This document shows, piece after piece, positions 1-64,000 of a stretch of DNA of 64,000 bases. The stretch covers positions 36,066 through 100,065 of the forward strand of contig CANFEB010000005.1 of the NCBI GenBank assembly GCA_947445775.1. The letters are read 5' to 3'. Numbering within the stretch: position 1 is the stretch's first letter; every line of letters starts with the position of its first letter. Below the pieces are notes generated by a model that was not told the origin of the DNA, searched no databases, and saw only the letters and a list, made by a program, of their open reading frames with translations. Source of the DNA: Oligoflexales bacterium (GTDB taxonomy: Bacteria > Bdellovibrionota_B > Oligoflexia > Oligoflexales > RGVZ01). Made by a program: the position numbers and the translations under genes.

Positions 1-189
1 GCTTTCGGAATGGGCGATCTTGGCCACCGTTTCCAGCGACTTGAGCATGGTCGTGCTGCGACCAATGATTTCCGGGAAAAGCTGCTGCCAATCCCCGTAC
101 TGAAGTCCCGACCGTCCCTTGCCCCGAAAGAGCATTGACTGGGCACGGGAGGAATCTTCTTCAGAGCGGCGAATCTCAGGGGTATTCAT
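1..189 (-). CDS. Sigma-54-dependent transcriptional regulator (AAA+ enhancer-binding protein), N-terminal part; runs off the window
   Basis: Manual translation from ATG 189: MNTPEIRR...LFPEIIGRSTTMLKSLETVAKIAHSES, the typical IIGxSxxM..VAKxAxS start of a sigma-54 interaction domain; SD GGAGG upstream. Confidence 0.7.
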   Translation of the reverse strand, partial: MNTPEIRRSEEDSSRAQSMLFRGKGRSGLQYGDWQQLFPEIIGRSTTMLKSLETVAKIAHSES

Positions 190-464
190 ACAGTGAAACT
201 GCCTCCGAAAGAGCGTGACGACCCATTCCTGCAGGATCTCATTAGACCCAGCAGACCTTTTCGTGTCAGATGTCTGAACTCCCCCAGGGGAAGGCGAGAC
301 TCTCAAAACCCACTATTGTTCGCGTAAATATAGAATAACAAAATTTGCCTGCCTCGTGCAAACTTCCCCCGGCAAAATCTTCAGCCCCAAGGGTTTGACG
401 GAATTCATCCATGGGCTGGAATAGGGGGGATACTTCGTGATATGACAAGCGAAATCGAGGATTG

Positions 465-1595
465 ATGGTGAAAGTTGCATTTGTACATGACTGGCTGGTG
501 ACTTGCCGCGGCGGCGAAAAGGTGCTTGAGGCCCTGTTGCCGCTGTTTCCCGAGGCGCCGGTGTTCACGCTGTTCTATGACGCCGAAAAAATGCCGGAGT
601 CTATTCAACGCCGCAAAATTTTTTTTCCTGCCGGACTGAATCGCTTGCGACCGATTCGCAAAGCATTGTTGCCATTTTTGCCCGCTGCCATTGAAGCTCT
701 GCCACTGTTTGATTTTGATTTGTTGATCAGCACATCTTCCTGTGTCGCGAAGGGGGCTCTGCCGGGGCCGCTGGCAAGCCACCTCTGCTATATCCATTCC
801 CCCATGCGTTATGTCTGGGATCAACGCAACGAATACCTCGACCGCTTGCCACGGATTCCGCTGTTGCGAACATTGATCAATCGTCTGTCGGCAGATCTGC
901 GTCAGTGGGATGTCGTGTCGGCTAAGCGTGTGGATCAGTTCGTGGCGAATTCCAGGTTCGTTCAACAACGCGTCCGCCGTTTTTATGGGCGTGATGCAGT
1001 GGTTGTTTATCCGCCGGTGGATACCGACCGATTTTTGAACGTGGCGAAGGCCAGGCAGACGGCGACAAATCTTAGCCCGTGCCGGACCGGAGATTATTAT
1101 CTCGTTGCGGGTGCTGCGGTTTCCTACAAACGTTTTGATCTAGCAGTTGATGCCTGCAAGAAACTTGGTAGAAAACTGGTGATTGCCGGAGATGGCCCCG
1201 AGTGGTCGGCGCTGAAGCGTCGCGGCGGGTCTGCCGTGGAGTTGGTTCACCGACCCAATGACGCGACCTGGGAGGCCCTCATGGGCGGTGCCCGGGCTCT
1301 CTTGTTTCCTGGCGTCGAGGATTTCGGTATCACAGGTGTTGAAGCCATGGCGGCCGGTGCACCAGTGATTGCGCAGCGGGCAGGTGGTGCCCTTGATTTT
1401 GTCGAGGAGGGCCGCAGCGGTTTATTTTTCGACCGCCCGGAAGTCGACGACCTTGTGAATGCGATCAAAAGCTTTGAAGAAAATTTTGCGTTGGATCCCC
1501 AGGCTTTGGAAACTCAGGCCCGCAGGTTTTCGACCGCCGCTTTCCAAAATGCGATGAAGCAGGAAATTGACCGCCTGCTGCGAAACCAGCCATGA
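465..1595 (+). CDS. Glycosyltransferase family 4 protein
   Basis: VHDWL..RGGEKVLE, YIHSPMRY and EDFGITGVEAMAAG (ExFG..EA) GT-B motifs. Confidence 0.92.
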   Translation: MVKVAFVHDWLVTCRGGEKVLEALLPLFPEAPVFTLFYDAEKMPESIQRRKIFFPAGLNRLRPIRKALLPFLPAAIEALPLFDFDLLISTSSCVAKGALPGPLASHLCYIHSPMRYVWDQRNEYLDRLPRIPLLRTLINRLSADLRQWDVVSAKRVDQFVANSRFVQQRVRRFYGRDAVVVYPPVDTDRFLNVAKARQTATNLSPCRTGDYYLVAGAAVSYKRFDLAVDACKKLGRKLVIAGDGPEWSALKRRGGSAVELVHRPNDATWEALMGGARALLFPGVEDFGITGVEAMAAGAPVIAQRAGGALDFVEEGRSGLFFDRPEVDDLVNAIKSFEENFALDPQALETQARRFSTAAFQNAMKQEIDRLLRNQP

Positions 1596-2971
1596 ACCAA
1601 AAACAAAAACAACTAGTCCGCATTGTCAGGCTCAGTATCGACATGGCTGCTGTCGTCATGGCTTGGCTGGCTGCGTATCAGGCCCGGTTTGCAATTTTCG
1701 AGACACCTAAAGGCATTCCGCCATTCGGGTTGTACCTGAAACTTGTTCCCTTCATCGTGGTGATCTGGGCGGTGGTCTTTTTTGCTAGTGGCTTTTACCG
1801 CCGCTCCCAAGGCCGGCGCTCGGCATTTGTTGAGGCCTTGGACATCATTCCTTCTTGCGGATTGGCCACGCTTGCCTTGGTGGCGTTCACATATTTTTAC
1901 GAAGAGTATCGTTACTCCCGGATTGTTATGATGGTGTTTGCGGGTCTTCAGCCGCTGTTGCTCATTGCCGGGCGTTCGTTTACCCGGAAGTTGTTTCGGT
2001 GGTACCGCCGCAAAAGCCCAACTCGCAACGTTTTGGTTGTTGCAACCAAGGCTCTTGCCAGCCAAGTGCTGGCGGCAACCGGAGAAATGGATTTGCTCCA
2101 GTCGCGGTGTGTGGGAACTGTGATCTTGGAAGACTCCAGCGCCGGTGTGGTCGTCGGTGCTCCCGACGATTGGCTGGAGCTGGTTGCAAGGCTTGAGGTC
2201 CATGCCATGGTGGTGGCTCTGCCCTATCGCATGCTTGGGGTCATCGAAGATCAATTGGCCGGGATAGCCGACCAGGTTCCCGACATCCGGATCATTCCTG
2301 ATATGAGCCGCTTCACCCGGTTTGCATCTGGCATTGCCCTAGTCGACGGACAGCCCGTGATCAGCATCAACGAATCGCCACTGGCAGGGATGGGTCGCTT
2401 GATCAAGCGCGGCGTGGATATTTGCGGCGCTGTTGTGGGACTGGTTCTGTTTGGGCCGGTTATGGGGTTGATCGCGGTTTTAGTGCGATTGAGCTCACCG
2501 GGGCCAGTTCTTTACCGTCAAGAACGCATGGGCCTTGATGGCAACAGCTTCTGGATCCTGAAGTTTCGTTCCATGCCCGTGGATGCCGAAAAAAAATCTG
2601 GTGCGGTCTGGGCCAAGCCCGCTGACAACCGGGCCACCTGGCTGGGGAGTTTGCTCCGTAGCAGTAGTTTGGATGAGCTTCCGCAGTTTTTGAACGTCCT
2701 GCGTGGGGAGATGAGTCTGGTGGGTCCTCGCCCAGAACGTCCTGTATTTGTTGGTGAATTTAGAATGAAGATTCCCGGCTATATGCTGCGTCACAAGGTC
2801 AAGGCGGGGATCACCGGTTGGGCGCAAGTCAATGGTTGGCGGGGCGACACCAGTTTGGAAAAGCGCATCGAATGTGACCTTTTCTATATCCAGCATTGGT
2901 CGGTCTGGTTGGACCTTAGAATCATTTTTCTCACTGTTTTCAGGGGGTTCCTTAACAAGAACGCCTACTGA
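1592..2971 (+). CDS. Undecaprenyl-phosphate glucose phosphotransferase (WcaJ-like initiating sugar transferase)
   Basis: N-terminal TM helices; [42 protein letters not shown]; overlaps the GT4 stop (ATGA). Confidence 0.93.
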
Positions 2972-3006
2972 CCTCTCTCTCTCTCTCTCTTTCTCTCTTT
3001 CTCTCT
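2972..3006. repeat. (CT)9 microsatellite inside a 35-nt polypyrimidine tract
   Basis: cctctctctctctctctctttctctctttctctct directly after the stop codon. Confidence 0.95.
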
Positions 3007-3045
3007 GCGCTATTTTATCGATTATATAGATTCTATTAAAAACCA

Positions 3046-3074
3046 TTGACACCATTAAAATGATATTATAATGT
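3046..3074 (+). promoter_or_regulatory. Sigma-70-type promoter for the lipoprotein operon
   Basis: TTGACA (3046-3051) then TATAAT (3067-3072, 15-bp spacer) or TAATGT (17-bp spacer) in an AT-rich intergenic region. Confidence 0.6.
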
Positions 3075-3187
3075 ATGCCTATCGTTGGGGACCGGCCTAT
3101 CCACTAGGCCCCCCATGATAGTGGGCGTGATTCGGGCTAGTCGATGTTGTTGCTGTGTTTTCTGTTGCCGTTGTTGTGGGGTTGCCT

Positions 3188-3757
3188 GTGAATAGTTCCC
3201 GTTCCATTTTTCGGACTGCGTGTTTGGCATTTTTCGTTACTGCGTGCGGGATGCCAGTCCAAGACAAAAGCGTGAAAAATTTTATTCTGACTTGCGTGGA
3301 TGCGGACAGCGCCATGCACGATAGTTTTCGCGCATTGGTCCACCAATATAATACCGAAGCAGGCATTGAAGCCCTTCATTATTCTTCGATCGAAGGCGAT
3401 GCCAACAGTCCGATCTACCTGAGCAAAGGGTTAAACCTGCGCGATGGCAAAGTCGGTTGGGGGCAGTGGCTTTCCGAAACAGAAGAACGTCGCCGGTATG
3501 TGCCTCAGCCAGAAGCCATCAGAACAACAAGCTATTCCATGAGGCTTGAGCTGGACGAAGAGTTCGTCAAATTGAAAATAAATTCAATCAAGGACGCAGA
3601 CAAGAACGACATCCGAAAGCTTTTCTATCACGAAGCCGGCCATGGCATGCAGATGCTGCACCATCCAGACCAGAGCAACGTGATGTATTACGACATCACG
3701 GGTGAGAAGAATTTTACGGCTTATTTTGCCGACGTTCGCACTTTTTTCGCAAATTGA
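3188..3757 (+). CDS. Lipoprotein, matrixin/metzincin-like zinc metallopeptidase
   Basis: Lipobox VTAC; HEAGHGMQMLH zinc motif followed by Met-turn SNVMY; start uncertain (ORF from 3155). Confidence 0.72.
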   Translation: MNSSRSIFRTACLAFFVTACGMPVQDKSVKNFILTCVDADSAMHDSFRALVHQYNTEAGIEALHYSSIEGDANSPIYLSKGLNLRDGKVGWGQWLSETEERRRYVPQPEAIRTTSYSMRLELDEEFVKLKINSIKDADKNDIRKLFYHEAGHGMQMLHHPDQSNVMYYDITGEKNFTAYFADVRTFFAN

Positions 3758-3769
3758 GGTTGAACTTTT

Positions 3770-5230
3770 ATGTTGATCCGAACGAATAAAAAGCAGAGTG
3801 CGGCAAGCGCCACCATCATCGCCACCATCGCCACCATCGGCATCGCCGGGACTTTGGCTGCCTGTGGCAAGACCGCTGCCAACTCCCCAGTGGAAACAGG
3901 GCCCGATGCTGAATCGCTGCTACCGTTTTTGCCAAATCAAGTCATGCGCACCATCACCACATCTCGTGGCATGGCCATGCAAATTCTCAATGATCGTAGA
4001 GATGCCATCAATCCAAAAGTTGTGCTGACCTTTCAGGGCAAAGGCACGGCTGTGACCTGGGATATTGGCGTGGTCAAGGCAGCCTACGAACGCATGCCGA
4101 TTCTGCGCGGCGAAGCTAATGCCCAGGGCATGGCGGCCGGCGATGTTGTGGTGACCGGAAACAGCAGCGGGGCATTGCTTGCCGCCTGGTTCAGCTGCCG
4201 GGGGATCACGGCCGAGTCCATCCAAGGCGCTCAGGGCATCAACAGTGGATTTCCCGAATCACTTGTAAAGGAAAATGTTGGCGAAAAGTTTAGGGAGATT
4301 CTTGGGGCCATCAGCGATGGCAAGGAATTTGGCCAGCCGATGGACTTGATCATGCCCCTGGTGGATCAGATTGCCTTAGATGGCGCGTGTGTTCCGAAGC
4401 TACCAACCGTGATTTTGGCATCAAACCAAGATATTAACGATAACCGTCGCTGGCTTTTCACCGATGGGAGAAGTTCGCGTTCTTTTGACATCACCGATTT
4501 TTCCTACTCGCAGCGAAAAAGTTCCCTGACTTTCGATTCACAAAAAGTCGGTAAGATTTGCACCTACTTTGCTGATCCCGTCATGTTCCGTTACTTGACG
4601 GAAAATATGACCCAGGAAGAACGCCTTTGCGACGTCCGCTTGATCGAAAATGGCGACGATATGAAGATGGCTATTTTGGCCAGCATTGCCGAGCCGACGT
4701 ACTTTATTCCAGTCCAAGATCCTGTGGACGCCAAGCTCGTTCGTTTTGATGCCCCGGGCGTTGCGAAGACCCGTCGTGTTTATAACGGTGGATTTTCCAT
4801 GCCGGGCGTAGTCCAGGACGTAAAGCGTTTGTTTCCAGAAGCGCGTGCTATTGGCACCGGCCGCTGGGAATATAGCAATGCCGAGGTTGCGGTCATGTAC
4901 AGCTGGTACGATATCAACCTGAACAATCTTCAGGAGCGGTCGCGCTGGTGGAATGACCTCGAGACTTTTCCAACGGATGCGCAGAAGTCGAGGCTTCTCG
5001 AGCGGCCGGCTGGCCTGTCAGGTGCGGGACTGTCGCGTCGTTACCAGGAAGAAATCAATATGGGTTACCAGCGCGGGATCGCTTGTTTGCAGCCAGGGAA
5101 TGCCTGTTTGCCCGTGCGCAGCACAACATTTGGGCGCGATTCAAATAAGCCTGCTTTCACGAAGCCGGCCGGCCAACCGGGTGGGCTTGAGATCAAAACT
5201 CGTCAGGGGCTCGATCCGTTTTTACAATAG
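3770..5230 (+). CDS. Lipoprotein with divergent patatin-like domain
   Basis: Lipobox LAAC; LTFQGKG..DIGVV, GNSSG nucleophile elbow, ASIAEPTYF, YNGG. Confidence 0.65.
   Translation: MLIRTNKKQSAASATIIATIATIGIAGTLAACGKTAANSPVETGPDAESLLPFLPNQVMRTITTSRGMAMQILNDRRDAINPKVVLTFQGKGTAVTWDIGVVKAAYERMPILRGEANAQGMAAGDVVVTGNSSGALLAAWFSCRGITAESIQGAQGINSGFPESLVKENVGEKFREILGAISDGKEFGQPMDLIMPLVDQIALDGACVPKLPTVILASNQDINDNRRWLFTDGRSSRSFDITDFSYSQRKSSLTFDSQKVGKICTYFADPVMFRYLTENMTQEERLCDVRLIENGDDMKMAILASIAEPTYFIPVQDPVDAKLVRFDAPGVAKTRRVYNGGFSMPGVVQDVKRLFPEARAIGTGRWEYSNAEVAVMYSWYDINLNNLQERSRWWNDLETFPTDAQKSRLLERPAGLSGAGLSRRYQEEINMGYQRGIACLQPGNACLPVRSTTFGRDSNKPAFTKPAGQPGGLEIKTRQGLDPFLQ
3809..3847 (+). repeat. Short tandem repeat (gccaccatc)n in a signal peptide
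   Basis: Encodes ATI-I-ATI-ATI-GIA. Confidence 0.8.
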
Positions 5231-6505
5231 CGGGCAATAGCGGTTTTCGAACCTCTGCTCCAGATCCAGGCATGGACTGGCGCGAAGCTGGGGCGGGCCG
5301 AAAGGCGAAGTCGCTTCGTAGGTGAAGCACCAGCCCGCTGAACGCTGAACCATGAAAACGCTGTGATCGGCGGCAGTCAGAATGCAGCCCGAGCGGACAG
5401 CTCCATTTGGTTCTGACTTCAAACCGTGGGCTTCCAGCATTTTTCCCCAGCAAGCCACGCACATTCCGTCAATAAAAACTCCAGAATCAAATGGTCGGTT
5501 CGCGTTCGGATCTTCTGGCGTGCAGGTGTCAATCCAGAGTTTGACCTTGCCGCACTCGGTGGCCGTGCAGTCCTCATGCTTCATATTGATGATGATTCCG
5601 CCCGGCTGAAGATCGACTTTGGCCAAGGGTTTTTCCCGATTGGCGGCCAGAAATTCTGCGGCCTCCTTGCCGCAGCGCGGCTCATCGGCAAGGCGTGCAA
5701 ACGTGACGGATTCCAGTTTCAAATCAGAAAGAAGTTCGCCGGCGGCCGCCTGGGCTGTGCCATGGCAATTCGGCATCCCAAAGGTAGTCCTAGCCGCAGA
5801 CTGGCTGCGCGTTAGATCAATGACGAACGGGTCATTCCACGCCAAGTTAATATTTTTTGGATCCTTGACCTTATGAATGCGTTGGACGCCTTCATGACAA
5901 ACGGGTGTCGCGACGCGCTTTTTGGCCTGATAACCGCTGCCACCTGGTGGGCAAGTCTCGCGAATGAAACAACCAGACTCGGTCATTCGAACTAAATCAG
6001 TGCAGTCGGGCGCCATCATTTCTGAGACGGCATCTGCAATCTTTTTTCTCACCCCAGAGGCATCGTCTGATGAGGAACACCAGTGGGTCATTCGTTCACT
6101 GTAATGGACAACCAAGGCGTTGGTCAGGCTTTCGAGGCACAAAACGTTTTTGGCACCGCCGGCGGCGAAATCATCGGGCCAGTTTTGAACAATCCGGTTT
6201 TCAACGAGTTGATGCCAGCGGGTCGAGGTGACAGGATCCGCGATGCATTTCGATAAAATCGCGTTGGCGTCGGTAACTTCTTCGCGGCTTGCACCGTAGG
6301 TGTTGTTGTTGCAGGCCCGCTGAAGTGCTTCAGAGGTTTCCATGGTCCAGAGTTGCGCGGCATTGTTGCGGGGTGCAGTTGTTTGGCAGCCCTGTAAAAG
6401 GGCTGCCCCAAGCGCAACCAAAAGGGCTGCCCCAAGTGCAACTATAAAGTCTGCGCTTGGGGCATTTGGGCCGGTCAAAAAAAATCGTGGGTCAGTACGT
6501 TGCAT
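5222..6505 (-). CDS. Cys-rich hypothetical lipoprotein
   Basis: Long ORF with lipobox LQGC; start overlaps the ald 3' end; many Cys. Confidence 0.7.
6396..6443. repeat. 24-bp tandem duplication in a signal peptide (VALGAALL x2)
   Basis: aaaagggctgccccaagcgcaacc / aaaagggctgccccaagtgcaact. Confidence 0.9.
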
Positions 6506-7592
6506 GGGGAATATTGAGGGCATCGGCAACGGCCTTGTGGGTCAACTTGCCATTAAAGCTGTTGAGCCCCTTACGCAATGCCTCTGATTCATCAAGGGCA
6601 CGGGCCAATCCTTTGTTGACGAGCTCCAGGGCGTACTTGATGGTGACGTTGGTCAGTGCGTAGGTCGAAGTCTTTGGCACATCACCGGGAATGTTGGTGA
6701 CGCCGTAGTGAAGAATGCCTTCTTCAATGAAGACAGGGTCATCGTGCGTGGTGGCACGGATGGTCTCGACGCAACCGCCTTGGTCGATGGCAACATCCAC
6801 GACGACAGAATCCGGCTCCATGGTGCGGACTATTTCGCGGCTGACCAGGCACGGAGCCTTGGCGCCGGTGATAAGCACCGCCCCGACCAATAGGTCTGCC
6901 TCACGGACTGCTTTGGAAATGTTTTCCGGATTCGACATCAATGTCTGGATGTTGTTTCCAAAAATATCGTCCAAGTAAGCCAACCGCGCTGGATTTACAT
7001 CCAAGATGGTGACTTGCGCGCCAAGGCCAATGGCCATCTTGGCCGAGTTAATGCCGACAACCCCGCCGCCAATGATGGCCACGCGACCGCGGGCTACACC
7101 CGGAACCCCACCAAGTAAAACGCCTTTGCCGCCATTATGTTTTTGCAAACACTGGGCGCCGACTTGCACGGCCATGCGTCCGGCAACTTCACTCATGGGT
7201 GTGAGCAGTGGTAGGGATCCATTGGCGAGTTCGATGGTTTCATAGGCAATCGCAGTAACTTTACGGTCGAGCAATGCTTTGGCAAGTTCAGGAACTGCGG
7301 CAAGATGTAGGTAGGTGTACAAAATTTGGCCGGCACGCATCCGGGAATATTCTTCCGGGATCGGCTCCTTCACCTTCATGATCATCTCGGCATCATCCCA
7401 AACCTGCTTCGCCGAGTTTATGATGGTGGCTCCCGCAGCAACGTAGCGCGAGTCAGGAATGCCTGCGCCAATTCCTGCACCTTTTTCGATGATGACTTTG
7501 TGACCGCTAGCAACAAGGGCTTCAACACCACCTGGAACAACAGCAACACGATTTTCGCGGTTCTTAATTTCCTTGGGAATACCGATCAGCAT
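6492..7592 (-). CDS. ald: Alanine dehydrogenase
   Basis: [48 protein letters not shown]. Confidence 0.97.
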
Positions 7593-7625
7593 TTTTAGTC
7601 CTTTATGACTGGTCCGATTGGCGAA

Positions 7626-8426
7626 CTATAGCACCAGAGGGCATACGACGCTAAGGCCATCAAATGCCAGCTGGATATTTGTGGGTAATGACTCGCTTAT
7701 TGCGTGATAATCAATTTCATGGCCAAGATGCGTTATAACCCCCTGTTTTGCTTTAATTTTTTCGATAATGGCCACAGTCTCTGGGATGCTGCTATGGGTC
7801 GGGTGGGATTCCATCTTCAGACCGCTGGCGACGATTGTATGGACTTGGCCCTTCCACCTTTCCAGCAATTCTTCTGGCAGGCTTTTGAAATCCGTTGCGT
7901 AAACAAATGGCCCGACCTTGAAAACGCTGGTGGTCGCGTCGCCATGGTGAGCAGACGCCATCTCAACGTCAACTCCGAAAATGTTAAAAGCCAATCCGGG
8001 TATGATTTCGTGAAGGATCACCTTTGGTTTGGTTCCGTGATAGGCCGTGTTCTGGAAAGCATAGGAAAAGCGGGTTTGCAAATCGTCCAGATGTTGGCGG
8101 GCGGCGTGAATGAAAATGGGAACGTCGCTTTGGAAGAAAAAGGCCCGCAAGTCATCAAATCCGTGGCAATGATCGGAGTGCGTGTGGGTGTAGATGACGT
8201 GTTCGATGTTGCGCACGCCCTCGCGGATCATCTGCAGGCGAAATTCTGTCGCCGTGTCGAAAATAACATGCTGGCCCTCAGGAAAAGTGAGCATGATTGA
8301 AGATCGAGTCCGCTGATTTTTTGGGTCATTCGAAGTGCAAACGGCACAGGAGCAAGCAATCACCGGACATCCCGGCGAACTTCCGCAGCCAAGGATCGTA
8401 ATCTTAATGTTTTGCTGACGGTGCAT
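7626..8426 (-). CDS. MBL-fold metallo-hydrolase (PhnP/YycJ-like)
   Basis: ILGCGSSPGCP..CSCAVC, THTHSDH motif, THLGH. Confidence 0.9.
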   Translation of the reverse strand: MHRQQNIKITILGCGSSPGCPVIACSCAVCTSNDPKNQRTRSSIMLTFPEGQHVIFDTATEFRLQMIREGVRNIEHVIYTHTHSDHCHGFDDLRAFFFQSDVPIFIHAARQHLDDLQTRFSYAFQNTAYHGTKPKVILHEIIPGLAFNIFGVDVEMASAHHGDATTSVFKVGPFVYATDFKSLPEELLERWKGQVHTIVASGLKMESHPTHSSIPETVAIIEKIKAKQGVITHLGHEIDYHAISESLPTNIQLAFDGLSVVCPLVL

Positions 8427-10008
8427 GGCCGGAGGCTTTCTTCCGAGGTTTGGCGTTATCCGCGAGAGTTTCCTTGAAATATGAATCGAGAATGCGCTTT
8501 CCCGCAGACTTGGATCGCGCAGCGCTCTGGGCATAAAGGCGCATTTTTTCTAGTTTGAAAAATGATTCGTTGCGCCGGAATTCGTACCTCCTCCAAAAGG
8601 AATCCAAGTCCACCGGAACAGCGCCGGTGAAGAGCGTATTGTTCATTCCAAAAGCGTCGTCATGCCGATTGGAGGACGAACTTGTCATGCTTTTAAAAAG
8701 GTTTTCACGGCAGCCATATTCGATTGCAAACTCCACGTCGCGTTGTTTGGCCTTAGGATGTCCGCGAAGAAAAGCAGCAATCATCGCATCCCGGTCACGG
8801 CCAGAGGCAGCTGCCTGATCGCATTCCCGGATGCAGGTTTCCACAACAGCCCTGGCTAACACTGTTTCCGGGAATTGCATTTCAACCATGAAGCGCAGGG
8901 TATGGTAGTCCCGTGGGTGATAAACCAAGGTCGCAACCGCCGGACGTCCATCGCGGCCCGCTCGCCCTGTTTCCTGCAAATACTGCTCAAGATTTTGCGG
9001 CAGGCCCGCATGAATCACCGTCCGGATGTCGTGCTTGTCAATGCCCATGCCAAAGGCGCTGGTGGCCACCATGCACGGAATTTTTCCACTGAGAAAATCA
9101 TCCTGCTCCCGGGACCGTAGCGCACTGTCGAGGCCACCGTGGTACAGCGCCGCACGAATTTTTTTTCGGGAGATATCTGCGTGAATGGTTTCGGCCGACT
9201 TTCGTGTGGCCGCATAGATGATCGTGGCTCCGGATTTTTCCAAAATTGAATCCACTGCGAGTTCGATCACAATTTTTGATTGATCTTTGAATGTGCCGGG
9301 CTGGATCACATTGAGCGAGATATTTTCGCGGGCAAAATCGGCGATGAACATCTGCGGATTGCGTAGCCCCAAATTAGTGATCATGTCGGACCTGATTCCT
9401 GGCGAAGCCGTCGCGGTCAGGGCCATGCGTATGGCAGCAGGGAAGGACTGTAGAAATAATCCAATGTTGCGGTACTCGGGCCGGAAGTTGAAGCCCCACT
9501 GGCTGGAGCAGTGGGCTTCGTCCACTGCCACCAGGAAAACATCACGGCTCGCGGCCAGACGGTCCCGGAAATTGGCGTTGGCAAGCCGCTCGGGGGATAT
9601 GAACAGCAGGGCAGCCTTGCCGGAGTCGATATTTTGCCATTGCGCGGTCCGGTCTTCCTGGGACTGGGTGCGGTCAAACAGCGCGCATTCCAGGCCCCGG
9701 CTCTGCAGGCGCGTTGCCTGGTCACGCATCAATGCAATCAAGGGCGATACCACCAGCACGAGGCGGCGGGCAGAGGGAGGTAGCAGCATTTCAGAGGCTG
9801 CCGGCAAGGCAAAACAAAGGGTTTTGCCACTCCCCGTGGGGGAGACCGCCAGGCAGTCTTGGCTGGAATCTATGGCATCAAGCACCTGGAGCTGAAAGTC
9901 ACGGAGTTTTTCCAAGCCAAAAACAGAACGCGCAGTTTGCGAGCGGGTGATGGCTTTTGTTGTGTCTAAAGGTCTTGCCGTCAGTGTTTGGATCGGATTT
10001 TGAATCAT
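8404..10008 (-). CDS. recQ: RecQ-family ATP-dependent DNA helicase
   Basis: PTGSGKT, SPLIALM, VDEAHC.SQWG..FRP, ALTATA, AFGMGIDK, QETGRAGRDG; no obvious HRDC domain. Confidence 0.9.
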   Translation of the reverse strand: MIQNPIQTLTARPLDTTKAITRSQTARSVFGLEKLRDFQLQVLDAIDSSQDCLAVSPTGSGKTLCFALPAASEMLLPPSARRLVLVVSPLIALMRDQATRLQSRGLECALFDRTQSQEDRTAQWQNIDSGKAALLFISPERLANANFRDRLAASRDVFLVAVDEAHCSSQWGFNFRPEYRNIGLFLQSFPAAIRMALTATASPGIRSDMITNLGLRNPQMFIADFARENISLNVIQPGTFKDQSKIVIELAVDSILEKSGATIIYAATRKSAETIHADISRKKIRAALYHGGLDSALRSREQDDFLSGKIPCMVATSAFGMGIDKHDIRTVIHAGLPQNLEQYLQETGRAGRDGRPAVATLVYHPRDYHTLRFMVEMQFPETVLARAVVETCIRECDQAAASGRDRDAMIAAFLRGHPKAKQRDVEFAIEYGCRENLFKSMTSSSSNRHDDAFGMNNTLFTGAVPVDLDSFWRRYEFRRNESFFKLEKMRLYAQSAARSKSAGKRILDSYFKETLADNAKPRKKASGHAPSAKH

Positions 10009-10082
10009 CCATCCGTTTTACGTGAATTGACGGTCGCCGGGGAAGGGATATCTTGGCTATAATTGAGGATATGATATTGCCT

Positions 10083-11327
10083 ATGGAATTCGTTGTGCAA
10101 AAATATGGCGGCACCTCGGTCGGGTCTTTGGACCGGATTAAGCTTGTTGCCGATCATGTCGCTGCGACGCGCGCTCAGGGCGTGAATGTCGTCGTTGTGG
10201 TCAGTGCCATGGGCGAGAAGACGGACGAGTTGATCGCCATGGCCCGGACCCTGAGCGCGGATCCCCCGCGCCGTGAGGTTGATATGCTGCTCACGTCAGG
10301 CGAGCGCGTGAGCATGGCATTGCTCAGCATCGCGCTGTATGAGCGAGGCTTGAAATCCGTTTCTCTGACCGGATCTCAAAGCGGTATCCTTACCGACGAA
10401 AATCATGGCAATGCCCGCATTGAAAAAATTCTCGGTGACCGGATTCGCCGTGGCTTGGCGGACGATTCCATTGTGATCGTTGCCGGCTTTCAGGGAGTCA
10501 GCCCCAAGACCAAGGAAGTGACCACCCTTGGACGCGGTGGATCCGATTTGAGTGCCGTGGCGCTAGCGTCCGTCCTCGGAGCTGTGCGCTGCGAACTGTA
10601 CAAGGATGTGGAGGGGGTTTTCACGGCAGACCCCAGGATTGTGCCGGGCGCACGCAAAATTGATTCCTTGCCCTGGTATGCCATGACGGAAATGGCCTGG
10701 GCCGGCGCTGAAGTCTTGCACGCCCGCGCCGCGCATGTTGCTTCCCGGTTCGGACTTAGCGTCGAGATTCGTTCTAGTTTCAAAACCGATTTGCGCGGAA
10801 CCATCGTCAAACCTACAACGGAAACGGATATCGCCATGTCGATCGATAAAAATGGAATTGAGCAGGCGATGGTCCATACAATCACTTGCAAACACCACAT
10901 GTGCATGTTCGAAGTCGAAGTTGCTGGTGATGGCGCAGAAGATCGGGCCAGTAAAATTCACGCGGGTATTCTGGAGTTCCTTTGGCACCAGGGTGAGGCC
11001 CCCGGGATCAATCAACGGATCGGAGAGATGCTGCGTTTTATGATTTCAGAAAATTCTGCGACGGCACTGAGGGCCGCTTTCGCTGATGGCCGCATGGGTG
11101 CGCAGCCGAAGTCGGTCCACGTGAACTTGGCGGGGACATCCGCGGTTGCGGTGATCGGCAATGGTTTTTTACAGGGTCCGGAAAAGGTCAATCAGGCGCT
11201 GGCGGCTGCCCAGTCGGTCGGCCGTGTTTTATTCTGGGATATCCGTAACCAGGTTTTGACGATCGGGGTTAGTGATGGCGAAGCAACGGCTGTGGTCAAT
11301 GCCCTGCATGAGGCATTGGTTTGCTGA
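10083..11327 (+). CDS. lysC: Aspartate kinase
   Basis: [35 protein letters not shown]; C-terminal ACT region divergent. Confidence 0.95.
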
Positions 11328-11580
11328 CATGCTATGTGACTGAGCTTCATATTGCCAAAAATATACTCAGTGATTACAACTGGTTATGAATGTGGCTTAT
11401 GTGACTAAGCCCAGAAGGGGACGTAACTCGCCATTTTTTCGTGACATTTATCAGCGACTTCGTCCCCTTAACTAATCAGCAATATCGTCCCATTTGAGGA
11501 TTCGACCAAACGCTGGAATTCTTTAGGTGATATTTCTCGGCTCCCTTGGTCAGCACTTTTTTTGTGCCATCACCACCTGT

Positions 11581-12015
11581 TTAAATGGCCAGGCTGGCCG
11601 CCCCAGCTGCACGCTTGCGCGCCTGCGCCATGAAACCGGTGCCAAGTTCTTGTTTGGCAGCGGCTGCCGCCGGGATGCTTCCACGTGCATTGACCGCGGT
11701 CACGCAGCCATACTGCATGACGGGTCGCCGCCGGAATTGCTGGACGAGATGGGGATTTTTTTGTTGGACTTTGATCCCCATTCCCCGGGGAAGCGAGGCC
11801 GGAGACTGCTTCTGCCTCGGTCTCTACTTCGCCAGAGGCTTCCTTCTCTGAGGAAGGAGAATTTTCGGCGCGATTAAGGCCAAGTGAGATACCTGCGTCT
11901 CGCCAGATTCCAGCATCTTTTGCGCCGTTCAAGTTCCCCAATGAGCGACAGGGACTCCAAGGTTATACTTCGCTCGCGGGTGTGCAGTTGTTTTGTTTCT
12001 TAGGAAAAACATAGC
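11581..12015 (-). pseudogene. HNH endonuclease gene remnant inside the transposon
   Basis: Fragments in shifting frames: ETKQLHTRERSITLESLSLIGELERRK; KMLESGETQVSHLALIAP; PAIPAATRHAVWLRDRGQCTWKHPGGSRC; AKQELGTGFMAQARKR*. Confidence 0.75.
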
Positions 12016-12129
12016 ATCAGTTTTTATACGAGTAATTTTTCGTGTTGGTCATGCCGTCAAAAAGATCTCCGCCATGGCAGTCAATATTGGCAGTGACAGT
12101 TAGCAACGATGTTTCATCTCGCGCCTCGA

Positions 12130-12414
12130 CGTGATCCCGTTCAATTCGCCCCTTTGACTCAGCCGAGTCGGTGGTGATAACGCGAATTCTTAGAGCTTCA
12201 TGGCTCTTCGCAGGCACGCACGAATTGAGAAAAATTCCGGCGTTCTTCGCCGCCGCCGGCCCAGCCGCTGTCATCCGTATAAATCATGGCCATGCCCCAG
12301 ATTGAAGTCTCGATAGACCTCGCGAGCCAGTTTCAGCATTTGATTACGTTTGCCGTCGTCGATGCGATTGGCGGCCGGCCTCTGATAATTCCTGGGGTTG
12401 ATTCCCGCGCCCAT
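12130..12414 (-). pseudogene. IS1202/ISNCY-type DDE transposase remnant
   Basis: NYQRPAANRIDDGKRNQMLKLAREVYRDFN; IYTDDSGWAGG..NFSQFVRACEE; LRIRVITTDSAESKGRIER (KGRIER catalytic-E region); SD GAAGGGGG before ATG 12414. Confidence 0.78.
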
Positions 12415-12434
12415 TAAGGCCCCCCTTCGATCCC

Positions 12435-12447
12435 TAACCAATTGATT
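12435..12447 (-). promoter_or_regulatory. IHF-consensus site inside the transposon end
   Basis: AATCAATTGGTTA matches WATCAANNNNTTR; one mismatch in copy 2. Confidence 0.4.
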
Positions 12448-12714
12448 TGGGTAGGAAGAGCTTAGGGGGTACGGGACGAAGTCGCTGATTAATTCAGACG
12501 GGACGATATCGCCGATGAATTACACTCTTTCGCAAAATAGGGACGCAACTGCGAACAAATATCTTGTTATTCTAAATGGTTAACGGTTTCCACAGGACTG
12601 TGATGATTTATCTTCAGGATTATGAGGATATCGTGACAATTGTAGCAAAAAACTGAGGGGGCGTTAAGCGCAATGGATAAGTGTTACCGAAAGGGCGCAT
12701 GGGTTCAGGCTGAA

Positions 12715-13629
12715 TCAATCGAGTGATTTTGAAACGCTGAGTCCAAATGTTGCCGCAGAGGCTTCTTGGATATTGGTCTGGCCAAGGCTCACGCCCACAT
12801 GCCAATTCGCCAGATTCACCATGGCCGTCGCTGTGCCGCGCGTCACAAGTCCAAATCCGTTGGTTATTTTCGTTGGGAACCCAGAAGATTCGCTCATATC
12901 ACTCTCGCCAACAACACCGGCAACATAAGCCAGTCCCGCATCGATCTCGCCACGAAATGAAACCCGGTGGGCGCTATACAGTGTGTAACCTAGGCCGGCG
13001 AGGCCGCTGTAAATGTTAGCATCGAAGGATTGGACATCAACGCCTCGGGTTTCGTGTCCCAGGTAATCACGTTCAACATAGGCCACGGATACTTCACCCG
13101 CGACTGTGGTAAACATGGCGCGCCCTGTCAGTTCAAGATCCTGCCAACTCCGAGTTATCCAAGCCCCTGTGGCTTCAATGCCCGCAGCCCCTGGTCCGAT
13201 AGAGAAACTCGCGGACGCCACGGTTGCGTCGATCAGGCGACGGCCTTGATTGCGTTGAATGGTATAAAGTTCTTCAATCGACGTTGGGTCGGTGACGTTG
13301 CTAAGCAATGCCACCCGTTCGCCGCCACTAACGCTCGAGTAGGCCTTGTCGATGCCAACGATGCGGCGTTTGCCCGCCATCTTTTGGACGCGCCCGTAGG
13401 CAACCAGACGATCATCACTGGAAAAAAATCCAACGCGGTCGCCCGTGATTAATTCTGGCGAAGAAACAATGCACTGCTTGCCAGAGGCATTGCAGCTTTC
13501 AACCTGGGCAACCTTAGCTGCCTTGGCAACGTTGCTACCGAGCGCCAGTAGCAGCAACACCAACATTTTAAGGAGAGCAGCAAAATCTGGTTTTGATTTT
13601 GACTTTTGGAAGCTGTTTTTACGGGACAT
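12715..13629 (-). CDS. Hypothetical exported protein, probable C-terminal outer-membrane beta-barrel
   Basis: Signal peptide ending in AKA; alternating beta-strand pattern in the C-terminal half. Confidence 0.65.
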   Translation of the reverse strand: MSRKNSFQKSKSKPDFAALLKMLVLLLLALGSNVAKAAKVAQVESCNASGKQCIVSSPELITGDRVGFFSSDDRLVAYGRVQKMAGKRRIVGIDKAYSSVSGGERVALLSNVTDPTSIEELYTIQRNQGRRLIDATVASASFSIGPGAAGIEATGAWITRSWQDLELTGRAMFTTVAGEVSVAYVERDYLGHETRGVDVQSFDANIYSGLAGLGYTLYSAHRVSFRGEIDAGLAYVAGVVGESDMSESSGFPTKITNGFGLVTRGTATAMVNLANWHVGVSLGQTNIQEASAATFGLSVSKSLD

Positions 13630-13797
13630 GTTCGGAAACCCCATCACGTTCGCTGCTATTGATGCAAGGATGAGGCCGCGAAGTGCATTGATATTATTGA
13701 TTGATTACAGGGTGTTGACTGGTTATACTTGAGTCTGACTGTCAACAGTTTGGTCAAGGGTTCTGGTTGTGTTACCGTTTTGGGCTCGGAGGAAGCG

Positions 13798-14229
13798 ATG
13801 GAACCATCATCGGATTTGTCAGTTGAATTGCCCGACGACCAGAAACAGAAGTCGCGGTTGGTCTGGATTGCCGCAGCTTTGGTAGCCGGATTGGCGACGT
13901 TGTATGTGGGGCGCTATCTCTTGGTGCAATTCACTCAGGGACGAACCCAGCAGGGTGAGTCAGGTGACGAGTTTTTGATCGACGGTTTTGAAAAGGGAGT
14001 GTTTCGCCAAATTCAATTGGGCGATTACCCGCAAATTCTAGTCGAAGACAGCGAAGGTAAATTAAACGCCTACGCTTGTTCGGACGGCTGCCCACCACTT
14101 GATCAAAATCCAGATTTGTACCTGAACCAGCAAGTTCGGGTTTTCTTGCGCAGTCAGTCGACTCCAGGGAGCGACGATCCTGTAGACAACGATATCAAGG
14201 TTGTTGTTCGCGTTGAGCTAGTGCCTTGA
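13798..14229 (+). CDS. Hypothetical single-TM membrane protein
   Basis: SD GGAGG before ATG 13798; one hydrophobic helix. Confidence 0.65.
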   Translation: MEPSSDLSVELPDDQKQKSRLVWIAAALVAGLATLYVGRYLLVQFTQGRTQQGESGDEFLIDGFEKGVFRQIQLGDYPQILVEDSEGKLNAYACSDGCPPLDQNPDLYLNQQVRVFLRSQSTPGSDDPVDNDIKVVVRVELVP

Positions 14230-14695
14230 GGGCTTCTAGCGCTTCAACCGCTTCAACCGCTTTTATATTTTGAACCAAGATTCCTTGATAAATCTGCCAA
14301 GCACGCAGCCAAGATAGTCGCTGGCGTTCCTGAGGCAAGCGGCCAAGCCATTCCGGCAGGGTGGCCAGACGCAAGGGCCGGCTTGGGTCGGCAGGAATGA
14401 TGCCGGTGGGTTTAAGGTTTTCGGATTGAACAACGTAAAGAGTCGCCGGAATTTTCGATTCCAGCATCACAATATCCTCAAAATCTGGACAGACTTGATA
14501 GCCCGCCGGCTCCAAGGCGAATCCGAGGCGACTCCTGATCATATCCGCAATTTGTGGCAGGATCGGCATGAGCGGCTGCACCTGCAAATGCAGGCCGGCC
14601 CATGGCCCAGGATCAGATGGAAACATCCACAGTCCGTTGCCGCCATCCAATGGCACCAGGATCAGCGCACGATCCGTTTTGCAGTTCACTAACAT
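14195..14695 (-). CDS. Hypothetical protein downstream of mglA
   Basis: 166-aa ORF with SD AGGAGG, 17 bp after the mglA stop. Confidence 0.65.
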   Translation of the reverse strand: MLVNCKTDRALILVPLDGGNGLWMFPSDPGPWAGLHLQVQPLMPILPQIADMIRSRLGFALEPAGYQVCPDFEDIVMLESKIPATLYVVQSENLKPTGIIPADPSRPLRLATLPEWLGRLPQERQRLSWLRAWQIYQGILVQNIKAVEAVEALEALKALAQREQQP

Positions 14696-14712
14696 TCGCG
14701 ATCCTCCTGGTT

Positions 14713-15294
14713 TCAGATGGACAAGGTTTTGATGATCTGTCGGGCGACCGACTGTAACGTCTCAAGGGTGCCGACGGAGCGGGTCGCAATGGCCTCGTGA
14801 TCCGGGAAGCCACCTGAATTTAGTTCTTCGCGGAGGACATCAACGGGCATGATGTCGTCCATGTCGCGTTTGTTATATTGAATGACTCGTGGGGTTTCGC
14901 TGATGCTGTAGCCGTGATCAGCGAGAAGGCGGCGCACATGAGTCATGGATTCAATGTTGTCTGCCATGGCTTCAATCCGCGAATCGGCGACGAAGACAAA
15001 GGCATCAAGCCCTTTCATCAAGGTATGCTGAAGGGTTTCGTAAAGGGTGTGCACCGGCATCGTATAAAGGTGCAGCTTCACATGGAAGTCTTTGACCTTG
15101 CCCAGGCTTACCGGCAGAAAATCAAAAAACGGAGTCGGCCCGGCATTGCCGGACATATCGACCATTCCGGCCTTCATTTCACCTGCTGTGCTGGTATAGA
15201 CCGACTTTAGATTTAAGGTTTTTCCGGCCGACTGGGGTCCGAAATAGATCACCTTGCAGTGGATTTCGCGGGTTTCAAAGTTGGTAAAGGCCAT
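14713..15294 (-). CDS. mglA: MglA-family small Ras-like GTPase (catalytically divergent)
   Basis: Colinear with MglA: REIHCKVIYFGP..GKT, FFDFLP, KGLDAFVFVADS, IQYNKRD. Confidence 0.88.
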   Translation of the reverse strand: MAFTNFETREIHCKVIYFGPQSAGKTLNLKSVYTSTAGEMKAGMVDMSGNAGPTPFFDFLPVSLGKVKDFHVKLHLYTMPVHTLYETLQHTLMKGLDAFVFVADSRIEAMADNIESMTHVRRLLADHGYSISETPRVIQYNKRDMDDIMPVDVLREELNSGGFPDHEAIATRSVGTLETLQSVARQIIKTLSI

Positions 15295-15317
15295 ACACCC
15301 GCCCCACGTCTGGAAAG

Positions 15318-17006
15318 TCAGTCAATGTTCTTGATACGAACATTTTCCACTTTTCCGCCGAAAACTTCCAGAACATCACGGGTTGTCTGATGGTTTACGG
15401 CAGCCTGACGCAAGGCGTCGTGGCGTTGTAGCGTTTCACGTTCGCTTTTTTGGGCCAGGGACTCCGGTGGGGATGCCGCAGCGGTGGTATCGGCAATGGC
15501 TGTGAAATTTGTCTGGGGCTGGGCTTTTTCAATGACGATTCGACCCTGAAAGCCAAAAAGGTCTGAGAATGACTGCTTCAGTCTGGCTTGCTCGTCCGGG
15601 TTTAGCAGGCAGCGGGCAAAAGACGATTCCAGCACGGTCAGAGAAATCAATTCTGGACTGTAAACATGAGGATGAGCATCTTCAAGTTTGCCGGCTTGGA
15701 GGGGACGGTGATGGCGCCAGATAGCGACTAGATCATGCCATGTCGCCGGAAAGACTTTGATTTTTTTGGCTGTCTCCGATGCAACCGGCGCTGAAGCAAC
15801 GAGCACTTGAGCGGCGGGTGATTGAGCAACGGGTGCGGCCATTGGCTGTGCAGGGACTTGGGTGGTTTGGACGAGTTGGGCCGTTTGGCGGAGTTGTTGG
15901 AGATCCGGCAGCCCCGGGTCCAGGCACCACTCAAAAGCGTAGTTTTCAAGAATGCAACGGTCCAGCGGGCTGCCGTCAAGATCTTGCCGGCAGCGAACGA
16001 GAGTCCTGAAAATTCGGTTTAAATCAAAATTGGCGGCAGACTTGCCGATCTTTTCCAGTTCCTGAAGTTCGCCCGCATCCAGATCAAGCTGCGCGAGGTC
16101 CAAGGCGTCGCATCCCAAGTCACGGATGACAAAAGTGTGGCGCGTGAGTTGGGCTAAATCTTCAACGACGCTCATTAAATCAGTGCCGGTTTGCTCAATC
16201 TGGTCGATGGTTGCCACCAAAAGTTTGGAGTCTTTGGCGACCAATGCGCGAAGCAGGGTTGTGATCAGTTCCCTGGGTGCCTGGGCCGTGATGCCTTCGC
16301 ACAATGCAGCGGTCAGCTTGCCATTGCTGATGGCGATGGCCTGGTCAAGGAGGGTTAGCGCATCCCGCATGGACCCGCGGGCTTCACGTGCAATTGGCCG
16401 CAAAGATCCAGGCTCGTGAGGAATCCCCTCAAGGCGCAGGATTTCTTCAAGGCGAGACACCACGGTTGCTGAGGTCATTTTCTGCAGCAAGAAAACCTGG
16501 CAGCGCGACAAAATCGTCTGGGGGATTTTCTGCAATTCCGTCGTGGCGAACAAGAAAACCACGTGCGCCGGAGGTTCTTCCAGCGTCTTGAGGAGCGCAT
16601 TGAAGGCGCTCTGCGACAGCATGTGAACTTCGTCGATTAGATAAATTTTATATTTCGAGCGTTGTGGGACATAACCGATGGAATCGCGCAACAACCGGAC
16701 GTCATCAACGCTCGTGTTCGATGCTCCGTCAATTTCCAGGACATCTTCATGATTGCCGGCGGAGATGGCATGGCAGCTTTCGCATTCTCCACATGGTGAA
16801 GGCGTCGGACCTGACTCGCAGTTTAGAGCCTTGGCGTAGAGGCGAGCTGTGGTGGTCTTACCCACCCCGCGGACCCCGGAAAATATGACCGCTTGCGGAG
16901 TCCTACCCATACGGATGGCGTTGGCCAGTGCCTGGGCTGTCGTGTCTTGTCCGACCAATTGATTAAAAGTTTGGGGGCGATATTTTCGGGCAAGTGGCTG
17001 AGTCAC
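15318..17006 (-). CDS. dnaX: DNA polymerase III subunit gamma/tau
   Basis: LARKYRPQTF, GVRGVGKTT, CxxCxxC, EIDGAS, IDEVHML, NALLKTLEEPP, SRC. Confidence 0.97.
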   Translation of the reverse strand: MTQPLARKYRPQTFNQLVGQDTTAQALANAIRMGRTPQAVIFSGVRGVGKTTTARLYAKALNCESGPTPSPCGECESCHAISAGNHEDVLEIDGASNTSVDDVRLLRDSIGYVPQRSKYKIYLIDEVHMLSQSAFNALLKTLEEPPAHVVFLFATTELQKIPQTILSRCQVFLLQKMTSATVVSRLEEILRLEGIPHEPGSLRPIAREARGSMRDALTLLDQAIAISNGKLTAALCEGITAQAPRELITTLLRALVAKDSKLLVATIDQIEQTGTDLMSVVEDLAQLTRHTFVIRDLGCDALDLAQLDLDAGELQELEKIGKSAANFDLNRIFRTLVRCRQDLDGSPLDRCILENYAFEWCLDPGLPDLQQLRQTAQLVQTTQVPAQPMAAPVAQSPAAQVLVASAPVASETAKKIKVFPATWHDLVAIWRHHRPLQAGKLEDAHPHVYSPELISLTVLESSFARCLLNPDEQARLKQSFSDLFGFQGRIVIEKAQPQTNFTAIADTTAAASPPESLAQKSERETLQRHDALRQAAVNHQTTRDVLEVFGGKVENVRIKNID

Positions 17007-17023
17007 GAAAAAACCTCAAAAAA

Positions 17024-17153
<130 letters not shown>

Positions 17154-17163
17154 AACTCAGCTA

Positions 17164-19899
17164 CTACAAAACGGCCTTGGCGGGCAAGTCTTTAGACTTC
17201 TTCCAGCCCTCAAACCAAACCACGCACATGGTCGCCAGAAACGTCGAAGACCAGGTTGCGGCGACAACCCCAACCGCCATCGCTACGGCGAAGTTCCAGA
17301 TGCTGCCCGTTGCAAAGAATATAATTCCCAACAAAGACAGCAGCGTACAAACCGACGTGTTGATGGACCGCCCCAACGTCTCATTGACGGCATTATTCAC
17401 GTTTTCGCGCAGGGGCCGCCGGGGATGCAACTCAAGGTTTTCACGAATCCGGTCGTAAATGACGACCGTGTCGTTAACGGTATAGCCGGCAACGGTCAAC
17501 AGCGCCGCAATCGACGTCAAGTCGAATGAGCGCTGAGCTAAGACGTAGAAGCCGAGAACCAGCAGGATGTCGACCACCATCTTGACCACGGTTCCAGGGG
17601 CGAAGCGGATATCAAAACGCAGCATAATGTAGAGAACGATCCCGATCAGGGCGTACAAGAGCGATGCGGCGCCCTGGGTGCGGAGCTCCTTGCCCACCTG
17701 TGGGCCGACGTAGTCGACACGCAGGATTTCCGGGTTGGCACTGCTCAAATCAGCCATCAAATTGGCCCTGAATCTATCAGTGCGGGAATCGATGTTGATG
17801 GTTTGTTCGGATGACATGGCGCTGGCTTGGGCACCCGTGGACTTTTTCTCGTCGCGATCAAAACGCAGCAAGTATTGCTGCTTTCCGCCGCTAAGTGCCT
17901 GGACCGTGACGTCGTCGATCCCGGCTTTGCGGGCTGCGTCTACTAACTGAGCGGAGGTGACGGTCTGAGCGAATTTGACCTCGACTTCTGTTCCCCCGGC
18001 AAAATCAACGGCCCAGTTCATTCCTTTGGTGGAAAGGGTGCCAAGGGATGCCACGACCAAAACAAGCGGCAGGGCAATGGCCATGGGAGCCTTACCAAGA
18101 AAATTGAAATTGAGGGGCTTGTGCACTTTCTGCTCGCTGGACCCGCCAAGCCAAGAGCGGATCTCCCGTTCTGACTTGCAGCGTGAAACGACCCAATCAA
18201 ACATCAGACGCGAACAATAAAGCGAAGTGAAAAGAGAGACCAGCAGACCGAGGAGCAGGGTGATCGCAAATCCCCGAATCGGGCCGGATGAATTGGTTTG
18301 GAGCAGTACTGTTGCGGCAATCAAGGACGTGGCATTGGAGTCGACAATCGTCCAGAAGACACGCTGAAAGCCAAGTTCAAGGGCCTTGCGTCCGGTTTTG
18401 CCTTCGCGGAGTTCCTGGCGAATGCGTTCATTGATAAGGACGTTGGCATCAACGGCCATGCCCAGAGTTAGAATGAAGCCTGCGATTCCCGGCAGTGACA
18501 GGGAAAAGTTGAACATGGCCATCAATGCGAGCAGGAAGACGCCGTTGAGCGTTAGGGCGAGGGTCGCGATAAACCCCGGGCGGCGGTAGTAAAGAAGGAT
18601 GAAAGCAAAAACAAACAACAGGCCAACTGCTGTTGAACGAATGCCCTGATTTGCCAGCTCCGGGCCGAGGCTCGCACCGACTTGGCGTTCTTCGAGGACT
18701 TTAATGGTCGCCGGCAAGGCGCCCGACTTCAAAATCAGGGACAGCTGATTGGCTTCCTCGATGATCTTGTCATAGCCCGTTCCGGAACCGAGCGTGATTT
18801 GAGCGCTGCCGCCGGAGATTTTCTGCTGGATGACCGGAGCGGATTGCACGACGTCATCCAAGACAATGGCCATGCGGCGCTTGACGTTGGCGCCAGTAAT
18901 ACTTTCGAAACGTTTTCCGCCGATGCCGGTGAATTGCATGGAAACAACCGGGCGCTGGTCGAGCTGGGAGTTGTCAACGGTAACGAAGGCATCGAGCACA
19001 TCTTCGCCAGTCAATTCCGTTGCGGCTTTTACCACATAGGAACGGTAGCGAGTCTTGCCGCCGACGAGAGTTTCTTCGGTGAACAAAAGCTCCCGATCAA
19101 CGGGGATCAGCGGTTTGGCCAAAGCGAGGATGGCGTTGCGATCCTCGGAAACGAGGGCGAACCCAGTCATGTCGCGCTCGGCTTGGATGTTCTCGGGGAG
19201 TTTTGCAGCGATTTCATTGAATCCGGTGAAATCGTCATCCACGATTTTGAATTTCAGTTGGGCTGTGCGCCCCAAAAATTCTTTGGCTTTTGCAGGGTCT
19301 TTGAAGCCAGGAAGCTGCACAAGAACGGAATTATCGGCGCGGCGGCTGATGATCGGTTCAGCCACGCCCCATTTATCGACGCGCGAGCGCACCACGCGCT
19401 CGGCCTGGTCAATGGCCGCCGCCTTGATGTCTTTGATCCGGTCTTCAATAAATGCAAATTCAATCGTGTTGCCGGAGATGCTGCCTTCTTGCTTTAGGCC
19501 CCGAAAGGCCTCCGTGAAGGCTTTTTTGAACTTCTCCATGTCGGTGCCACTGGCCATTTCGACGTGGAGTTTGGCCTGACCTTTGACCACATAGCTGGTC
19601 TGGATGGTCATGCTCTTTTCTTTGACCCAATCGGGAAGCTCCGTGCCGATCCGCCCAAGCTTGTTTTCGACCGCCTCAGTGGTGTCGACGCCAAGCACCA
19701 GTTGGACTCCGCCCTGCAGGTCGAGTCCCAGGTTGACGTAGGCTGCGGGGAGCCATTTAGGCAGTTTTGCCTTCACGGCCGCAGGGTCGTTACGCACCTC
19801 AGGCGGCAACGAGAAATAAACGATGGATGGAATGCCCGCCAATAGGCCAAGCACCGTCAAGACACTCACAAAGATCAATCGGAAACGCATCTGATTCAT
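17164..19899 (-). CDS. secDF: Protein translocase subunit SecDF (fused)
   Basis: LGLDLQGG, VGASLG, GMAVDANVLINERIRQE (SecD); DFAGG, VGPQVG, GYTVNDTVVIYDRIRE (SecF). Confidence 0.96.
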   Translation of the reverse strand: MNQMRFRLIFVSVLTVLGLLAGIPSIVYFSLPPEVRNDPAAVKAKLPKWLPAAYVNLGLDLQGGVQLVLGVDTTEAVENKLGRIGTELPDWVKEKSMTIQTSYVVKGQAKLHVEMASGTDMEKFKKAFTEAFRGLKQEGSISGNTIEFAFIEDRIKDIKAAAIDQAERVVRSRVDKWGVAEPIISRRADNSVLVQLPGFKDPAKAKEFLGRTAQLKFKIVDDDFTGFNEIAAKLPENIQAERDMTGFALVSEDRNAILALAKPLIPVDRELLFTEETLVGGKTRYRSYVVKAATELTGEDVLDAFVTVDNSQLDQRPVVSMQFTGIGGKRFESITGANVKRRMAIVLDDVVQSAPVIQQKISGGSAQITLGSGTGYDKIIEEANQLSLILKSGALPATIKVLEERQVGASLGPELANQGIRSTAVGLLFVFAFILLYYRRPGFIATLALTLNGVFLLALMAMFNFSLSLPGIAGFILTLGMAVDANVLINERIRQELREGKTGRKALELGFQRVFWTIVDSNATSLIAATVLLQTNSSGPIRGFAITLLLGLLVSLFTSLYCSRLMFDWVVSRCKSEREIRSWLGGSSEQKVHKPLNFNFLGKAPMAIALPLVLVVASLGTLSTKGMNWAVDFAGGTEVEVKFAQTVTSAQLVDAARKAGIDDVTVQALSGGKQQYLLRFDRDEKKSTGAQASAMSSEQTINIDSRTDRFRANLMADLSSANPEILRVDYVGPQVGKELRTQGAASLLYALIGIVLYIMLRFDIRFAPGTVVKMVVDILLVLGFYVLAQRSFDLTSIAALLTVAGYTVNDTVVIYDRIRENLELHPRRPLRENVNNAVNETLGRSINTSVCTLLSLLGIIFFATGSIWNFAVAMAVGVVAATWSSTFLATMCVVWFEGWKKSKDLPAKAVL

Positions 19900-20031
19900 T
19901 GGGGACAGCTCCTCGATTCGGCTTAGAGTAACGACCAGCAACTGTGAACAAGGGCCTTAACGACCGATCAGGCTCAAGAGAATAGCAGAGAAATATCGAC
20001 GTGCGCTACGAATCATAGATATAGGCGGCCC

Positions 20032-20069
20032 AAAAAAAAATCGCCCTGGCTTGTGGCCAAGGCGATTTT
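20032..20069 (-). terminator. Rho-independent terminator
   Basis: aaaatcgccttggc-caca-agccagggcgatttt hairpin ending in a T9 run on the minus strand. Confidence 0.85.
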
Positions 20070-20091
20070 ACCGGTGTTACCGGAAGTCGAC

Positions 20092-20358
20092 TTACTTGTG
20101 GGCGGCACCGTGAGCAGCGCCTTCAGCCGGCGCAGCTGCTGGAGCAGCGTCGTAAGCAGCTGCCGGAGCAGCAGCTTCTTTTTTAGCTGCTTTTTTTGCT
20201 TTTTTAGCAGCTTTTTTTGCTTTCTTTACTTCTGTGTGATCAGCGGCCGGAGCAGCAGCTTCGACAGCAGCCGGAGCAGCAGCCGGAGCAGCAGCATCGT
20301 TTGCGAATGCCGGAGCAGACAGACCGATCAGAGCAGCAGCGAGAATTACATTTTTCAT
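20092..20358 (-). CDS. Small exported Ala/Lys/Pro-rich protein (Asr-like composition)
   Basis: SD AGGAGAG; signal MKNVILAAALIGLSAPAFA; AAAP and KKA repeats; own terminator. Confidence 0.8.
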   Translation of the reverse strand: MKNVILAAALIGLSAPAFANDAAAPAAAPAAVEAAAPAADHTEVKKAKKAAKKAKKAAKKEAAAPAAAYDAAPAAAPAEGAAHGAAHK

Positions 20359-20537
20359 TAGATCTCTCCTTGATACATTTATGAACCACTCGACAGAACG
20401 CACCCGAACACCGGGTTTGTGACAAAAGTGGCAAATCGTTGTTATAAATAAACCAGTATCCTTGAATCCCGTCAAGAGGCGTCAATTGCCGTTGCCTGTT
20501 CTCGTGGTTTTGATATGGTTCGGGCCCTGTGATCTTT

Positions 20538-20627
20538 GGAGAGATGGCCGAGTGGTTGAAGGCGCACGCCTGGAAAGCGTGTAGGGTGTAACAGCTCTCG
20601 TGGGTTCGAATCCCACTCTCTCCGCCA
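20538..20627 (+). tRNA. tRNA-Ser (anticodon GGA)
   Basis: GGAGAGA/TCTCTCC acceptor stem, CACGC-CTGGAAA-GCGTG anticodon arm, long variable arm, GGTTCGAATCC, encoded CCA. Confidence 0.97.
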
Positions 20628-20676
20628 CTTCCGGCGTTTTCCCTCTCATGTTTAATTCAACGATTTATGGCTGTTT

Positions 20677-21453
20677 TTATTGCAGGGTTTTCAGTTCTAG
20701 GGACTGGATCCTTTGGCTGTTTTTTTTGCTTATTTCCCCGTGAGGCGTTTGTTTGTGGCTCAATTTAAAGCCAGGAAGATTTTTTGCGGCAGCCCTGTGT
20801 GCCAACTCTTTGGCGGCCAGCAAGCCAGCCCGCAGTGAGGCGGGGCGATTGTCCGGCATCGACACCGATTTACGCAGGTAGTTTCCCCAAGTAAATTCCT
20901 GAAAGGGTAGGCTGATTTCGTCGAAGCAGTCCTCTTCCCGGAGCAGCCAGGCAAGGCTGCGCAGTCGATCATCCGTCATTTTTTTAAGGGTTTTTGGCAG
21001 ATCAGACGGCTGTATGTTGCGACCATCACTGTCCCGCAGATAAACCCACTGGCGCGCCTCCATGCTGCGCCAGAATTCGCCCTCCGGTAAGGCCGAAAAA
21101 TCGGCAAGCATCACCGCGGGAGCCTTGGCCTCCATGATGTTGCGGGATTCCAAATCCAAAAGTGCGAAGCTGAGATGGTGACCGTCAACCAGGTGAAGCC
21201 TGCCACCGGGACCTGTCACCACAGATATTTCGTGGTCTTCAAGGTACTCGCGACGATCGACCTCCGCCATGGCCTCAAGTGCCTTGGCGCGGATCTTGGT
21301 CTCGGCAAATCCGACTGAAGTCTGCCCCGGCAGGAGGAGGCTAATGCCGATCCATTTTGCTGGCGAAAGACCAGCAGAGGCGATTGGGATTAGCGTAAAA
21401 AAATCCGTGAATGCCAGATAAATCACAATCATCAAAGTTTTTTTCGGCCCCAA
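20677..21453 (-). CDS. ParB-like nuclease-fold protein (ParBc_2 type) with possible signal peptide
   Basis: LLPGQTSVG, VVTGPGGRLHLVDGHH, DDRLRSLAW, PFQEFTWGNYLR. Confidence 0.75.
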   Translation of the reverse strand: MGPKKTLMIVIYLAFTDFFTLIPIASAGLSPAKWIGISLLLPGQTSVGFAETKIRAKALEAMAEVDRREYLEDHEISVVTGPGGRLHLVDGHHLSFALLDLESRNIMEAKAPAVMLADFSALPEGEFWRSMEARQWVYLRDSDGRNIQPSDLPKTLKKMTDDRLRSLAWLLREEDCFDEISLPFQEFTWGNYLRKSVSMPDNRPASLRAGLLAAKELAHRAAAKNLPGFKLSHKQTPHGEISKKNSQRIQSLELKTLQ

Positions 21454-21572
21454 AAATCACCTCACAGTTCATCGCATTTCAAGTTCGGGTTACTTTATCG
21501 GAATTCCGGAGAATTCAGAAACTGGGCTACAATCATAACACCCCAAGCACAAACAAAAGGATTATCTAGAAA

Positions 21573-23465
21573 ATGCCTAGAAAATTGCTTGCCAGCACCC
21601 TGCTCATAATTTCTGGCGTCTGCGCGCTGCCCGCCTGCAAAACTAGATCTCAAGTTGCCAGTGAAAAGGCAATTCGGATCCATCCGGTCTTGGCCTCGTT
21701 GAGAACCAGCTGCGCTGGCGCGAGTTGCCATGGTTCGGTGTCGAAAACAATCATTTCCCGGTGGCAAAGGGACAGCCGGGTGGTCAACGACTGCTTGGTC
21801 AAAAACGGTCTGAAATCTGGACCTCTGATGCCGCCTGATCAGGCCAACGCCGAAAAACTCGCGGAGTGTTTTGAGGCCTATCCGCAAGGCGCTGGACTTC
21901 ACAGGGCATTTTATAAAACCCGTGATTTTGAGTCGCTGTTGCGCGCCGCGAAGCGCTCAGATGACGACATCAGTTATTTGAAAACCCTCGTAATGCCTAA
22001 TCCAGAAAGCGCAACCAGGGAGCAAATGAATTTTTCCAAAGACGAGGCCAAGCTCTGGGCCGATATCGAATGGTTTGTGTCGGGCGAGGCTGAGGCCGCT
22101 ATCGACAAATTATTCGATGCAGACATGACGGCAAAATATTGCAAATCGGATCGCATTTCGAGAACTCTGATTTCTCACATGACAGAAAAATCGGCGAATC
22201 CGTTCGCCAACTGGTGGTCACGTAAAAATCTGGAGAACCAGCTGCCGATGTTTGCATGCCCTGATCCCCGCAACGGGGCGCATAATTCGGCGAGCGATTG
22301 CTTCAAGTCGTTCGGGAAGCCGGTTGATATTGGCGCGCCTCAGACGGTGGCCGACGGCGAGGTTCCGTTTCGGATTGTAAGCCTGCGCGATGTGCCGGCG
22401 CATACTTATTATTGGACGCGTGTTTCTGCAGATGGCCGTTTTGTTGGCAACGGCAGCTCCGAGGATCTTGACCCAAAGGGCGAAGGCTACGAGGCTTTTG
22501 TTGATGATCTCGCGGTTGCCAACCGACGAATCCTTGTGCGTGCCAAGTACGACCCTGCATTCACTCCTGACAACGAATGGTTTCTGTTTCAGGGCGCCAA
22601 TGGCGATCACGCCCAAGCAGCATTTTGTCGCATGAGTGCTTTGCTGAATTTGAATAAAATCATTCCGCTGCCACCGGTCTGCCTTGGGCCCACCGAAAAA
22701 GACGGCAGTCATATCCACCTGTATCAGAGCATCGGGGCTGACCCTGAGGGTGGACCTTATTTGGTCGCGCAAGGAGGCTGGGAAAATGACAATGGCGGCA
22801 ATTCCGCGGCTGGTGGGCGTCTCGTATTCAACGCGGATCCACTGGTTAAACAGGGCAAAAATAACCTGAATCTATTTGTCTTTGACGGCGCGGCTTCTGG
22901 GTTGGCCGACACCATGACCTTCACGAACGAGGGGGATTGGGTGGTTTCTCCCTCAACCCGCCTGGTCGTGGGTCGCTACGGTCAGGGATCCTCAGAGCAG
23001 CACGGCTACCGCATTCATTCGCTTAACGTCCAATCCGACAATTCCAAAAAGGCCGGATACACCGTCAGCCAGAAAGTGGTCGGCGAAATTTGCAATATCG
23101 ATCCAGCCTCACGGTTGCCGGCCTTTCGCGGCGGGAAAGTCCAAATTTCCTTGGATGATCGTATTCTGGCCACCCACCGCTACACTGGCGCTGAGGGCGC
23201 AGACCTTACCGGGGGATCTTCCGACGTGCTTCTCTACGACATGCTGACTGGCAACTCCATGCAGGTGACCAATATGCCGGCGGGGATGTATGCGCTCTAT
23301 CCTTCGTGGCGTTCAGATGGCTGGGTCTATTTCTTGGTGCGTGATCGCAGAGCAAATGCAGGCAAGGATTTCGTGGCGGCAACGAACGCGGCTCATTGGT
23401 TGACTCAACAGACAGGATCCAATGCGCACATCGTTGACGGCAATGACTTTGAAGCTGGGGAATGA
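21573..23465 (+). CDS. Large lipoprotein with atypical CX4CH heme motif and beta-propeller/TolB-like C-terminus
   Basis: Lipobox LPAC; SCAGASCHG; repeats SADGRFV, FTPDNEW, SPSTRL, SLDDRI, RSDGWV. Confidence 0.7.
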   Translation: MPRKLLASTLLIISGVCALPACKTRSQVASEKAIRIHPVLASLRTSCAGASCHGSVSKTIISRWQRDSRVVNDCLVKNGLKSGPLMPPDQANAEKLAECFEAYPQGAGLHRAFYKTRDFESLLRAAKRSDDDISYLKTLVMPNPESATREQMNFSKDEAKLWADIEWFVSGEAEAAIDKLFDADMTAKYCKSDRISRTLISHMTEKSANPFANWWSRKNLENQLPMFACPDPRNGAHNSASDCFKSFGKPVDIGAPQTVADGEVPFRIVSLRDVPAHTYYWTRVSADGRFVGNGSSEDLDPKGEGYEAFVDDLAVANRRILVRAKYDPAFTPDNEWFLFQGANGDHAQAAFCRMSALLNLNKIIPLPPVCLGPTEKDGSHIHLYQSIGADPEGGPYLVAQGGWENDNGGNSAAGGRLVFNADPLVKQGKNNLNLFVFDGAASGLADTMTFTNEGDWVVSPSTRLVVGRYGQGSSEQHGYRIHSLNVQSDNSKKAGYTVSQKVVGEICNIDPASRLPAFRGGKVQISLDDRILATHRYTGAEGADLTGGSSDVLLYDMLTGNSMQVTNMPAGMYALYPSWRSDGWVYFLVRDRRANAGKDFVAATNAAHWLTQQTGSNAHIVDGNDFEAGE

Positions 23466-24973
23466 AGGTGTTTAACTTAAGTCACTCTGTGAGATTCATA
23501 AAATTTATGGTCCTGCTGATTTTTGCAGGCCCAGCCCTGTCAGGCTGCAAAACTCGTTTTCGTGTAGAGAACAACTTACGTGTGGCAGCCTCTCCGCGTC
23601 CGGATGCGGTGACCATGACGGCATTTGCTCGCTATTGTTCGGGATGCCACGCTGCTTATGGCTCAAAGGATGGGCAGGTTGATGGCGACGCGGCATGGAA
23701 AAACATCCACCGTGATGCCAAAGAAATTGCTTCACGCCTGGATTGGAACACTGCGGCGCAGGACCACATGATGCCGCCTCCTGGTTCAAGTGAGCAGGCA
23801 GATCTCAGCAATGCCCCGAATGATCGCCAAAAGATGCTGGCGGCAGTAACGGCGGTGTCCAGAGGTGACCTTGCCCCTGACCTGCCCCTGGACCGGATTA
23901 AACTTCAACCGGGATTCAAAATCAGTGTTTGGGCCAAGGTTCCCGGAGCACGCTCCATGACACTTGGTGATGACGGCACTGTTTATGTCGGCAGCGGCGG
24001 CCTCGGGGGGCGCCATAAAAAGGTCTATGCGGTTCAAGATCTTGACGGCAACGGATCCGGTGAATCCGTCACAGTTATTCGTGATTTTGAGGTTTCAGAT
24101 CCCCAAGACAGCTTGGCCGTTCCAAACGGGGTGGCGTTTCGCGACGGCAAACTTTATGTCGGGCTCATTGACCGGATCGTCCGCTTTGAGGGCATAGCTT
24201 CAAATTTTTCTCAGAACCCGAAACCAGCTGTTGAAGTGGTGCGATTTCCCGAAGAGATGCATCACGGTTGGAAGTTCATTGGCTTCGGTCCCGACGGGCG
24301 CCTTTACGTTCCTGTTGGGGCAGATGGCAACATGACCACCGATCCGGACCAGTTTGGGCTGATTTACCGCCTTAGTAACGACATGGCCCGCAAGGAAATA
24401 TTTGCCAAGGGTGTCCGCAACAGTGTGGGATTTGACTGGCACCCGCAAACGGGTGATCTGTGGTTCACAGATAATGGACGCGACAACCTCGTGATCAACA
24501 CTCAGGGGTCGGATGATATTCCTCCCGACGAATTAAACCGTGCACCCCAGTCAGGGTTGAATTTCGGCCATCCCTTTTGTCACGCCGGCACCATAGCAGA
24601 CCCCGATCCTGAATACGCCAGGCTTGGTGCCTGCGCCGACGCAGTCCCACCCGTTCAGAATCTGCTGCCCCATGCCGCGGCGTTGGGCATGCGCTTTTAC
24701 ACGGGCAAGAGTTATCCTCAAGAATTCCGCAACCAGATTTTGATTGCAGAGCATGGATCATGGAACCGTTCAACGCGGATCGGATACCGGGTCAGCTTGG
24801 TGCGCTTGGAGGGAAACCGGGCGACTTCCTACGAGGATTTTGCCTCGGGCTGGTTGACCCCAGAGGGCGACCGTTGGGGCCGCCCCGTGGATATTCAGGT
24901 GGCTCCGGATGGTGCGGTGCTGGTATCAGATGACATGGCTGGAGTGATTTACCGGATCGCCTACCAGCCCTGA
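23462..24973 (+). CDS. Lipoprotein: cytochrome c domain fused to PQQ-dependent sugar (sorbosone-type) dehydrogenase
   Basis: Lipobox LSGC; CSGCH plus MMPP; HHGWKFIGFGPDGRLY, GVRNSVGFDWHP, PHAAALGMRFY, HGSWNR, GRPVD. Confidence 0.88.
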   Translation: MKVFNLSHSVRFIKFMVLLIFAGPALSGCKTRFRVENNLRVAASPRPDAVTMTAFARYCSGCHAAYGSKDGQVDGDAAWKNIHRDAKEIASRLDWNTAAQDHMMPPPGSSEQADLSNAPNDRQKMLAAVTAVSRGDLAPDLPLDRIKLQPGFKISVWAKVPGARSMTLGDDGTVYVGSGGLGGRHKKVYAVQDLDGNGSGESVTVIRDFEVSDPQDSLAVPNGVAFRDGKLYVGLIDRIVRFEGIASNFSQNPKPAVEVVRFPEEMHHGWKFIGFGPDGRLYVPVGADGNMTTDPDQFGLIYRLSNDMARKEIFAKGVRNSVGFDWHPQTGDLWFTDNGRDNLVINTQGSDDIPPDELNRAPQSGLNFGHPFCHAGTIADPDPEYARLGACADAVPPVQNLLPHAAALGMRFYTGKSYPQEFRNQILIAEHGSWNRSTRIGYRVSLVRLEGNRATSYEDFASGWLTPEGDRWGRPVDIQVAPDGAVLVSDDMAGVIYRIAYQP

Positions 24974-25028
24974 TGTTTGTCCCGTGCACAATCATTTGCC
25001 GGCCGGCACCGCTTGAAGGGATCCGTTT

Positions 25029-26252
25029 ATGGATTTTAAGCCTGAAGTTTTTACCCCGTCCTATTGGATGGAAGTCCCGGCCATAGAAGGCCAATTGACG
25101 CGCCCGCGTGACGGCGGCGGAGTCCTTGTCATCGGTTCCGGGTTGGCGGGTGTGAGTTCCGCATATTGGTTGCGCGAGGCTGGATTCGACGATCTGTCCA
25201 TGATTGATTTTGCCCTGCCCCACGCCGCCACATTTCGCAATTGCGGCCATATTCTCTACGGCACCGTTGAATCGATGCAGGCCATGGTGGCGTTGCACGG
25301 TCGTGAGGCTGCGCGAGAAATCTGGGAGTTTTCGATCGGGATCTGTCACGAGGTCCGCGACACGATCAAGCGGCTGAATCTTGACGCCGACTACAAGCAG
25401 TCTGGATATTTGGTGATGGCCATTGATGAGACTGAGGACAAGGAAATCAAGGAGTCGATCGAGCTTCTTGGCAGTATGGGTTTTGAAAACCATTATGTGG
25501 ACGCGGCGAAATTGCGCCAGCTTGGTTTCAAAAATGTTCACGGCGCAAGATTCGAAGCTGGATCTGCCCAAGCGCATCCGATGAAGTTTCGTAACGGAGT
25601 TTTGCAAAATTGTCTGGATAACGGCCTTGCCTATCACAGCAATGTCAAAGTCACTGCGGTCGAGGAAGAGGGCGACCATGTCGTGGTGGTGACCGAGCCT
25701 TGGGGCAGACTGCGCTATGACGCTGTTGTGGTTGCCGCCAACGCCTACAATCCGTTGCTGTCTCGATATTTTGCCGAGCGTCGCCTGGTGGAGCCGTTCC
25801 GGGGGCAGATCATCACTTCAAAACCATTGCGGCACGATTTCAAGGTCAGGCATCCCCACAGCTTTGATCATGGTTATGAATATGCCCTTGTGACCGATGA
25901 CAACCGCCTTATGATCGGTGGCTGGCGCAACAACACCCCTGGCGGTGAAGTGGGGACGTATGACATCGATCCGAACGAGAATGTGGTGCAGGGGCTGAAG
26001 GACTTCGTTCACCAGCACTACGCCATCAATGAGGCGATCGAGTGGGAATATTCATGGGCCGGCATAATGGCAGCTTCGAAAACGGGCTTTCCATTCATTG
26101 GCCCGACGACGAGTCCTCGAATATTCACCTGCGCAGGATTTACTGGTCACGGTTTCTCGTGGGCCCACGGCAGCGCAAAATTGTTGGCAGATATTATGGC
26201 GGGTAATCCGATCCCGGCCGTCTCAAAATACTTCAATCCCAAGATGGCTTGA
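25029..26252 (+). CDS. FAD-dependent oxidoreductase (DAO/PuuB-like)
   Basis: VIGSGLAG, RNCG, WAGIM, GFTGHG. Confidence 0.88.
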   Translation: MDFKPEVFTPSYWMEVPAIEGQLTRPRDGGGVLVIGSGLAGVSSAYWLREAGFDDLSMIDFALPHAATFRNCGHILYGTVESMQAMVALHGREAAREIWEFSIGICHEVRDTIKRLNLDADYKQSGYLVMAIDETEDKEIKESIELLGSMGFENHYVDAAKLRQLGFKNVHGARFEAGSAQAHPMKFRNGVLQNCLDNGLAYHSNVKVTAVEEEGDHVVVVTEPWGRLRYDAVVVAANAYNPLLSRYFAERRLVEPFRGQIITSKPLRHDFKVRHPHSFDHGYEYALVTDDNRLMIGGWRNNTPGGEVGTYDIDPNENVVQGLKDFVHQHYAINEAIEWEYSWAGIMAASKTGFPFIGPTTSPRIFTCAGFTGHGFSWAHGSAKLLADIMAGNPIPAVSKYFNPKMA

Positions 26253-26297
26253 TATTTGGCGTTTTGGTCCTGGTATTTTGCCGATTAATATACTTGC

Positions 26298-27219
26298 TTG
26301 AGCCTCTGGAGGGTCAGCCCAATTCGAACCCCCTTGGTGTTAAGGGGGGCGCGGCAGGTTGGCAAAACTCACAGCATTCGTGAGTTCGGTCGAGATCACT
26401 TTGCCAATTTGGTGGAAGTTAATCTTGAAACTAACCCAGAGTTTCTTGGCTGTTTTAGTAGTCCGGATGCGAAGACGATTTGCGCGCAGCTTGAAGCGGT
26501 CGCAAATTTGCAACCTTTGTCGTTCAAAGAGTTTTTAGGGGCATCAGGCGAATTTAAGCTCGTGCAAATGGTCACTGCAGCAACAGTGGAAACACCATGT
26601 GCCGGGAGTGTTCAAAACAGGCTCGCAATAGGATTTGTTGCCGATTTTTCTAAATATGGCCGTCGTTATGATCACCACAAGCTGCAACAACTGATGAACG
26701 CAGTGCCAAGACTCGTCGGGAAAAAATTTAAGTATTCCCATGTGGATCCGGAAACAACGGCCCGAGATTTTAAGTTGCCTCTATTGGATTTGGAACGCGC
26801 AGGGCTGGTCCCGCTCATTCGAGCGAGCGGAGCAAATGGAATACCGTTAGGGGCTGAGGACCGAGAAGGCGTCTTTAAGGCTCAGTATTTGGATATTGGG
26901 CTCATGATGAGTGCCTTGGGCTTGGACCTTTTTTCGCAAGATATTTAAAAATCTCTGTTTATTAATGAGGGCTCACTGGCCGAGCAATTTGTCGGGCAGG
27001 AACTGCTTGCTTCCTTGGATCCTGAACGCACACCCCAGCTTTTTTATTGGATGGGCGAGGCTCGCGGATCTGAGGCTGCGGTCCCTGCGGCAATTCATGC
27101 TGGATAAGAAATCGCGGATCGGAGTTCGTATCTCGCAACGCCCGCTGTCGTTCATCGATGGCGTCTTGTCCGTTCCGTTTTATATGGTCTCAGAACTAGA
27201 GCGGATACTGAGGGCGTAG
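26298..27219 (+). pseudogene. Decayed AAA+ ATPase (DUF4143-type ATP-binding protein)
   Basis: Walker A LRGARQVGKT retained, no Walker B/GS segment; PLSFKEFL, DFSKYG, LDIGL, EQFVGQEL and SLRQFM..SVPFYM lie in shifting frames. Confidence 0.8.
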
Positions 27220-27237
27220 CAAATGTTCTTAAGCGGT

Positions 27238-28041
27238 TTAAGGGAAAAAAACAAAAAAACCGATCACGCCGGCCAACACCGCCCGGTAGACCATGAACCA
27301 GAAGAATCCGTAGTTTCTGACCAGTTTCATGAGCACTTGGATTGCCAGGAAACCGGAAGCAAAGGACATCAGAGTCCCAGCGTAGAATGCCGGGTTTGTT
27401 AGGTGTTGCAGGATTTCGCGCGATTCTAGTAGGGCAGCCCCAAACATGGCCGGGGTTCCGAGCAGAAACGAAAACCTCGCGGCGTCGGGACGGGTAAAGC
27501 CGAGAAAGCGCGCGGCAATAATGGTCGAACCGCTGCGCGAGACGCCGGGGATCAATGCCATGGCTTGCGCCGTGCCGATGAGGATGCCGTCTTTGATGGT
27601 CAATTGCTCAAGGTTGCGAGTTGATGGGCGGGTCTTGTCCGACCACCAGAGGAGCACCCCAACAAGGGCCAGTGGAATGATGACGATTTGGGGGTGGTGC
27701 AGTTTTTCCTCGATGATCCGATGAAACTTCAGGCCGATGATTCCGGCCGGTATGGAGCCCAATATCAGTGCCGGCAGCAGCACGTCCGACCCGAAAGACT
27801 TCGTGCCTGAAAAAGCCCGGCGCACCAGAGAGCGCCCCATGGCCAGCCAATCCTGGAAAAAATAGACCAAAACGGCCATGACCGTGCCAATGTGCAGGGC
27901 AACATTCAGGGCTAAGGGCAGAGGTTTTCCTGACATAAGCTCAGAAACGACGATAAGATGGGCCGAGCTTGATACGGGCAGCAACTCGGTGAGGCCTTGG
28001 ACCAGCCCGAGAACCAGACCTGTCAATAAATCTTGATTCAT
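27238..28041 (-). CDS. uppP: Undecaprenyl-diphosphate phosphatase
   Basis: VQGLTELLPVSSSAHL, PGVSRSGSTI, AARFSFLL. Confidence 0.95.
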   Translation of the reverse strand: MNQDLLTGLVLGLVQGLTELLPVSSSAHLIVVSELMSGKPLPLALNVALHIGTVMAVLVYFFQDWLAMGRSLVRRAFSGTKSFGSDVLLPALILGSIPAGIIGLKFHRIIEEKLHHPQIVIIPLALVGVLLWWSDKTRPSTRNLEQLTIKDGILIGTAQAMALIPGVSRSGSTIIAARFLGFTRPDAARFSFLLGTPAMFGAALLESREILQHLTNPAFYAGTLMSFASGFLAIQVLMKLVRNYGFFWFMVYRAVLAGVIGFFVFFP

Positions 28042-28123
28042 GTTCGTTCGCTTCTTGACTGAATGTTTCAGAGGAATCTTAATATGGACTTGGGTTCAAG
28101 TCGAGGTCATCCGAGGAGGTTTC

Positions 28124-28417
28124 GTGTCCATAGTAATTGTTACCGACGATGTGTTGCGCAGCAAACGCAAAGAGTCAAAAATCCAGGAAGATAAGATCGA
28201 CCGGGAGTCGGCCTTTGCTCCGTGGCGTCGCAATGACATCACCGGCCGCGATCCTGTGGCCATAATGATTGGCCTGCTGGCGTTGCCGGTGGCGGCTTTT
28301 TGGTCTTTCATTGCAGGGTGCATCACGCTGTCTTTTTCTGTGATGCTGAGCGTGTTTAAAGTTTTGGGGAAGTTTTTTGGGAAGTTGTTTGGCGGGAAAA
28401 ATCAGGTTTCCCGCTGA
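28124..28417 (+). CDS. Small hypothetical membrane protein
   Basis: SD GGAGG before GTG 28124; hydrophobic C-terminal half. Confidence 0.6.
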   Translation: MSIVIVTDDVLRSKRKESKIQEDKIDRESAFAPWRRNDITGRDPVAIMIGLLALPVAAFWSFIAGCITLSFSVMLSVFKVLGKFFGKLFGGKNQVSR

Positions 28418-28448
28418 AAAACAGAAGGGCGGCCTCCTTGGCCGCCCT
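28417..28448 (-). terminator. Intrinsic terminator between convergent genes
   Basis: agggcggcc-tcctt-ggccgccct hairpin followed by a T-run on the minus strand. Confidence 0.7.
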
Positions 28449-28460
28449 CTGATTACTCGT

Positions 28461-29033
28461 TTATCTCGCCGCTTTTTTCGCCGCAATCACAAAATTCTTT
28501 CGAATCAATTCAACGATGGCCGTAAGATCCTGGGGGGAAGGTTTTCCCGTTTTTATATAGATGAGCTCGCCTTTTTGATTAAGAATGATCAAATTGTAGG
28601 CATTGTCCTTCAAGCCCCATTCCCGAACCAGATGTTTGGTGAAGTCCTTGGCGTAAGTTGTGGTGGGGAACTTTTTTTGCTTTGCCGCAAGGGTGATCCC
28701 GATCATGAAATTTGGCAAAGCAGTGGCCTTCATATTTACGAGCGCCGACGAAGTCACTTGGTCAGCCGGGAAGTGTTCGGCGTCTAAAGCCTCCTCCAGC
28801 GCTTCGCCGTCGGCCCGTTCATCGGGATCAACATAAAAAATCAGGTGTATTTTACCGAGTCCGTCCTGGAAGTCCCAGGGATTACCGTCAAGTTTGCCGC
28901 CGTTGTCGCCGTCCAATCGGGCTACAGGTGGCACGAAACCTTCTTTAATTTCAGCTGCCAAGACCATCCCGCTGTTCAAAAATTCGCCCCCGGCTATGAC
29001 TGCGCAGATCCACAAAAGAAGCAGACGGCCCAT
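28461..29033 (-). CDS. YtfJ-family exported protein
   Basis: Signal peptide; GGKLDGNPW, IFYVDPD, KQKKFP, WGL. Confidence 0.75.
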   Translation of the reverse strand: MGRLLLLWICAVIAGGEFLNSGMVLAAEIKEGFVPPVARLDGDNGGKLDGNPWDFQDGLGKIHLIFYVDPDERADGEALEEALDAEHFPADQVTSSALVNMKATALPNFMIGITLAAKQKKFPTTTYAKDFTKHLVREWGLKDNAYNLIILNQKGELIYIKTGKPSPQDLTAIVELIRKNFVIAAKKAAR

Positions 29034-29325
29034 GGCGGAACCCCTTAAAGGCAAAATCAGGAATTTATTAACAAACGCTACCCAAGATTGTCCCAGAGCA
29101 TGGCTTAGGAATCCAGACGGATAATTTGTTGAAAATCAAATCAACCTGCTTTTTGACTGTCAAACTCGGGTGTTCAAAAAGTCAGCTCGGGCCTAGGAGG
29201 GGATTCACGCGGCCCCCAATTTAAGAAGTTGATGGATTACTGCCGATTCCCTATGAAGAACCTTAGTGGTTCATTTTGCGGATCAGGGAGCGCATCCATT
29301 GAAGAACAAGCAAGGCGATAAATTC

Positions 29326-30504
29326 ATGGCTAAGGCAACGGTCAAGGCGGCCTCATTGCAATCGCGCCACGAAGGTGCAGTACCTGAAGCTGTTCTCGCT
29401 CCTGCAGGGCGCGGAGCGTCTGTGCGCGTCGAATCCGCGACGGCTTCAGCGGATCTGGAGCATTTGCTTGAATCTGTTTCCGGCTCGAAACTTTTGATTT
29501 GCATCCGGGGCTATCCGGACCCGGACAACATCGGGTCATCGCTTGCTTTGCAATGGTTGGCCCGGCATCACGGTATCGAATCGCGGATCATTCATTTTGA
29601 GGAGATCTCTCACCATGAAAACCGCGCTCTGGTAAAGAAACTCGATATTGAACTTGACGAATGGCATGAAGGATTCGACTGCTCAAAGTTCGATTATTAC
29701 GCAATCACGGATTCCCAAACAGCGGAACTACCAATCAAACTTCCGCCATCCTGCCAGTTGCTGGTATTTGTGGATCACCATAAACCCCTCGGTAATATTC
29801 AGGGGAAATTTGTCGATATTCGCGAGAATTCAGGTTCGACTTCTGCGATCTTCGGGGAATACCTGTTGGAAAGCCCCCATAGCTTTGCTGGCCCATCGCC
29901 AGAAGTGACCAAGATCGCGACCGCCTTGATGCACGGGATCCGCTCCGATACCGACAATTTCGTTAATGCAACGATGATTGATTACCGGGCGAGTGAGTTC
30001 CTGGCAAAATTCGTCGATAAGGATTTGTTGGCCCTGATCTCGCGTCAGTCGATCCCGGCAAAAACCATGGATTTAACCCAGATTGCCCTGCAGCGAAAAG
30101 ACATCCGTGCAACATTTATGTTTTCCGGTGTCGGTTTTGTCAGGGATGAGGACCGTGACGGGATCGGTCAATGCGCCGACTATCTGCTCCACCGAGAAGG
30201 CATTGAGACGGTCATTGTCTATGGGGTCGTTGGCAACGAATACATCGACGGATCGCTGCGAACCAAGTCACACACCTTGGATCCGGATAAATGGTTGAAA
30301 GACGTTTTTGGGCAGGATCAAGACGGCAGCTATTACGGTGGTGGTCGCAAGGACAAAGGCGGATTTCAGATTCCGCTCGGTTTTTTCGCCAGTTGTTCGG
30401 ACAAGGAACTGCTCTGGATTTTGATCAAAAAGACGATCGACGAGCTTTTCTATGACAAGATCGGCGTTGAGGGCAAACCCTCCATGGATGGCGACGGAAA
30501 TTGA
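29326..30504 (+). CDS. DHH-family phosphoesterase
   Basis: PDPD, VDHH, GIRSDT, SLR, GGGR. Confidence 0.88.
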   Translation: MAKATVKAASLQSRHEGAVPEAVLAPAGRGASVRVESATASADLEHLLESVSGSKLLICIRGYPDPDNIGSSLALQWLARHHGIESRIIHFEEISHHENRALVKKLDIELDEWHEGFDCSKFDYYAITDSQTAELPIKLPPSCQLLVFVDHHKPLGNIQGKFVDIRENSGSTSAIFGEYLLESPHSFAGPSPEVTKIATALMHGIRSDTDNFVNATMIDYRASEFLAKFVDKDLLALISRQSIPAKTMDLTQIALQRKDIRATFMFSGVGFVRDEDRDGIGQCADYLLHREGIETVIVYGVVGNEYIDGSLRTKSHTLDPDKWLKDVFGQDQDGSYYGGGRKDKGGFQIPLGFFASCSDKELLWILIKKTIDELFYDKIGVEGKPSMDGDGN

Positions 30505-30512
30505 TGCGCGAA

Positions 30513-30842
30513 TCAACCCCGGCGGTCCTTTACTTCGCTTTCAATCCATTCGAGAAATTTTTGGCTTCCTCCACTGACGGGCAAAGCCAAAACACATGGA
30601 TTATCGCTGGGATGACGGGCCGCGACAAAAGCGGTTAAGTCCGAAATCATTTCCTCGGTGGTCTTGAACACGAGAACAACCTCATTTTCCTCCCGGAGAG
30701 CACCCTGCCACTCGTAGACCGAAGTCATTCCGGGAATCACGTTAGCGCACGCGGCCAAGCCGGCTCTGACCACGCTGTGGGCCAGCTTGAGCGCCGTGTC
30801 CCTGTCGGGCACTGTGATGTAGACCAAACTTTTCGTTTTCAT
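30513..30842 (-). CDS. cutA: Divalent-cation tolerance protein CutA
   Basis: LAACAN, SVYEWQG, E.VLVFKT, HP. Confidence 0.93.
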   Translation of the reverse strand: MKTKSLVYITVPDRDTALKLAHSVVRAGLAACANVIPGMTSVYEWQGALREENEVVLVFKTTEEMISDLTAFVAARHPSDNPCVLALPVSGGSQKFLEWIESEVKDRRG

Positions 30843-30976
30843 AAGACTTTGTTCTTCTTGGTTTTTTTAATTTGAAATACCCTGAATCGAGACGATTTTT
30901 GCAAAAACCCCTCAAAGTTTCGCCAGTAGTACCGATGCCAAACAGTATAACAAGTCGAAGCTGAGGGGAATTTTGT

Positions 30977-31552
30977 ATGAGTGCATCTAAGAAAGATGAG
31001 TTTTTAAGCGGAATTAAATCACTGTTGCTTACCCTCGGTGAGGATCCGGAGCGGGAGGGGCTGCAGAAGACTCCCGAGCGATGGTTGCGCAGCATGGAAT
31101 TTCTGACTTCAGGATACCAGAAAGATGTTCGTGGTCTCATAAACAATGCGATCTTTCACGAATCGTACAGCGACATGGTGATTGTGCGGGATATTGAATT
31201 GTACAGTTTATGCGAACATCACATCCTGCCTTTTTTTGGGCGGTGTCACGTCGGCTATATCCCCAACGGCAAGGTGATTGGGTTGTCGAAAATTCCCAGG
31301 ATCGTGGATGCTTTCGCCAGGCGTCTGCAGGTTCAAGAAAGGCTGACTAGCCAGATTTCCTATGCCCTACAGGAGCATCTGGCGCCGGCCGGAGTAGGGG
31401 TTGTCATTGAGGCATATCATTTCTGCATGATGATGCGTGGCGTCGAAAAACAGAATTCGTATACAATGACGAGTTCCATGTTGGGGGCGTTCCAGAACAT
31501 GTCGACGCGTTCGGAGTTTTTGACCCTTCTTCAGAGTCAGCGCAGCCGTTAG
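30977..31552 (+). CDS. folE: GTP cyclohydrolase I
   Basis: [39 protein letters not shown]. Confidence 0.97.
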
Positions 31553-31574
31553 GTCAAGGGGGGAAATTATCGTC

Positions 31575-32237
31575 ATGGCGGCACGGCACGTTTATACATT
31601 TATTGCCCCACTCCGCGAACGTGACATCGAGGAAGCCTGTCGAATTCTTTCTTCGGACGGAGTTCTTGCCCTGCCAACAGAAACTAGCTGGAGCTTTGTC
31701 TGTGATGCCGATAGCCCCAAGGCGTTGGAGCGAATCCGGAAACTGAAGCCGGGGCATCCCAGGGACAGACCGTTTAGCCTCATGTGCAGCTCGATCTCTG
31801 CAGCGGCTGAAGTCGTCAATATCGACAATCATGTTTATCCCTATTTGAAAAAAACAATGCCGGGCCCATATACAGTAATTTTGGAACGAAACCGCAGCCT
31901 GCCACGATTGATCCACGATAACCGCAAAGAGGTCGGCATCCGCATTCCGGCGGCAGAACTTATCCGCGGCTTGATGGTCCACTACGGCCGCGTGCTAGCA
32001 GCGGCAACGGTGCCAGGGATTCTGGTTCCGCTGAATAGCCACGAGCAGATCCATTTGCCCCGATTTGGCTACGAGGTCATGGAGGCCTTCGGGCATGGCC
32101 TTGATTTAATCCTGGATCTAGGGGAAGAGGTACCGGGCGTTGAAACCACGATTATTGATTGCACGGAAAGTGTCCCGATTGTGGTTCGGGCAGGAGCGGG
32201 GGACCCAGCTCCATTCATCGGAGCTTGGCAGAAGTGA
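31575..32237 (+). CDS. Sua5/YciO/YrdC-family (threonylcarbamoyl-AMP synthase-like) protein
   Basis: LPTET, PGPYTVIL, VGIRIP, TTIID, RAGAG. Confidence 0.85.
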   Translation: MAARHVYTFIAPLRERDIEEACRILSSDGVLALPTETSWSFVCDADSPKALERIRKLKPGHPRDRPFSLMCSSISAAAEVVNIDNHVYPYLKKTMPGPYTVILERNRSLPRLIHDNRKEVGIRIPAAELIRGLMVHYGRVLAAATVPGILVPLNSHEQIHLPRFGYEVMEAFGHGLDLILDLGEEVPGVETTIIDCTESVPIVVRAGAGDPAPFIGAWQK

Positions 32238-32908
32238 AATCGGCCAGATCAGTCAGCGTTATCGATGCGGGCATCATGGAATATGGAGTTGCATGGGAAT
32301 TGCAACAACGCCTCCACGCCAGATGTGTTGCTGGCGACGCGGAAGGGTTTCTGATGCTGGTCGAGCATCCGCCGGTGATCACCCTCGGAAAAAATGCCAG
32401 TGAAAAGTTTTTGTTGGCTGGAGAAACTTGGCTCTCCGAAATGGGCGTCGCCATCGTTCGTTCAGATCGCGGCGGCGAAGCCACTGCGCACAACCCCGGA
32501 CAGCTCGTTGTTTATCCAGTAATTCCCTTGCCGGTCTTCGGGCTGGGCGCACGCGCCTATGTTCATAAACTCGAATCCGTCGTGATGGAAACGTTGTCAT
32601 TCTTTGGGGTGGCTTCCGGCCGCGACCCCGTTCACCCAGGGGTCTGGGTTGGCAACTCTAAAATATGCGCCGTTGGAACTCGCATCAAGTTGCGGGCAAC
32701 TATGCACGGAATTGCCCTGAACGTGAACAATGACCTTGCTATATTTGGATTGATCGTTCCCTGCGGCATTGCTGGCCGGGACACAACTAGTCTTGCCCAA
32801 ATATTGGGCACAGCACCGGATATCCACAGGGTGAAACAGGAATTCATCAAGTGCTTCGCTAGCTTGTTCGATTGCCGCGTTAAGCAATCCGCTGTGGATG
32901 AATTTTGA
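32234..32908 (+). CDS. lipB: Lipoyl(octanoyl) transferase
   Basis: EHPPVITLG, DRGGEATAHNPGQLV, KICAVG, HGIALNV, IVPCG; GTGA overlap with the upstream stop. Confidence 0.95.
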   Translation: MKSARSVSVIDAGIMEYGVAWELQQRLHARCVAGDAEGFLMLVEHPPVITLGKNASEKFLLAGETWLSEMGVAIVRSDRGGEATAHNPGQLVVYPVIPLPVFGLGARAYVHKLESVVMETLSFFGVASGRDPVHPGVWVGNSKICAVGTRIKLRATMHGIALNVNNDLAIFGLIVPCGIAGRDTTSLAQILGTAPDIHRVKQEFIKCFASLFDCRVKQSAVDEF

Positions 32909-33243
32909 ATCTAGAATTTAGAGTTTGGAATTTGGATCGTCTGCTTGCAGCGAGGGACGCTGGCAACTATGATTCACAGATGACTTCGGCTACAAAATTC
33001 ACCACAACAACTCCGTATTGCGACGTGGCATTTGGACCCGTCTTGAATTCTTGCTGCGTTCAGTCAACCACGTTGCACGCTCGCCACAATCAAATGGTTG
33101 CGTGTGGCGATTGCAAGCAGGTGTTGAAGTTTTTTAAAGAAGCTAGACCGATGCAAAACTATCTTAAGTTTTGCGCATCAAATAATCGCAGCGTGATCAC
33201 CGGAATGGTTGGCGATTACTTCGTCGTCGCTTTTTCATTCTGA
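32905..33243 (+). CDS. Small Cys-containing hypothetical protein
   Basis: Coupled to lipB (TTGA overlap); CGDC motif; start uncertain. Confidence 0.5.
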   Translation: MNLEFRVWNLDRLLAARDAGNYDSQMTSATKFTTTTPYCDVAFGPVLNSCCVQSTTLHARHNQMVACGDCKQVLKFFKEARPMQNYLKFCASNNRSVITGMVGDYFVVAFSF

Positions 33244-34574
33244 GTATTTTTTTTCGGATCTTCTTTTTTATTATCCGTATTCAATTTGGCGTAGCTGTGC
33301 AGGTAACTGAAAGCTGTCGCCAACTGGTAGTCCGATCTCAGTGGCTCTGGCCACTGGTCGATCCACTGCGTCAGACTCTGGGTTTTTGCGAGATCGCTTA
33401 AATCGTGACTTTCAATGTGCCGTTCGAGGTCTGATTCTTTGCGCGCCGAATCTGGTCGCTCGTTCTTGCCCTTGACCGGAACTTCTTCCCCGGCTTTTGC
33501 TGCCACGACAATATCCGGAGTGATTCCCTTGGCTTGGATGGAGCGGTCTTTTGGCGTGTAATAGCGGGCGATCGTGAGTTTTATTGCTGAACCGTCCGGC
33601 AACGGCAATATCGTCTGAACCGAGCCTTTGCCAAAGGTTGTCGTGCCCATGATCAGGGCCCGCTCGTGATCTTGCAGGGCACCGGCAACGATTTCCGAGG
33701 CACTCGCTGATCCACCGTTTACCAGAACGACCACAGGAAAGTTTGAGAAGGTGTTGCGCTTGCGGGCGAACTCGCGCTCGACACGGTCCTTGTCCCGTCC
33801 AAGTGTGGACACGATCAATCCCGATTCAATGAATAAGTCAGTCACTTGCACGGCCTGGTCTAAAAGGCCGCCTGGATTATCGCGTAAATCCAAAATCAGA
33901 CCAGAGATTCCGCCACGCGTAGAGGCGGCTTTCAGTATGGCGGCAAGTTCGTCGCTAGTGCCTTCTTGAAAACTGGCGATCCGCACGTACTCAAATTTCG
34001 GAGCTAGATTTTGTCCGCGGACTGATTTTACCTGGATGATTTCCCGGATCAGTTCGAGGATGAGTGGTTCCGTGACATTCTGGCGGCGGACCTTCAGTTT
34101 TAGTTTTGATCCAGGCTCTCCGCGCATGCGGTCGACGGCATCATCATTTTTAAGGTTGGTCACCACATGGCCATCGATTTCAATGATTTCGTCGCCGGAT
34201 TTGATGCCGCCACGCGCTGCGGGAGTATCCTCGATCGGTGACACAACGATCAATTTTCCTTTTTCCTGAGAAACGATGACACCGACGCCGCCGAATTTTC
34301 CCTGAGTGTCGATAGTGAGTTGCTCGTAAGCCTTTGGTAGCATCAGCGTGGTGTGCGGATCCAGTTGATCCACCATGCCTTTGAGGGCATTGCGCACGAG
34401 CGCTGGTTCCTTCACTTTGCTTTCATCGACATACATCGTTTCAAGATAGTGAAGGCCGCGCGCCAGGGATTCAAGGGACTTGTACTTGGCGTCGGAGGCG
34501 ATTTCCGGGGCGGACGGTGCGGCAATCACCTGCTGGGCTAATAGCAGGGACACGATCATCAGGGTTTTCTTCAT
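33216..34574 (-). CDS. ctpA: S41 carboxyl-terminal processing protease with PDZ domain
   Basis: LDPH, GKFGGVG, LDLRDNPGG, SASASEIVAGALQD, TFGKGSVQ. Confidence 0.94.
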   Translation of the reverse strand: MKKTLMIVSLLLAQQVIAAPSAPEIASDAKYKSLESLARGLHYLETMYVDESKVKEPALVRNALKGMVDQLDPHTTLMLPKAYEQLTIDTQGKFGGVGVIVSQEKGKLIVVSPIEDTPAARGGIKSGDEIIEIDGHVVTNLKNDDAVDRMRGEPGSKLKLKVRRQNVTEPLILELIREIIQVKSVRGQNLAPKFEYVRIASFQEGTSDELAAILKAASTRGGISGLILDLRDNPGGLLDQAVQVTDLFIESGLIVSTLGRDKDRVEREFARKRNTFSNFPVVVLVNGGSASASEIVAGALQDHERALIMGTTTFGKGSVQTILPLPDGSAIKLTIARYYTPKDRSIQAKGITPDIVVAAKAGEEVPVKGKNERPDSARKESDLERHIESHDLSDLAKTQSLTQWIDQWPEPLRSDYQLATAFSYLHSYAKLNTDNKKEDPKKNTQNEKATTK

Positions 34575-34582
34575 CTAGGGCC

Positions 34583-35521
34583 TTAGCTCCTCACCGGTCC
34601 AGGGGATTTGGCGATCATTCGTTTCATTTCGACGATACGCCGGGTGTCATCCAATGTCAGCGATTCGTTCTTTTCAAATGATTCTACTGCCGCCTTCGCT
34701 GCTTTGGTTTTTTGCTGTTTCACGAGGATGCGGACCATGGATTCGACCGGCTCAGGGCACTTCGGACACACCGCCGTTGCCGTTTCCAGCTTATCGATGG
34801 CCAGAAGGTTGCGGTGGGTTGTTTCGTAAATGCGCGCCATTTTCAGCAGGGTCATGAAGTTGGTCGGGTTTTCTTCCAGAGCCTTCGCGTACCAGCGCTC
34901 TGATCGAATTGAATCATTCGACAATTCCGCGATAAGGCCGAGGTTGTGAAATATCCGTTCCCGGTAGCGGTAGGTCTTGGCCGGCTCGGAAGCCGCAGCC
35001 TCCTTGAGAAGAGTTGTGGCCTTGGCATACTGGCGCCCCTGAATGTAGGCAGAGCTGAGGTTAAGGGTAAAAGTCAAATTGTCGGGCCGCATGTGGCGCG
35101 CCGTTTCCAGGGCTTCCCTAGCCTTGGTGGTGTTGCGCAGTGACAGTTGGACCAACCCATGAAGGTTGATGACATCTGGATCTGCGGGATATTCCCTCAG
35201 AAGGGTTTTAACCTCTCTAAGGGCCTGGGTGGATTGGCCGCTGTCCAAGGAGTTGGTTACGATCTGTTTTTTGGTTTCGAGAAGGTTGACGCCCTCGTTG
35301 GGGTCGCGGTCACGGTTCAACGACTGGCATGCGGACAGGCCGCAGAATGCTATTAAAGTTAATATATACAGATACTTATTTTGTTTATCGGCGTTTGTTT
35401 TCGGCACCTGAAGGTTTCCTTCCATATCCGGATCCTCCGGAGCTGAGATATTGCCTTGCCGATGGTCCTGTGGGGTGGCATTCATTATAAATAGCCACAC
35501 ACGAACAGGGGCCTTGGTCAC
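34583..35521 (-). CDS. TPR lipoprotein (PilF/PilW-like)
   Basis: Lipobox LSAC, TPR helices; divergent from a RodZ-like gene; true start probably downstream. Confidence 0.7.
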   Translation of the reverse strand: MTKAPVRVWLFIMNATPQDHRQGNISAPEDPDMEGNLQVPKTNADKQNKYLYILTLIAFCGLSACQSLNRDRDPNEGVNLLETKKQIVTNSLDSGQSTQALREVKTLLREYPADPDVINLHGLVQLSLRNTTKAREALETARHMRPDNLTFTLNLSSAYIQGRQYAKATTLLKEAAASEPAKTYRYRERIFHNLGLIAELSNDSIRSERWYAKALEENPTNFMTLLKMARIYETTHRNLLAIDKLETATAVCPKCPEPVESMVRILVKQQKTKAAKAAVESFEKNESLTLDDTRRIVEMKRMIAKSPGPVRS

Positions 35522-35565
35522 GGGCGATCAAAGATCTTGGGCGTGATCATAACACGGAACAGGCG

Positions 35566-36588
35566 ATGAGCGACCAGACGATTTCCGCCAAGGCTTCGGC
35601 GACCCAGCCGGATATTAAAGCTGTTCGGCTACAACTAGGCAATCTACTCAAACAGGCCCGTGAAAAATCCGGCATGAGCCATGACGCTGTGGCTCAGATC
35701 ACCAAGATTGGCCGGGGTTTTGTGATAGCCCTTGAAGCCGGTGAGTTCGAAAAGCTTCCTGGGGCCGTGTTCGGTCGGGGATTCGTTTGCAGCATCGCCC
35801 GGGTTCTGGATCTGGACAGCCAGGAAATGTCGAAGCTCTATGCCAAATGCTGGGCGACGACAGAATCGGAATACACTTTTAAAGGCGGCGCTGCGAAAGG
35901 TGTGATTGCGCAACGCATGCCGGCCCGACGCAAAATGGCTTTTGACATCGGAAACTTAATTAGAAATAGTCCTGTAGGAAATTTAAAGATCAGTGGCGGC
36001 AAGTCCGCTGTTTTACTGCTCTCCGTTCCGGTTTTGGTTCTCGTCGTGGCGATAGTCATTGCGGGGGTCAAGGGGGGACAGAAACAGGTCGCAGGGCAGG
36101 CGCCGAAAACTCAGCAGACCCAAGAAGTTTTGGCGGCTGTTGCCGTGCCTGCTGCTGCCGTGCCTGCTGCTGCCGTGCCCGCTGCTGCCGTGCCTGCCAT
36201 GCAGCCAGTAGCCAAGCCATCGAACGCCCCGAATGTCGCGAACGCCCCGAAGCCGGCCATTGAAGAACCAACGATGGAGTTGCGCAGCGAAAAGGCCAAC
36301 TTTGAGCATGTCTTGGAATTGGTGGTGATCGAGCCGGTGAAAATCAAGTTGATCGCTGATGGCAAGCAGCCATCCATCCGGCAGTTAAAACCAGATGCCT
36401 ACCGATTTGCCTTTGCCGACCGCGCCGACTTGACGGTATACGATGCGGCTGCCGTGGACCTTGCGTTTAATGGCAGAAGCCTTGGTTCCCTGGGAGCCAA
36501 GGGACGGATTCGTAGATTGATTTTCCAGTCCGGAACTCCTGAATCTGCGGCAAATAACGCGGTTGGAGAAACTGCAAAAAAACTCTGA
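35566..36588 (+). CDS. RodZ-like protein (HTH, TM, C-terminal domain)
   Basis: LGNLLKQAREKSG..ALEAGEFEKLPG.VF.RGF HTH; TM helix; LAFNG..LG C-terminal motif. Confidence 0.82.
   Translation: MSDQTISAKASATQPDIKAVRLQLGNLLKQAREKSGMSHDAVAQITKIGRGFVIALEAGEFEKLPGAVFGRGFVCSIARVLDLDSQEMSKLYAKCWATTESEYTFKGGAAKGVIAQRMPARRKMAFDIGNLIRNSPVGNLKISGGKSAVLLLSVPVLVLVVAIVIAGVKGGQKQVAGQAPKTQQTQEVLAAVAVPAAAVPAAAVPAAAVPAMQPVAKPSNAPNVANAPKPAIEEPTMELRSEKANFEHVLELVVIEPVKIKLIADGKQPSIRQLKPDAYRFAFADRADLTVYDAAAVDLAFNGRSLGSLGAKGRIRRLIFQSGTPESAANNAVGETAKKL
36136..36195 (+). repeat. 15-bp tandem repeat x4 (AAAVP linker)
   Basis: gctg(t/c)tgccgtgcc(t/c) x4. Confidence 0.92.
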
Positions 36589-36640
36589 TTGTTCCCGAGT
36601 TTCGTGCGCAGGGATAGTCTGCCCCGGAACAATCGTGCGA

Positions 36641-36864
36641 TGCTCCTAAAGCTTCAAAGAATTTTGCCGAATCAAATGGAGCAAGTCTTTGGTGGCTTGC
36701 ATGTGATGCGAAGCTGGAACAGGTCGGATTGACCTGCACGGAGATGGACAAGGGGTTCGCCCCTGGATGAGCGCCGGCCAATGATTGGCCCGATTGCCAA
36801 GAGGGCAATTGACAGGGTCTCCATACCACAAGCATCTCAAACGTTTTTTGAAAGTGATTGCTCC
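36641..36864 (+). ncRNA. Candidate structured cis-regulatory RNA in the panC leader
   Basis: Nested perfect hairpins plus long-range stem GGAGCAA/TTGCTCC (see findings); strand assumed from panC. Confidence 0.55.
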
Positions 36865-36868
36865 CGCC

Positions 36869-37729
36869 ATGATTTTACAGACGTTCGTTGAGATCCCGGC
36901 CCTTGATGCCTTCCGGTTGTCGCTTTTCTCTGCTGGCAAAAAGCTGGCGTTTGTCCCGACCATGGGCGCCCTTCATGAAGGCCACATTTCCCTCGTTAAA
37001 CAGGCCCGCCAAAACGCGGACGCTGTCATTGCCAGTATCTTTGTAAACCCCTCCCAATTTGGACCCGGCGAAGACTTTAATCGCTACCCACGGACGTTGA
37101 CCGAAGATGCCGCCAGACTTGCAGAAGCTGGCTGCGACGCGGTGTTCCTGCCAAATCTCGTTACGATTTATCCTGATAATTTTCAGACCTGGGTGCGCAA
37201 CGAGGTTCTGGAAAATGACTTGTGCGGCGCGAGCCGGCCGGGCCATTTTCGTGGGGTGCTCACCGTGGTCCTCAAATTGCTGAATCTTGTCCGCCCCGAC
37301 GTCGCATTGTTCGGTAAAAAGGATTATCAACAGTGGCGCCTTATTGAAAAAATGGTCGACGACCTGAATGTTCCCGTTAAAATTCTGGGCGGTGAAACGG
37401 TCCGCGAGCCGGATGGTCTGGCCATGAGCAGCCGGAACCGGTACTTGCAGGACGGGGAGCGCCCCGCAGCGGTGGCGATTTCCAGGGGGCTCAAGGCCGC
37501 GCTGGAAAAATTCCGCTCTGGCGAACTGAAGGTACAAGTGCTGTTGGATCTAGCGTCCAAGGAATTTGCCGCGCAACCAACGATCAAGGTTGAATACCTG
37601 GCGATTTGTGAACAGGCTTCCCTTGCCCCGGTCAAAGAGTCCATTTCGGGGGCTGCTGTGATTCTTGTTGCGGCACGGTTGGGGGAACTTCGATTGATTG
37701 ATAACATGGAACTGAACCCGGTCGGTTGA
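36869..37729 (+). CDS. panC: Pantoate--beta-alanine ligase
   Basis: FVPTMGALHEGH, SIFVNP.QF, RPGHF.GV, FGKKDYQQ, DGLAMSSRN, RLIDN. Confidence 0.97.
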   Translation: MILQTFVEIPALDAFRLSLFSAGKKLAFVPTMGALHEGHISLVKQARQNADAVIASIFVNPSQFGPGEDFNRYPRTLTEDAARLAEAGCDAVFLPNLVTIYPDNFQTWVRNEVLENDLCGASRPGHFRGVLTVVLKLLNLVRPDVALFGKKDYQQWRLIEKMVDDLNVPVKILGGETVREPDGLAMSSRNRYLQDGERPAAVAISRGLKAALEKFRSGELKVQVLLDLASKEFAAQPTIKVEYLAICEQASLAPVKESISGAAVILVAARLGELRLIDNMELNPVG

Positions 37730-37750
37730 ACAACTCGGTGGATCCATCTC

Positions 37751-40324
37751 GTGCCCCTGTTGATTGCAATACAATTAATGCGCATTTTCTGGTGGCTTCG
37801 CTTGCCGATTGACTGGTGGGTGAAGGCTAAAACTTTGCCCAAGGATCCGATCGTTGATGCCGGAATTGATCCCTCCAAACCCGTATGTTTTGTCACGCCA
37901 ACTGGATCACTGTCTGACCTCATGGTGATTGACGGGCGGTGCCGGCAGCTTGGCCTGCCGCGCCCAAGATTTCCTGCAGCGACATTACGGAATTACGTCC
38001 CGGCGCGAGGTGGGGCAGCCCACATGTTCCTGAGCAGTCTGAACCTGTTCCAGGCCGACCGCGAGAGCCGCAGGGAGATCCTCCGTCCCCTGACAAGGAT
38101 GGTGGAACATGCCCGTACCAATCCTGAATTCAATGTGCAGTTGGTTCCGGTTTCGGTGTTTTGGGGAAGGAACCCGGGCAAGAGCGAACAAAGTTTGCTG
38201 CAATTGCTCTTTTTCGACGACGAGCATGCCGGGGTTATTCAGAAACTGTTTATTGTAATCGTTCAGGGCCGCAATGTTCTGGTGCAGTTTGGGCGTCCGA
38301 TCGATTTGCAAACTCAGGTCCGTAATAGTGAATCCGCCGACCAGGTCGCGCGCAAGCTTTCACGGGTTATGCGCGTTTACTTCAAAACCCAGAGGTTTCT
38401 ATCGGTCGGTCCGAGCCTTGCCAACAAGCCCCGGGTTATTGAAACTCTTGTCCGGACCAAGGCGGTTCGCAGTCTGATCGAAGATGAAGCGCGAAAATCT
38501 GGAAAAAAACTGCACAAGGTCGAACAAGAAGCACGCGAATTTGCCTTTGAGATCGCGGCAAGTCCGTCCTACCCGTTCGTCAGAGCGACTGAAATCACGC
38601 TCAAATATTTGTGGCAAAAAATGTTCACGGGACTCGTCATTCGCGGGATCGACCGGGTTCACCGGATCGGTGCCAACCATGAAATCATCTACATGCCGAG
38701 TCACCGCAGTCACATCGATTACCTTTTACTGGGGCAATCTCTCTATTCTGAAGGATACGTCGTCCCGCACACGGCGGCCGGGATCAACCTGAATTTTTGG
38801 CCCGTCGGGGGTGTGTTGCGTAAGATCGGCGCCTTTTACATTCGCCGGACCTTTAGTGGTAATAAATTGTATGCCGCAGTGTTCAGTGAATATGTCTATT
38901 ACCTTGTGACCAGCGGCTTTCCGATAAAATTTTTTCCCGAAGGGGGGCGCAGCCGCACGGGCAAATTGCTGCCGCCGAAAACGGGTTTTCTTTCCATGGC
39001 CGTTCAAAGCTACTTACGAAATTCAGACCGGCCGATCGCATTGATTCCAATTTTTCTGGGATACGACCGTGTTTGGGAAGCCAACACCTACATCAAGGAA
39101 TCCCGTGGCGCCAAGAAACGAAGCGAATCCATTGGCCAGTTGCTGGGATCCGTGGGGGATCTGCGCAAGACATTTGGCTCGGCGTATGTTTCCTGCGGGC
39201 AGCCCTTGGAGTTGGGGGAATACCTGACCCAAAAGAGGCCCGGATGGAAGGCTGAAGTGGCCCAATCCGATTCGCGTCCTTCCTGGACTAATCCCATGAC
39301 CCAAGAAATAGCTCAGGAAATCATGTGCCGCATCAACGCGGCTGCTGTGCTGGGGCCTGTTTCTCTGGTAGCGACCGCTTTGCTATCGGTGCCGAATCGG
39401 GCGCTTGCAGAGGATCAGTTGTGTGAGCTTCTAGATGGGTTGTTGCAGCTTCAACGCCTTGCCCCCTATAGCCCGGATGTTTTTGTCCCTGAATTGAACG
39501 GCGCACCAGCCATTGGTAAGTCTGCTATCGCTGCCGCAGAGCGGGTTGAGGCCTGCCGCAGGCTGCCCTTGCCGGGCGGCGACGTGATTTATACGGACGA
39601 AGAAGGGTGCAAGGCTCTGACGTATTACAGCAATATGACCTGCCATCTGTTTTTGATTCCAGCGGTAATCGCGCGCCTTTTTCAGCATTGCGATCAATTG
39701 ACCGTCAGTGAAGTTATTGCCGCGGTGTGCGACGCGGTGCCATTTTTACGCAATGAATACTTTCTCGCGATGGAGGATGCGGTCATCCCGGAGCAGGCTG
39801 CCCGAGTTCTTCAGGCGATGATTCTGGCGGGATTTATCGAGGTCCCGGGACAACGGAACAAGAGCCATTTGGATGGTGATGAAATTGTGTGTCGTCCGGG
39901 TTTGTCATCAAACCGTTTTATGTGGCTGCAATCCCTCGCCAGGGTTTGCGCGGGATCTCTCGACCGCGTCGGTATCGGTTTTGCGATGCTTGGGGCTGGT
40001 GGACCACTGCGTGCGGTCAAACGTCGGGAATTTGAATCAGCATTTGCCGCAACGGGCCACCGGTTGGATGCCATGCGCGGCTCTGATGCTTCTGGTGCTT
40101 TTGATTCACCGCAATTGCGGTCCTTTGTGGACACGCTGGTCAGGCGCGGCCTGGTTGAAATCCAGGACGCACAAGATGAAATTTTTAGCCCCGAAAACGG
40201 AGCAGCTTCGACTGAAGTTGTTCAGCAAATTGTAGCCTTGTCCGGAGTGAAGCAGATGGCTCAATTGCCGCGTCTGTTGCTTGGTACAGACATGTCACAC
40301 AGCATCGGGCGCAGTCCGGTCTGA
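37751..40324 (+). CDS. plsB: Glycerol-3-phosphate O-acyltransferase
   Basis: PVSVFWGR.P, SHRSHIDY (HX4D), AAGINL.FWP, GAFYIRR, FPEGGRSRTGK. Confidence 0.92.
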   Translation: MPLLIAIQLMRIFWWLRLPIDWWVKAKTLPKDPIVDAGIDPSKPVCFVTPTGSLSDLMVIDGRCRQLGLPRPRFPAATLRNYVPARGGAAHMFLSSLNLFQADRESRREILRPLTRMVEHARTNPEFNVQLVPVSVFWGRNPGKSEQSLLQLLFFDDEHAGVIQKLFIVIVQGRNVLVQFGRPIDLQTQVRNSESADQVARKLSRVMRVYFKTQRFLSVGPSLANKPRVIETLVRTKAVRSLIEDEARKSGKKLHKVEQEAREFAFEIAASPSYPFVRATEITLKYLWQKMFTGLVIRGIDRVHRIGANHEIIYMPSHRSHIDYLLLGQSLYSEGYVVPHTAAGINLNFWPVGGVLRKIGAFYIRRTFSGNKLYAAVFSEYVYYLVTSGFPIKFFPEGGRSRTGKLLPPKTGFLSMAVQSYLRNSDRPIALIPIFLGYDRVWEANTYIKESRGAKKRSESIGQLLGSVGDLRKTFGSAYVSCGQPLELGEYLTQKRPGWKAEVAQSDSRPSWTNPMTQEIAQEIMCRINAAAVLGPVSLVATALLSVPNRALAEDQLCELLDGLLQLQRLAPYSPDVFVPELNGAPAIGKSAIAAAERVEACRRLPLPGGDVIYTDEEGCKALTYYSNMTCHLFLIPAVIARLFQHCDQLTVSEVIAAVCDAVPFLRNEYFLAMEDAVIPEQAARVLQAMILAGFIEVPGQRNKSHLDGDEIVCRPGLSSNRFMWLQSLARVCAGSLDRVGIGFAMLGAGGPLRAVKRREFESAFAATGHRLDAMRGSDASGAFDSPQLRSFVDTLVRRGLVEIQDAQDEIFSPENGAASTEVVQQIVALSGVKQMAQLPRLLLGTDMSHSIGRSPV

Positions 40325-40337
40325 GGAGGTTTCATCC

Positions 40338-41525
40338 ATGTCCAAGCCGCCGCATCGATTTTGGGACGAGGATGACAAATCTGATTCTTTCGAAAAGTAT
40401 TCAAAAATTCGCAAGCGCGAAAAGGGCAAGTCGCGGGCTAGCGACCTAACCACGAAGTTCGAGGTGCCGGAGAGTCAGTGGGAAATCAACGACAGCGGCG
40501 GTTACTTTGCAGCCCGTGTGGTCGAAGTTCACAAGAGATACGCATTTGTCTCGCTGGAGGCCGATTTAGGCACGATCAAAACCAATGATGTCTGGCTGGC
40601 AACCATCGCGCGAAAACATTTGACGGCTCGCCGGGAGCAAAGAAATTTTGTTTGCGTGGGTGACCGGGTCTTGTGTCGCCCAGCCCTCGAGGATGAACTT
40701 GCGTCGACTTCGGAATTGCCCCAGTGCATGGTCGAGGCTCTGGCCCCGCGTCGAACCCGCCTGGCCCGGCGCGACCCCATGACCCCAGAGCGCGAGCATG
40801 TCTTGTGCAGCAACGTGGACCAATTGGCCATTGTGGCGAGTTTCCTCATGCCCCAGGTCAAGTGGGGGCTCATCGATCGTTACTTAGTCCTCGCCGAAAG
40901 TGAGGAGATCAGGCCCATCATCGTTTTGAACAAGCGTGATCTTCTCGAAGAAGACAGCGGGTTTCGGGCCAAATGCGCCGAAAGGATTGGAGTCTACCAG
41001 TCGCTGGGATACGAAGTTTATTGTATGCAGGCTAATGCAAAGGGCGCCACGCGAGACTCCGTTACTAAAGAGTTGGCGGCCGTTTTGAAGGGAAAAATCA
41101 CAGCCTTTTCAGGGCATTCCGGTGTCGGCAAGTCCTCCATCATCAATCTTTTCAAGCCCGAATTGGTACAGGCCGTGGAGCCCGATGAGGAGATTCTCTA
41201 TAAGGGCCGTCATACGACCTCCTACGCCAGTTTTCTGAAGTTGGGGGGGGGCGGCTACGTCATTGACACCCCTGGGATACGGAGTTTTTTGATCCGGGAG
41301 GATTCCCCGATCAATCTGACCCATTGTTTTGTGGAAATGCGCCCGTTTCTGGGTAAGTGCGCATTTCGTGAGTGCCGGCACGTGGATGAGCCGAACTGTA
41401 TGGTCATGGCGGCAGTTGAGTCTGGAAAAATCTCCGGGTGGCGGTATAAGTCATATCTGGGCCTCCTATTGGGAACGACCGGCAGGCAGGGGCGAACGAG
41501 GGACCTCGCTGTAGAGGAACCATGA
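40338..41525 (+). CDS. rsgA: Ribosome small subunit-dependent GTPase A
   Basis: NKRD, GHSGVGKSS, GRHTT, DTPG, CxFxxCxHxxEPxC. Confidence 0.94.
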   Translation: MSKPPHRFWDEDDKSDSFEKYSKIRKREKGKSRASDLTTKFEVPESQWEINDSGGYFAARVVEVHKRYAFVSLEADLGTIKTNDVWLATIARKHLTARREQRNFVCVGDRVLCRPALEDELASTSELPQCMVEALAPRRTRLARRDPMTPEREHVLCSNVDQLAIVASFLMPQVKWGLIDRYLVLAESEEIRPIIVLNKRDLLEEDSGFRAKCAERIGVYQSLGYEVYCMQANAKGATRDSVTKELAAVLKGKITAFSGHSGVGKSSIINLFKPELVQAVEPDEEILYKGRHTTSYASFLKLGGGGYVIDTPGIRSFLIREDSPINLTHCFVEMRPFLGKCAFRECRHVDEPNCMVMAAVESGKISGWRYKSYLGLLLGTTGRQGRTRDLAVEEP

Positions 41526-41560
41526 ATCAGTAACCATAAATTCAAAATCAGGTATGCACG

Positions 41561-42721
41561 ATGTCCTACTCATTCGAAGAATCCGAAGAACTAGTCCTCC
41601 TTCGTCAGACAGTCCGCAAATTCGCCGAAACTGAAATCGCGCCGCTGGCTCGCGAACTGGACGAGACTGAGTCATTTTCAACCGACCTCACCCGAAAGAT
41701 GGGCGCGCTCGGACTTTTTGGCACAGTTGTCTCGCAACAGTACGCCGGCCAAGGAATGGACTATCTTTCTTACATCATCGCTGTTGAAGAACTGGCCCGC
41801 GTTGACGGATCCCAGGCGGCGACCATTGCTGCACACAATAGCCTTGGCGCGGGACCGATTTATTACTTCGGCACCGAAGAACAAAAACGTAAGTACCTGC
41901 CGTCCTTGTGCGATGGTTCCTCGCTTTGGGGTTTTGGGCTTACCGAGCCCGAAGCCGGCAGCGATGCACAGAATAGTAAGACCACTGCAGTTTTCGATGA
42001 AAAGTCTAAGGAATGGGTCATCAACGGCAGCAAAATCTGGATCACAAATAGTGCTTCAGAAATGACCGTTGGCCTGACCGTGCAAGCTGTGACTGGACGC
42101 CGACCAGACGGGCGTGCTGAACTTAGTTGCTTTATCGTGCCCGCCGACGCCACTGGGCTTACGCGCCGGGCGATGAAGGGTAAAATGATGTGGCGAGCGT
42201 CGAATACGGGAGAACTTTATTTCGACAATGTGCGCGCCCCTCAGGATGCTTTGCTAGGCAAGCAGGGTGAGGGTTTCAAAATCATGATGGAAACTCTTGA
42301 TGGGGGCCGACTTTCCATCGGAGCCATGGGGCTTGGTTTGGCAAAGGGCGCCTTGGCCATGACGATCAAGTATGCAAATGAACGCAAGACTTTTGGGCAG
42401 GCGATCGCCAAACATCAAGCCATTGCCTTCAAGTTGGCGGAGATGGCGACCCGGATCGAGGCTGCAGAGGGTCTTCTCTACAAGGCCTGTTGGTTGCGCC
42501 AGAACAACAAGCCATTTGCGAAGATTGCGGCCATGGCAAAACTCTACTGCTCTGAGGTGGCTGAATTTGCAGCCCGCGAAGGCCAGCAAATCTTCGGTGG
42601 CTACGGTCTGATGAAGGAATATCCAATCGAACGCTTTTACCGGGACGCGGCACTGTTGCGTATTGGTGAGGGCACAAGCGAGATTCAGCGTCTGGTCATA
42701 TCGAGGTACATCGGTTGCTGA
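41561..42721 (+). CDS. Acyl-CoA dehydrogenase
   Basis: FGLTEPEAGSDA, NGSKIWITN, GGYG, IGEGTSEIQR. Confidence 0.95.
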   Translation: MSYSFEESEELVLLRQTVRKFAETEIAPLARELDETESFSTDLTRKMGALGLFGTVVSQQYAGQGMDYLSYIIAVEELARVDGSQAATIAAHNSLGAGPIYYFGTEEQKRKYLPSLCDGSSLWGFGLTEPEAGSDAQNSKTTAVFDEKSKEWVINGSKIWITNSASEMTVGLTVQAVTGRRPDGRAELSCFIVPADATGLTRRAMKGKMMWRASNTGELYFDNVRAPQDALLGKQGEGFKIMMETLDGGRLSIGAMGLGLAKGALAMTIKYANERKTFGQAIAKHQAIAFKLAEMATRIEAAEGLLYKACWLRQNNKPFAKIAAMAKLYCSEVAEFAAREGQQIFGGYGLMKEYPIERFYRDAALLRIGEGTSEIQRLVISRYIGC

Positions 42722-43731
42722 ATCGTGTCCGGCGCAGACAGGGGCGGATTGCCATTATTTTAGTGGCGGTAGCCTTGTTTGTTGGGGGCGGTACTGGTGC
42801 TTGTGTGTCCCGGCTGCTAACCGCCGGCTATGATGACCGGACGTTGGCCGTGCACACCTATAGTCTGTTCAATCAAAAAACTCCCGCCGTCGGGCTGAAT
42901 TCTTCTTGGAACGGCGACTGGGTTTTCCGGCGGGATCGCCTCGAATTGATTGACCAGTACTTTCGGGCCCACCGCGCAGACGTGGTTTTATTTCAGCAGG
43001 CGATGCAAAAAGCCCACGGCGAAATCGAATGGGATCAGGCTATCCTTGCTGCTGGATCTTTCGCTGAGTTTAACTGGCGCAGCGAGCCCGTCGCGGAATA
43101 TGAGGACACCAGCGAAACCGAATCCATGGTTGTTGCGGCTTCATCCGTGGCGGGAATGAAACAGCGTCAAGCTGGGGAATCGCCTTCTCTTTGGCACGTT
43201 GGACCGGATGGTTTTTTGCAGGCTTCTGCCGTGGAACTTGGCGGTCAAATGGCTGCCGTGTTCAACCTTCAAATGCCGCAAAAAATTGAGCGCGATCCAA
43301 TTTGGTTTTCGTTTATTGGTGAACGCGTTCGAGACTGGCTCAAAATCCAAGGCATTTGTCCGAAGCGAGTGATCATTGGCGGATACATCCCGGCAGATGT
43401 TGAGGCCCGAAGTTTTGCAGAATTTATGGAAAATCTTGGGTTGAAAGATTCGTCAGAAGGCCTGTGTGACGTGGCCATGAAATGTCAGACGGCCAATCCG
43501 GTCAATGAAATTTTCCGCCTGTCGTCAGATGGCGTATTGGCCTCGCAGGCGGATCGAATACTCGTTCCGAAATCAGCCATTGTCTATTCGGCAGGGCGCG
43601 CACACGACACATCGGTGCAGGCGCCCCCCTACGAGAAAGCCATGGGATTCACTCAGCTGTGGCCATCAATTCGCAGTGGTTGGGAGGCATCGATTCGCCT
43701 TGCCAGTTGCACCTCTGGATTTAGCCTTTAG
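42715..43731 (+). CDS. Exported protein with divergent endonuclease/exonuclease/phosphatase-like fold
   Basis: VHTYSL, ADVVLFQQ, VIIGG, ADRIL in EEP order, but catalytic residues degenerate. Confidence 0.5.
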   Translation: MLNRVRRRQGRIAIILVAVALFVGGGTGACVSRLLTAGYDDRTLAVHTYSLFNQKTPAVGLNSSWNGDWVFRRDRLELIDQYFRAHRADVVLFQQAMQKAHGEIEWDQAILAAGSFAEFNWRSEPVAEYEDTSETESMVVAASSVAGMKQRQAGESPSLWHVGPDGFLQASAVELGGQMAAVFNLQMPQKIERDPIWFSFIGERVRDWLKIQGICPKRVIIGGYIPADVEARSFAEFMENLGLKDSSEGLCDVAMKCQTANPVNEIFRLSSDGVLASQADRILVPKSAIVYSAGRAHDTSVQAPPYEKAMGFTQLWPSIRSGWEASIRLASCTSGFSL

Positions 43732-44459
43732 AGGCTGACCAGTAATCCGATGGCCGTTTCATAGCCTTGGAGTTGTGTGGTGGTAAGTCCGCGCCAACGG
43801 TCGATGCGCGCAGTCATGAGCCATGGCCCTGCAGGCTTGAACGCAAGCATTACAGAAACAGCGCAGCCAAATTCGCTGCGAAATTCATCGTTGCGGTGAA
43901 TTGGTAAAGCGGCCTTGGCTGCTGGCAGTAGATACTGGAATTTTCCGCCGGCAAAAAAATAGAGTGGGTGGTAGAGCCGCCAACCCTTTAGTGATTCATA
44001 ACCAAAAGCAAGCACGGCCAAATCCTTGGAATTAACTTTGGAGTCCCCTGAATCATTTGATTCTGCACTCGCCCTTTTAAATCCCTTGAAGCCGCCGTTG
44101 ACTCCAAGCATCCAGCCTGTGGACAGGCGGTAGCGATAGGCAATCATGGGCTGTATGTAGCCGCTGCCGCCGCTTTCCAAACGTTCGGTGGTTTTTCCGA
44201 CGGGAGTATTGGATGTAAGTTCAACGCCCCAATATGCTTGCTCAAATGGATTTTCCATGTTGGTTTGACCAACTTCCCCCGTCACCGGGGCAGCCATGGC
44301 CGGGGCGGAGCAGGCAATAAAAAGTAGAAAGCTCAAGTTGGATGCAACCTGTCCGAAAGATACGGGAAAATTCAATTTTTTTATCATCCCATGACGTTGC
44401 CACAAAAGCGCGACAGTTTCAAAGCCCATGCGGGTTACGCTAAATTGGAAGTAGACCAA
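43728..44459 (-). CDS. Hypothetical exported/outer-membrane beta-barrel protein
   Basis: Signal-like segment ending in AMA; amphipathic strands; start uncertain. Confidence 0.6.
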   Translation of the reverse strand: MVYFQFSVTRMGFETVALLWQRHGMIKKLNFPVSFGQVASNLSFLLFIACSAPAMAAPVTGEVGQTNMENPFEQAYWGVELTSNTPVGKTTERLESGGSGYIQPMIAYRYRLSTGWMLGVNGGFKGFKRASAESNDSGDSKVNSKDLAVLAFGYESLKGWRLYHPLYFFAGGKFQYLLPAAKAALPIHRNDEFRSEFGCAVSVMLAFKPAGPWLMTARIDRWRGLTTTQLQGYETAIGLLVSL

Positions 44460-44470
44460 TACGACCGGCG

Positions 44471-45256
44471 GTGACGATGGCCTCCCCGGAGAACATTTCT
44501 AGAATCTCTGATCCCGAGCGCATTGAGCGTTTGTTGGGAAAAGGCTGCATTGCAAAGATAGGCGCCATGCTGCGCCTGAATGAAACTGACACGATCGCCG
44601 TCAGGGGGACTCTCTCAGAGATGGTTTCCCTTGGATCCGCTAGGGCCATCGAAATTACTGGCCTGTCGTCCAAGGGAATGTTGCATATGACGCTGGCATC
44701 GCAATGCATTGTTGAGCTCGTGATGATGAATGCAAAGGTGGTGTTTTCTGGATTCGTTGTAAAGTTTTTTGGAGATTCAATATTTTTGACACTTCCAACT
44801 GAAATGGTGAGCATCGAACGGCGAAAGAATGCACGACATTTTGTCCCGCCAAATCAAGCTGCCTTCATTTCATTTTCTGGTTGGCAACCGAAGCCCACAG
44901 ACCCAGTTGCGCCACCATGTATTTTTGGATTTGAGTCGATGTCTGGATGGATCCGCATTGGTGACTTGAGCATGAGTGGTATCAGCGCGCAGATGCTTGT
45001 GCCTGGGCCAGTCGGGCAACTTGAGCGGGGATATGCTGATCCGGAGGCCAGGCTGCATTTGCCATCCCAATCCCCGATTAAGGTCCACTGTGTGATTCGC
45101 TGGACGAAACGTATTTCCGATTGGACCCACAGCAATCCGGGCAACAAGTACACGCGCGTTTTCAAGATTGGCTGCGAATTCGTCGCGCCCGATCAGGTGG
45201 TTACAACAATTCTGCACCAGGCAGTCCGCGATTTTTCAACGGCTGGTGCGGTTTAG
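44471..45256 (+). CDS. PilZ-domain (c-di-GMP-binding) protein, YcgR-like architecture
   Basis: ERRKNAR (RxxxR) and DLSMSG (DxSxxG). Confidence 0.8.
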   Translation: MTMASPENISRISDPERIERLLGKGCIAKIGAMLRLNETDTIAVRGTLSEMVSLGSARAIEITGLSSKGMLHMTLASQCIVELVMMNAKVVFSGFVVKFFGDSIFLTLPTEMVSIERRKNARHFVPPNQAAFISFSGWQPKPTDPVAPPCIFGFESMSGWIRIGDLSMSGISAQMLVPGPVGQLERGYADPEARLHLPSQSPIKVHCVIRWTKRISDWTHSNPGNKYTRVFKIGCEFVAPDQVVTTILHQAVRDFSTAGAV

Positions 45257-45265
45257 GGGGATTAT

Positions 45266-46231
45266 TTGATGATGACCTCAATAACAATGACGGCAAGAGT
45301 CTGGCGCGGCGCATGGATTATGGCTCTGTGCGGAAGCATGGCTGGGTGTGCCACAATCAGATCTCTGATGGGTAATGATGAAAATGACCATGAAAAAAAA
45401 GGCGAAAATGAGCTTGTCGTTCCGGCTGTCAAGGCGTCCACGGCGCGTATCCCGGCTGCGGTAGCCCCGTTGCGTACGCCTCCTGTGGCCGCCGTTGATC
45501 CCGACGAATTGGCAGATCTGCAATTGAAAGTGACGCGGCTCCTTGCCAGGGCAGAGGAACTGGAGGAAAAGTTTTCCCGTCAGCAAGAGCGCCTTCAGAT
45601 TATTGAACGCGGATTGACCTTGGGCATTGTCCCGGATGAGTTGCAGACGCATGGCGCAAAGGGGTCCAAGGCTGGCGCGCACGGTGCTCCCTCAAAAGCA
45701 AGCAGCAAAGCCCCAGTCAAGAAGCCGGAAGTCCAGGCAGCCGCCAATGTTCAGAATCATGATGAGGCCGACGAAGAAGCTGACGGCGCAGCGGATCAAC
45801 CGGCAGCAAAGGATTCCAAAGAACCCAGCATTGCGGTCGCCGATCGCGATGAATTCAACAAGGCCTTTGCCGCTGCCCATGAAGATTTTAGGGCGGGGCG
45901 TTTTGGCAAGGCGATTGTCGGTTTTTCTGAAGTTGGCAAAAAGTTTGATCCCGCGCTGACTTCGGGTGTTCACCAATTTTGGATTGCCAGAAGCTGGACT
46001 GGGTTGAAGGAAATGCAGACTTCCAGACAACTTTTCACGGAATTTATTGCCGCTAATCCGCAAAGTCCTTGGGCGCCGCGCGCTAAGCTGGAACTCGCTC
46101 GGGTTGAATCAGCGTTGGGACTCAAGGAAACCGCCGTCAAGCGTTTGCGCGGAGTTATATCCGAACACCCCTTGGAAGATGTTGCCGAAATGGCAAAGGC
46201 AGAGATTGAAAGGATGTCGAAGACGCTATGA
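45266..46231 (+). CDS. CpoB/YbgF-like TPR lipoprotein
   Basis: Lipobox MAGC, coiled coil, C-terminal TPR (FWIA, NPQS, A.LEL, EHP). Confidence 0.7.
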   Translation: MMMTSITMTARVWRGAWIMALCGSMAGCATIRSLMGNDENDHEKKGENELVVPAVKASTARIPAAVAPLRTPPVAAVDPDELADLQLKVTRLLARAEELEEKFSRQQERLQIIERGLTLGIVPDELQTHGAKGSKAGAHGAPSKASSKAPVKKPEVQAAANVQNHDEADEEADGAADQPAAKDSKEPSIAVADRDEFNKAFAAAHEDFRAGRFGKAIVGFSEVGKKFDPALTSGVHQFWIARSWTGLKEMQTSRQLFTEFIAANPQSPWAPRAKLELARVESALGLKETAVKRLRGVISEHPLEDVAEMAKAEIERMSKTL

Positions 46232-47475
46232 TTTTTTTCCGTTTCCGTTTCCGTGGCTTGCTGGCTTGTTGCTCGCTGGTTAGTTGCTGGCTGGTTTGTG
46301 GCTTTCAGGTCGTCACCAGCGGCCCGGTAGCGGCAAGCACGCTTGTAACCAATCGGTTCGCTGGTGCGCCTCCAGTTGCCGGGACGCGCCGAGTGATGGC
46401 GGCGGGTGAGGCTCCTGAAGATTATGTGGTTCAACGTGGCGATACGCTTTTTGATATTTGCGATCAATTGATTGGTGAAGCGGGCTATTGGCCAAAACTA
46501 TGGGCGTTAAATCCTGAAATAAAAAATCCACATTTCGTTTTCCCGGGTATGAAGATCCGGTTTTATCCGGGCGATCCAGAAATTCCGCCGTATTTGCTTG
46601 TCTCAACTGAGGACGAAGAACTTCCGGTGGACCGGGGCCCGGTTGCGCCAGAGGATCTTGTTTTGGATTCACCGATGCAGCAAAAAATTGCCGAGGTGGA
46701 TACCTTTGATCTGGTTGATGCCAAGGACATTCCGATTCCTGATGACATTGCCCGCGAAGTCCTCGTCAGCGGCAAGATTTACCGGCGCAGTGATGTTGTA
46801 CTTGATTTACCTGCTTTTATTGTTGAAAACGAGGCAGACCCAGACGGATATGTGTTCTCGGGCGGTGATGGGCAAATGCTGGTCGACGATTCTGGTGAGA
46901 TTTTGCTCGAAGAGACAGGGGCATTCACTCCGGGAAATATTTATACGATAATCAGGCCATCGGGCGAGGTTTCCGATACCACGGACGATGGCGGTGGCAA
47001 ATTCCTTGGTCATCGTTATGATTTTGTTGGCCACGTGCGGGTCGTACGAGCAACGGAGTCGGGGCTATACCGCGGTGTGTTGATGGACTCCGTCCTGCCG
47101 CCGGAACGAGACGATATGGTCGTTCCTTTTGTTGCAACTCGAAAGCAATTTATCCCAGGTATCAGCGCCCCGTCCAAAGAAGTTCCGAGCAAGGTCATCG
47201 GGTTTGACCGCAGCATCCAAGTTTTTGGCAGCGAAGGCAATTTTGTCTTTTTGAAGCTTGCGGTCCGGGGATCTGTGCAGGAGGGCGATTTTCTCGACGT
47301 CTATAATCAACCAGAATTTGTAAATGCCCGATCGGGGACTTTATTTAAGCCAGAAAAAATCCACCGCGGGACGATCCGGATTCTTGATATTCGCGGGTCC
47401 ATCGCAACCGCCTATGTTGTGTCTGCACGTGGGGTCGTTAGCCTATGGGACTCGACGATACGCAAGTCCCTTTGA
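46228..47475 (+). CDS. LysM peptidoglycan-binding protein (TsaP-like)
   Basis: YVVQRGDTLFDI..WPKLWALNPEIKNPHFVFPG; upstream of dprA. Confidence 0.82.
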   Translation: MIFFRFRFRGLLACCSLVSCWLVCGFQVVTSGPVAASTLVTNRFAGAPPVAGTRRVMAAGEAPEDYVVQRGDTLFDICDQLIGEAGYWPKLWALNPEIKNPHFVFPGMKIRFYPGDPEIPPYLLVSTEDEELPVDRGPVAPEDLVLDSPMQQKIAEVDTFDLVDAKDIPIPDDIAREVLVSGKIYRRSDVVLDLPAFIVENEADPDGYVFSGGDGQMLVDDSGEILLEETGAFTPGNIYTIIRPSGEVSDTTDDGGGKFLGHRYDFVGHVRVVRATESGLYRGVLMDSVLPPERDDMVVPFVATRKQFIPGISAPSKEVPSKVIGFDRSIQVFGSEGNFVFLKLAVRGSVQEGDFLDVYNQPEFVNARSGTLFKPEKIHRGTIRILDIRGSIATAYVVSARGVVSLWDSTIRKSL

Positions 47476-47505
47476 TGACATGGCCTGGAATCAACTAAAA
47501 CCCCC

Positions 47506-48525
47506 GTGAACCATCACGGAGGTTTCCCAGTGAGCATCCAGATTCTGAATTTCACAACCGCCATACTTCATGTCGCCTCCCAGCACTTGAATCGTTGGAT
47601 CCGGCCGCCAGATCCAACAGTATTTGCAGCATCTTTGAGCCCTGACATTTTTGGCCTTTGGGGCGGGGAACACTTAGATTTAGATCTGCAATCAGGGCAA
47701 TTGTCCGAGCCATTGTCAGCCAGTCAAAATTTCTGGAGGGAGGTGGTCAGTACTTTGGTGCCTGCCATGCCAGAAATTTTTCCGCCAAAAATCAGGTCGG
47801 ACCTCGATGGGCTTGCCCGCCTTTGTTACGAATTTTTTTGTGAGGTCCGCCAAGCCTCGGCGACCTATTTGGCGATCTGGGACGAAGGCTATCCTGCGTT
47901 GCTGCGTCAGATTGTCGATCCTCCCCTCGGTCTGACCGTGACGGGTGATGCGACCTTGCTTTGCCGCCCATCGGTGGCTGTCGTCGGATCAAGGTTTGCT
48001 GCGAATTGGGCAATCGACTGGGCTTCTGAATTCGGCCGGCTGGCAACGGCCGCTGATATCCCGGTGGTCAGCGGTGGGGCTTATGGGTGCGATGCAGCCG
48101 TGCACACCGGAATGCTGACGACGCAATTTGACCGAGTGCCTGCCTTGGCGGTTTTCGCCGGCGGACTCGGTATGCCTTATCCCCGTCACAACATCCGCCT
48201 CTTTGAGGACATTGTTGCCAGTGGTGGGTGTCTTGTGTCAGAGCGGTTCATCGGCGCTGGATGCCGTCCCCATGATTTTTTGGCCCGTAATCGGATTATA
48301 TCTGGATTGTCCCTTGGGACGATCATCGTCCAAGCCGCAGAAAGGTCTGGAGCCATGGTGACAGCCCGATTTGCGGGCGACCAGGGTCGGGAGGTCTGGG
48401 TTGTCCGGCCGCCCTATTCCGATGTCAGGGCGGCTGGCAATGAGGCTCTGGTCACTGATGGGGCACTGGTTTTGGGGCGCCCAGTGGATGCTGCGCTTGA
48501 ATTGGCAGCGGCCTTGATGAGTTGA
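47506..48525 (+). CDS. dprA: DNA-processing protein DprA
   Basis: YPALLRQI.DPP, AVVGSR, VVSGGAYGCD, RNRIISGLS, A.RSG. Confidence 0.93.
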   Translation: MNHHGGFPVSIQILNFTTAILHVASQHLNRWIRPPDPTVFAASLSPDIFGLWGGEHLDLDLQSGQLSEPLSASQNFWREVVSTLVPAMPEIFPPKIRSDLDGLARLCYEFFCEVRQASATYLAIWDEGYPALLRQIVDPPLGLTVTGDATLLCRPSVAVVGSRFAANWAIDWASEFGRLATAADIPVVSGGAYGCDAAVHTGMLTTQFDRVPALAVFAGGLGMPYPRHNIRLFEDIVASGGCLVSERFIGAGCRPHDFLARNRIISGLSLGTIIVQAAERSGAMVTARFAGDQGREVWVVRPPYSDVRAAGNEALVTDGALVLGRPVDAALELAAALMS

Positions 48526-48605
48526 TGATTTTGAAGTGCTTTGTTTTCAAATTCGCTGTGATAGACTTTCTCCAGACCTGATTAAATCACTTTTTGGGGG
48601 TGTCC

Positions 48606-49085
48606 ATGCCGAAGTCCTGGTGGGATGCAGTGCGTGAAATAGCCTCTTTAGTCGTTCGTGATGGCCTCCATCAAGCCGACGAGGGTGTGATGCGCCGGGC
48701 TTTGCTGTCTTCTGGCTTTGAGGAAGAAGCCATCATTAAGGCGTTTGACTGGATTGATCATGCTGAGCGGTCCGGTAATGTTCTCGAAGCTCTGGTGATG
48801 TTGGCTCCGCGACCGGAGGGCATTCGTGTGGCCCATCCGATGGAGCGTATGTTTGTTTCCGATCGCCTTTGGAATGAAATTGGTCGTGCCCGTCAGCGCG
48901 AAGTGATGAATACCGATCTTGCCGAAAGGGTGCTTGAGGGAATTCGCGCCCTCGATACGCGTGATTGGGAAGACAATGAAGTTCGTTCTTTCATTGCAGA
49001 CTTGATGGCCGATGCGACTGTTTCTGGTGACGCAAGCCGCGCCGAGCAAATCCTGAAGGATCAACTTCCGGAATTTTATTCGTAG
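48606..49085 (+). CDS. Smg/DUF494-family protein
   Basis: L.SSGFEEEAI.KAFDW, RVAHPME; between dprA and topA. Confidence 0.75.
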   Translation: MPKSWWDAVREIASLVVRDGLHQADEGVMRRALLSSGFEEEAIIKAFDWIDHAERSGNVLEALVMLAPRPEGIRVAHPMERMFVSDRLWNEIGRARQREVMNTDLAERVLEGIRALDTRDWEDNEVRSFIADLMADATVSGDASRAEQILKDQLPEFYS

Positions 49086-49253
49086 ATTTATTGACTGTAA
49101 GTACTTGTTTTTATTTAAAAAATTTCATTGTAGCTTGCTGCTTCTGGTAGCAAGCTGTTACTGATCCGAAGGTGCGTTCATTTATAATAAATGGGCGATT
49201 TCGCTTTTTTTCACAAAAAATCAAAGCCAATCGCCATTTTCTGGGATCTCCTT

Positions 49254-51569
49254 GTGGCAAAATTTCTGGTTGTTGTTGAGTCTCCCACCAAGGTCAAAGC
49301 ACTTAAAAAATACCTCGGCAAGGATTACGAAGTTCTGGCTTCCAAGGGGCACGTCAAGGATTTGCCCGCGAGTTCTCTGGGCGTTGACGTGGACAAGGGG
49401 TTTGAGCCCCAGTACGTAACGATTCCCGGCAAAGAAAAGATTCTCAAAGACATCACCTCTGCAGCGCAACTTGCTGACACCGTATACCTCGCGCCTGACC
49501 CGGACCGCGAAGGGGAAGCCATTGCCTGGCACATCGCCAGTGAATTGAAGAAGCCAAAGGACAAAATCCGGCGGGTATTAATCCACGAGATCACGAAAAA
49601 GGGGGTGCAAGACGCCCTTTCCAGTCCTCTTGATCTTGATTTGAAGAAATTTGAATCGCAGCAAGCACGCCGCATCCTCGACCGTTTAGTCGGTTACCAG
49701 ATTAGTCCTATTCTCTGGAAAAAAGTGAAGCGCGGATTGTCGGCCGGACGCGTGCAGAGTGTCGCTGTGCGCTTGATTTGTGAGCGTGAGCAGGAAGTTC
49801 GCAAATTTAATCCGGAAGAATACTGGAGCATCGAGTCCAAACTTGACGCTGATTCGCCGCCGCAGATTGTAGCGCGCCTTGCTGCTGTGGATGGCCGTAA
49901 GATCGGCAAAGATTTTGAGATTCGCAATGGCGAAGATGCTGAGGTTATTAAAAAGCGCCTCAAGTCTGCCCCGGTCGTGGTCAAGTCGGTGCAACGCAAG
50001 GAGCGTAAACGCAATCCAGTCCCGCCGTTCACCACATCTAAATTGCAGCAGGAAGCATTCCGTAAGGTTGGTTTTAATGTGAAACGGACGATGTCTGTGG
50101 CGCAAAGCCTATATGAGGGTGTCGAGATCGGTGGTGATGGCCCCGTTGGTTTGATCACCTACATGCGTACCGATTCAACCCGGGTTTCCGATGAAGCGCT
50201 GACGAACGTCCGCGAGCACATCAGCAAGCGATATGGCCCGGAGTTTTTGCCCGATAGTCCAATCATCTACAAAACCAAGAAGTCGGCCCAAGATGCCCAT
50301 GAGGCCATCCGTCCGACCATGCTGGAATATCCGCCGGAAACCCTAGTCAGTCACCTGTCTAAGGAACAATTGGGACTATATCGCTTAATCTGGAACCGCT
50401 TCGTGGCCAGCCAGATGAAACCCGCAATATTTGATCAAATGAGTGTCGAGTTTTCTGCCGATGCGGAAAAGTTGTTGCTGCGCGCGAGCGGCAGCCGGAT
50501 CCTCTTTAAGGGGTTTCTTGAGGTCTACGAAGAAGGCCGCGATGAAACCGCTAAACGTAAGGATGCCGTTGACTCTGGCGAGGATGAAGAAGAAATGGCC
50601 CAGGGCGGTATTTTGCCACCTCTCCAAGAAGGCAAGCCCATAAAACTGCTGGACGTGGTCACTGAGCAGCACTTCACTCAGCCGCCGCCACGTTTTAATG
50701 AATCATCCATGGTCAAGGAACTCGACGAACAGGCAATTGGTCGGCCTTCGACCTATGCAACCATTTTGTCGACCATTGTGGACCGTGGATATGTCCGCAA
50801 AATTGATAACCGGACCTACGAGCCGACGATACTTGGCGAAAAGGTCAACGAGCTGCTTGTCGAGGCATTTCCCGACATCGTCAGCGTTCAGTTTACGGCC
50901 AGCATGGAAGACGGGCTCGACAAGGTCGAAGAGGGCGGAGTCGAGTGGCGGCGTTTGCTTGCCGATTTTTACGAGAAATTTTCTGCCAAGTTGAAAACGG
51001 CCGAAACGGGGATGCGCAACGTTAAGGGACAATCTGAGCCAACGGATATCAAATGCAATCGCTGTGAAACCGGGATCATGCACATCAAGTGGTCGTCCCG
51101 CGGCGAATTCCTAGGCTGCTCCGGTTATCCCAAGTGTCGGGGCACCAGTGAGTTCACTCGCCTCAGTGACGGAAAAATTCAGCTGATCCAGCCAAAAGTC
51201 ACTGGCGATAAGTGCTCAAAGTGCGGCAAAGATATGATCGCTAAGACGGGCCGTTTCGGTGATTACATCGCCTGCATCGATTACCCGACGTGCCCAACGG
51301 TGAAGAGTCCGCCCCCGGAAGTGGATTGCCCTCAGGAAAGTTGCAGCGGTGGCCTTGTTGGCCGTAAGACCCGCATTGGCAAGATGTTCTGGGGATGCAT
51401 CAACTATCCGTCTTGCAGCTACGCGGTTTGGGACAAGCCGGTGGCAGTCAAGTGTGAAGGTTGCTCCTTTCCGATCATGACGCTGAAATCCACCAAGCGC
51501 GATGGCAACCGTTACGTTTGCCCTTCGTGTAAGAACGCGGTGGAAGCTCCAGAATCTCCAGAAGCCTGA
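49254..51569 (+). CDS. topA: DNA topoisomerase I
   Basis: VVESPTK, DPDREGE, SAGRVQS, LITYMRTDS, AHEAIRPT; C-terminal zinc ribbons. Confidence 0.97.
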   Translation: MAKFLVVVESPTKVKALKKYLGKDYEVLASKGHVKDLPASSLGVDVDKGFEPQYVTIPGKEKILKDITSAAQLADTVYLAPDPDREGEAIAWHIASELKKPKDKIRRVLIHEITKKGVQDALSSPLDLDLKKFESQQARRILDRLVGYQISPILWKKVKRGLSAGRVQSVAVRLICEREQEVRKFNPEEYWSIESKLDADSPPQIVARLAAVDGRKIGKDFEIRNGEDAEVIKKRLKSAPVVVKSVQRKERKRNPVPPFTTSKLQQEAFRKVGFNVKRTMSVAQSLYEGVEIGGDGPVGLITYMRTDSTRVSDEALTNVREHISKRYGPEFLPDSPIIYKTKKSAQDAHEAIRPTMLEYPPETLVSHLSKEQLGLYRLIWNRFVASQMKPAIFDQMSVEFSADAEKLLLRASGSRILFKGFLEVYEEGRDETAKRKDAVDSGEDEEEMAQGGILPPLQEGKPIKLLDVVTEQHFTQPPPRFNESSMVKELDEQAIGRPSTYATILSTIVDRGYVRKIDNRTYEPTILGEKVNELLVEAFPDIVSVQFTASMEDGLDKVEEGGVEWRRLLADFYEKFSAKLKTAETGMRNVKGQSEPTDIKCNRCETGIMHIKWSSRGEFLGCSGYPKCRGTSEFTRLSDGKIQLIQPKVTGDKCSKCGKDMIAKTGRFGDYIACIDYPTCPTVKSPPPEVDCPQESCSGGLVGRKTRIGKMFWGCINYPSCSYAVWDKPVAVKCEGCSFPIMTLKSTKRDGNRYVCPSCKNAVEAPESPEA

Positions 51570-51591
51570 TGCGGGCGGGGGAGAACCCGTT

Positions 51592-52521
51592 GTGCATGCT
51601 GGTGACCGATTGTTCGCAACCATCTTTGACGTTTTCGATGCAAGTCCCGCCCTTGACGAAGTTTTCTTTAATGGTGCGGACGTTGCCGCTTCCGGATCAT
51701 TTCGGGGCGAGCCCACCCTTCGGCAAAACCTGATTCCGTGCCTTGATTCATTTTTTGGATCTAGCCTGGCGGTTCTGGATTGGCTGCAGGATTTAGCCAC
51801 GGCCTGCAATTCAAGGCTCGATCCGATGTTTCCTTCTGCCGGCGGTAATGTTCCGGAGCGTGCCGCGCGTTGGCATGCCCTGTTTCCACCGCTGGTTCGC
51901 AATGGGCCGGTGTTTACGGTTAGAAGAAATAGATTTGCAAGTTTGACCCTCGATGACTTCGCCATCCCAGATGTTCTGCGAGTAGCCCTGCTGGAGCACC
52001 TGCAACGGGGAGGATCTCTGCTGGTTTCTGGTCCGACTGGATCAGGAAAATCTTCGTTTGTTGCAGCGATACTCCGGCAATTTTTTTCATCGCGGCGCAT
52101 GGTTATTATTGAAACTGTCGAAGAACTTGGAAGTCTATCTACCAATTTTCTGAATATGGTTGTGCGGCCACCTAATTTGGCGGGCGCGGGGGCCGTCACC
52201 GCCAACTGGCTATTTGAAGAGGCCTTGAGGCTTCGGCCTGATGGGATTGTGATCGGCGAGATCAGGGGGCTTGAGGCGAGTGCATTTTGCAGCGCCGTTA
52301 CCAGCGGGCACCCATCTTGTTTTTCTACCATCCATGCTGGCGATGTGGATCAGGCCCGGTGGCGCTTAGGCTGGTTGGCCGGCCTGACGGGAATAACTGA
52401 GATGGCAGCCAGGACAGAGATGGCGGGGCTTACGGGGATGGTTATTCAACTTGCAAGGGCGGAAACCCAGGCTTCTGTTCCCGCTGTAGTTGGCTTTGGG
52501 CCACTGTCGAGGTTACAATAG
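51592..52521 (+). CDS. CpaF/TadA/VirB11-like secretion ATPase (short, divergent)
   Basis: GPTGSGKS, IETVEEL, ALRLRPD.IVIGEIRG.EA, SGH..FSTIHA; SD GGAG before GTG 51592. Confidence 0.78.
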   Translation: MHAGDRLFATIFDVFDASPALDEVFFNGADVAASGSFRGEPTLRQNLIPCLDSFFGSSLAVLDWLQDLATACNSRLDPMFPSAGGNVPERAARWHALFPPLVRNGPVFTVRRNRFASLTLDDFAIPDVLRVALLEHLQRGGSLLVSGPTGSGKSSFVAAILRQFFSSRRMVIIETVEELGSLSTNFLNMVVRPPNLAGAGAVTANWLFEEALRLRPDGIVIGEIRGLEASAFCSAVTSGHPSCFSTIHAGDVDQARWRLGWLAGLTGITEMAARTEMAGLTGMVIQLARAETQASVPAVVGFGPLSRLQ

Positions 52522-52559
52522 TCGTACAGCAATTAACCAGCATCCGGAGGTTCTCGCAC

Positions 52560-53447
52560 ATGAGCCGCATGATGAAATCACCAAAAATCATATTTTTGGC
52601 ATTGATGCTGGGGACTTCTGCCTGCAGCAAATCTCCTCAGAAGAAAAAAGACGATGCCGTGAACAATTTTGGCAACGGGGCCGTGGGCGACATGGTGCAA
52701 TGTGTGAGGGCCAAGTGCGATCCGGGGCGTCCCCAGTTGTATGTGAACGGCGTGTCGACTCCGCGCCTGACGGCCGAGATCAATCAGGCGGTGAACTGGC
52801 AGATTAGCGGCCGCTCGACGATGTATCCTGGCCGTTCCTATGCAGCCCTGCGAATGGATTTCAATCCACAAATGCCGCGGCTGACCGTACGTCAGAGTAC
52901 AGGGATGCTCAGTGGGTCTGATTCAATTGCCGTTAGCGGCCAATTGACAGCTGCTGAATTGCAGGCGGGTTCAACAGCGACGGTCGTGGTCCGCGACATG
53001 ACAGCCTGCCAGGTGCTTTCGACCGGGTCAGGGAATGCCACGGGCAATTCCGTCTGCAACAATTCCTCGCAGCCGACTCAATACGACACCACGCTGACGG
53101 CGACGGTTTCAGTTTCGAACAATGCCTACAATCCAAATGGTCCGTATGCGCAGATTCCTGGTACGCCCAATAACATGACGCCCAATAACTCCATGGACAA
53201 CCTTGGGATGAGAATTGGCATTGCCGCTGTGTTGGGCGGACTCCAGGCTCTTTTCGGACAAAATAATAATGCGGCGGGAGTTCTGGGCGGTTCTGTTAAT
53301 GGGGCCATCCAAGGCTTGAATCAATCCCCGTACGCTGGCGGCACTAGCAACATGTACAACGGCAATGCCTATTATAACCAGAATGCCTATCAGCCGAACA
53401 ACAATTCTGGATACAATAACGGACCCAACAACATCCGGGGCTACTAA
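52560..53447 (+). CDS. Hypothetical lipoprotein with glycine-zipper-like segment and N/Y-rich tail
   Basis: SD GGAGG; lipobox TSAC; low-complexity C-terminus. Confidence 0.75.
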   Translation: MSRMMKSPKIIFLALMLGTSACSKSPQKKKDDAVNNFGNGAVGDMVQCVRAKCDPGRPQLYVNGVSTPRLTAEINQAVNWQISGRSTMYPGRSYAALRMDFNPQMPRLTVRQSTGMLSGSDSIAVSGQLTAAELQAGSTATVVVRDMTACQVLSTGSGNATGNSVCNNSSQPTQYDTTLTATVSVSNNAYNPNGPYAQIPGTPNNMTPNNSMDNLGMRIGIAAVLGGLQALFGQNNNAAGVLGGSVNGAIQGLNQSPYAGGTSNMYNGNAYYNQNAYQPNNNSGYNNGPNNIRGY

Positions 53448-53449
53448 AC

Positions 53450-54337
53450 ATGAAGCATACATCTGTCATTCTGGTTGCTAGTTTGTTGGGCGCAGCAAGT
53501 CTCGTCGGTTGCAAAATGACAAGCACCGATCAATCAAACAAAAAATCGATAGACGCGGTGGCCACTGGCGATCAGTCTCTGCGTTCTAACGTCGCCTGTG
53601 GGCCTGGCAGCATGGCAAACAGCAATGTGTCAGAAGCGGTTGTCCGTTCCTATGTTGCCCTGCCGCCGTTTCTTCAGATGCAGTATCCGGATCTGAATCA
53701 ATCATTTCGAATCAGCGAACAACCAGCCAAAGATTGCTTGATTTCCTTTAAGGGAATGCCGGCAGCGGGGATGTCTACGGCGGAGCAGGGGTTTATGAAG
53801 GGCGATCGCCTGGACGCGCTGAAGGCATGTTGGGTGGCTCCAGTTCCAGCGCCTGGCGAGACGCAAGAGCCACGCATTTTGATGGGAGCAACACTTCAGG
53901 ACGTCCACAATTCAATGATCGTCACCTCGTTTTATGCCTTTGCGGAATGGTATATGGACCGGGTATTTGGACCGGCAATCGCTGCGGCAGGATCAACTCA
54001 GGGCAAGGATCTTGGCACCAAGGGTGAAGACCTGATCGCTTTCGTCGCAGAATTTTCCAGCGCTCGCAAGGCCATTGCAGCTGCGGTCATTGCGGACCTT
54101 GAGAAAGCCGGCAAAGCGGATGTCATTGCCAAATATGAACAGGATTTCAGTGCTCCTGCCGCATCGCTTTCTGCGAACGTAGGCTTTCAAAATTTTGTCT
54201 CTGCCGAATTCACTGATACTTGGTATTGCAGTGTTGAAACTCACGAGTCCCTCGTTAATTCGACGGTCTTCCCCAAGACACGCGAGGCCTACGCTGGCAT
54301 GGCCAAGCTGCTTGGCAAGGCATGGTTCGAAAACTGA
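53450..54337 (+). CDS. Hypothetical lipoprotein
   Basis: Lipobox LVGC; 2 bp after the upstream stop; AEFTDTWYCS motif. Confidence 0.75.
   Translation: MKHTSVILVASLLGAASLVGCKMTSTDQSNKKSIDAVATGDQSLRSNVACGPGSMANSNVSEAVVRSYVALPPFLQMQYPDLNQSFRISEQPAKDCLISFKGMPAAGMSTAEQGFMKGDRLDALKACWVAPVPAPGETQEPRILMGATLQDVHNSMIVTSFYAFAEWYMDRVFGPAIAAAGSTQGKDLGTKGEDLIAFVAEFSSARKAIAAAVIADLEKAGKADVIAKYEQDFSAPAASLSANVGFQNFVSAEFTDTWYCSVETHESLVNSTVFPKTREAYAGMAKLLGKAWFEN
54250..54337 (+). repeat. 88-bp direct repeat, copy A (3' end of 53450-54337)
   Basis: 85/88 identical to 56093-56180. Confidence 0.95.
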
Positions 54338-54914
54338 CATTAATCAGCGACTTCGTCTCTTCAACTGATCAGCAATATCGTCCTCTTTGTGGTTTCGACC
54401 AAACGCTGGAATTCTTTAGGGGAAGTTTCTCGGCCCCCTTGGTCAGCACTTTTTTTGTGCCATCACCACCTGTTTAAATGGGCAGGCTGGCCGCCCCAGC
54501 TGCGCGCTTGCGCGCCTGTGCCATGAAACCTGTGCCGAGTTCCTGTTCGGCAGCGGCTTGATTGTGGCGACGACACCGCAAGGTCAAATTATCTTCGGTA
54601 TGATCGCCGCTGGAATTGCTGGACGAGATGGGGATTTTTTTGTTGGACTTTGATCGCCATTCCCCGGGGAAGCTAGGGCGGAGACTGCTTCTGCGGCGCC
54701 TGAAGAGCGGCTGACGAGCCCAAGGCGATAATCTTGCAGACGCCTGAGACCCACCGATTCCGGTTCTTACACCTAGGGTTCATAAAGATACCTCCCGCTG
54801 TCATTAAGGCCTCCCTTCGATCCCTAACCCAATGATTTGGATAGGAAGAGCTTAGGGGGTACGGGACGAAGTCGCTGATTAATTCAGACGGGACGATATC
54901 GCTGATGAATTACA
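54335..54914 (-). mobile_element. Degenerate IS1202/ISNCY-type transposon copy 2 (MITE-like)
   Basis: Same TIRs and subterminal repeats as 11442-12524; keeps the transposase start (LQDYRLGLVSR) and the HNH C-terminus GDHTEDNLTLRCRRHNQAAAEQELG. Confidence 0.85.
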
Positions 54915-56055
54915 GGCTCTGGGCTGCACCGCGCGCCGGGATTTGTGCCGGCAGATTCGGCGTGCCGCCGCTCCACAGGTCGCGCATGAGGAGCTGGACA
55001 CGATCTGCATAAGTCTTGCCTTCTTTTGCATAGGAAATATCAGCCGACGTCGAGGCGACTTCCTCGGCTCGCAGTTCGGGATCAGGTTCGAGAATATCGT
55101 AGCTCGCCGCTTCAAGCTGCCGCGCCAAGACCTCGACCATCCCCGGTATATGATAGGACCGTCGATCCGCTATGGGTGCCCGCATTGCCGGCTTATGAAA
55201 GTGTTCTTGATATTCGTCATGGGCGAAATGACGATCCAGAGGCATGGTGAACATGAAATCCTGAACGGCAGCCTCGTCGTTGAGACGCCGGTCGCGGACC
55301 TCTTGACTCTCTCCAGGGAAGCCGCGTTGTAAAAACTCCTTCGCCTTGATCGTCGTGATCAACGTCAAATGACAATCGGCGCAGCCTATCGGTGTATCGC
55401 CAACTTCATCGCGGTAGGTCCCTCCATTCCAGCGGCGCACCAAGCGAGCGACGTCTCCACCGGGCCTGTATACCGGATAAAAGCGGTCAAAAATGTGCAG
55501 AACGAAGCTGTCGCGAACATGACGCGCACCGACAAACGCATTGTAGTGCGTGCGAATCTCAGCCGGCATCATGATAGAGCCGTCATCGGCGACGGGGTGA
55601 ACTTCGATGACGTATGTGTCGCGGTAGTTATCGGCACCCAGTTGAGTGCGGAGGCGCTTAATCACCCGCAGAGACGGACCGATGCTGCCATCGGGGCCCT
55701 GGGCACCTTTAGCGGCGAAGCCTTCGACATGAATCTCGGTGCGATCTTCAGCGTCGGCCCGATAGAACTCCAATAGGTTCGCGGTTGTTTGACGCCAAGT
55801 TGCATTCAGATAGAGGCGTTGCGCTTCCCGAGAGTTGGCGTTCCCTGGCATCGATGGGCCATTGTCCCCCCCCCATCCAGGCATGAAAGCCCGCAGGTAT
55901 TCGCGGTCAGCGAGCGGCGCCAGTAAAGTCCATGCCGCGTCGCTGCTATCTGGTACGGGGGCGTAAGCGCGTAGCCCAGAGGACGTCGTGCGCTTGCGAC
56001 AAGCACTGAGGCACAAGACACACACGACCAATGCAATCATTTTGTTCCAACGCAC
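54910..56055 (-). CDS. Hypothetical lipoprotein with CxxCH motif (cargo of the repeat-bounded island)
   Basis: Lipobox LSAC; GCADCH; stop TAA lies inside the transposon TIR. Confidence 0.72.
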   Translation of the reverse strand: MRWNKMIALVVCVLCLSACRKRTTSSGLRAYAPVPDSSDAAWTLLAPLADREYLRAFMPGWGGDNGPSMPGNANSREAQRLYLNATWRQTTANLLEFYRADAEDRTEIHVEGFAAKGAQGPDGSIGPSLRVIKRLRTQLGADNYRDTYVIEVHPVADDGSIMMPAEIRTHYNAFVGARHVRDSFVLHIFDRFYPVYRPGGDVARLVRRWNGGTYRDEVGDTPIGCADCHLTLITTIKAKEFLQRGFPGESQEVRDRRLNDEAAVQDFMFTMPLDRHFAHDEYQEHFHKPAMRAPIADRRSYHIPGMVEVLARQLEAASYDILEPDPELRAEEVASTSADISYAKEGKTYADRVQLLMRDLWSGGTPNLPAQIPARGAAQSL

Positions 56056-56092
56056 GATTCACCCCACCTACAAGTAAGACTATGACTGCAAA

Positions 56093-56180
56093 CCTCGTTC
56101 ATTCGACGGTCTTCCCCAAGACACGCGAGGCCTATGCTGGCACGGCCAAGCTGCTTGGCAAGGCATGGTTCGAAAACTGA
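56093..56180 (+). repeat. 88-bp direct repeat, copy B
   Basis: Matches 54250-54337 with 3 substitutions. Confidence 0.95.
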
Positions 56181-56231
56181 TTCATGACGCCGGCGCGGCC
56201 CCTTCGTTAACGGTCTATATGAGCGTGAAAC

Positions 56232-58745
56232 CTACTTTTTCTTAAAGAATCCCTTCAATTTATCCTTCGCTTGGGCTTCCAATTTTTTGGCGCCTTCCTG
56301 CGCCTTTGTGGTGATCTCGTCGGCTTTCTTTTCATCGATGCCCAGGGATGGCAACGCTGATTTGATCGCTTGACGCGTGGAATCTTCCAGCGCCTTTTTG
56401 GCCTCCATCTCAAGTCTGGCGGCAGCATTGTCCTCGAAGTTGCGCGTCAACCCAGATGTATCCATTGCCAGCCGGGGCTTAAGCACATTGCCCCCCAACT
56501 TGAAGGAAAGCGGCAGGGCCTTGTTTTTGTCGAGCAGCATAGCCGCATATTCGCTCTGTTTGAGTAATCCGTTTTTTTCTGTTTCTGAAAGTGCGACATC
56601 CAGATTTCCCGAGAGGTCGCCCTCTAGTGTGGTGATCGCATCAAGCTTGAATTGACCAAGGTCACTCGCTGTATCCGAAGTGATCCTGATTTTTCCGTCG
56701 TTCACTTCAAACTGCCCCTTGCTGGAAGCGACCTTTTTTTCTCCGGCGTACTTGGTTGGGATCTTGACGAGTTTAACGCCGTCAATTCTTTTTTTGAGGT
56801 CATCAATCTTGGGGCGCTTGTCCTCAGGAATGCGTTTGCCGAGGGGTGAGTTGAAAAATTTGTCGATGTTTTTAATGGCTTTTTCTGCGGCCTTGCCCGA
56901 CGTCAAACCCGACATGAATCCTGCGAAAGCATCGGCCACCAGTGGGCGCAATTCGCCTCCGCGCACCCGCAAATCGCTAATGTTGTAGGAACCCTTGCCA
57001 CTAAGTGTTTTGGAGATGGTTTGGCGCGTTGTGCCGCGTGCGCTCGCCGTCATTGCCAAACTCAATTTTCCAGTCAGGGCTTCCCTTTGCGCAGGAGCAA
57101 TGACATCGAGCGCATCGCCGGCCGACACACTGTCAAGGTTGAACGTTCCTTGAAATTCCAGCGGTGCGGCAGAGAGGTTTAATTTGCCGTCAGCATTGAC
57201 GCTGCCGCCAAGAGCCTGGAGCGAAAATTTTTGCAGGGCCAACTGAAGTTCCTTCAGTGATGCCTTCATTGCAAGGTTGCTGATCGTGAGCTTCTCCCAA
57301 ACGATTGCATTCATGGCGACGTCCACAGAAACTTCGTGGGGCTTCAAGGTTTCCTTTAACTCTGAAGATAACGCGAAATCCTTTTCGGTACCGGAAGCTC
57401 CTCCGGGAGCGGCTGGGGATCCCGGCGTGGCAGATTCGGCGGCCCCAGCAGTGGCGGCGCCTGTGGTGGAGCCGCCAGCTTGCGCGGGTGGCAAAAACGG
57501 CTTTAATAGAGCTGACAAATCTATTTGTTTGCTGGTGAACTTGATCTGGGCCCTTGCCGGCATAACGGATGTCGCATTCACCGCCAGATTAAAATCGGAA
57601 CCGGCCAACTTGCTCTCGACAATCAGGTCAGCATGAAGCGCTGCCAGGTCGGCCACGGGGCCATCAACTTTTGCATGAACCGAAAGCGAAGCTTTTTGCA
57701 GCATCTTTTCATGCTGCGGCAGCATTGCCCCTAGACTCGAAATATCAGGACTTTCGATGTCCATGGAGAACATTGTCTTTAGGGTCCTGAAATCGCTGAC
57801 AGCCAATTTGCCGCTGCCGGCGATGTTGAGGATGTCAAAGCCCAGCTCATCAACTTGGAGGCTCGTTGGCGATGCCGCGCCGCGAATCCGCAACGCGATA
57901 TTCTGGCCTGGTTTTTTTACCAGCGCATTTTGAAAATTCAGGGCGAGTTCCTTAAGGTCGAGATTGCCATTGAATGCAAGGCGCTTGAAAAGTGATTCTG
58001 GTCCCGTTTCAATCCGGGCCATCAGTTTTGCCGTGATGGCCCCGCCAACGACAGCGCCGCCTTCTTTCGCCTTCAAGCGAGTGGTCAAGGCAATGTCGAT
58101 GTCGCGATCCAAGCCGATATTGCGAATGGCAAAGTCCAGATCAGAGACCCGAGCAAGAGGCTTGCCATTGGCCGTGATGCTGACCGCGGCACCCGTTAGG
58201 AGGACCGACTTGATTAGGACCCGCTCGCGGATGTGGGCGATGCCTGTGCTGTCGAGGGCCAAGGGCTGCGAAGTCTGCGTTCCCTGGGCTTCCGGACCGG
58301 CCGGGGGCGTCGCCGTCGCCGGGGGAATGCCTGGTGCCGGGGCTTTGGCCAGGCTGGCCAGGTTGTTGGACCCATTGAGGAGCCGGATTTCTACGGCCGG
58401 ATTGACGATCCGGAGTTCGCCAACCAACTTTCCCTGCAACAGGGGCCAGAATTCAGTAGCGAGAAACACCTCGTCTGTCTTAAAGAGTGTGGTCCCACTG
58501 AAAGTAGAATCGGTGTTGCGGATTTCAGCATTTTTGATGGTGACCCCAAGTTTGGGAATCCCATGAAGGCGGATGGACTTGAAGTCGAGGTCCGCATTCA
58601 CTGTGCTGCTAACGGCAGCTTGAATCTGGGGTTTGAACTTTTCCAGGTCGATAAGAAAGGGCAGCGCAATTGCGCTGGCAAGCGCAAGGCCTAGGACAAC
58701 GACGGAACTTACGACCCATTTAGTTTTTGACGCGATCAACAGCAT
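56232..58745 (-). CDS. AsmA-family protein
   Basis: N-terminal TM, LPFLIDLEKFKPQI, long beta-rich body, LPLSFKLGG..KP near the C-terminus. Confidence 0.85.
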   Translation of the reverse strand: MLLIASKTKWVVSSVVVLGLALASAIALPFLIDLEKFKPQIQAAVSSTVNADLDFKSIRLHGIPKLGVTIKNAEIRNTDSTFSGTTLFKTDEVFLATEFWPLLQGKLVGELRIVNPAVEIRLLNGSNNLASLAKAPAPGIPPATATPPAGPEAQGTQTSQPLALDSTGIAHIRERVLIKSVLLTGAAVSITANGKPLARVSDLDFAIRNIGLDRDIDIALTTRLKAKEGGAVVGGAITAKLMARIETGPESLFKRLAFNGNLDLKELALNFQNALVKKPGQNIALRIRGAASPTSLQVDELGFDILNIAGSGKLAVSDFRTLKTMFSMDIESPDISSLGAMLPQHEKMLQKASLSVHAKVDGPVADLAALHADLIVESKLAGSDFNLAVNATSVMPARAQIKFTSKQIDLSALLKPFLPPAQAGGSTTGAATAGAAESATPGSPAAPGGASGTEKDFALSSELKETLKPHEVSVDVAMNAIVWEKLTISNLAMKASLKELQLALQKFSLQALGGSVNADGKLNLSAAPLEFQGTFNLDSVSAGDALDVIAPAQREALTGKLSLAMTASARGTTRQTISKTLSGKGSYNISDLRVRGGELRPLVADAFAGFMSGLTSGKAAEKAIKNIDKFFNSPLGKRIPEDKRPKIDDLKKRIDGVKLVKIPTKYAGEKKVASSKGQFEVNDGKIRITSDTASDLGQFKLDAITTLEGDLSGNLDVALSETEKNGLLKQSEYAAMLLDKNKALPLSFKLGGNVLKPRLAMDTSGLTRNFEDNAAARLEMEAKKALEDSTRQAIKSALPSLGIDEKKADEITTKAQEGAKKLEAQAKDKLKGFFKKK

Positions 58746-58774
58746 TTTTATTCTCCAAGTCAGGCAGATACTCT

Positions 58775-59440
58775 ATGAAACCACAAACTGGCGAATTCGT
58801 TGAGGGTCTTCGTAACCGGAAGACGCAAAAGTTGTTTATTTGCCTGGAAGCGTCCTCGTCCCCGGGGAAAGTCCGGGTGATCAACCCAGGTGGGGATGTT
58901 TTGATTGTGATGGAAGAGCTTTTCGATTTGGAGCCGGTTGAAGTTGCGATTGGTGAGGTTTCTCGCTTTTTTACCGATGAACAGGTCTCCAGTTGGCATG
59001 CCCATCTGGCTGATGAGGTGGAGCAGCGCCGTCTAGAAGTCGACCGCAACGCCCGAATCGACGCTCAAAAAAATGAATTTGGAAGCCATGGCAGGTCAAT
59101 GGCCTCGGCCTCGGCCCCGGCCCGGACAAAGGTAGATTCAACCCGCAGCCCGCCGCGGACGTCGCGCAAGTCGACGTCGATTCCAGTCAAAGTGATTCCT
59201 GGGCGTGTTGTCGCCAACTGGGCCTCGGAACGCCTGGTCTTTTATCGTCATAGGATCGACCCGCTGCGCCCGTCAGAGCAATTTCAGGTTAAAATTCAGG
59301 ATGTTGGGACTTTTCAAATCACGAAAGCCGATTTTCAACGCGTGTTTAACAACGTCATTATGTCCCAGCTGTATCGCTCCCAGGGAATGTTTTCCTACGA
59401 ACAGGTCCCGGATGAAGCGCGCCCCTTTATCAAAGAATAG
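58775..59440 (+). CDS. Hypothetical protein (two domains joined by a Ser/Arg-rich linker)
   Basis: Long ORF divergent from asmA. Confidence 0.65.
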   Translation: MKPQTGEFVEGLRNRKTQKLFICLEASSSPGKVRVINPGGDVLIVMEELFDLEPVEVAIGEVSRFFTDEQVSSWHAHLADEVEQRRLEVDRNARIDAQKNEFGSHGRSMASASAPARTKVDSTRSPPRTSRKSTSIPVKVIPGRVVANWASERLVFYRHRIDPLRPSEQFQVKIQDVGTFQITKADFQRVFNNVIMSQLYRSQGMFSYEQVPDEARPFIKE

Positions 59441-59539
59441 ATCTTTCTTTATTAAAATTGTCTTTCATACTAATAGATCTTATGCGTTTGACTAGATTTT
59501 CTAACGCCGATTTTAAGGCCGGTTTTTATGGGGGGATTT

Positions 59540-60580
59540 ATGGTCTCGATCATGCGCGGTTTGACCTTTGACGATGTTCTTCTGGTTCCCGGATACAACG
59601 GAATCAAATCACGGCAAGACGTAAGCATTTCAGTGACCCTCAAAGACCGCAATTTTGAAATTCCCGTTGCCAGCGCAAACATGGACACGGTCACCGGGCA
59701 AATCATGGCGGACGCAATCACCAGCCTTGGTGGGATGGCGATCCTCCACCGCTTTATGTCGATCGAAGAAAACGTGGCCCAATTCAAGGCCTGCACTAAT
59801 CCCAGAAATACCGGTTTTTCCATCGGAGTCGGCGATGACGGCCTGGGGCGTGCCGAAGCCCTGATCGCAGCTGGTGCTGGCATCGTATGTGTGGACGTCG
59901 CCCACGGCCATTCCAAGGAAGTGAACCGGACGATTCGCGCTCTACGTGATTCGTTCAAGGATAATATTTTGGTGATCGCCGGTAATGTCGCAACCTATGC
60001 CGGAGCCGATTACCTAGCAGCGGCAGGGGCCGACGTGATCAAAATCGGGATCGGGCCTGGATCGGTTTGCACGACGCGCATCAAGACCGGTTACGGAGTG
60101 CCGCAATTGACGGCAATCATGGAATGCCGCAAGGTCGATCGCGCCCTGATGGCTGACGGCGGTATCCGGACACCTGGCGATGCTGTGAAGGCGTTTGCAG
60201 CAGGGGCTGACTTCGTCATGCTCGGTGGCATGCTTGCCGGCACCGCGGAAACACCGGGCGAAACTCTGGAGCGCTCCCTGCCAAATGGACAGACGCAGAA
60301 GTTCAAACAGTTCCGGGGCATGGCATCCCGCGAGGCTCAAGATGATTTCATGGGTGGCATGAAAGGGTGGAAGACGGCCGAGGGCGTATCCATTGAGATT
60401 CCTTGTCGTGGATCGGTCCGCGATGTGATTCAAGATGTTGTGGGCGGCTTGCGTTCCGGTTTGACCTATTGCGGTGCGGCCGACATCAAGAGTCTGCAAC
60501 GCAAGGCTCAATTCATCGAGATCAGCGCGGCTGGCTTTCGTGAGGGAACTCCCCATGGGATCGGACGTCTAACCATCTAA
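59540..60580 (+). CDS. IMP dehydrogenase / GMP reductase family protein lacking CBS domains
   Basis: LTFDDVLLVP, ANMDTV, DVAHGH, GIGPGSVCTT, ADGGI, FRGM, LRSGLTY. Confidence 0.9.
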   Translation: MVSIMRGLTFDDVLLVPGYNGIKSRQDVSISVTLKDRNFEIPVASANMDTVTGQIMADAITSLGGMAILHRFMSIEENVAQFKACTNPRNTGFSIGVGDDGLGRAEALIAAGAGIVCVDVAHGHSKEVNRTIRALRDSFKDNILVIAGNVATYAGADYLAAAGADVIKIGIGPGSVCTTRIKTGYGVPQLTAIMECRKVDRALMADGGIRTPGDAVKAFAAGADFVMLGGMLAGTAETPGETLERSLPNGQTQKFKQFRGMASREAQDDFMGGMKGWKTAEGVSIEIPCRGSVRDVIQDVVGGLRSGLTYCGAADIKSLQRKAQFIEISAAGFREGTPHGIGRLTI

Positions 60581-60629
60581 GCGTGTCACGATCAGGAGGC
60601 TTGTCGCTGGGGGGAAATCTTGCTAACTC

Positions 60630-60663
60630 AAACGGGCGGCCACATTTAGCCGTCTGTTTTTTT
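60630..60663 (+). terminator. Rho-independent terminator
   Basis: aaacgggcggc-cacattta-gccgtctgttt plus T-run. Confidence 0.75.
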
Positions 60664-60703
60664 GCAGTGTTTTTGCAACCTTGGAAAATTGGGGTTTTTG
60701 ATC

Positions 60704-61366
60704 ATGCGCCAGATGCGATTGTCCGGTTTTTTTATTGCCGCAGGCCTCTCCGGTCTGCTAGCAGCTTCTGAGTTATTTGCTGATGCGTATCCAGAGCCTG
60801 CAAAATTCTTGGGACGCTCCATCCGCACGACCCAACTTGTCAATGTAGACGGCAAGCCCTTTACGCTGCGCCCCGATTCGGGCAAGCCGATTGTGCTGAT
60901 TCCAGTCTTCACCAGTTGTCCAGTCACCTGCCCAACGATCCTGAAGGAGTTTCAGGTGTCTTGGGCAGAGGCGCTGCCGTCCCTTGCAACCTCTGGCGCG
61001 CAAGTTGCCGTCGTGAGCTTTGATCCAGCGGATACTCGTGCGGGGTTCAAAAAGTTGGTGTCCCGCCAGAAATTGCCCAAGGATTGGATTTATGCCGTGC
61101 CGAAGCCAGGCAAGGATTTCAAAGAGTTTGAGGCCCTGCTGGCTGATCTGGATTTTCGCTACTTTAAATTGAAGGGTCAGGGTGGGGGCTATGCTCATCC
61201 GGCGGGAGCCTATATCTTTGATGGTGGGGGGAAAGCCGGAAGGTTTCTCGCCCAGGCGGAGTTCACCAAGGAAGATATAGTCAATGCTGTCAAAGGAAGT
61301 GCAGTTGCCGGATCTGCCGGAGGGAATACCTCCAGAGGCCCTACAAAACGTCTGGACAACCGCTGA
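60704..61366 (+). CDS. SCO-family copper chaperone
   Basis: Signal peptide; FTSCPVTCP (CxxxC), SFDP.D, conserved His (YAHP). Confidence 0.88.
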   Translation: MRQMRLSGFFIAAGLSGLLAASELFADAYPEPAKFLGRSIRTTQLVNVDGKPFTLRPDSGKPIVLIPVFTSCPVTCPTILKEFQVSWAEALPSLATSGAQVAVVSFDPADTRAGFKKLVSRQKLPKDWIYAVPKPGKDFKEFEALLADLDFRYFKLKGQGGGYAHPAGAYIFDGGGKAGRFLAQAEFTKEDIVNAVKGSAVAGSAGGNTSRGPTKRLDNR

Positions 61367-63131
61367 GTCCTGGGATCATTTGACCTGGCTGTGGGATTGG
61401 GATCACATGATCTCGCCCGGGCGAGTTTTGCAAAAGTATTTATTTGACCATGGCACGGTTCCGTTCTGGAATCTGTATCTTTGCGGTGGCCAATTCGAAC
61501 TTCAGAACCCCCAGAGCTATGCGTTTACATGGCCTTCCTTGTTTTATTATTTGATGCCCCCTGCCGCGGCGATCATGGTCATATGGGCCCTGCTGACTGC
61601 GGTCGGGACTTGGTCCACGGCTAAGCTCCTTGAGATGGCGGGAGCAAGACCCTGGATTGCTTGGACCTGTGCGACGGCATTTACTTTTTCGGGATATTTC
61701 GGCGCACACTTCAATCAAGGGCATGCGACGTTTTGCTTTTTTCATCTGGTGCCGTTGCTGTGCTGGGTGATGACGAAAGAATGGCAGCAGCAAATGTCGA
61801 CTGGGCGCTCGCGCCTGGTGAATCCCTGGCTGGTAATAGTTGTGTTTCTGCTGTTTTCAGCTCCGGCGATTCAGACTCTGGTTTATGCTTTGCCGGCAGT
61901 CTTGATTTTGGCAGCAGTTTTGATTTGGCCGCAGTCGCGCGCGCCGGGCGCTGTCCGTGCGAGCGCGAGTTTTGCCGGCGGCCTTTTTGTTTCAGGTATT
62001 TTGGGCGTACTCACTGCTTCCTACAAATTCATGCCCGTCTTGTTTCAGTCTCTTTCCCGCCAGCGGCAAGGCATGTTTGAAGAACGCTACAGGCCGGCCC
62101 TGATGCTCAAGACTTTGCTCACCTTTGTTTCTGAGCCCGGGCGGATGTGGCAAGATTACCGCTTTCCTGAACGAATATTTGGTTGGTGGGAATACGCTGC
62201 GTTCATCAGTCCAGTTCTTCTTGTGCTGGCACTCGCTGCACTTTACGTTGTTGTGAAGGGGCGAAGTCGCGGGCTGATTCAACGGCGCTTTATGATCACT
62301 GGATTGGTGCTCATGACAACGGGATTTCTTTTAACCCTCGGTAATGGTTTTTGGTTGGATGTCATCCGTGCGATGAAGGTCGATGGTTTGTTTGAGCGTT
62401 TTCTGCACTCTTTTCGTATTTTCCCAAGATTTCAGGTGCTCTTTTTGTTTGGCGCGACCATCTGTTGTGCGTTGTTCATGGAAATTTTTGCGCCGCGTCG
62501 CGCCGCATTCCGGGCGGCTATGATCGTTCTGATCGCTGGTCCATCGCTGGCGCAGGCTGCGGTGATGGTCCACGGAATTTATGCCATTCCTGATCGCGCC
62601 ATGATTGCCCGCCTTAAACTTGAAGCCTCATTTTCAGACATGGCCCGCCAGGAGAGTTTGTTTCTATCCAATAGGGTCTTGATCATGCCCGGGATCATAT
62701 CGGCACAGGACCTCATGATCCGCCGTGGGGCTATTATTGATGGGTGTTACGAACAGTTTTTTCCAGTGAGGCCTCAATTTCAAAGGCAGACTTCTGATAT
62801 CCTGCGCCCGGCGACCACTCCGCCCCTTGTCAGGCTAGAAAATGTCACGTCAACGTCATTTCAACTCAAAGTTCCTGCAGATTTGGACCGAAACCTTGTT
62901 TTGAACCTGCCGCTAGTCATCGAGGCAAAGTTTGAGCCGGAACCTAGTCTGGGCCAGACGGGTCTGGAGTTCGAACGCGCCTCTGTGGCCGGACGCGCGA
63001 TCCAAGTTCGGTTTCCAGTCGACGATGCGCAGTTTGGCGGAGTCGTATCGATCACAGCAATCATGACGGCCATCGGTCTTTATCTCAGTGAACGGCGTCA
63101 TGCCGCGCGGGTAAAAGGCGTGGGACCGTGA
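61284..63131 (+). CDS. Polytopic membrane protein (YfhO/GT-C-like)
   Basis: DWD, PFWNLYLCGG, FTFSG.F..H..GH, WWEY, RIFPRF; many TMs; start uncertain. Confidence 0.75.
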   Translation: MLSKEVQLPDLPEGIPPEALQNVWTTAESWDHLTWLWDWDHMISPGRVLQKYLFDHGTVPFWNLYLCGGQFELQNPQSYAFTWPSLFYYLMPPAAAIMVIWALLTAVGTWSTAKLLEMAGARPWIAWTCATAFTFSGYFGAHFNQGHATFCFFHLVPLLCWVMTKEWQQQMSTGRSRLVNPWLVIVVFLLFSAPAIQTLVYALPAVLILAAVLIWPQSRAPGAVRASASFAGGLFVSGILGVLTASYKFMPVLFQSLSRQRQGMFEERYRPALMLKTLLTFVSEPGRMWQDYRFPERIFGWWEYAAFISPVLLVLALAALYVVVKGRSRGLIQRRFMITGLVLMTTGFLLTLGNGFWLDVIRAMKVDGLFERFLHSFRIFPRFQVLFLFGATICCALFMEIFAPRRAAFRAAMIVLIAGPSLAQAAVMVHGIYAIPDRAMIARLKLEASFSDMARQESLFLSNRVLIMPGIISAQDLMIRRGAIIDGCYEQFFPVRPQFQRQTSDILRPATTPPLVRLENVTSTSFQLKVPADLDRNLVLNLPLVIEAKFEPEPSLGQTGLEFERASVAGRAIQVRFPVDDAQFGGVVSITAIMTAIGLYLSERRHAARVKGVGP

Positions 63132-64000
63132 ATATCCGGCCTCCGAAAATTTTTGGCAATAATCCTGACCGGTACTACTGGCTGATCCTTGTTGGACTGC
63201 TTGTGCTGATGATGGTGTTGTCCGGTGATTTCTGTGTCACCTTCGACGAGTGGGCGCAGTTCGAATATGGCCGGAGGGTTGTTGCCTACTTGATTTCTGG
63301 AGGGAGCGATCATTCTTCCGAATCCTACCGCAACTTGTTTATGTACGGCGGATTTTTGCTTGGATTTGCATTGCCTTTACAGCACAGATCAGCCGGGTAG
63401 CACTTGGGCCGGTTGCAGGCATTGTGACGGCGCTCGCGATGGCTCTGTGTTTTTTCCAGAATTATCATGTGCGTTTTCCCTACTACAGCTGGCAGTCCTT
63501 TTTTAAAATCTCGGCGGCCATTGGCCTGGCCTTAAGCGTTCGGGTTGGTGGCGTGATTCTATTGTTCGAATTTGGACTTCTGCTGATTTTTTTGTTTCTT
63601 CGCGACCAGAACAACGCGAAGACTCCGACTCGCAAGGCATTGACGATGTTTGTCATTTTGAGCGGTTGCAGCGTTCTGGCATTTTCAGTCGCCTTGATGT
63701 TTTGGCCGTGGGCTCTGCAGGATCCAGTGCCCAGGATTAAACAAGCACTGACTGTCTTTTCGAATTTCAACGTCACCATCATGGTTCAATTCGCCGGTAA
63801 ATGGCTGCCAAGTGATGGTCTCCCGTGGTTTTACGTTCCCTGGCATTTTTTAATTCAAACGCCACCGATTCTAACAATTGGTTTTCTGGCGGCCTGCGCG
63901 GGCCTGGCTTTTTCGATGCGACGCGTGGGGGCCTCAGGGCAATTTCTGCAAAGGCTTGGCGGTGATTCGCCTAGGATTTTTTTGCGGCTTATACGTGCCT
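63128..64000 (+). pseudogene. Frameshifted, internally deleted GT-C (ArnT/PMT-like) glycosyltransferase; runs off the window
   Basis: TFDE..YGGF then stop at 63400; another frame continues AWICIAF..GLALSVRVGG..FWPWALQDP..LPWFYVPW.FLIQTPP. Confidence 0.7.

Follow-up and report, generated by a model that had tools for sequence, protein, structure and literature searches.

Transporter insertion sequences (tIS, in ISfinder usage) combine one transposase and one pair of ends with an inner gene that is dispensable for transposition, and the passenger genes of insertion sequences (IS) are usually regulators, methyltransferases or resistance genes. In IS200/IS605 elements, a TnpA transposase gene is followed by a nuclease gene, encoding TnpB or IscB, between common ends. 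Several members of the IS1202 family carry unrelated passenger genes, according to the family's description (Siguier et al., bioRxiv 10.1101/2022.12.17.520857). The family signatures given there are a helix-turn-helix (HTH) at the N-terminus, a DDE triad, two extra conserved aspartates between D1 and D2 and a glutamine seven residues after the E, and the ends start with 5′-TGT and contain a second conserved domain near position 20; target repeats of 15-17 bp are listed for the ISTde1 subgroup.

Here, we analysed a window of 64,000 nucleotides from the genome of an Oligoflexales bacterium (G000), in which a first-pass annotation had recognised two stretches with common ends and had read them as complementary deletion derivatives of one unit with the order end, transposase, HNH endonuclease, end (Table 1). 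Both observations were confirmed. The two copies align at their extremities (11442-11665 with 54335-54558, 224 nt, 91% identity; 12403-12524 with 54793-54914, 122 nt, 93% identity) and internally (11725-11815 with 54604-54694, 91 nt, 96% identity), and copy 2 retains the NLTLRCRRHN block that is absent from copy 1. Coding remnants were located by tblastn, for which two undamaged proteins of relatives served as queries, the transposase P0002 and the HNH protein P0001; a Pfam search of the window's own fragments (8 pieces) matched no relevant family. In copy 1, the catalytic DH...N block of the HNH remnant is deleted, the IYTD and SKGRIER motifs of the transposase survive and the position of the conserved glutamine is deleted. 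In copy 2, the C-terminal part is all that is left of the HNH core, and the transposase start (GGIFMN...) is below the length giving any tblastn match. Both stretches are dead, internally deleted relics of one DDE-transposase IS. At the HNH-side end of copy 2, the first bases (TGA) double as the stop codon of a 305-aa gene (53420-54337).

Table 1. Coordinates of the two IS relics in the window and of their parts.
Feature	Position	Strand	Description
Copy 1	11442..12524	-	1083-bp IS, internally deleted, both ends kept; HNH and transposase gene fragments, both on the minus strand
Copy 1 HNH-side (transposase-distal) end	11442..11521	+	TGACATTT, then two 16-17-nt repeats at 11450-11465 and 11475-11490, plus the conserved block GACCAAAC
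Copy 1 HNH remnants	11581..12064	-	tblastn (G000:C5 47649-48064); residues 14-46, 79-100, 200-274, 307-332, numbered as in the intact 332-aa relative
Copy 1 transposase remnants	11987..12405	-	tblastn; residues 57-98, 191-231, 225-300, numbered as in the intact 387-aa relative
Copy 1 transposase-side end	12440..12524	-	TGTAATTC (inward), then two 16-nt repeats (12501-12516, 12474-12489)
Copy 2	54335..54914	-	580-bp derivative with both ends; HNH residues 219-242 and 289-332; ~20 codons of the transposase start
Copy 2 HNH-side end	54335..54414	+	repeats 54343-54358, 54368-54383
Copy 2 transposase-side end	54831..54914	-	repeats 54891-54906, 54864-54879

The ends of the element are sharply defined. 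The 16-mer ATCRGCRAYWTCGTCC has 8 occurrences in the window (0.03 expected), all of them at the four ends, which carry two each. The two ends form inverted repeats of 21 nt with 95% complementarity, and the termini, which read TGACATTT... at the HNH-side end and, inward, TGTAATTC... at the transposase-side end, correspond to the imperfect 25-bp TG...CA repeats proposed earlier, with 19 matches over the first 25 nt; a TCGTCCC block is conserved at positions 19-25 of both ends. Among the ends extracted from G000, the flanks diverge precisely at the TG in 7/7 HNH-side and 6/7 transposase-side ends, and the HNH-side end reads TGACATTT in six of the seven copies and TGTAATTC in the remaining one (on contig C13). 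The seventh transposase-side end (on C1) was extracted with an offset, and its TG is located 27 nt deeper. An IHF-like site, also suggested initially, was not confirmed: the IHF-site consensus WATCAANNNNTTR has 2 matches in the window against 2.28 expected, with a match at 12435-12447 in copy 1 and none in copy 2.

A perfect 18-bp direct duplication, GTTGGCTCATCGCAACAG, flanks an end-HNH-end copy at C1:139810, on a contig of G000 other than that of the window. Of the seven HNH-side ends, just one could be matched to a transposase-side end with a target duplication; window copies 1 and 2 have none, and the remaining ends are on split contigs. A composite transposon spanning 11442-54914 was considered and rejected: its outer flanks lack a duplication, and copy 1 merely separates two genes that are neighbours in relatives, as a simple insertion does.

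The intact relative of the transposase, P0002 (387 aa), encoded in genome G019, scores 359.7 bits on the NF033594 (ISNCY_2) profile (cut-off 250), with further matches to HTH_28, HTH_29 and rve; its sequence reads QMDGS, IAMIDDATS, IYTDQ and GRIERAWRTTQ, with a glutamine seven residues past the E. The remnants in the window are 37-66% identical to P0002, and the copy 1 fragments match NF033594 weakly (E 0.016-0.1) in colinear order. The window copies can be placed in the same family because of this homology and the common ends, in agreement with the ISNCY/IS1202-type transposase proposed in the first pass. Judged from these sequences, the element belongs to the IS1202 family (formerly under ISNCY) and appears closest to the long-duplication ISTde1 subgroup. 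The likeness to that subgroup extends to the HTH and DDE, the two extra aspartates between D1 and D2 and the glutamine seven residues after the E (in P0002), to the TGT terminus at the transposase-side end and the inner domain conserved in both ends, to the long target duplication of the one copy that shows it (18 bp, one longer than the 15-17 bp printed) and to the occurrence in 'Deltaproteobacteria'-type lineages. Unlike the printed ISTde1 elements, the composite starts with TGA, not TGT, at its transposase-distal end, and, unlike the IS1202 family elements described there, every copy of it is dead. The passenger also differs, being an HNH endonuclease, and the term 'HNH' has no occurrence in either of two IS1202 papers, 10.1101/2022.12.17.520857 included. 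As regards the earlier impression of an undescribed architecture, IS1202 elements with passengers are in print.

A tblastn survey identified eight loci in G000 that join HNH sequences with IS ends or transposase pieces in identical order, and pieces of the composite are also present in the congeners G001 and G005 and in metagenome contigs. Gene order is fixed and the junctions are common to all longer copies, such as that on C43, which combines a near-complete HNH gene with transposase residues 17-237. In all copies long enough to judge, the HNH pieces adjoin the same end. The copy 1 site is empty in G001 and G006, where the flanking genes are 52 and 24 bp apart, versus 1405 bp in the window. 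Because of the eight loci in G000, the pieces in two congeners and the 18-bp target duplication, we conclude that the composite is real and moved as a unit; the pairing of HNH and transposase is limited to one genus and, within it, to three genomes.

The assembly of G000 consists of 60 contigs, is 90% complete and has four contigs (C1, C19, C24 and C51) that break inside the element, as might be expected if the repeats were dispersed segmental duplications or a metagenome-assembly artefact. We consider this highly improbable in view of the precise common termini (7/7 and 6/7 ends), the 18-bp duplication and the empty sites in relatives; moreover, homologous ends surround an intact ISNCY transposase in another genus, and the element occurs independently in two other genomes and in metagenome contigs. 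The element itself accounts for the dispersed repeat that breaks the assembly at the four contig ends.

The search for a full-length copy recommended in the first pass came back empty. No composite with an intact transposase was found in the genome itself, in 40 relatives (at the DNA level) or in 22 genomes of the family (at the protein level), nor was a full-length composite found in genome contigs (HNH and transposase queries) or metagenome contigs (HNH query). The parent composite is a reconstruction. The NF033594 profile has no match above cut-off in G000, and among seven genomes of the genus there is no intact transposase of this kind, fragments being present in G000 and G005.

The closest intact relative of the element, the IS of G019 (contig C130, JBIIGV010000011.1, from an Oligoflexales MAG; an HNH-less sister is also found in G027), is ~1.34 kb long, with a single ORF and no HNH gene; its transposase stop codon is located ~80 nt from the tip, the place occupied in the composite by the HNH gene. 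Like the composite, this sister IS exhibits at either end a pair of 17-nt repeats with a spacing of 8-10 nt, and a GACCAAA motif after the repeats on the transposase-3′ side. The first-pass annotation had stated that same-ended elements without the HNH gene would speak against its proposal, and the nearest intact relative, with its equally built ends, is such an element. More broadly, at 33 loci encoding relatives of the transposase, with identities as low as 23%, no HNH gene is present in the flanking sequence inspected (up to 2.5 kb), and no recognisable transposase adjoins the HNH relatives at 22 genomic and 12 metagenomic loci. A scripted search for ends and duplications at nine more distant transposase loci yielded end pairs for two of them (1323 and 1360 bp), with no clear duplication.

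These data bear on the possibility of an integrated two-gene transposon, whose dedicated HNH would assist in transposing the element or in repairing the donor, in the way that TnpB serves TnpA. The fixed gene order and common junctions of the longer copies would fit such a design, as would the presence of the composite at about ten loci, versus the HNH-less relative seen once in G019, and the purifying selection on the HNH gene during diversification of the element (see below). On the other hand, the ~1.34-kb IS has neither an HNH gene nor room for one, the association is limited to three genomes of one genus, and elsewhere the HNH family is found as one chromosomal gene with ordinary neighbours. 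The neighbourhood counts (0/33; 0/22 and 0/12) largely refute this design, which we regard as very unlikely. The order proposed in the first pass for the parent unit is supported, as is multiplication of the unit as a whole; a recurring layout of DDE IS plus dedicated nuclease, analogous to TnpA/TnpB, is not supported, the nearest intact IS being without HNH. The composite is a local variant in one bacterial genus, not a general transposon design. Its resemblance to IS200/IS605 elements with TnpB or IscB is one of layout only, with a transposase gene and then a nuclease gene between common ends. P0001 shares an HNH domain with IscB, its NF040563 match being limited to the HNH region (25.2 bits, cut-off 175). 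In contrast to IS200/IS605 elements, the composite has a DDE rather than HUH transposase, P0001 is without RuvC, no guide-RNA region is apparent (a search for guide or other RNAs gave 0 Rfam matches at 6 loci) and the pairing is unconserved outside one genus.

The intact HNH protein P0001 is encoded by a 332-aa ORF in G001 (contig C16) and scores 21.6 bits on the Pfam HNH family (PF01844; cut-off 21.4). HNH endonucleases have a ββα-metal core in which D-H...N...H-N and four cysteines are conserved. In an alignment of 61 sequences, three cysteines (C261, C271 and C300) never vary, and conservation reaches at least 90% for D280, H281, H303 and N304. The HNH part of the predicted model (mean pLDDT 89.8) matches 4h9d with a probability of 0.93 but an E value of 0.48; a whole-protein fold search gave nothing at E <= 0.001, with weak local HNH and ParB/Noc-like matches only, and the N-terminal domain likewise has weak ParB/Noc-like matches (E 0.26; Foldseek E > 0.3). 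Stand-alone HNH proteins of ~330 aa with a helical N-terminal domain presumably correspond to the REP13E12/DUF222-HNH type. P0001 resembles these in size, domain order and multicopy occurrence in some genomes, and one look-alike Atlas cluster has DUF222 on 21% of its members; P0001 itself differs in having no DUF222 match at E <= 0.1 and a weakly ParB/Noc-like N-terminus.

Pooled over 10 HNH copies compared with the intact G001 ORF, dN/dS is 0.20 in frame versus 1.25 and 1.65 off frame, and over 37 copy pairs it ranges from 0.02 to 0.62. Since the copies diverged under purifying selection, the HNH was functional during their divergence and not inert cargo. The transposase remnants have dN/dS values of 0.24-1.28 over 28-75 codons, for non-independent pairs; they apparently were less constrained than the HNH, a pattern not predicted by purely transposase-driven spread. 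Unlike the usual cargo of transporter IS, the passenger of the composite is a nuclease, multicopy elsewhere and under purifying selection across copies. For instance, genome G069 has 22 HNH matches, many at contig ends, within a ~1.5-kb unit at 83-91% identity, and G059, G061, G066 and G054 have 10-13 matches each; no transposase is present within 3 kb of these multicopy units. Between the composite and stand-alone HNH genes, DNA homology begins 3 nt before the ATG and is confined to the coding region, with none upstream. An HNH gene that repeats by itself elsewhere fits a one-off capture or a nested insertion.

We judge unlikely a rival history in which a homing-type selfish HNH invaded the IS at a site separating the 3′ end of the transposase from the end repeat, then spread among resident IS copies via cleavage and recombinational repair, with the multicopy IS as target and vehicle, and stayed under selection after transposase decay. 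Such nested parasitism would agree with the multicopy state of the family alone elsewhere, the apparently stronger purifying selection on the HNH than on the transposase remnants, the adjoining of HNH pieces to the same end in every copy long enough, and a homology with stand-alone genes limited to the gene, the pattern of a gene-sized insert. It is opposed by the genus showing no HNH-less copy of the IS lineage, hence no observed homing target, by junctions without a recognisable cleavage or target motif, and by an HNH devoid of its own duplication or ends inside the IS; furthermore, the 18-bp duplication around the end-HNH-end copy is the outcome expected of DDE transposition, and the transposase dN/dS values come from few codons and non-independent pairs. 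A broader scenario, which we put forward only tentatively, would have an active selfish HNH colonising a DDE IS as landing pad and vehicle, one mobile element parasitising another; the HNH would have remained under selection, perhaps driving cleavage-repair spread, after the death of the transposase, and the same family would form a transposase-free ~1.5-kb mobile unit in other Oligoflexales.

We favour, with reasonable confidence, a history in which an ancestral IS1202-family IS captured the HNH gene, was spread by its DDE transposase, then lost the transposase and decayed by deletions. The data show the anatomy, the transposase family, the multiplication as a unit, the lack of an intact transposase and the restriction to one lineage; we infer in which sequence the events took place and that the mover was the DDE enzyme, not the HNH. 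A ~1.34-kb IS, with one HTH-DDE transposase and two ends each carrying two repeats of the transposase-binding type, would have acquired the 332-aa endonuclease gene in a forebear of the present Oligoflexales genus; the gene is flanked by the 3′ part of the transposase gene on one side and by the transposase-distal end on the other. The last ~60-85 transposase codons are unrecognised by tblastn in all composite copies, and the stretch of ~110-200 bp that follows transposase residue ~300 and precedes the HNH start (NIDCHG...YKN) has no similarity to the intact transposase (E 12). The composite, an estimated ~2.5 kb, would have been moved as one unit by the DDE transposase, making long (18-bp) target duplications, and would have reached ten or so loci before the transposase was lost everywhere; the remaining copies would then have been trimmed by differing internal deletions, some at short direct repeats. 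Most likely, the HNH acted as a selfish hitch-hiker that had nuclease activity of its own and was dispensable to the transposition machinery.

The IS1202 family, in which passengers were already known, gains an HNH-carrying and now extinct member. If the HNH is self-mobile, the composite would be a clear example from nature of a selfish element that travelled on a second one and survived it, and the ~330-aa family might represent a new class of small mobile units in Bdellovibrionota that consist of a nuclease only. A TCGTCCC...GACCAAA arrangement at one edge of the G069 unit was considered as an IS end and discarded as a chance resemblance, being the reverse complement of the HNH VW.RD coding sequence, with a different spacing. 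Copy 1 and two fragments on C10 share a deletion junction, and the deleted form was perhaps copied; this junction sits at a 12-13-nt direct repeat, however, and may have arisen by recurrent deletion.

The window corresponds to positions 36066-100065 of contig C5 in genome G000, whose relatives carry the label Oligoflexales. The two relics in the window share both ends, as the first-pass annotation had described, with matching blocks at either end and an inner block in common (Table). In each relic the ends form inverted repeats (I8, I9) of 21 nt that are 95% complementary. The 16-mer ATCRGCRAYWTCGTCC, also pointed out in that annotation as repeated at each end, occurs 8 times in 64 kb (0.03 expected), two per end at all four ends and nowhere else in the window. 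The termini of the element are well defined, since among seven HNH-side and seven transposase-side ends taken from the whole genome (G000; 2.48 Mb in 60 contigs), the flanks diverge at TGACATTT in all seven of the former and at TGTAATTC (read inward) in six of the latter; in the seventh transposase-side row (C1, with an extraction offset) this terminus lies 27 nt farther inward. The proposed IHF-like site did not rise above chance (2 matches versus 2.28 expected; one in copy 1, none in copy 2). Just beyond both termini of copy 1 lie degenerate look-alikes of the end repeats, oriented, as read by eye, like transposase-side repeats; they may be due to chance or be the trace of an older insertion.

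Table. Coordinates of the HNH-carrying element, its copies and associated features
Feature	Sequence	Position	Strand	Remarks
Copy 1	window	11442-12524
Copy 2	window	54335-54914
Shared end, copy 1/copy 2	window	11442-11665/54335-54558		224 nt, 91%
Shared inner block, copy 1/copy 2	window	11725-11815/54604-54694		91 nt, 96%
Other shared end, copy 1/copy 2	window	12403-12524/54793-54914		122 nt, 93%
End-repeat look-alikes	window	11405-11441, 12540-12556		GGGACGTAACTCGCC, GGGACGCAACTGCG
Direct repeat	window	54250-54337, 56093-56180		88 bp, 97%
382-aa ORF	window	54910-56058	-	no Pfam family
Further HNH+IS loci	G000:C1	1-799, 139810
	G000:C7	1165
	G000:C22	41618
	G000:C24	1-691
	G000:C43	3598-~5200		longest copy
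Direct duplication	G000:C1	139792-139809		GTTGGCTCATCGCAACAG, 18 bp
Flank of the C1:799 end	G000:C1	800-817		GTTGGACTCGTTGCATCC
HNH fragments	G000:C10	32964-33161	-	~200 nt
	G000:C10	37703-37906	+	~200 nt
Transposase fragment	G000:C10	34685-34763
HNH unit (example)	G069, L067	2581-4103		~1.5 kb
Transposase relative and second frame	L094 (RFKI01000051.1)	745-3789

In the window's own fragments no family was seen with Pfam, and NCBIfam gave weak colinear ISNCY matches (model 41-77, E 0.099; 221-243, E 0.016). Intact versions of both genes came from relatives. The transposase P0002, a 387-aa ORF in G019 (contig C130) of a sister genus, scores 359.7 bits against NF033594 'ISNCY family transposase' (cut-off 250) and matches HTH and rve domains. 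Between its first two catalytic D lie two additional D (IDDATS), and seven residues past the E there is a Q (GRIERAWRTTQ); both features are among the published IS1202-family signatures (10.1101/2022.12.17.520857). The HNH protein P0001, an intact 332-aa ORF in G001:C16 from the same genus as G000, passes the Pfam HNH cut-off narrowly (21.6 versus 21.4 bits). Across 61 aligned relatives three Cys never vary, and conservation is at least 90% for D280, H281, H303 and N304. Its confident AlphaFold model (pLDDT 89.8) places a disordered linker (213-236) between an extended helical N-terminal portion and a C-terminal ββα core; when solved structures were searched by fold and by sequence, only weak local matches came back, to HNH and ParB/Noc DNA-binding domains. 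Mapped with these proteins by tblastn, copy 1 retains transposase residues 57-98, 191-231 and 225-300 and HNH residues 14-46, 79-100, 200-274 and 307-332, and copy 2 retains about 20 codons of the transposase start (GGIFMN...) and HNH residues 219-242 and 289-332. Their earlier description as complementary deletion derivatives is correct.

The composite of transposase and HNH gene is real and moved as a unit. At eight loci of G000, parts of the HNH gene occur together with IS ends or parts of the transposase gene, arranged in one constant order (tblastn; Table). The longest copy retains the HNH-side end, an almost complete HNH gene split over two frames, and residues 17-237 of the transposase. 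Four contigs (C1, C19, C24 and C51) break within the HNH gene at about one point, so the assembly conceals at least two further copies. Copy 1 represents an insertion: its neighbours, an amino-acid-kinase-family gene and a 329-aa gene, lie 1405 bp apart in G000 versus 52 bp in G001 and 24 bp in G006. The copy at C1:139810 bears a perfect 18-bp direct duplication on both flanks; no target duplication was found in the flanks of copies 1 and 2. No two copies share the same set of internal deletions, and one of the deletion junctions in copy 1 falls at a direct repeat of 12-13 nt. The same junction occurs in two inverted HNH fragments on C10, whose outer boundaries are identical and which enclose about 4.5 kb including a transposase fragment. 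The flank of the C1:799 end resembles the 18-bp duplication at 13 of 18 positions, counted by eye, a likeness between two sites only that could reflect a target preference.

The composite is extinct. Nothing in G000 exceeds the NF033594 cut-off (best 11.6 bits), P0002 retrieved only fragments in the seven genomes of the genus (in G000 and G005), and HNH scans of the genome_contigs and metagenome_contigs sets gave no locus with a recognisable transposase. By DNA, the element is present in three of these seven genomes (G000, G001 and G005); outside the genus, five genomes have end or transposase matches only.

The ends of the IS in G019 are built in the same way, each with two ~17-nt repeats 8-10 nt apart, followed on the transposase-3' side by a GACCAAA block. 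However, it is a single-ORF element of about 1.34 kb, whose transposase stops about 80 nt from the tip; this is the position at which the composite carries the HNH gene. The parent had been proposed as a DDE element with a dedicated nuclease; an element without the HNH gene, as seen in the nearest relative, speaks against that proposal, and the composite itself stands as a lineage-specific element. No HNH gene lay beside the transposase relative at any of 33 loci (identity from 100% down to 23%; flanks of as much as 2.5 kb, contig permitting), and no recognisable transposase lay beside HNH relatives at 22 loci other than the composite (±3 kb; among them a second G001 copy, where DNA comparison had shown decayed remnants of a transposase) or at 12 metagenome loci. 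The pairing is not a general design, and against these counts a dedicated nuclease is very improbable. In a Bdellovibrio MAG (L094), a transposase relative of 41% identity occupies an open frame of 510 aa, after which comes a second one of 466 aa; this may be a further member with a passenger.

When 10 HNH copies of the composite were aligned at nucleotide level with the intact G001 gene, pooled dN/dS was 0.20 in the true frame versus 1.25 and 1.65 in the two others. Values were 0.02-0.33 per copy against the G001 gene, 0.02 to 0.62 among copies (37 pairs) and 0.24-1.28 for transposase remnants (10 pairs of 28-75 codons, a small sample), all from comparisons that share sequences and are non-independent. 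This pattern clearly points to an HNH gene that was working through most of the divergence of the copies, which is unexpected of inert cargo. We consider it probable that the HNH gene was acquired on one occasion by an ISTde1-like element of the IS1202 family, at a point between the 3' end of the transposase gene and the distal end of the element; the DDE enzyme would then have mobilised the composite, generating long target duplications, before the transposase was lost, and the copies would now be decaying by deletion. In the main alternative, which we regard as unlikely, the HNH gene could itself be selfish and of the homing type, having entered the IS and propagated from one IS copy to another; the data do not separate these two readings because no HNH-less copy of the exact lineage was seen. 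The IS1202 family has been described with three subgroups, and several of its members are stated to carry unrelated passenger genes (10.1101/2022.12.17.520857). The passages on this mention no HNH passenger, and the term 'HNH' has 0 occurrences in the text of both IS1202 papers, although supplementary tables might list passengers. Literature searches for HNH with passenger genes, IS1202, ISNCY or ISTde1 returned nothing relevant.

Outside the composite, the HNH is a single gene amid ordinary chromosomal genes in G035 and G005, where DNA homology with the composite starts 3 nt before the start codon and is confined to the coding region. In the order, 36 of 95 genomes match at E <= 1e-10, some many times (G069 22, G061 13, G059 11, G066 10 and G054 10), with many matches at contig ends. 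Relatives from the protein search (120 of 126 listed) are named 'hypothetical', 'HNH endonuclease' or 'McrA', many on 1-3 kb contigs. The G069 copies make up a unit of ~1.5 kb (83-91% identity; L066-L071) with no transposase within 3 kb. It includes ~420-480 bp of conserved upstream DNA, a putative promoter read by eye (a sigma-70-like TTGACG/TATAAG pair ~200 nt upstream) and, at the 5' edge, ~100 nt that repeat an internal part of the HNH coding sequence in inverted orientation; the whole is possibly a transposase-free mobile unit.

Around copy 2, an 88-bp direct repeat, corresponding to the last 29 codons and stop of a 305-aa gene, encloses the copy and a 382-aa ORF. The outer genes at this site lie 1898 bp apart in G000 versus 253 in G004 and 663 in G005, and G000 therefore has about 1.8 kb extra. 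The 88-bp duplication is not a transposase footprint and would fit integration of a circle by single crossover.
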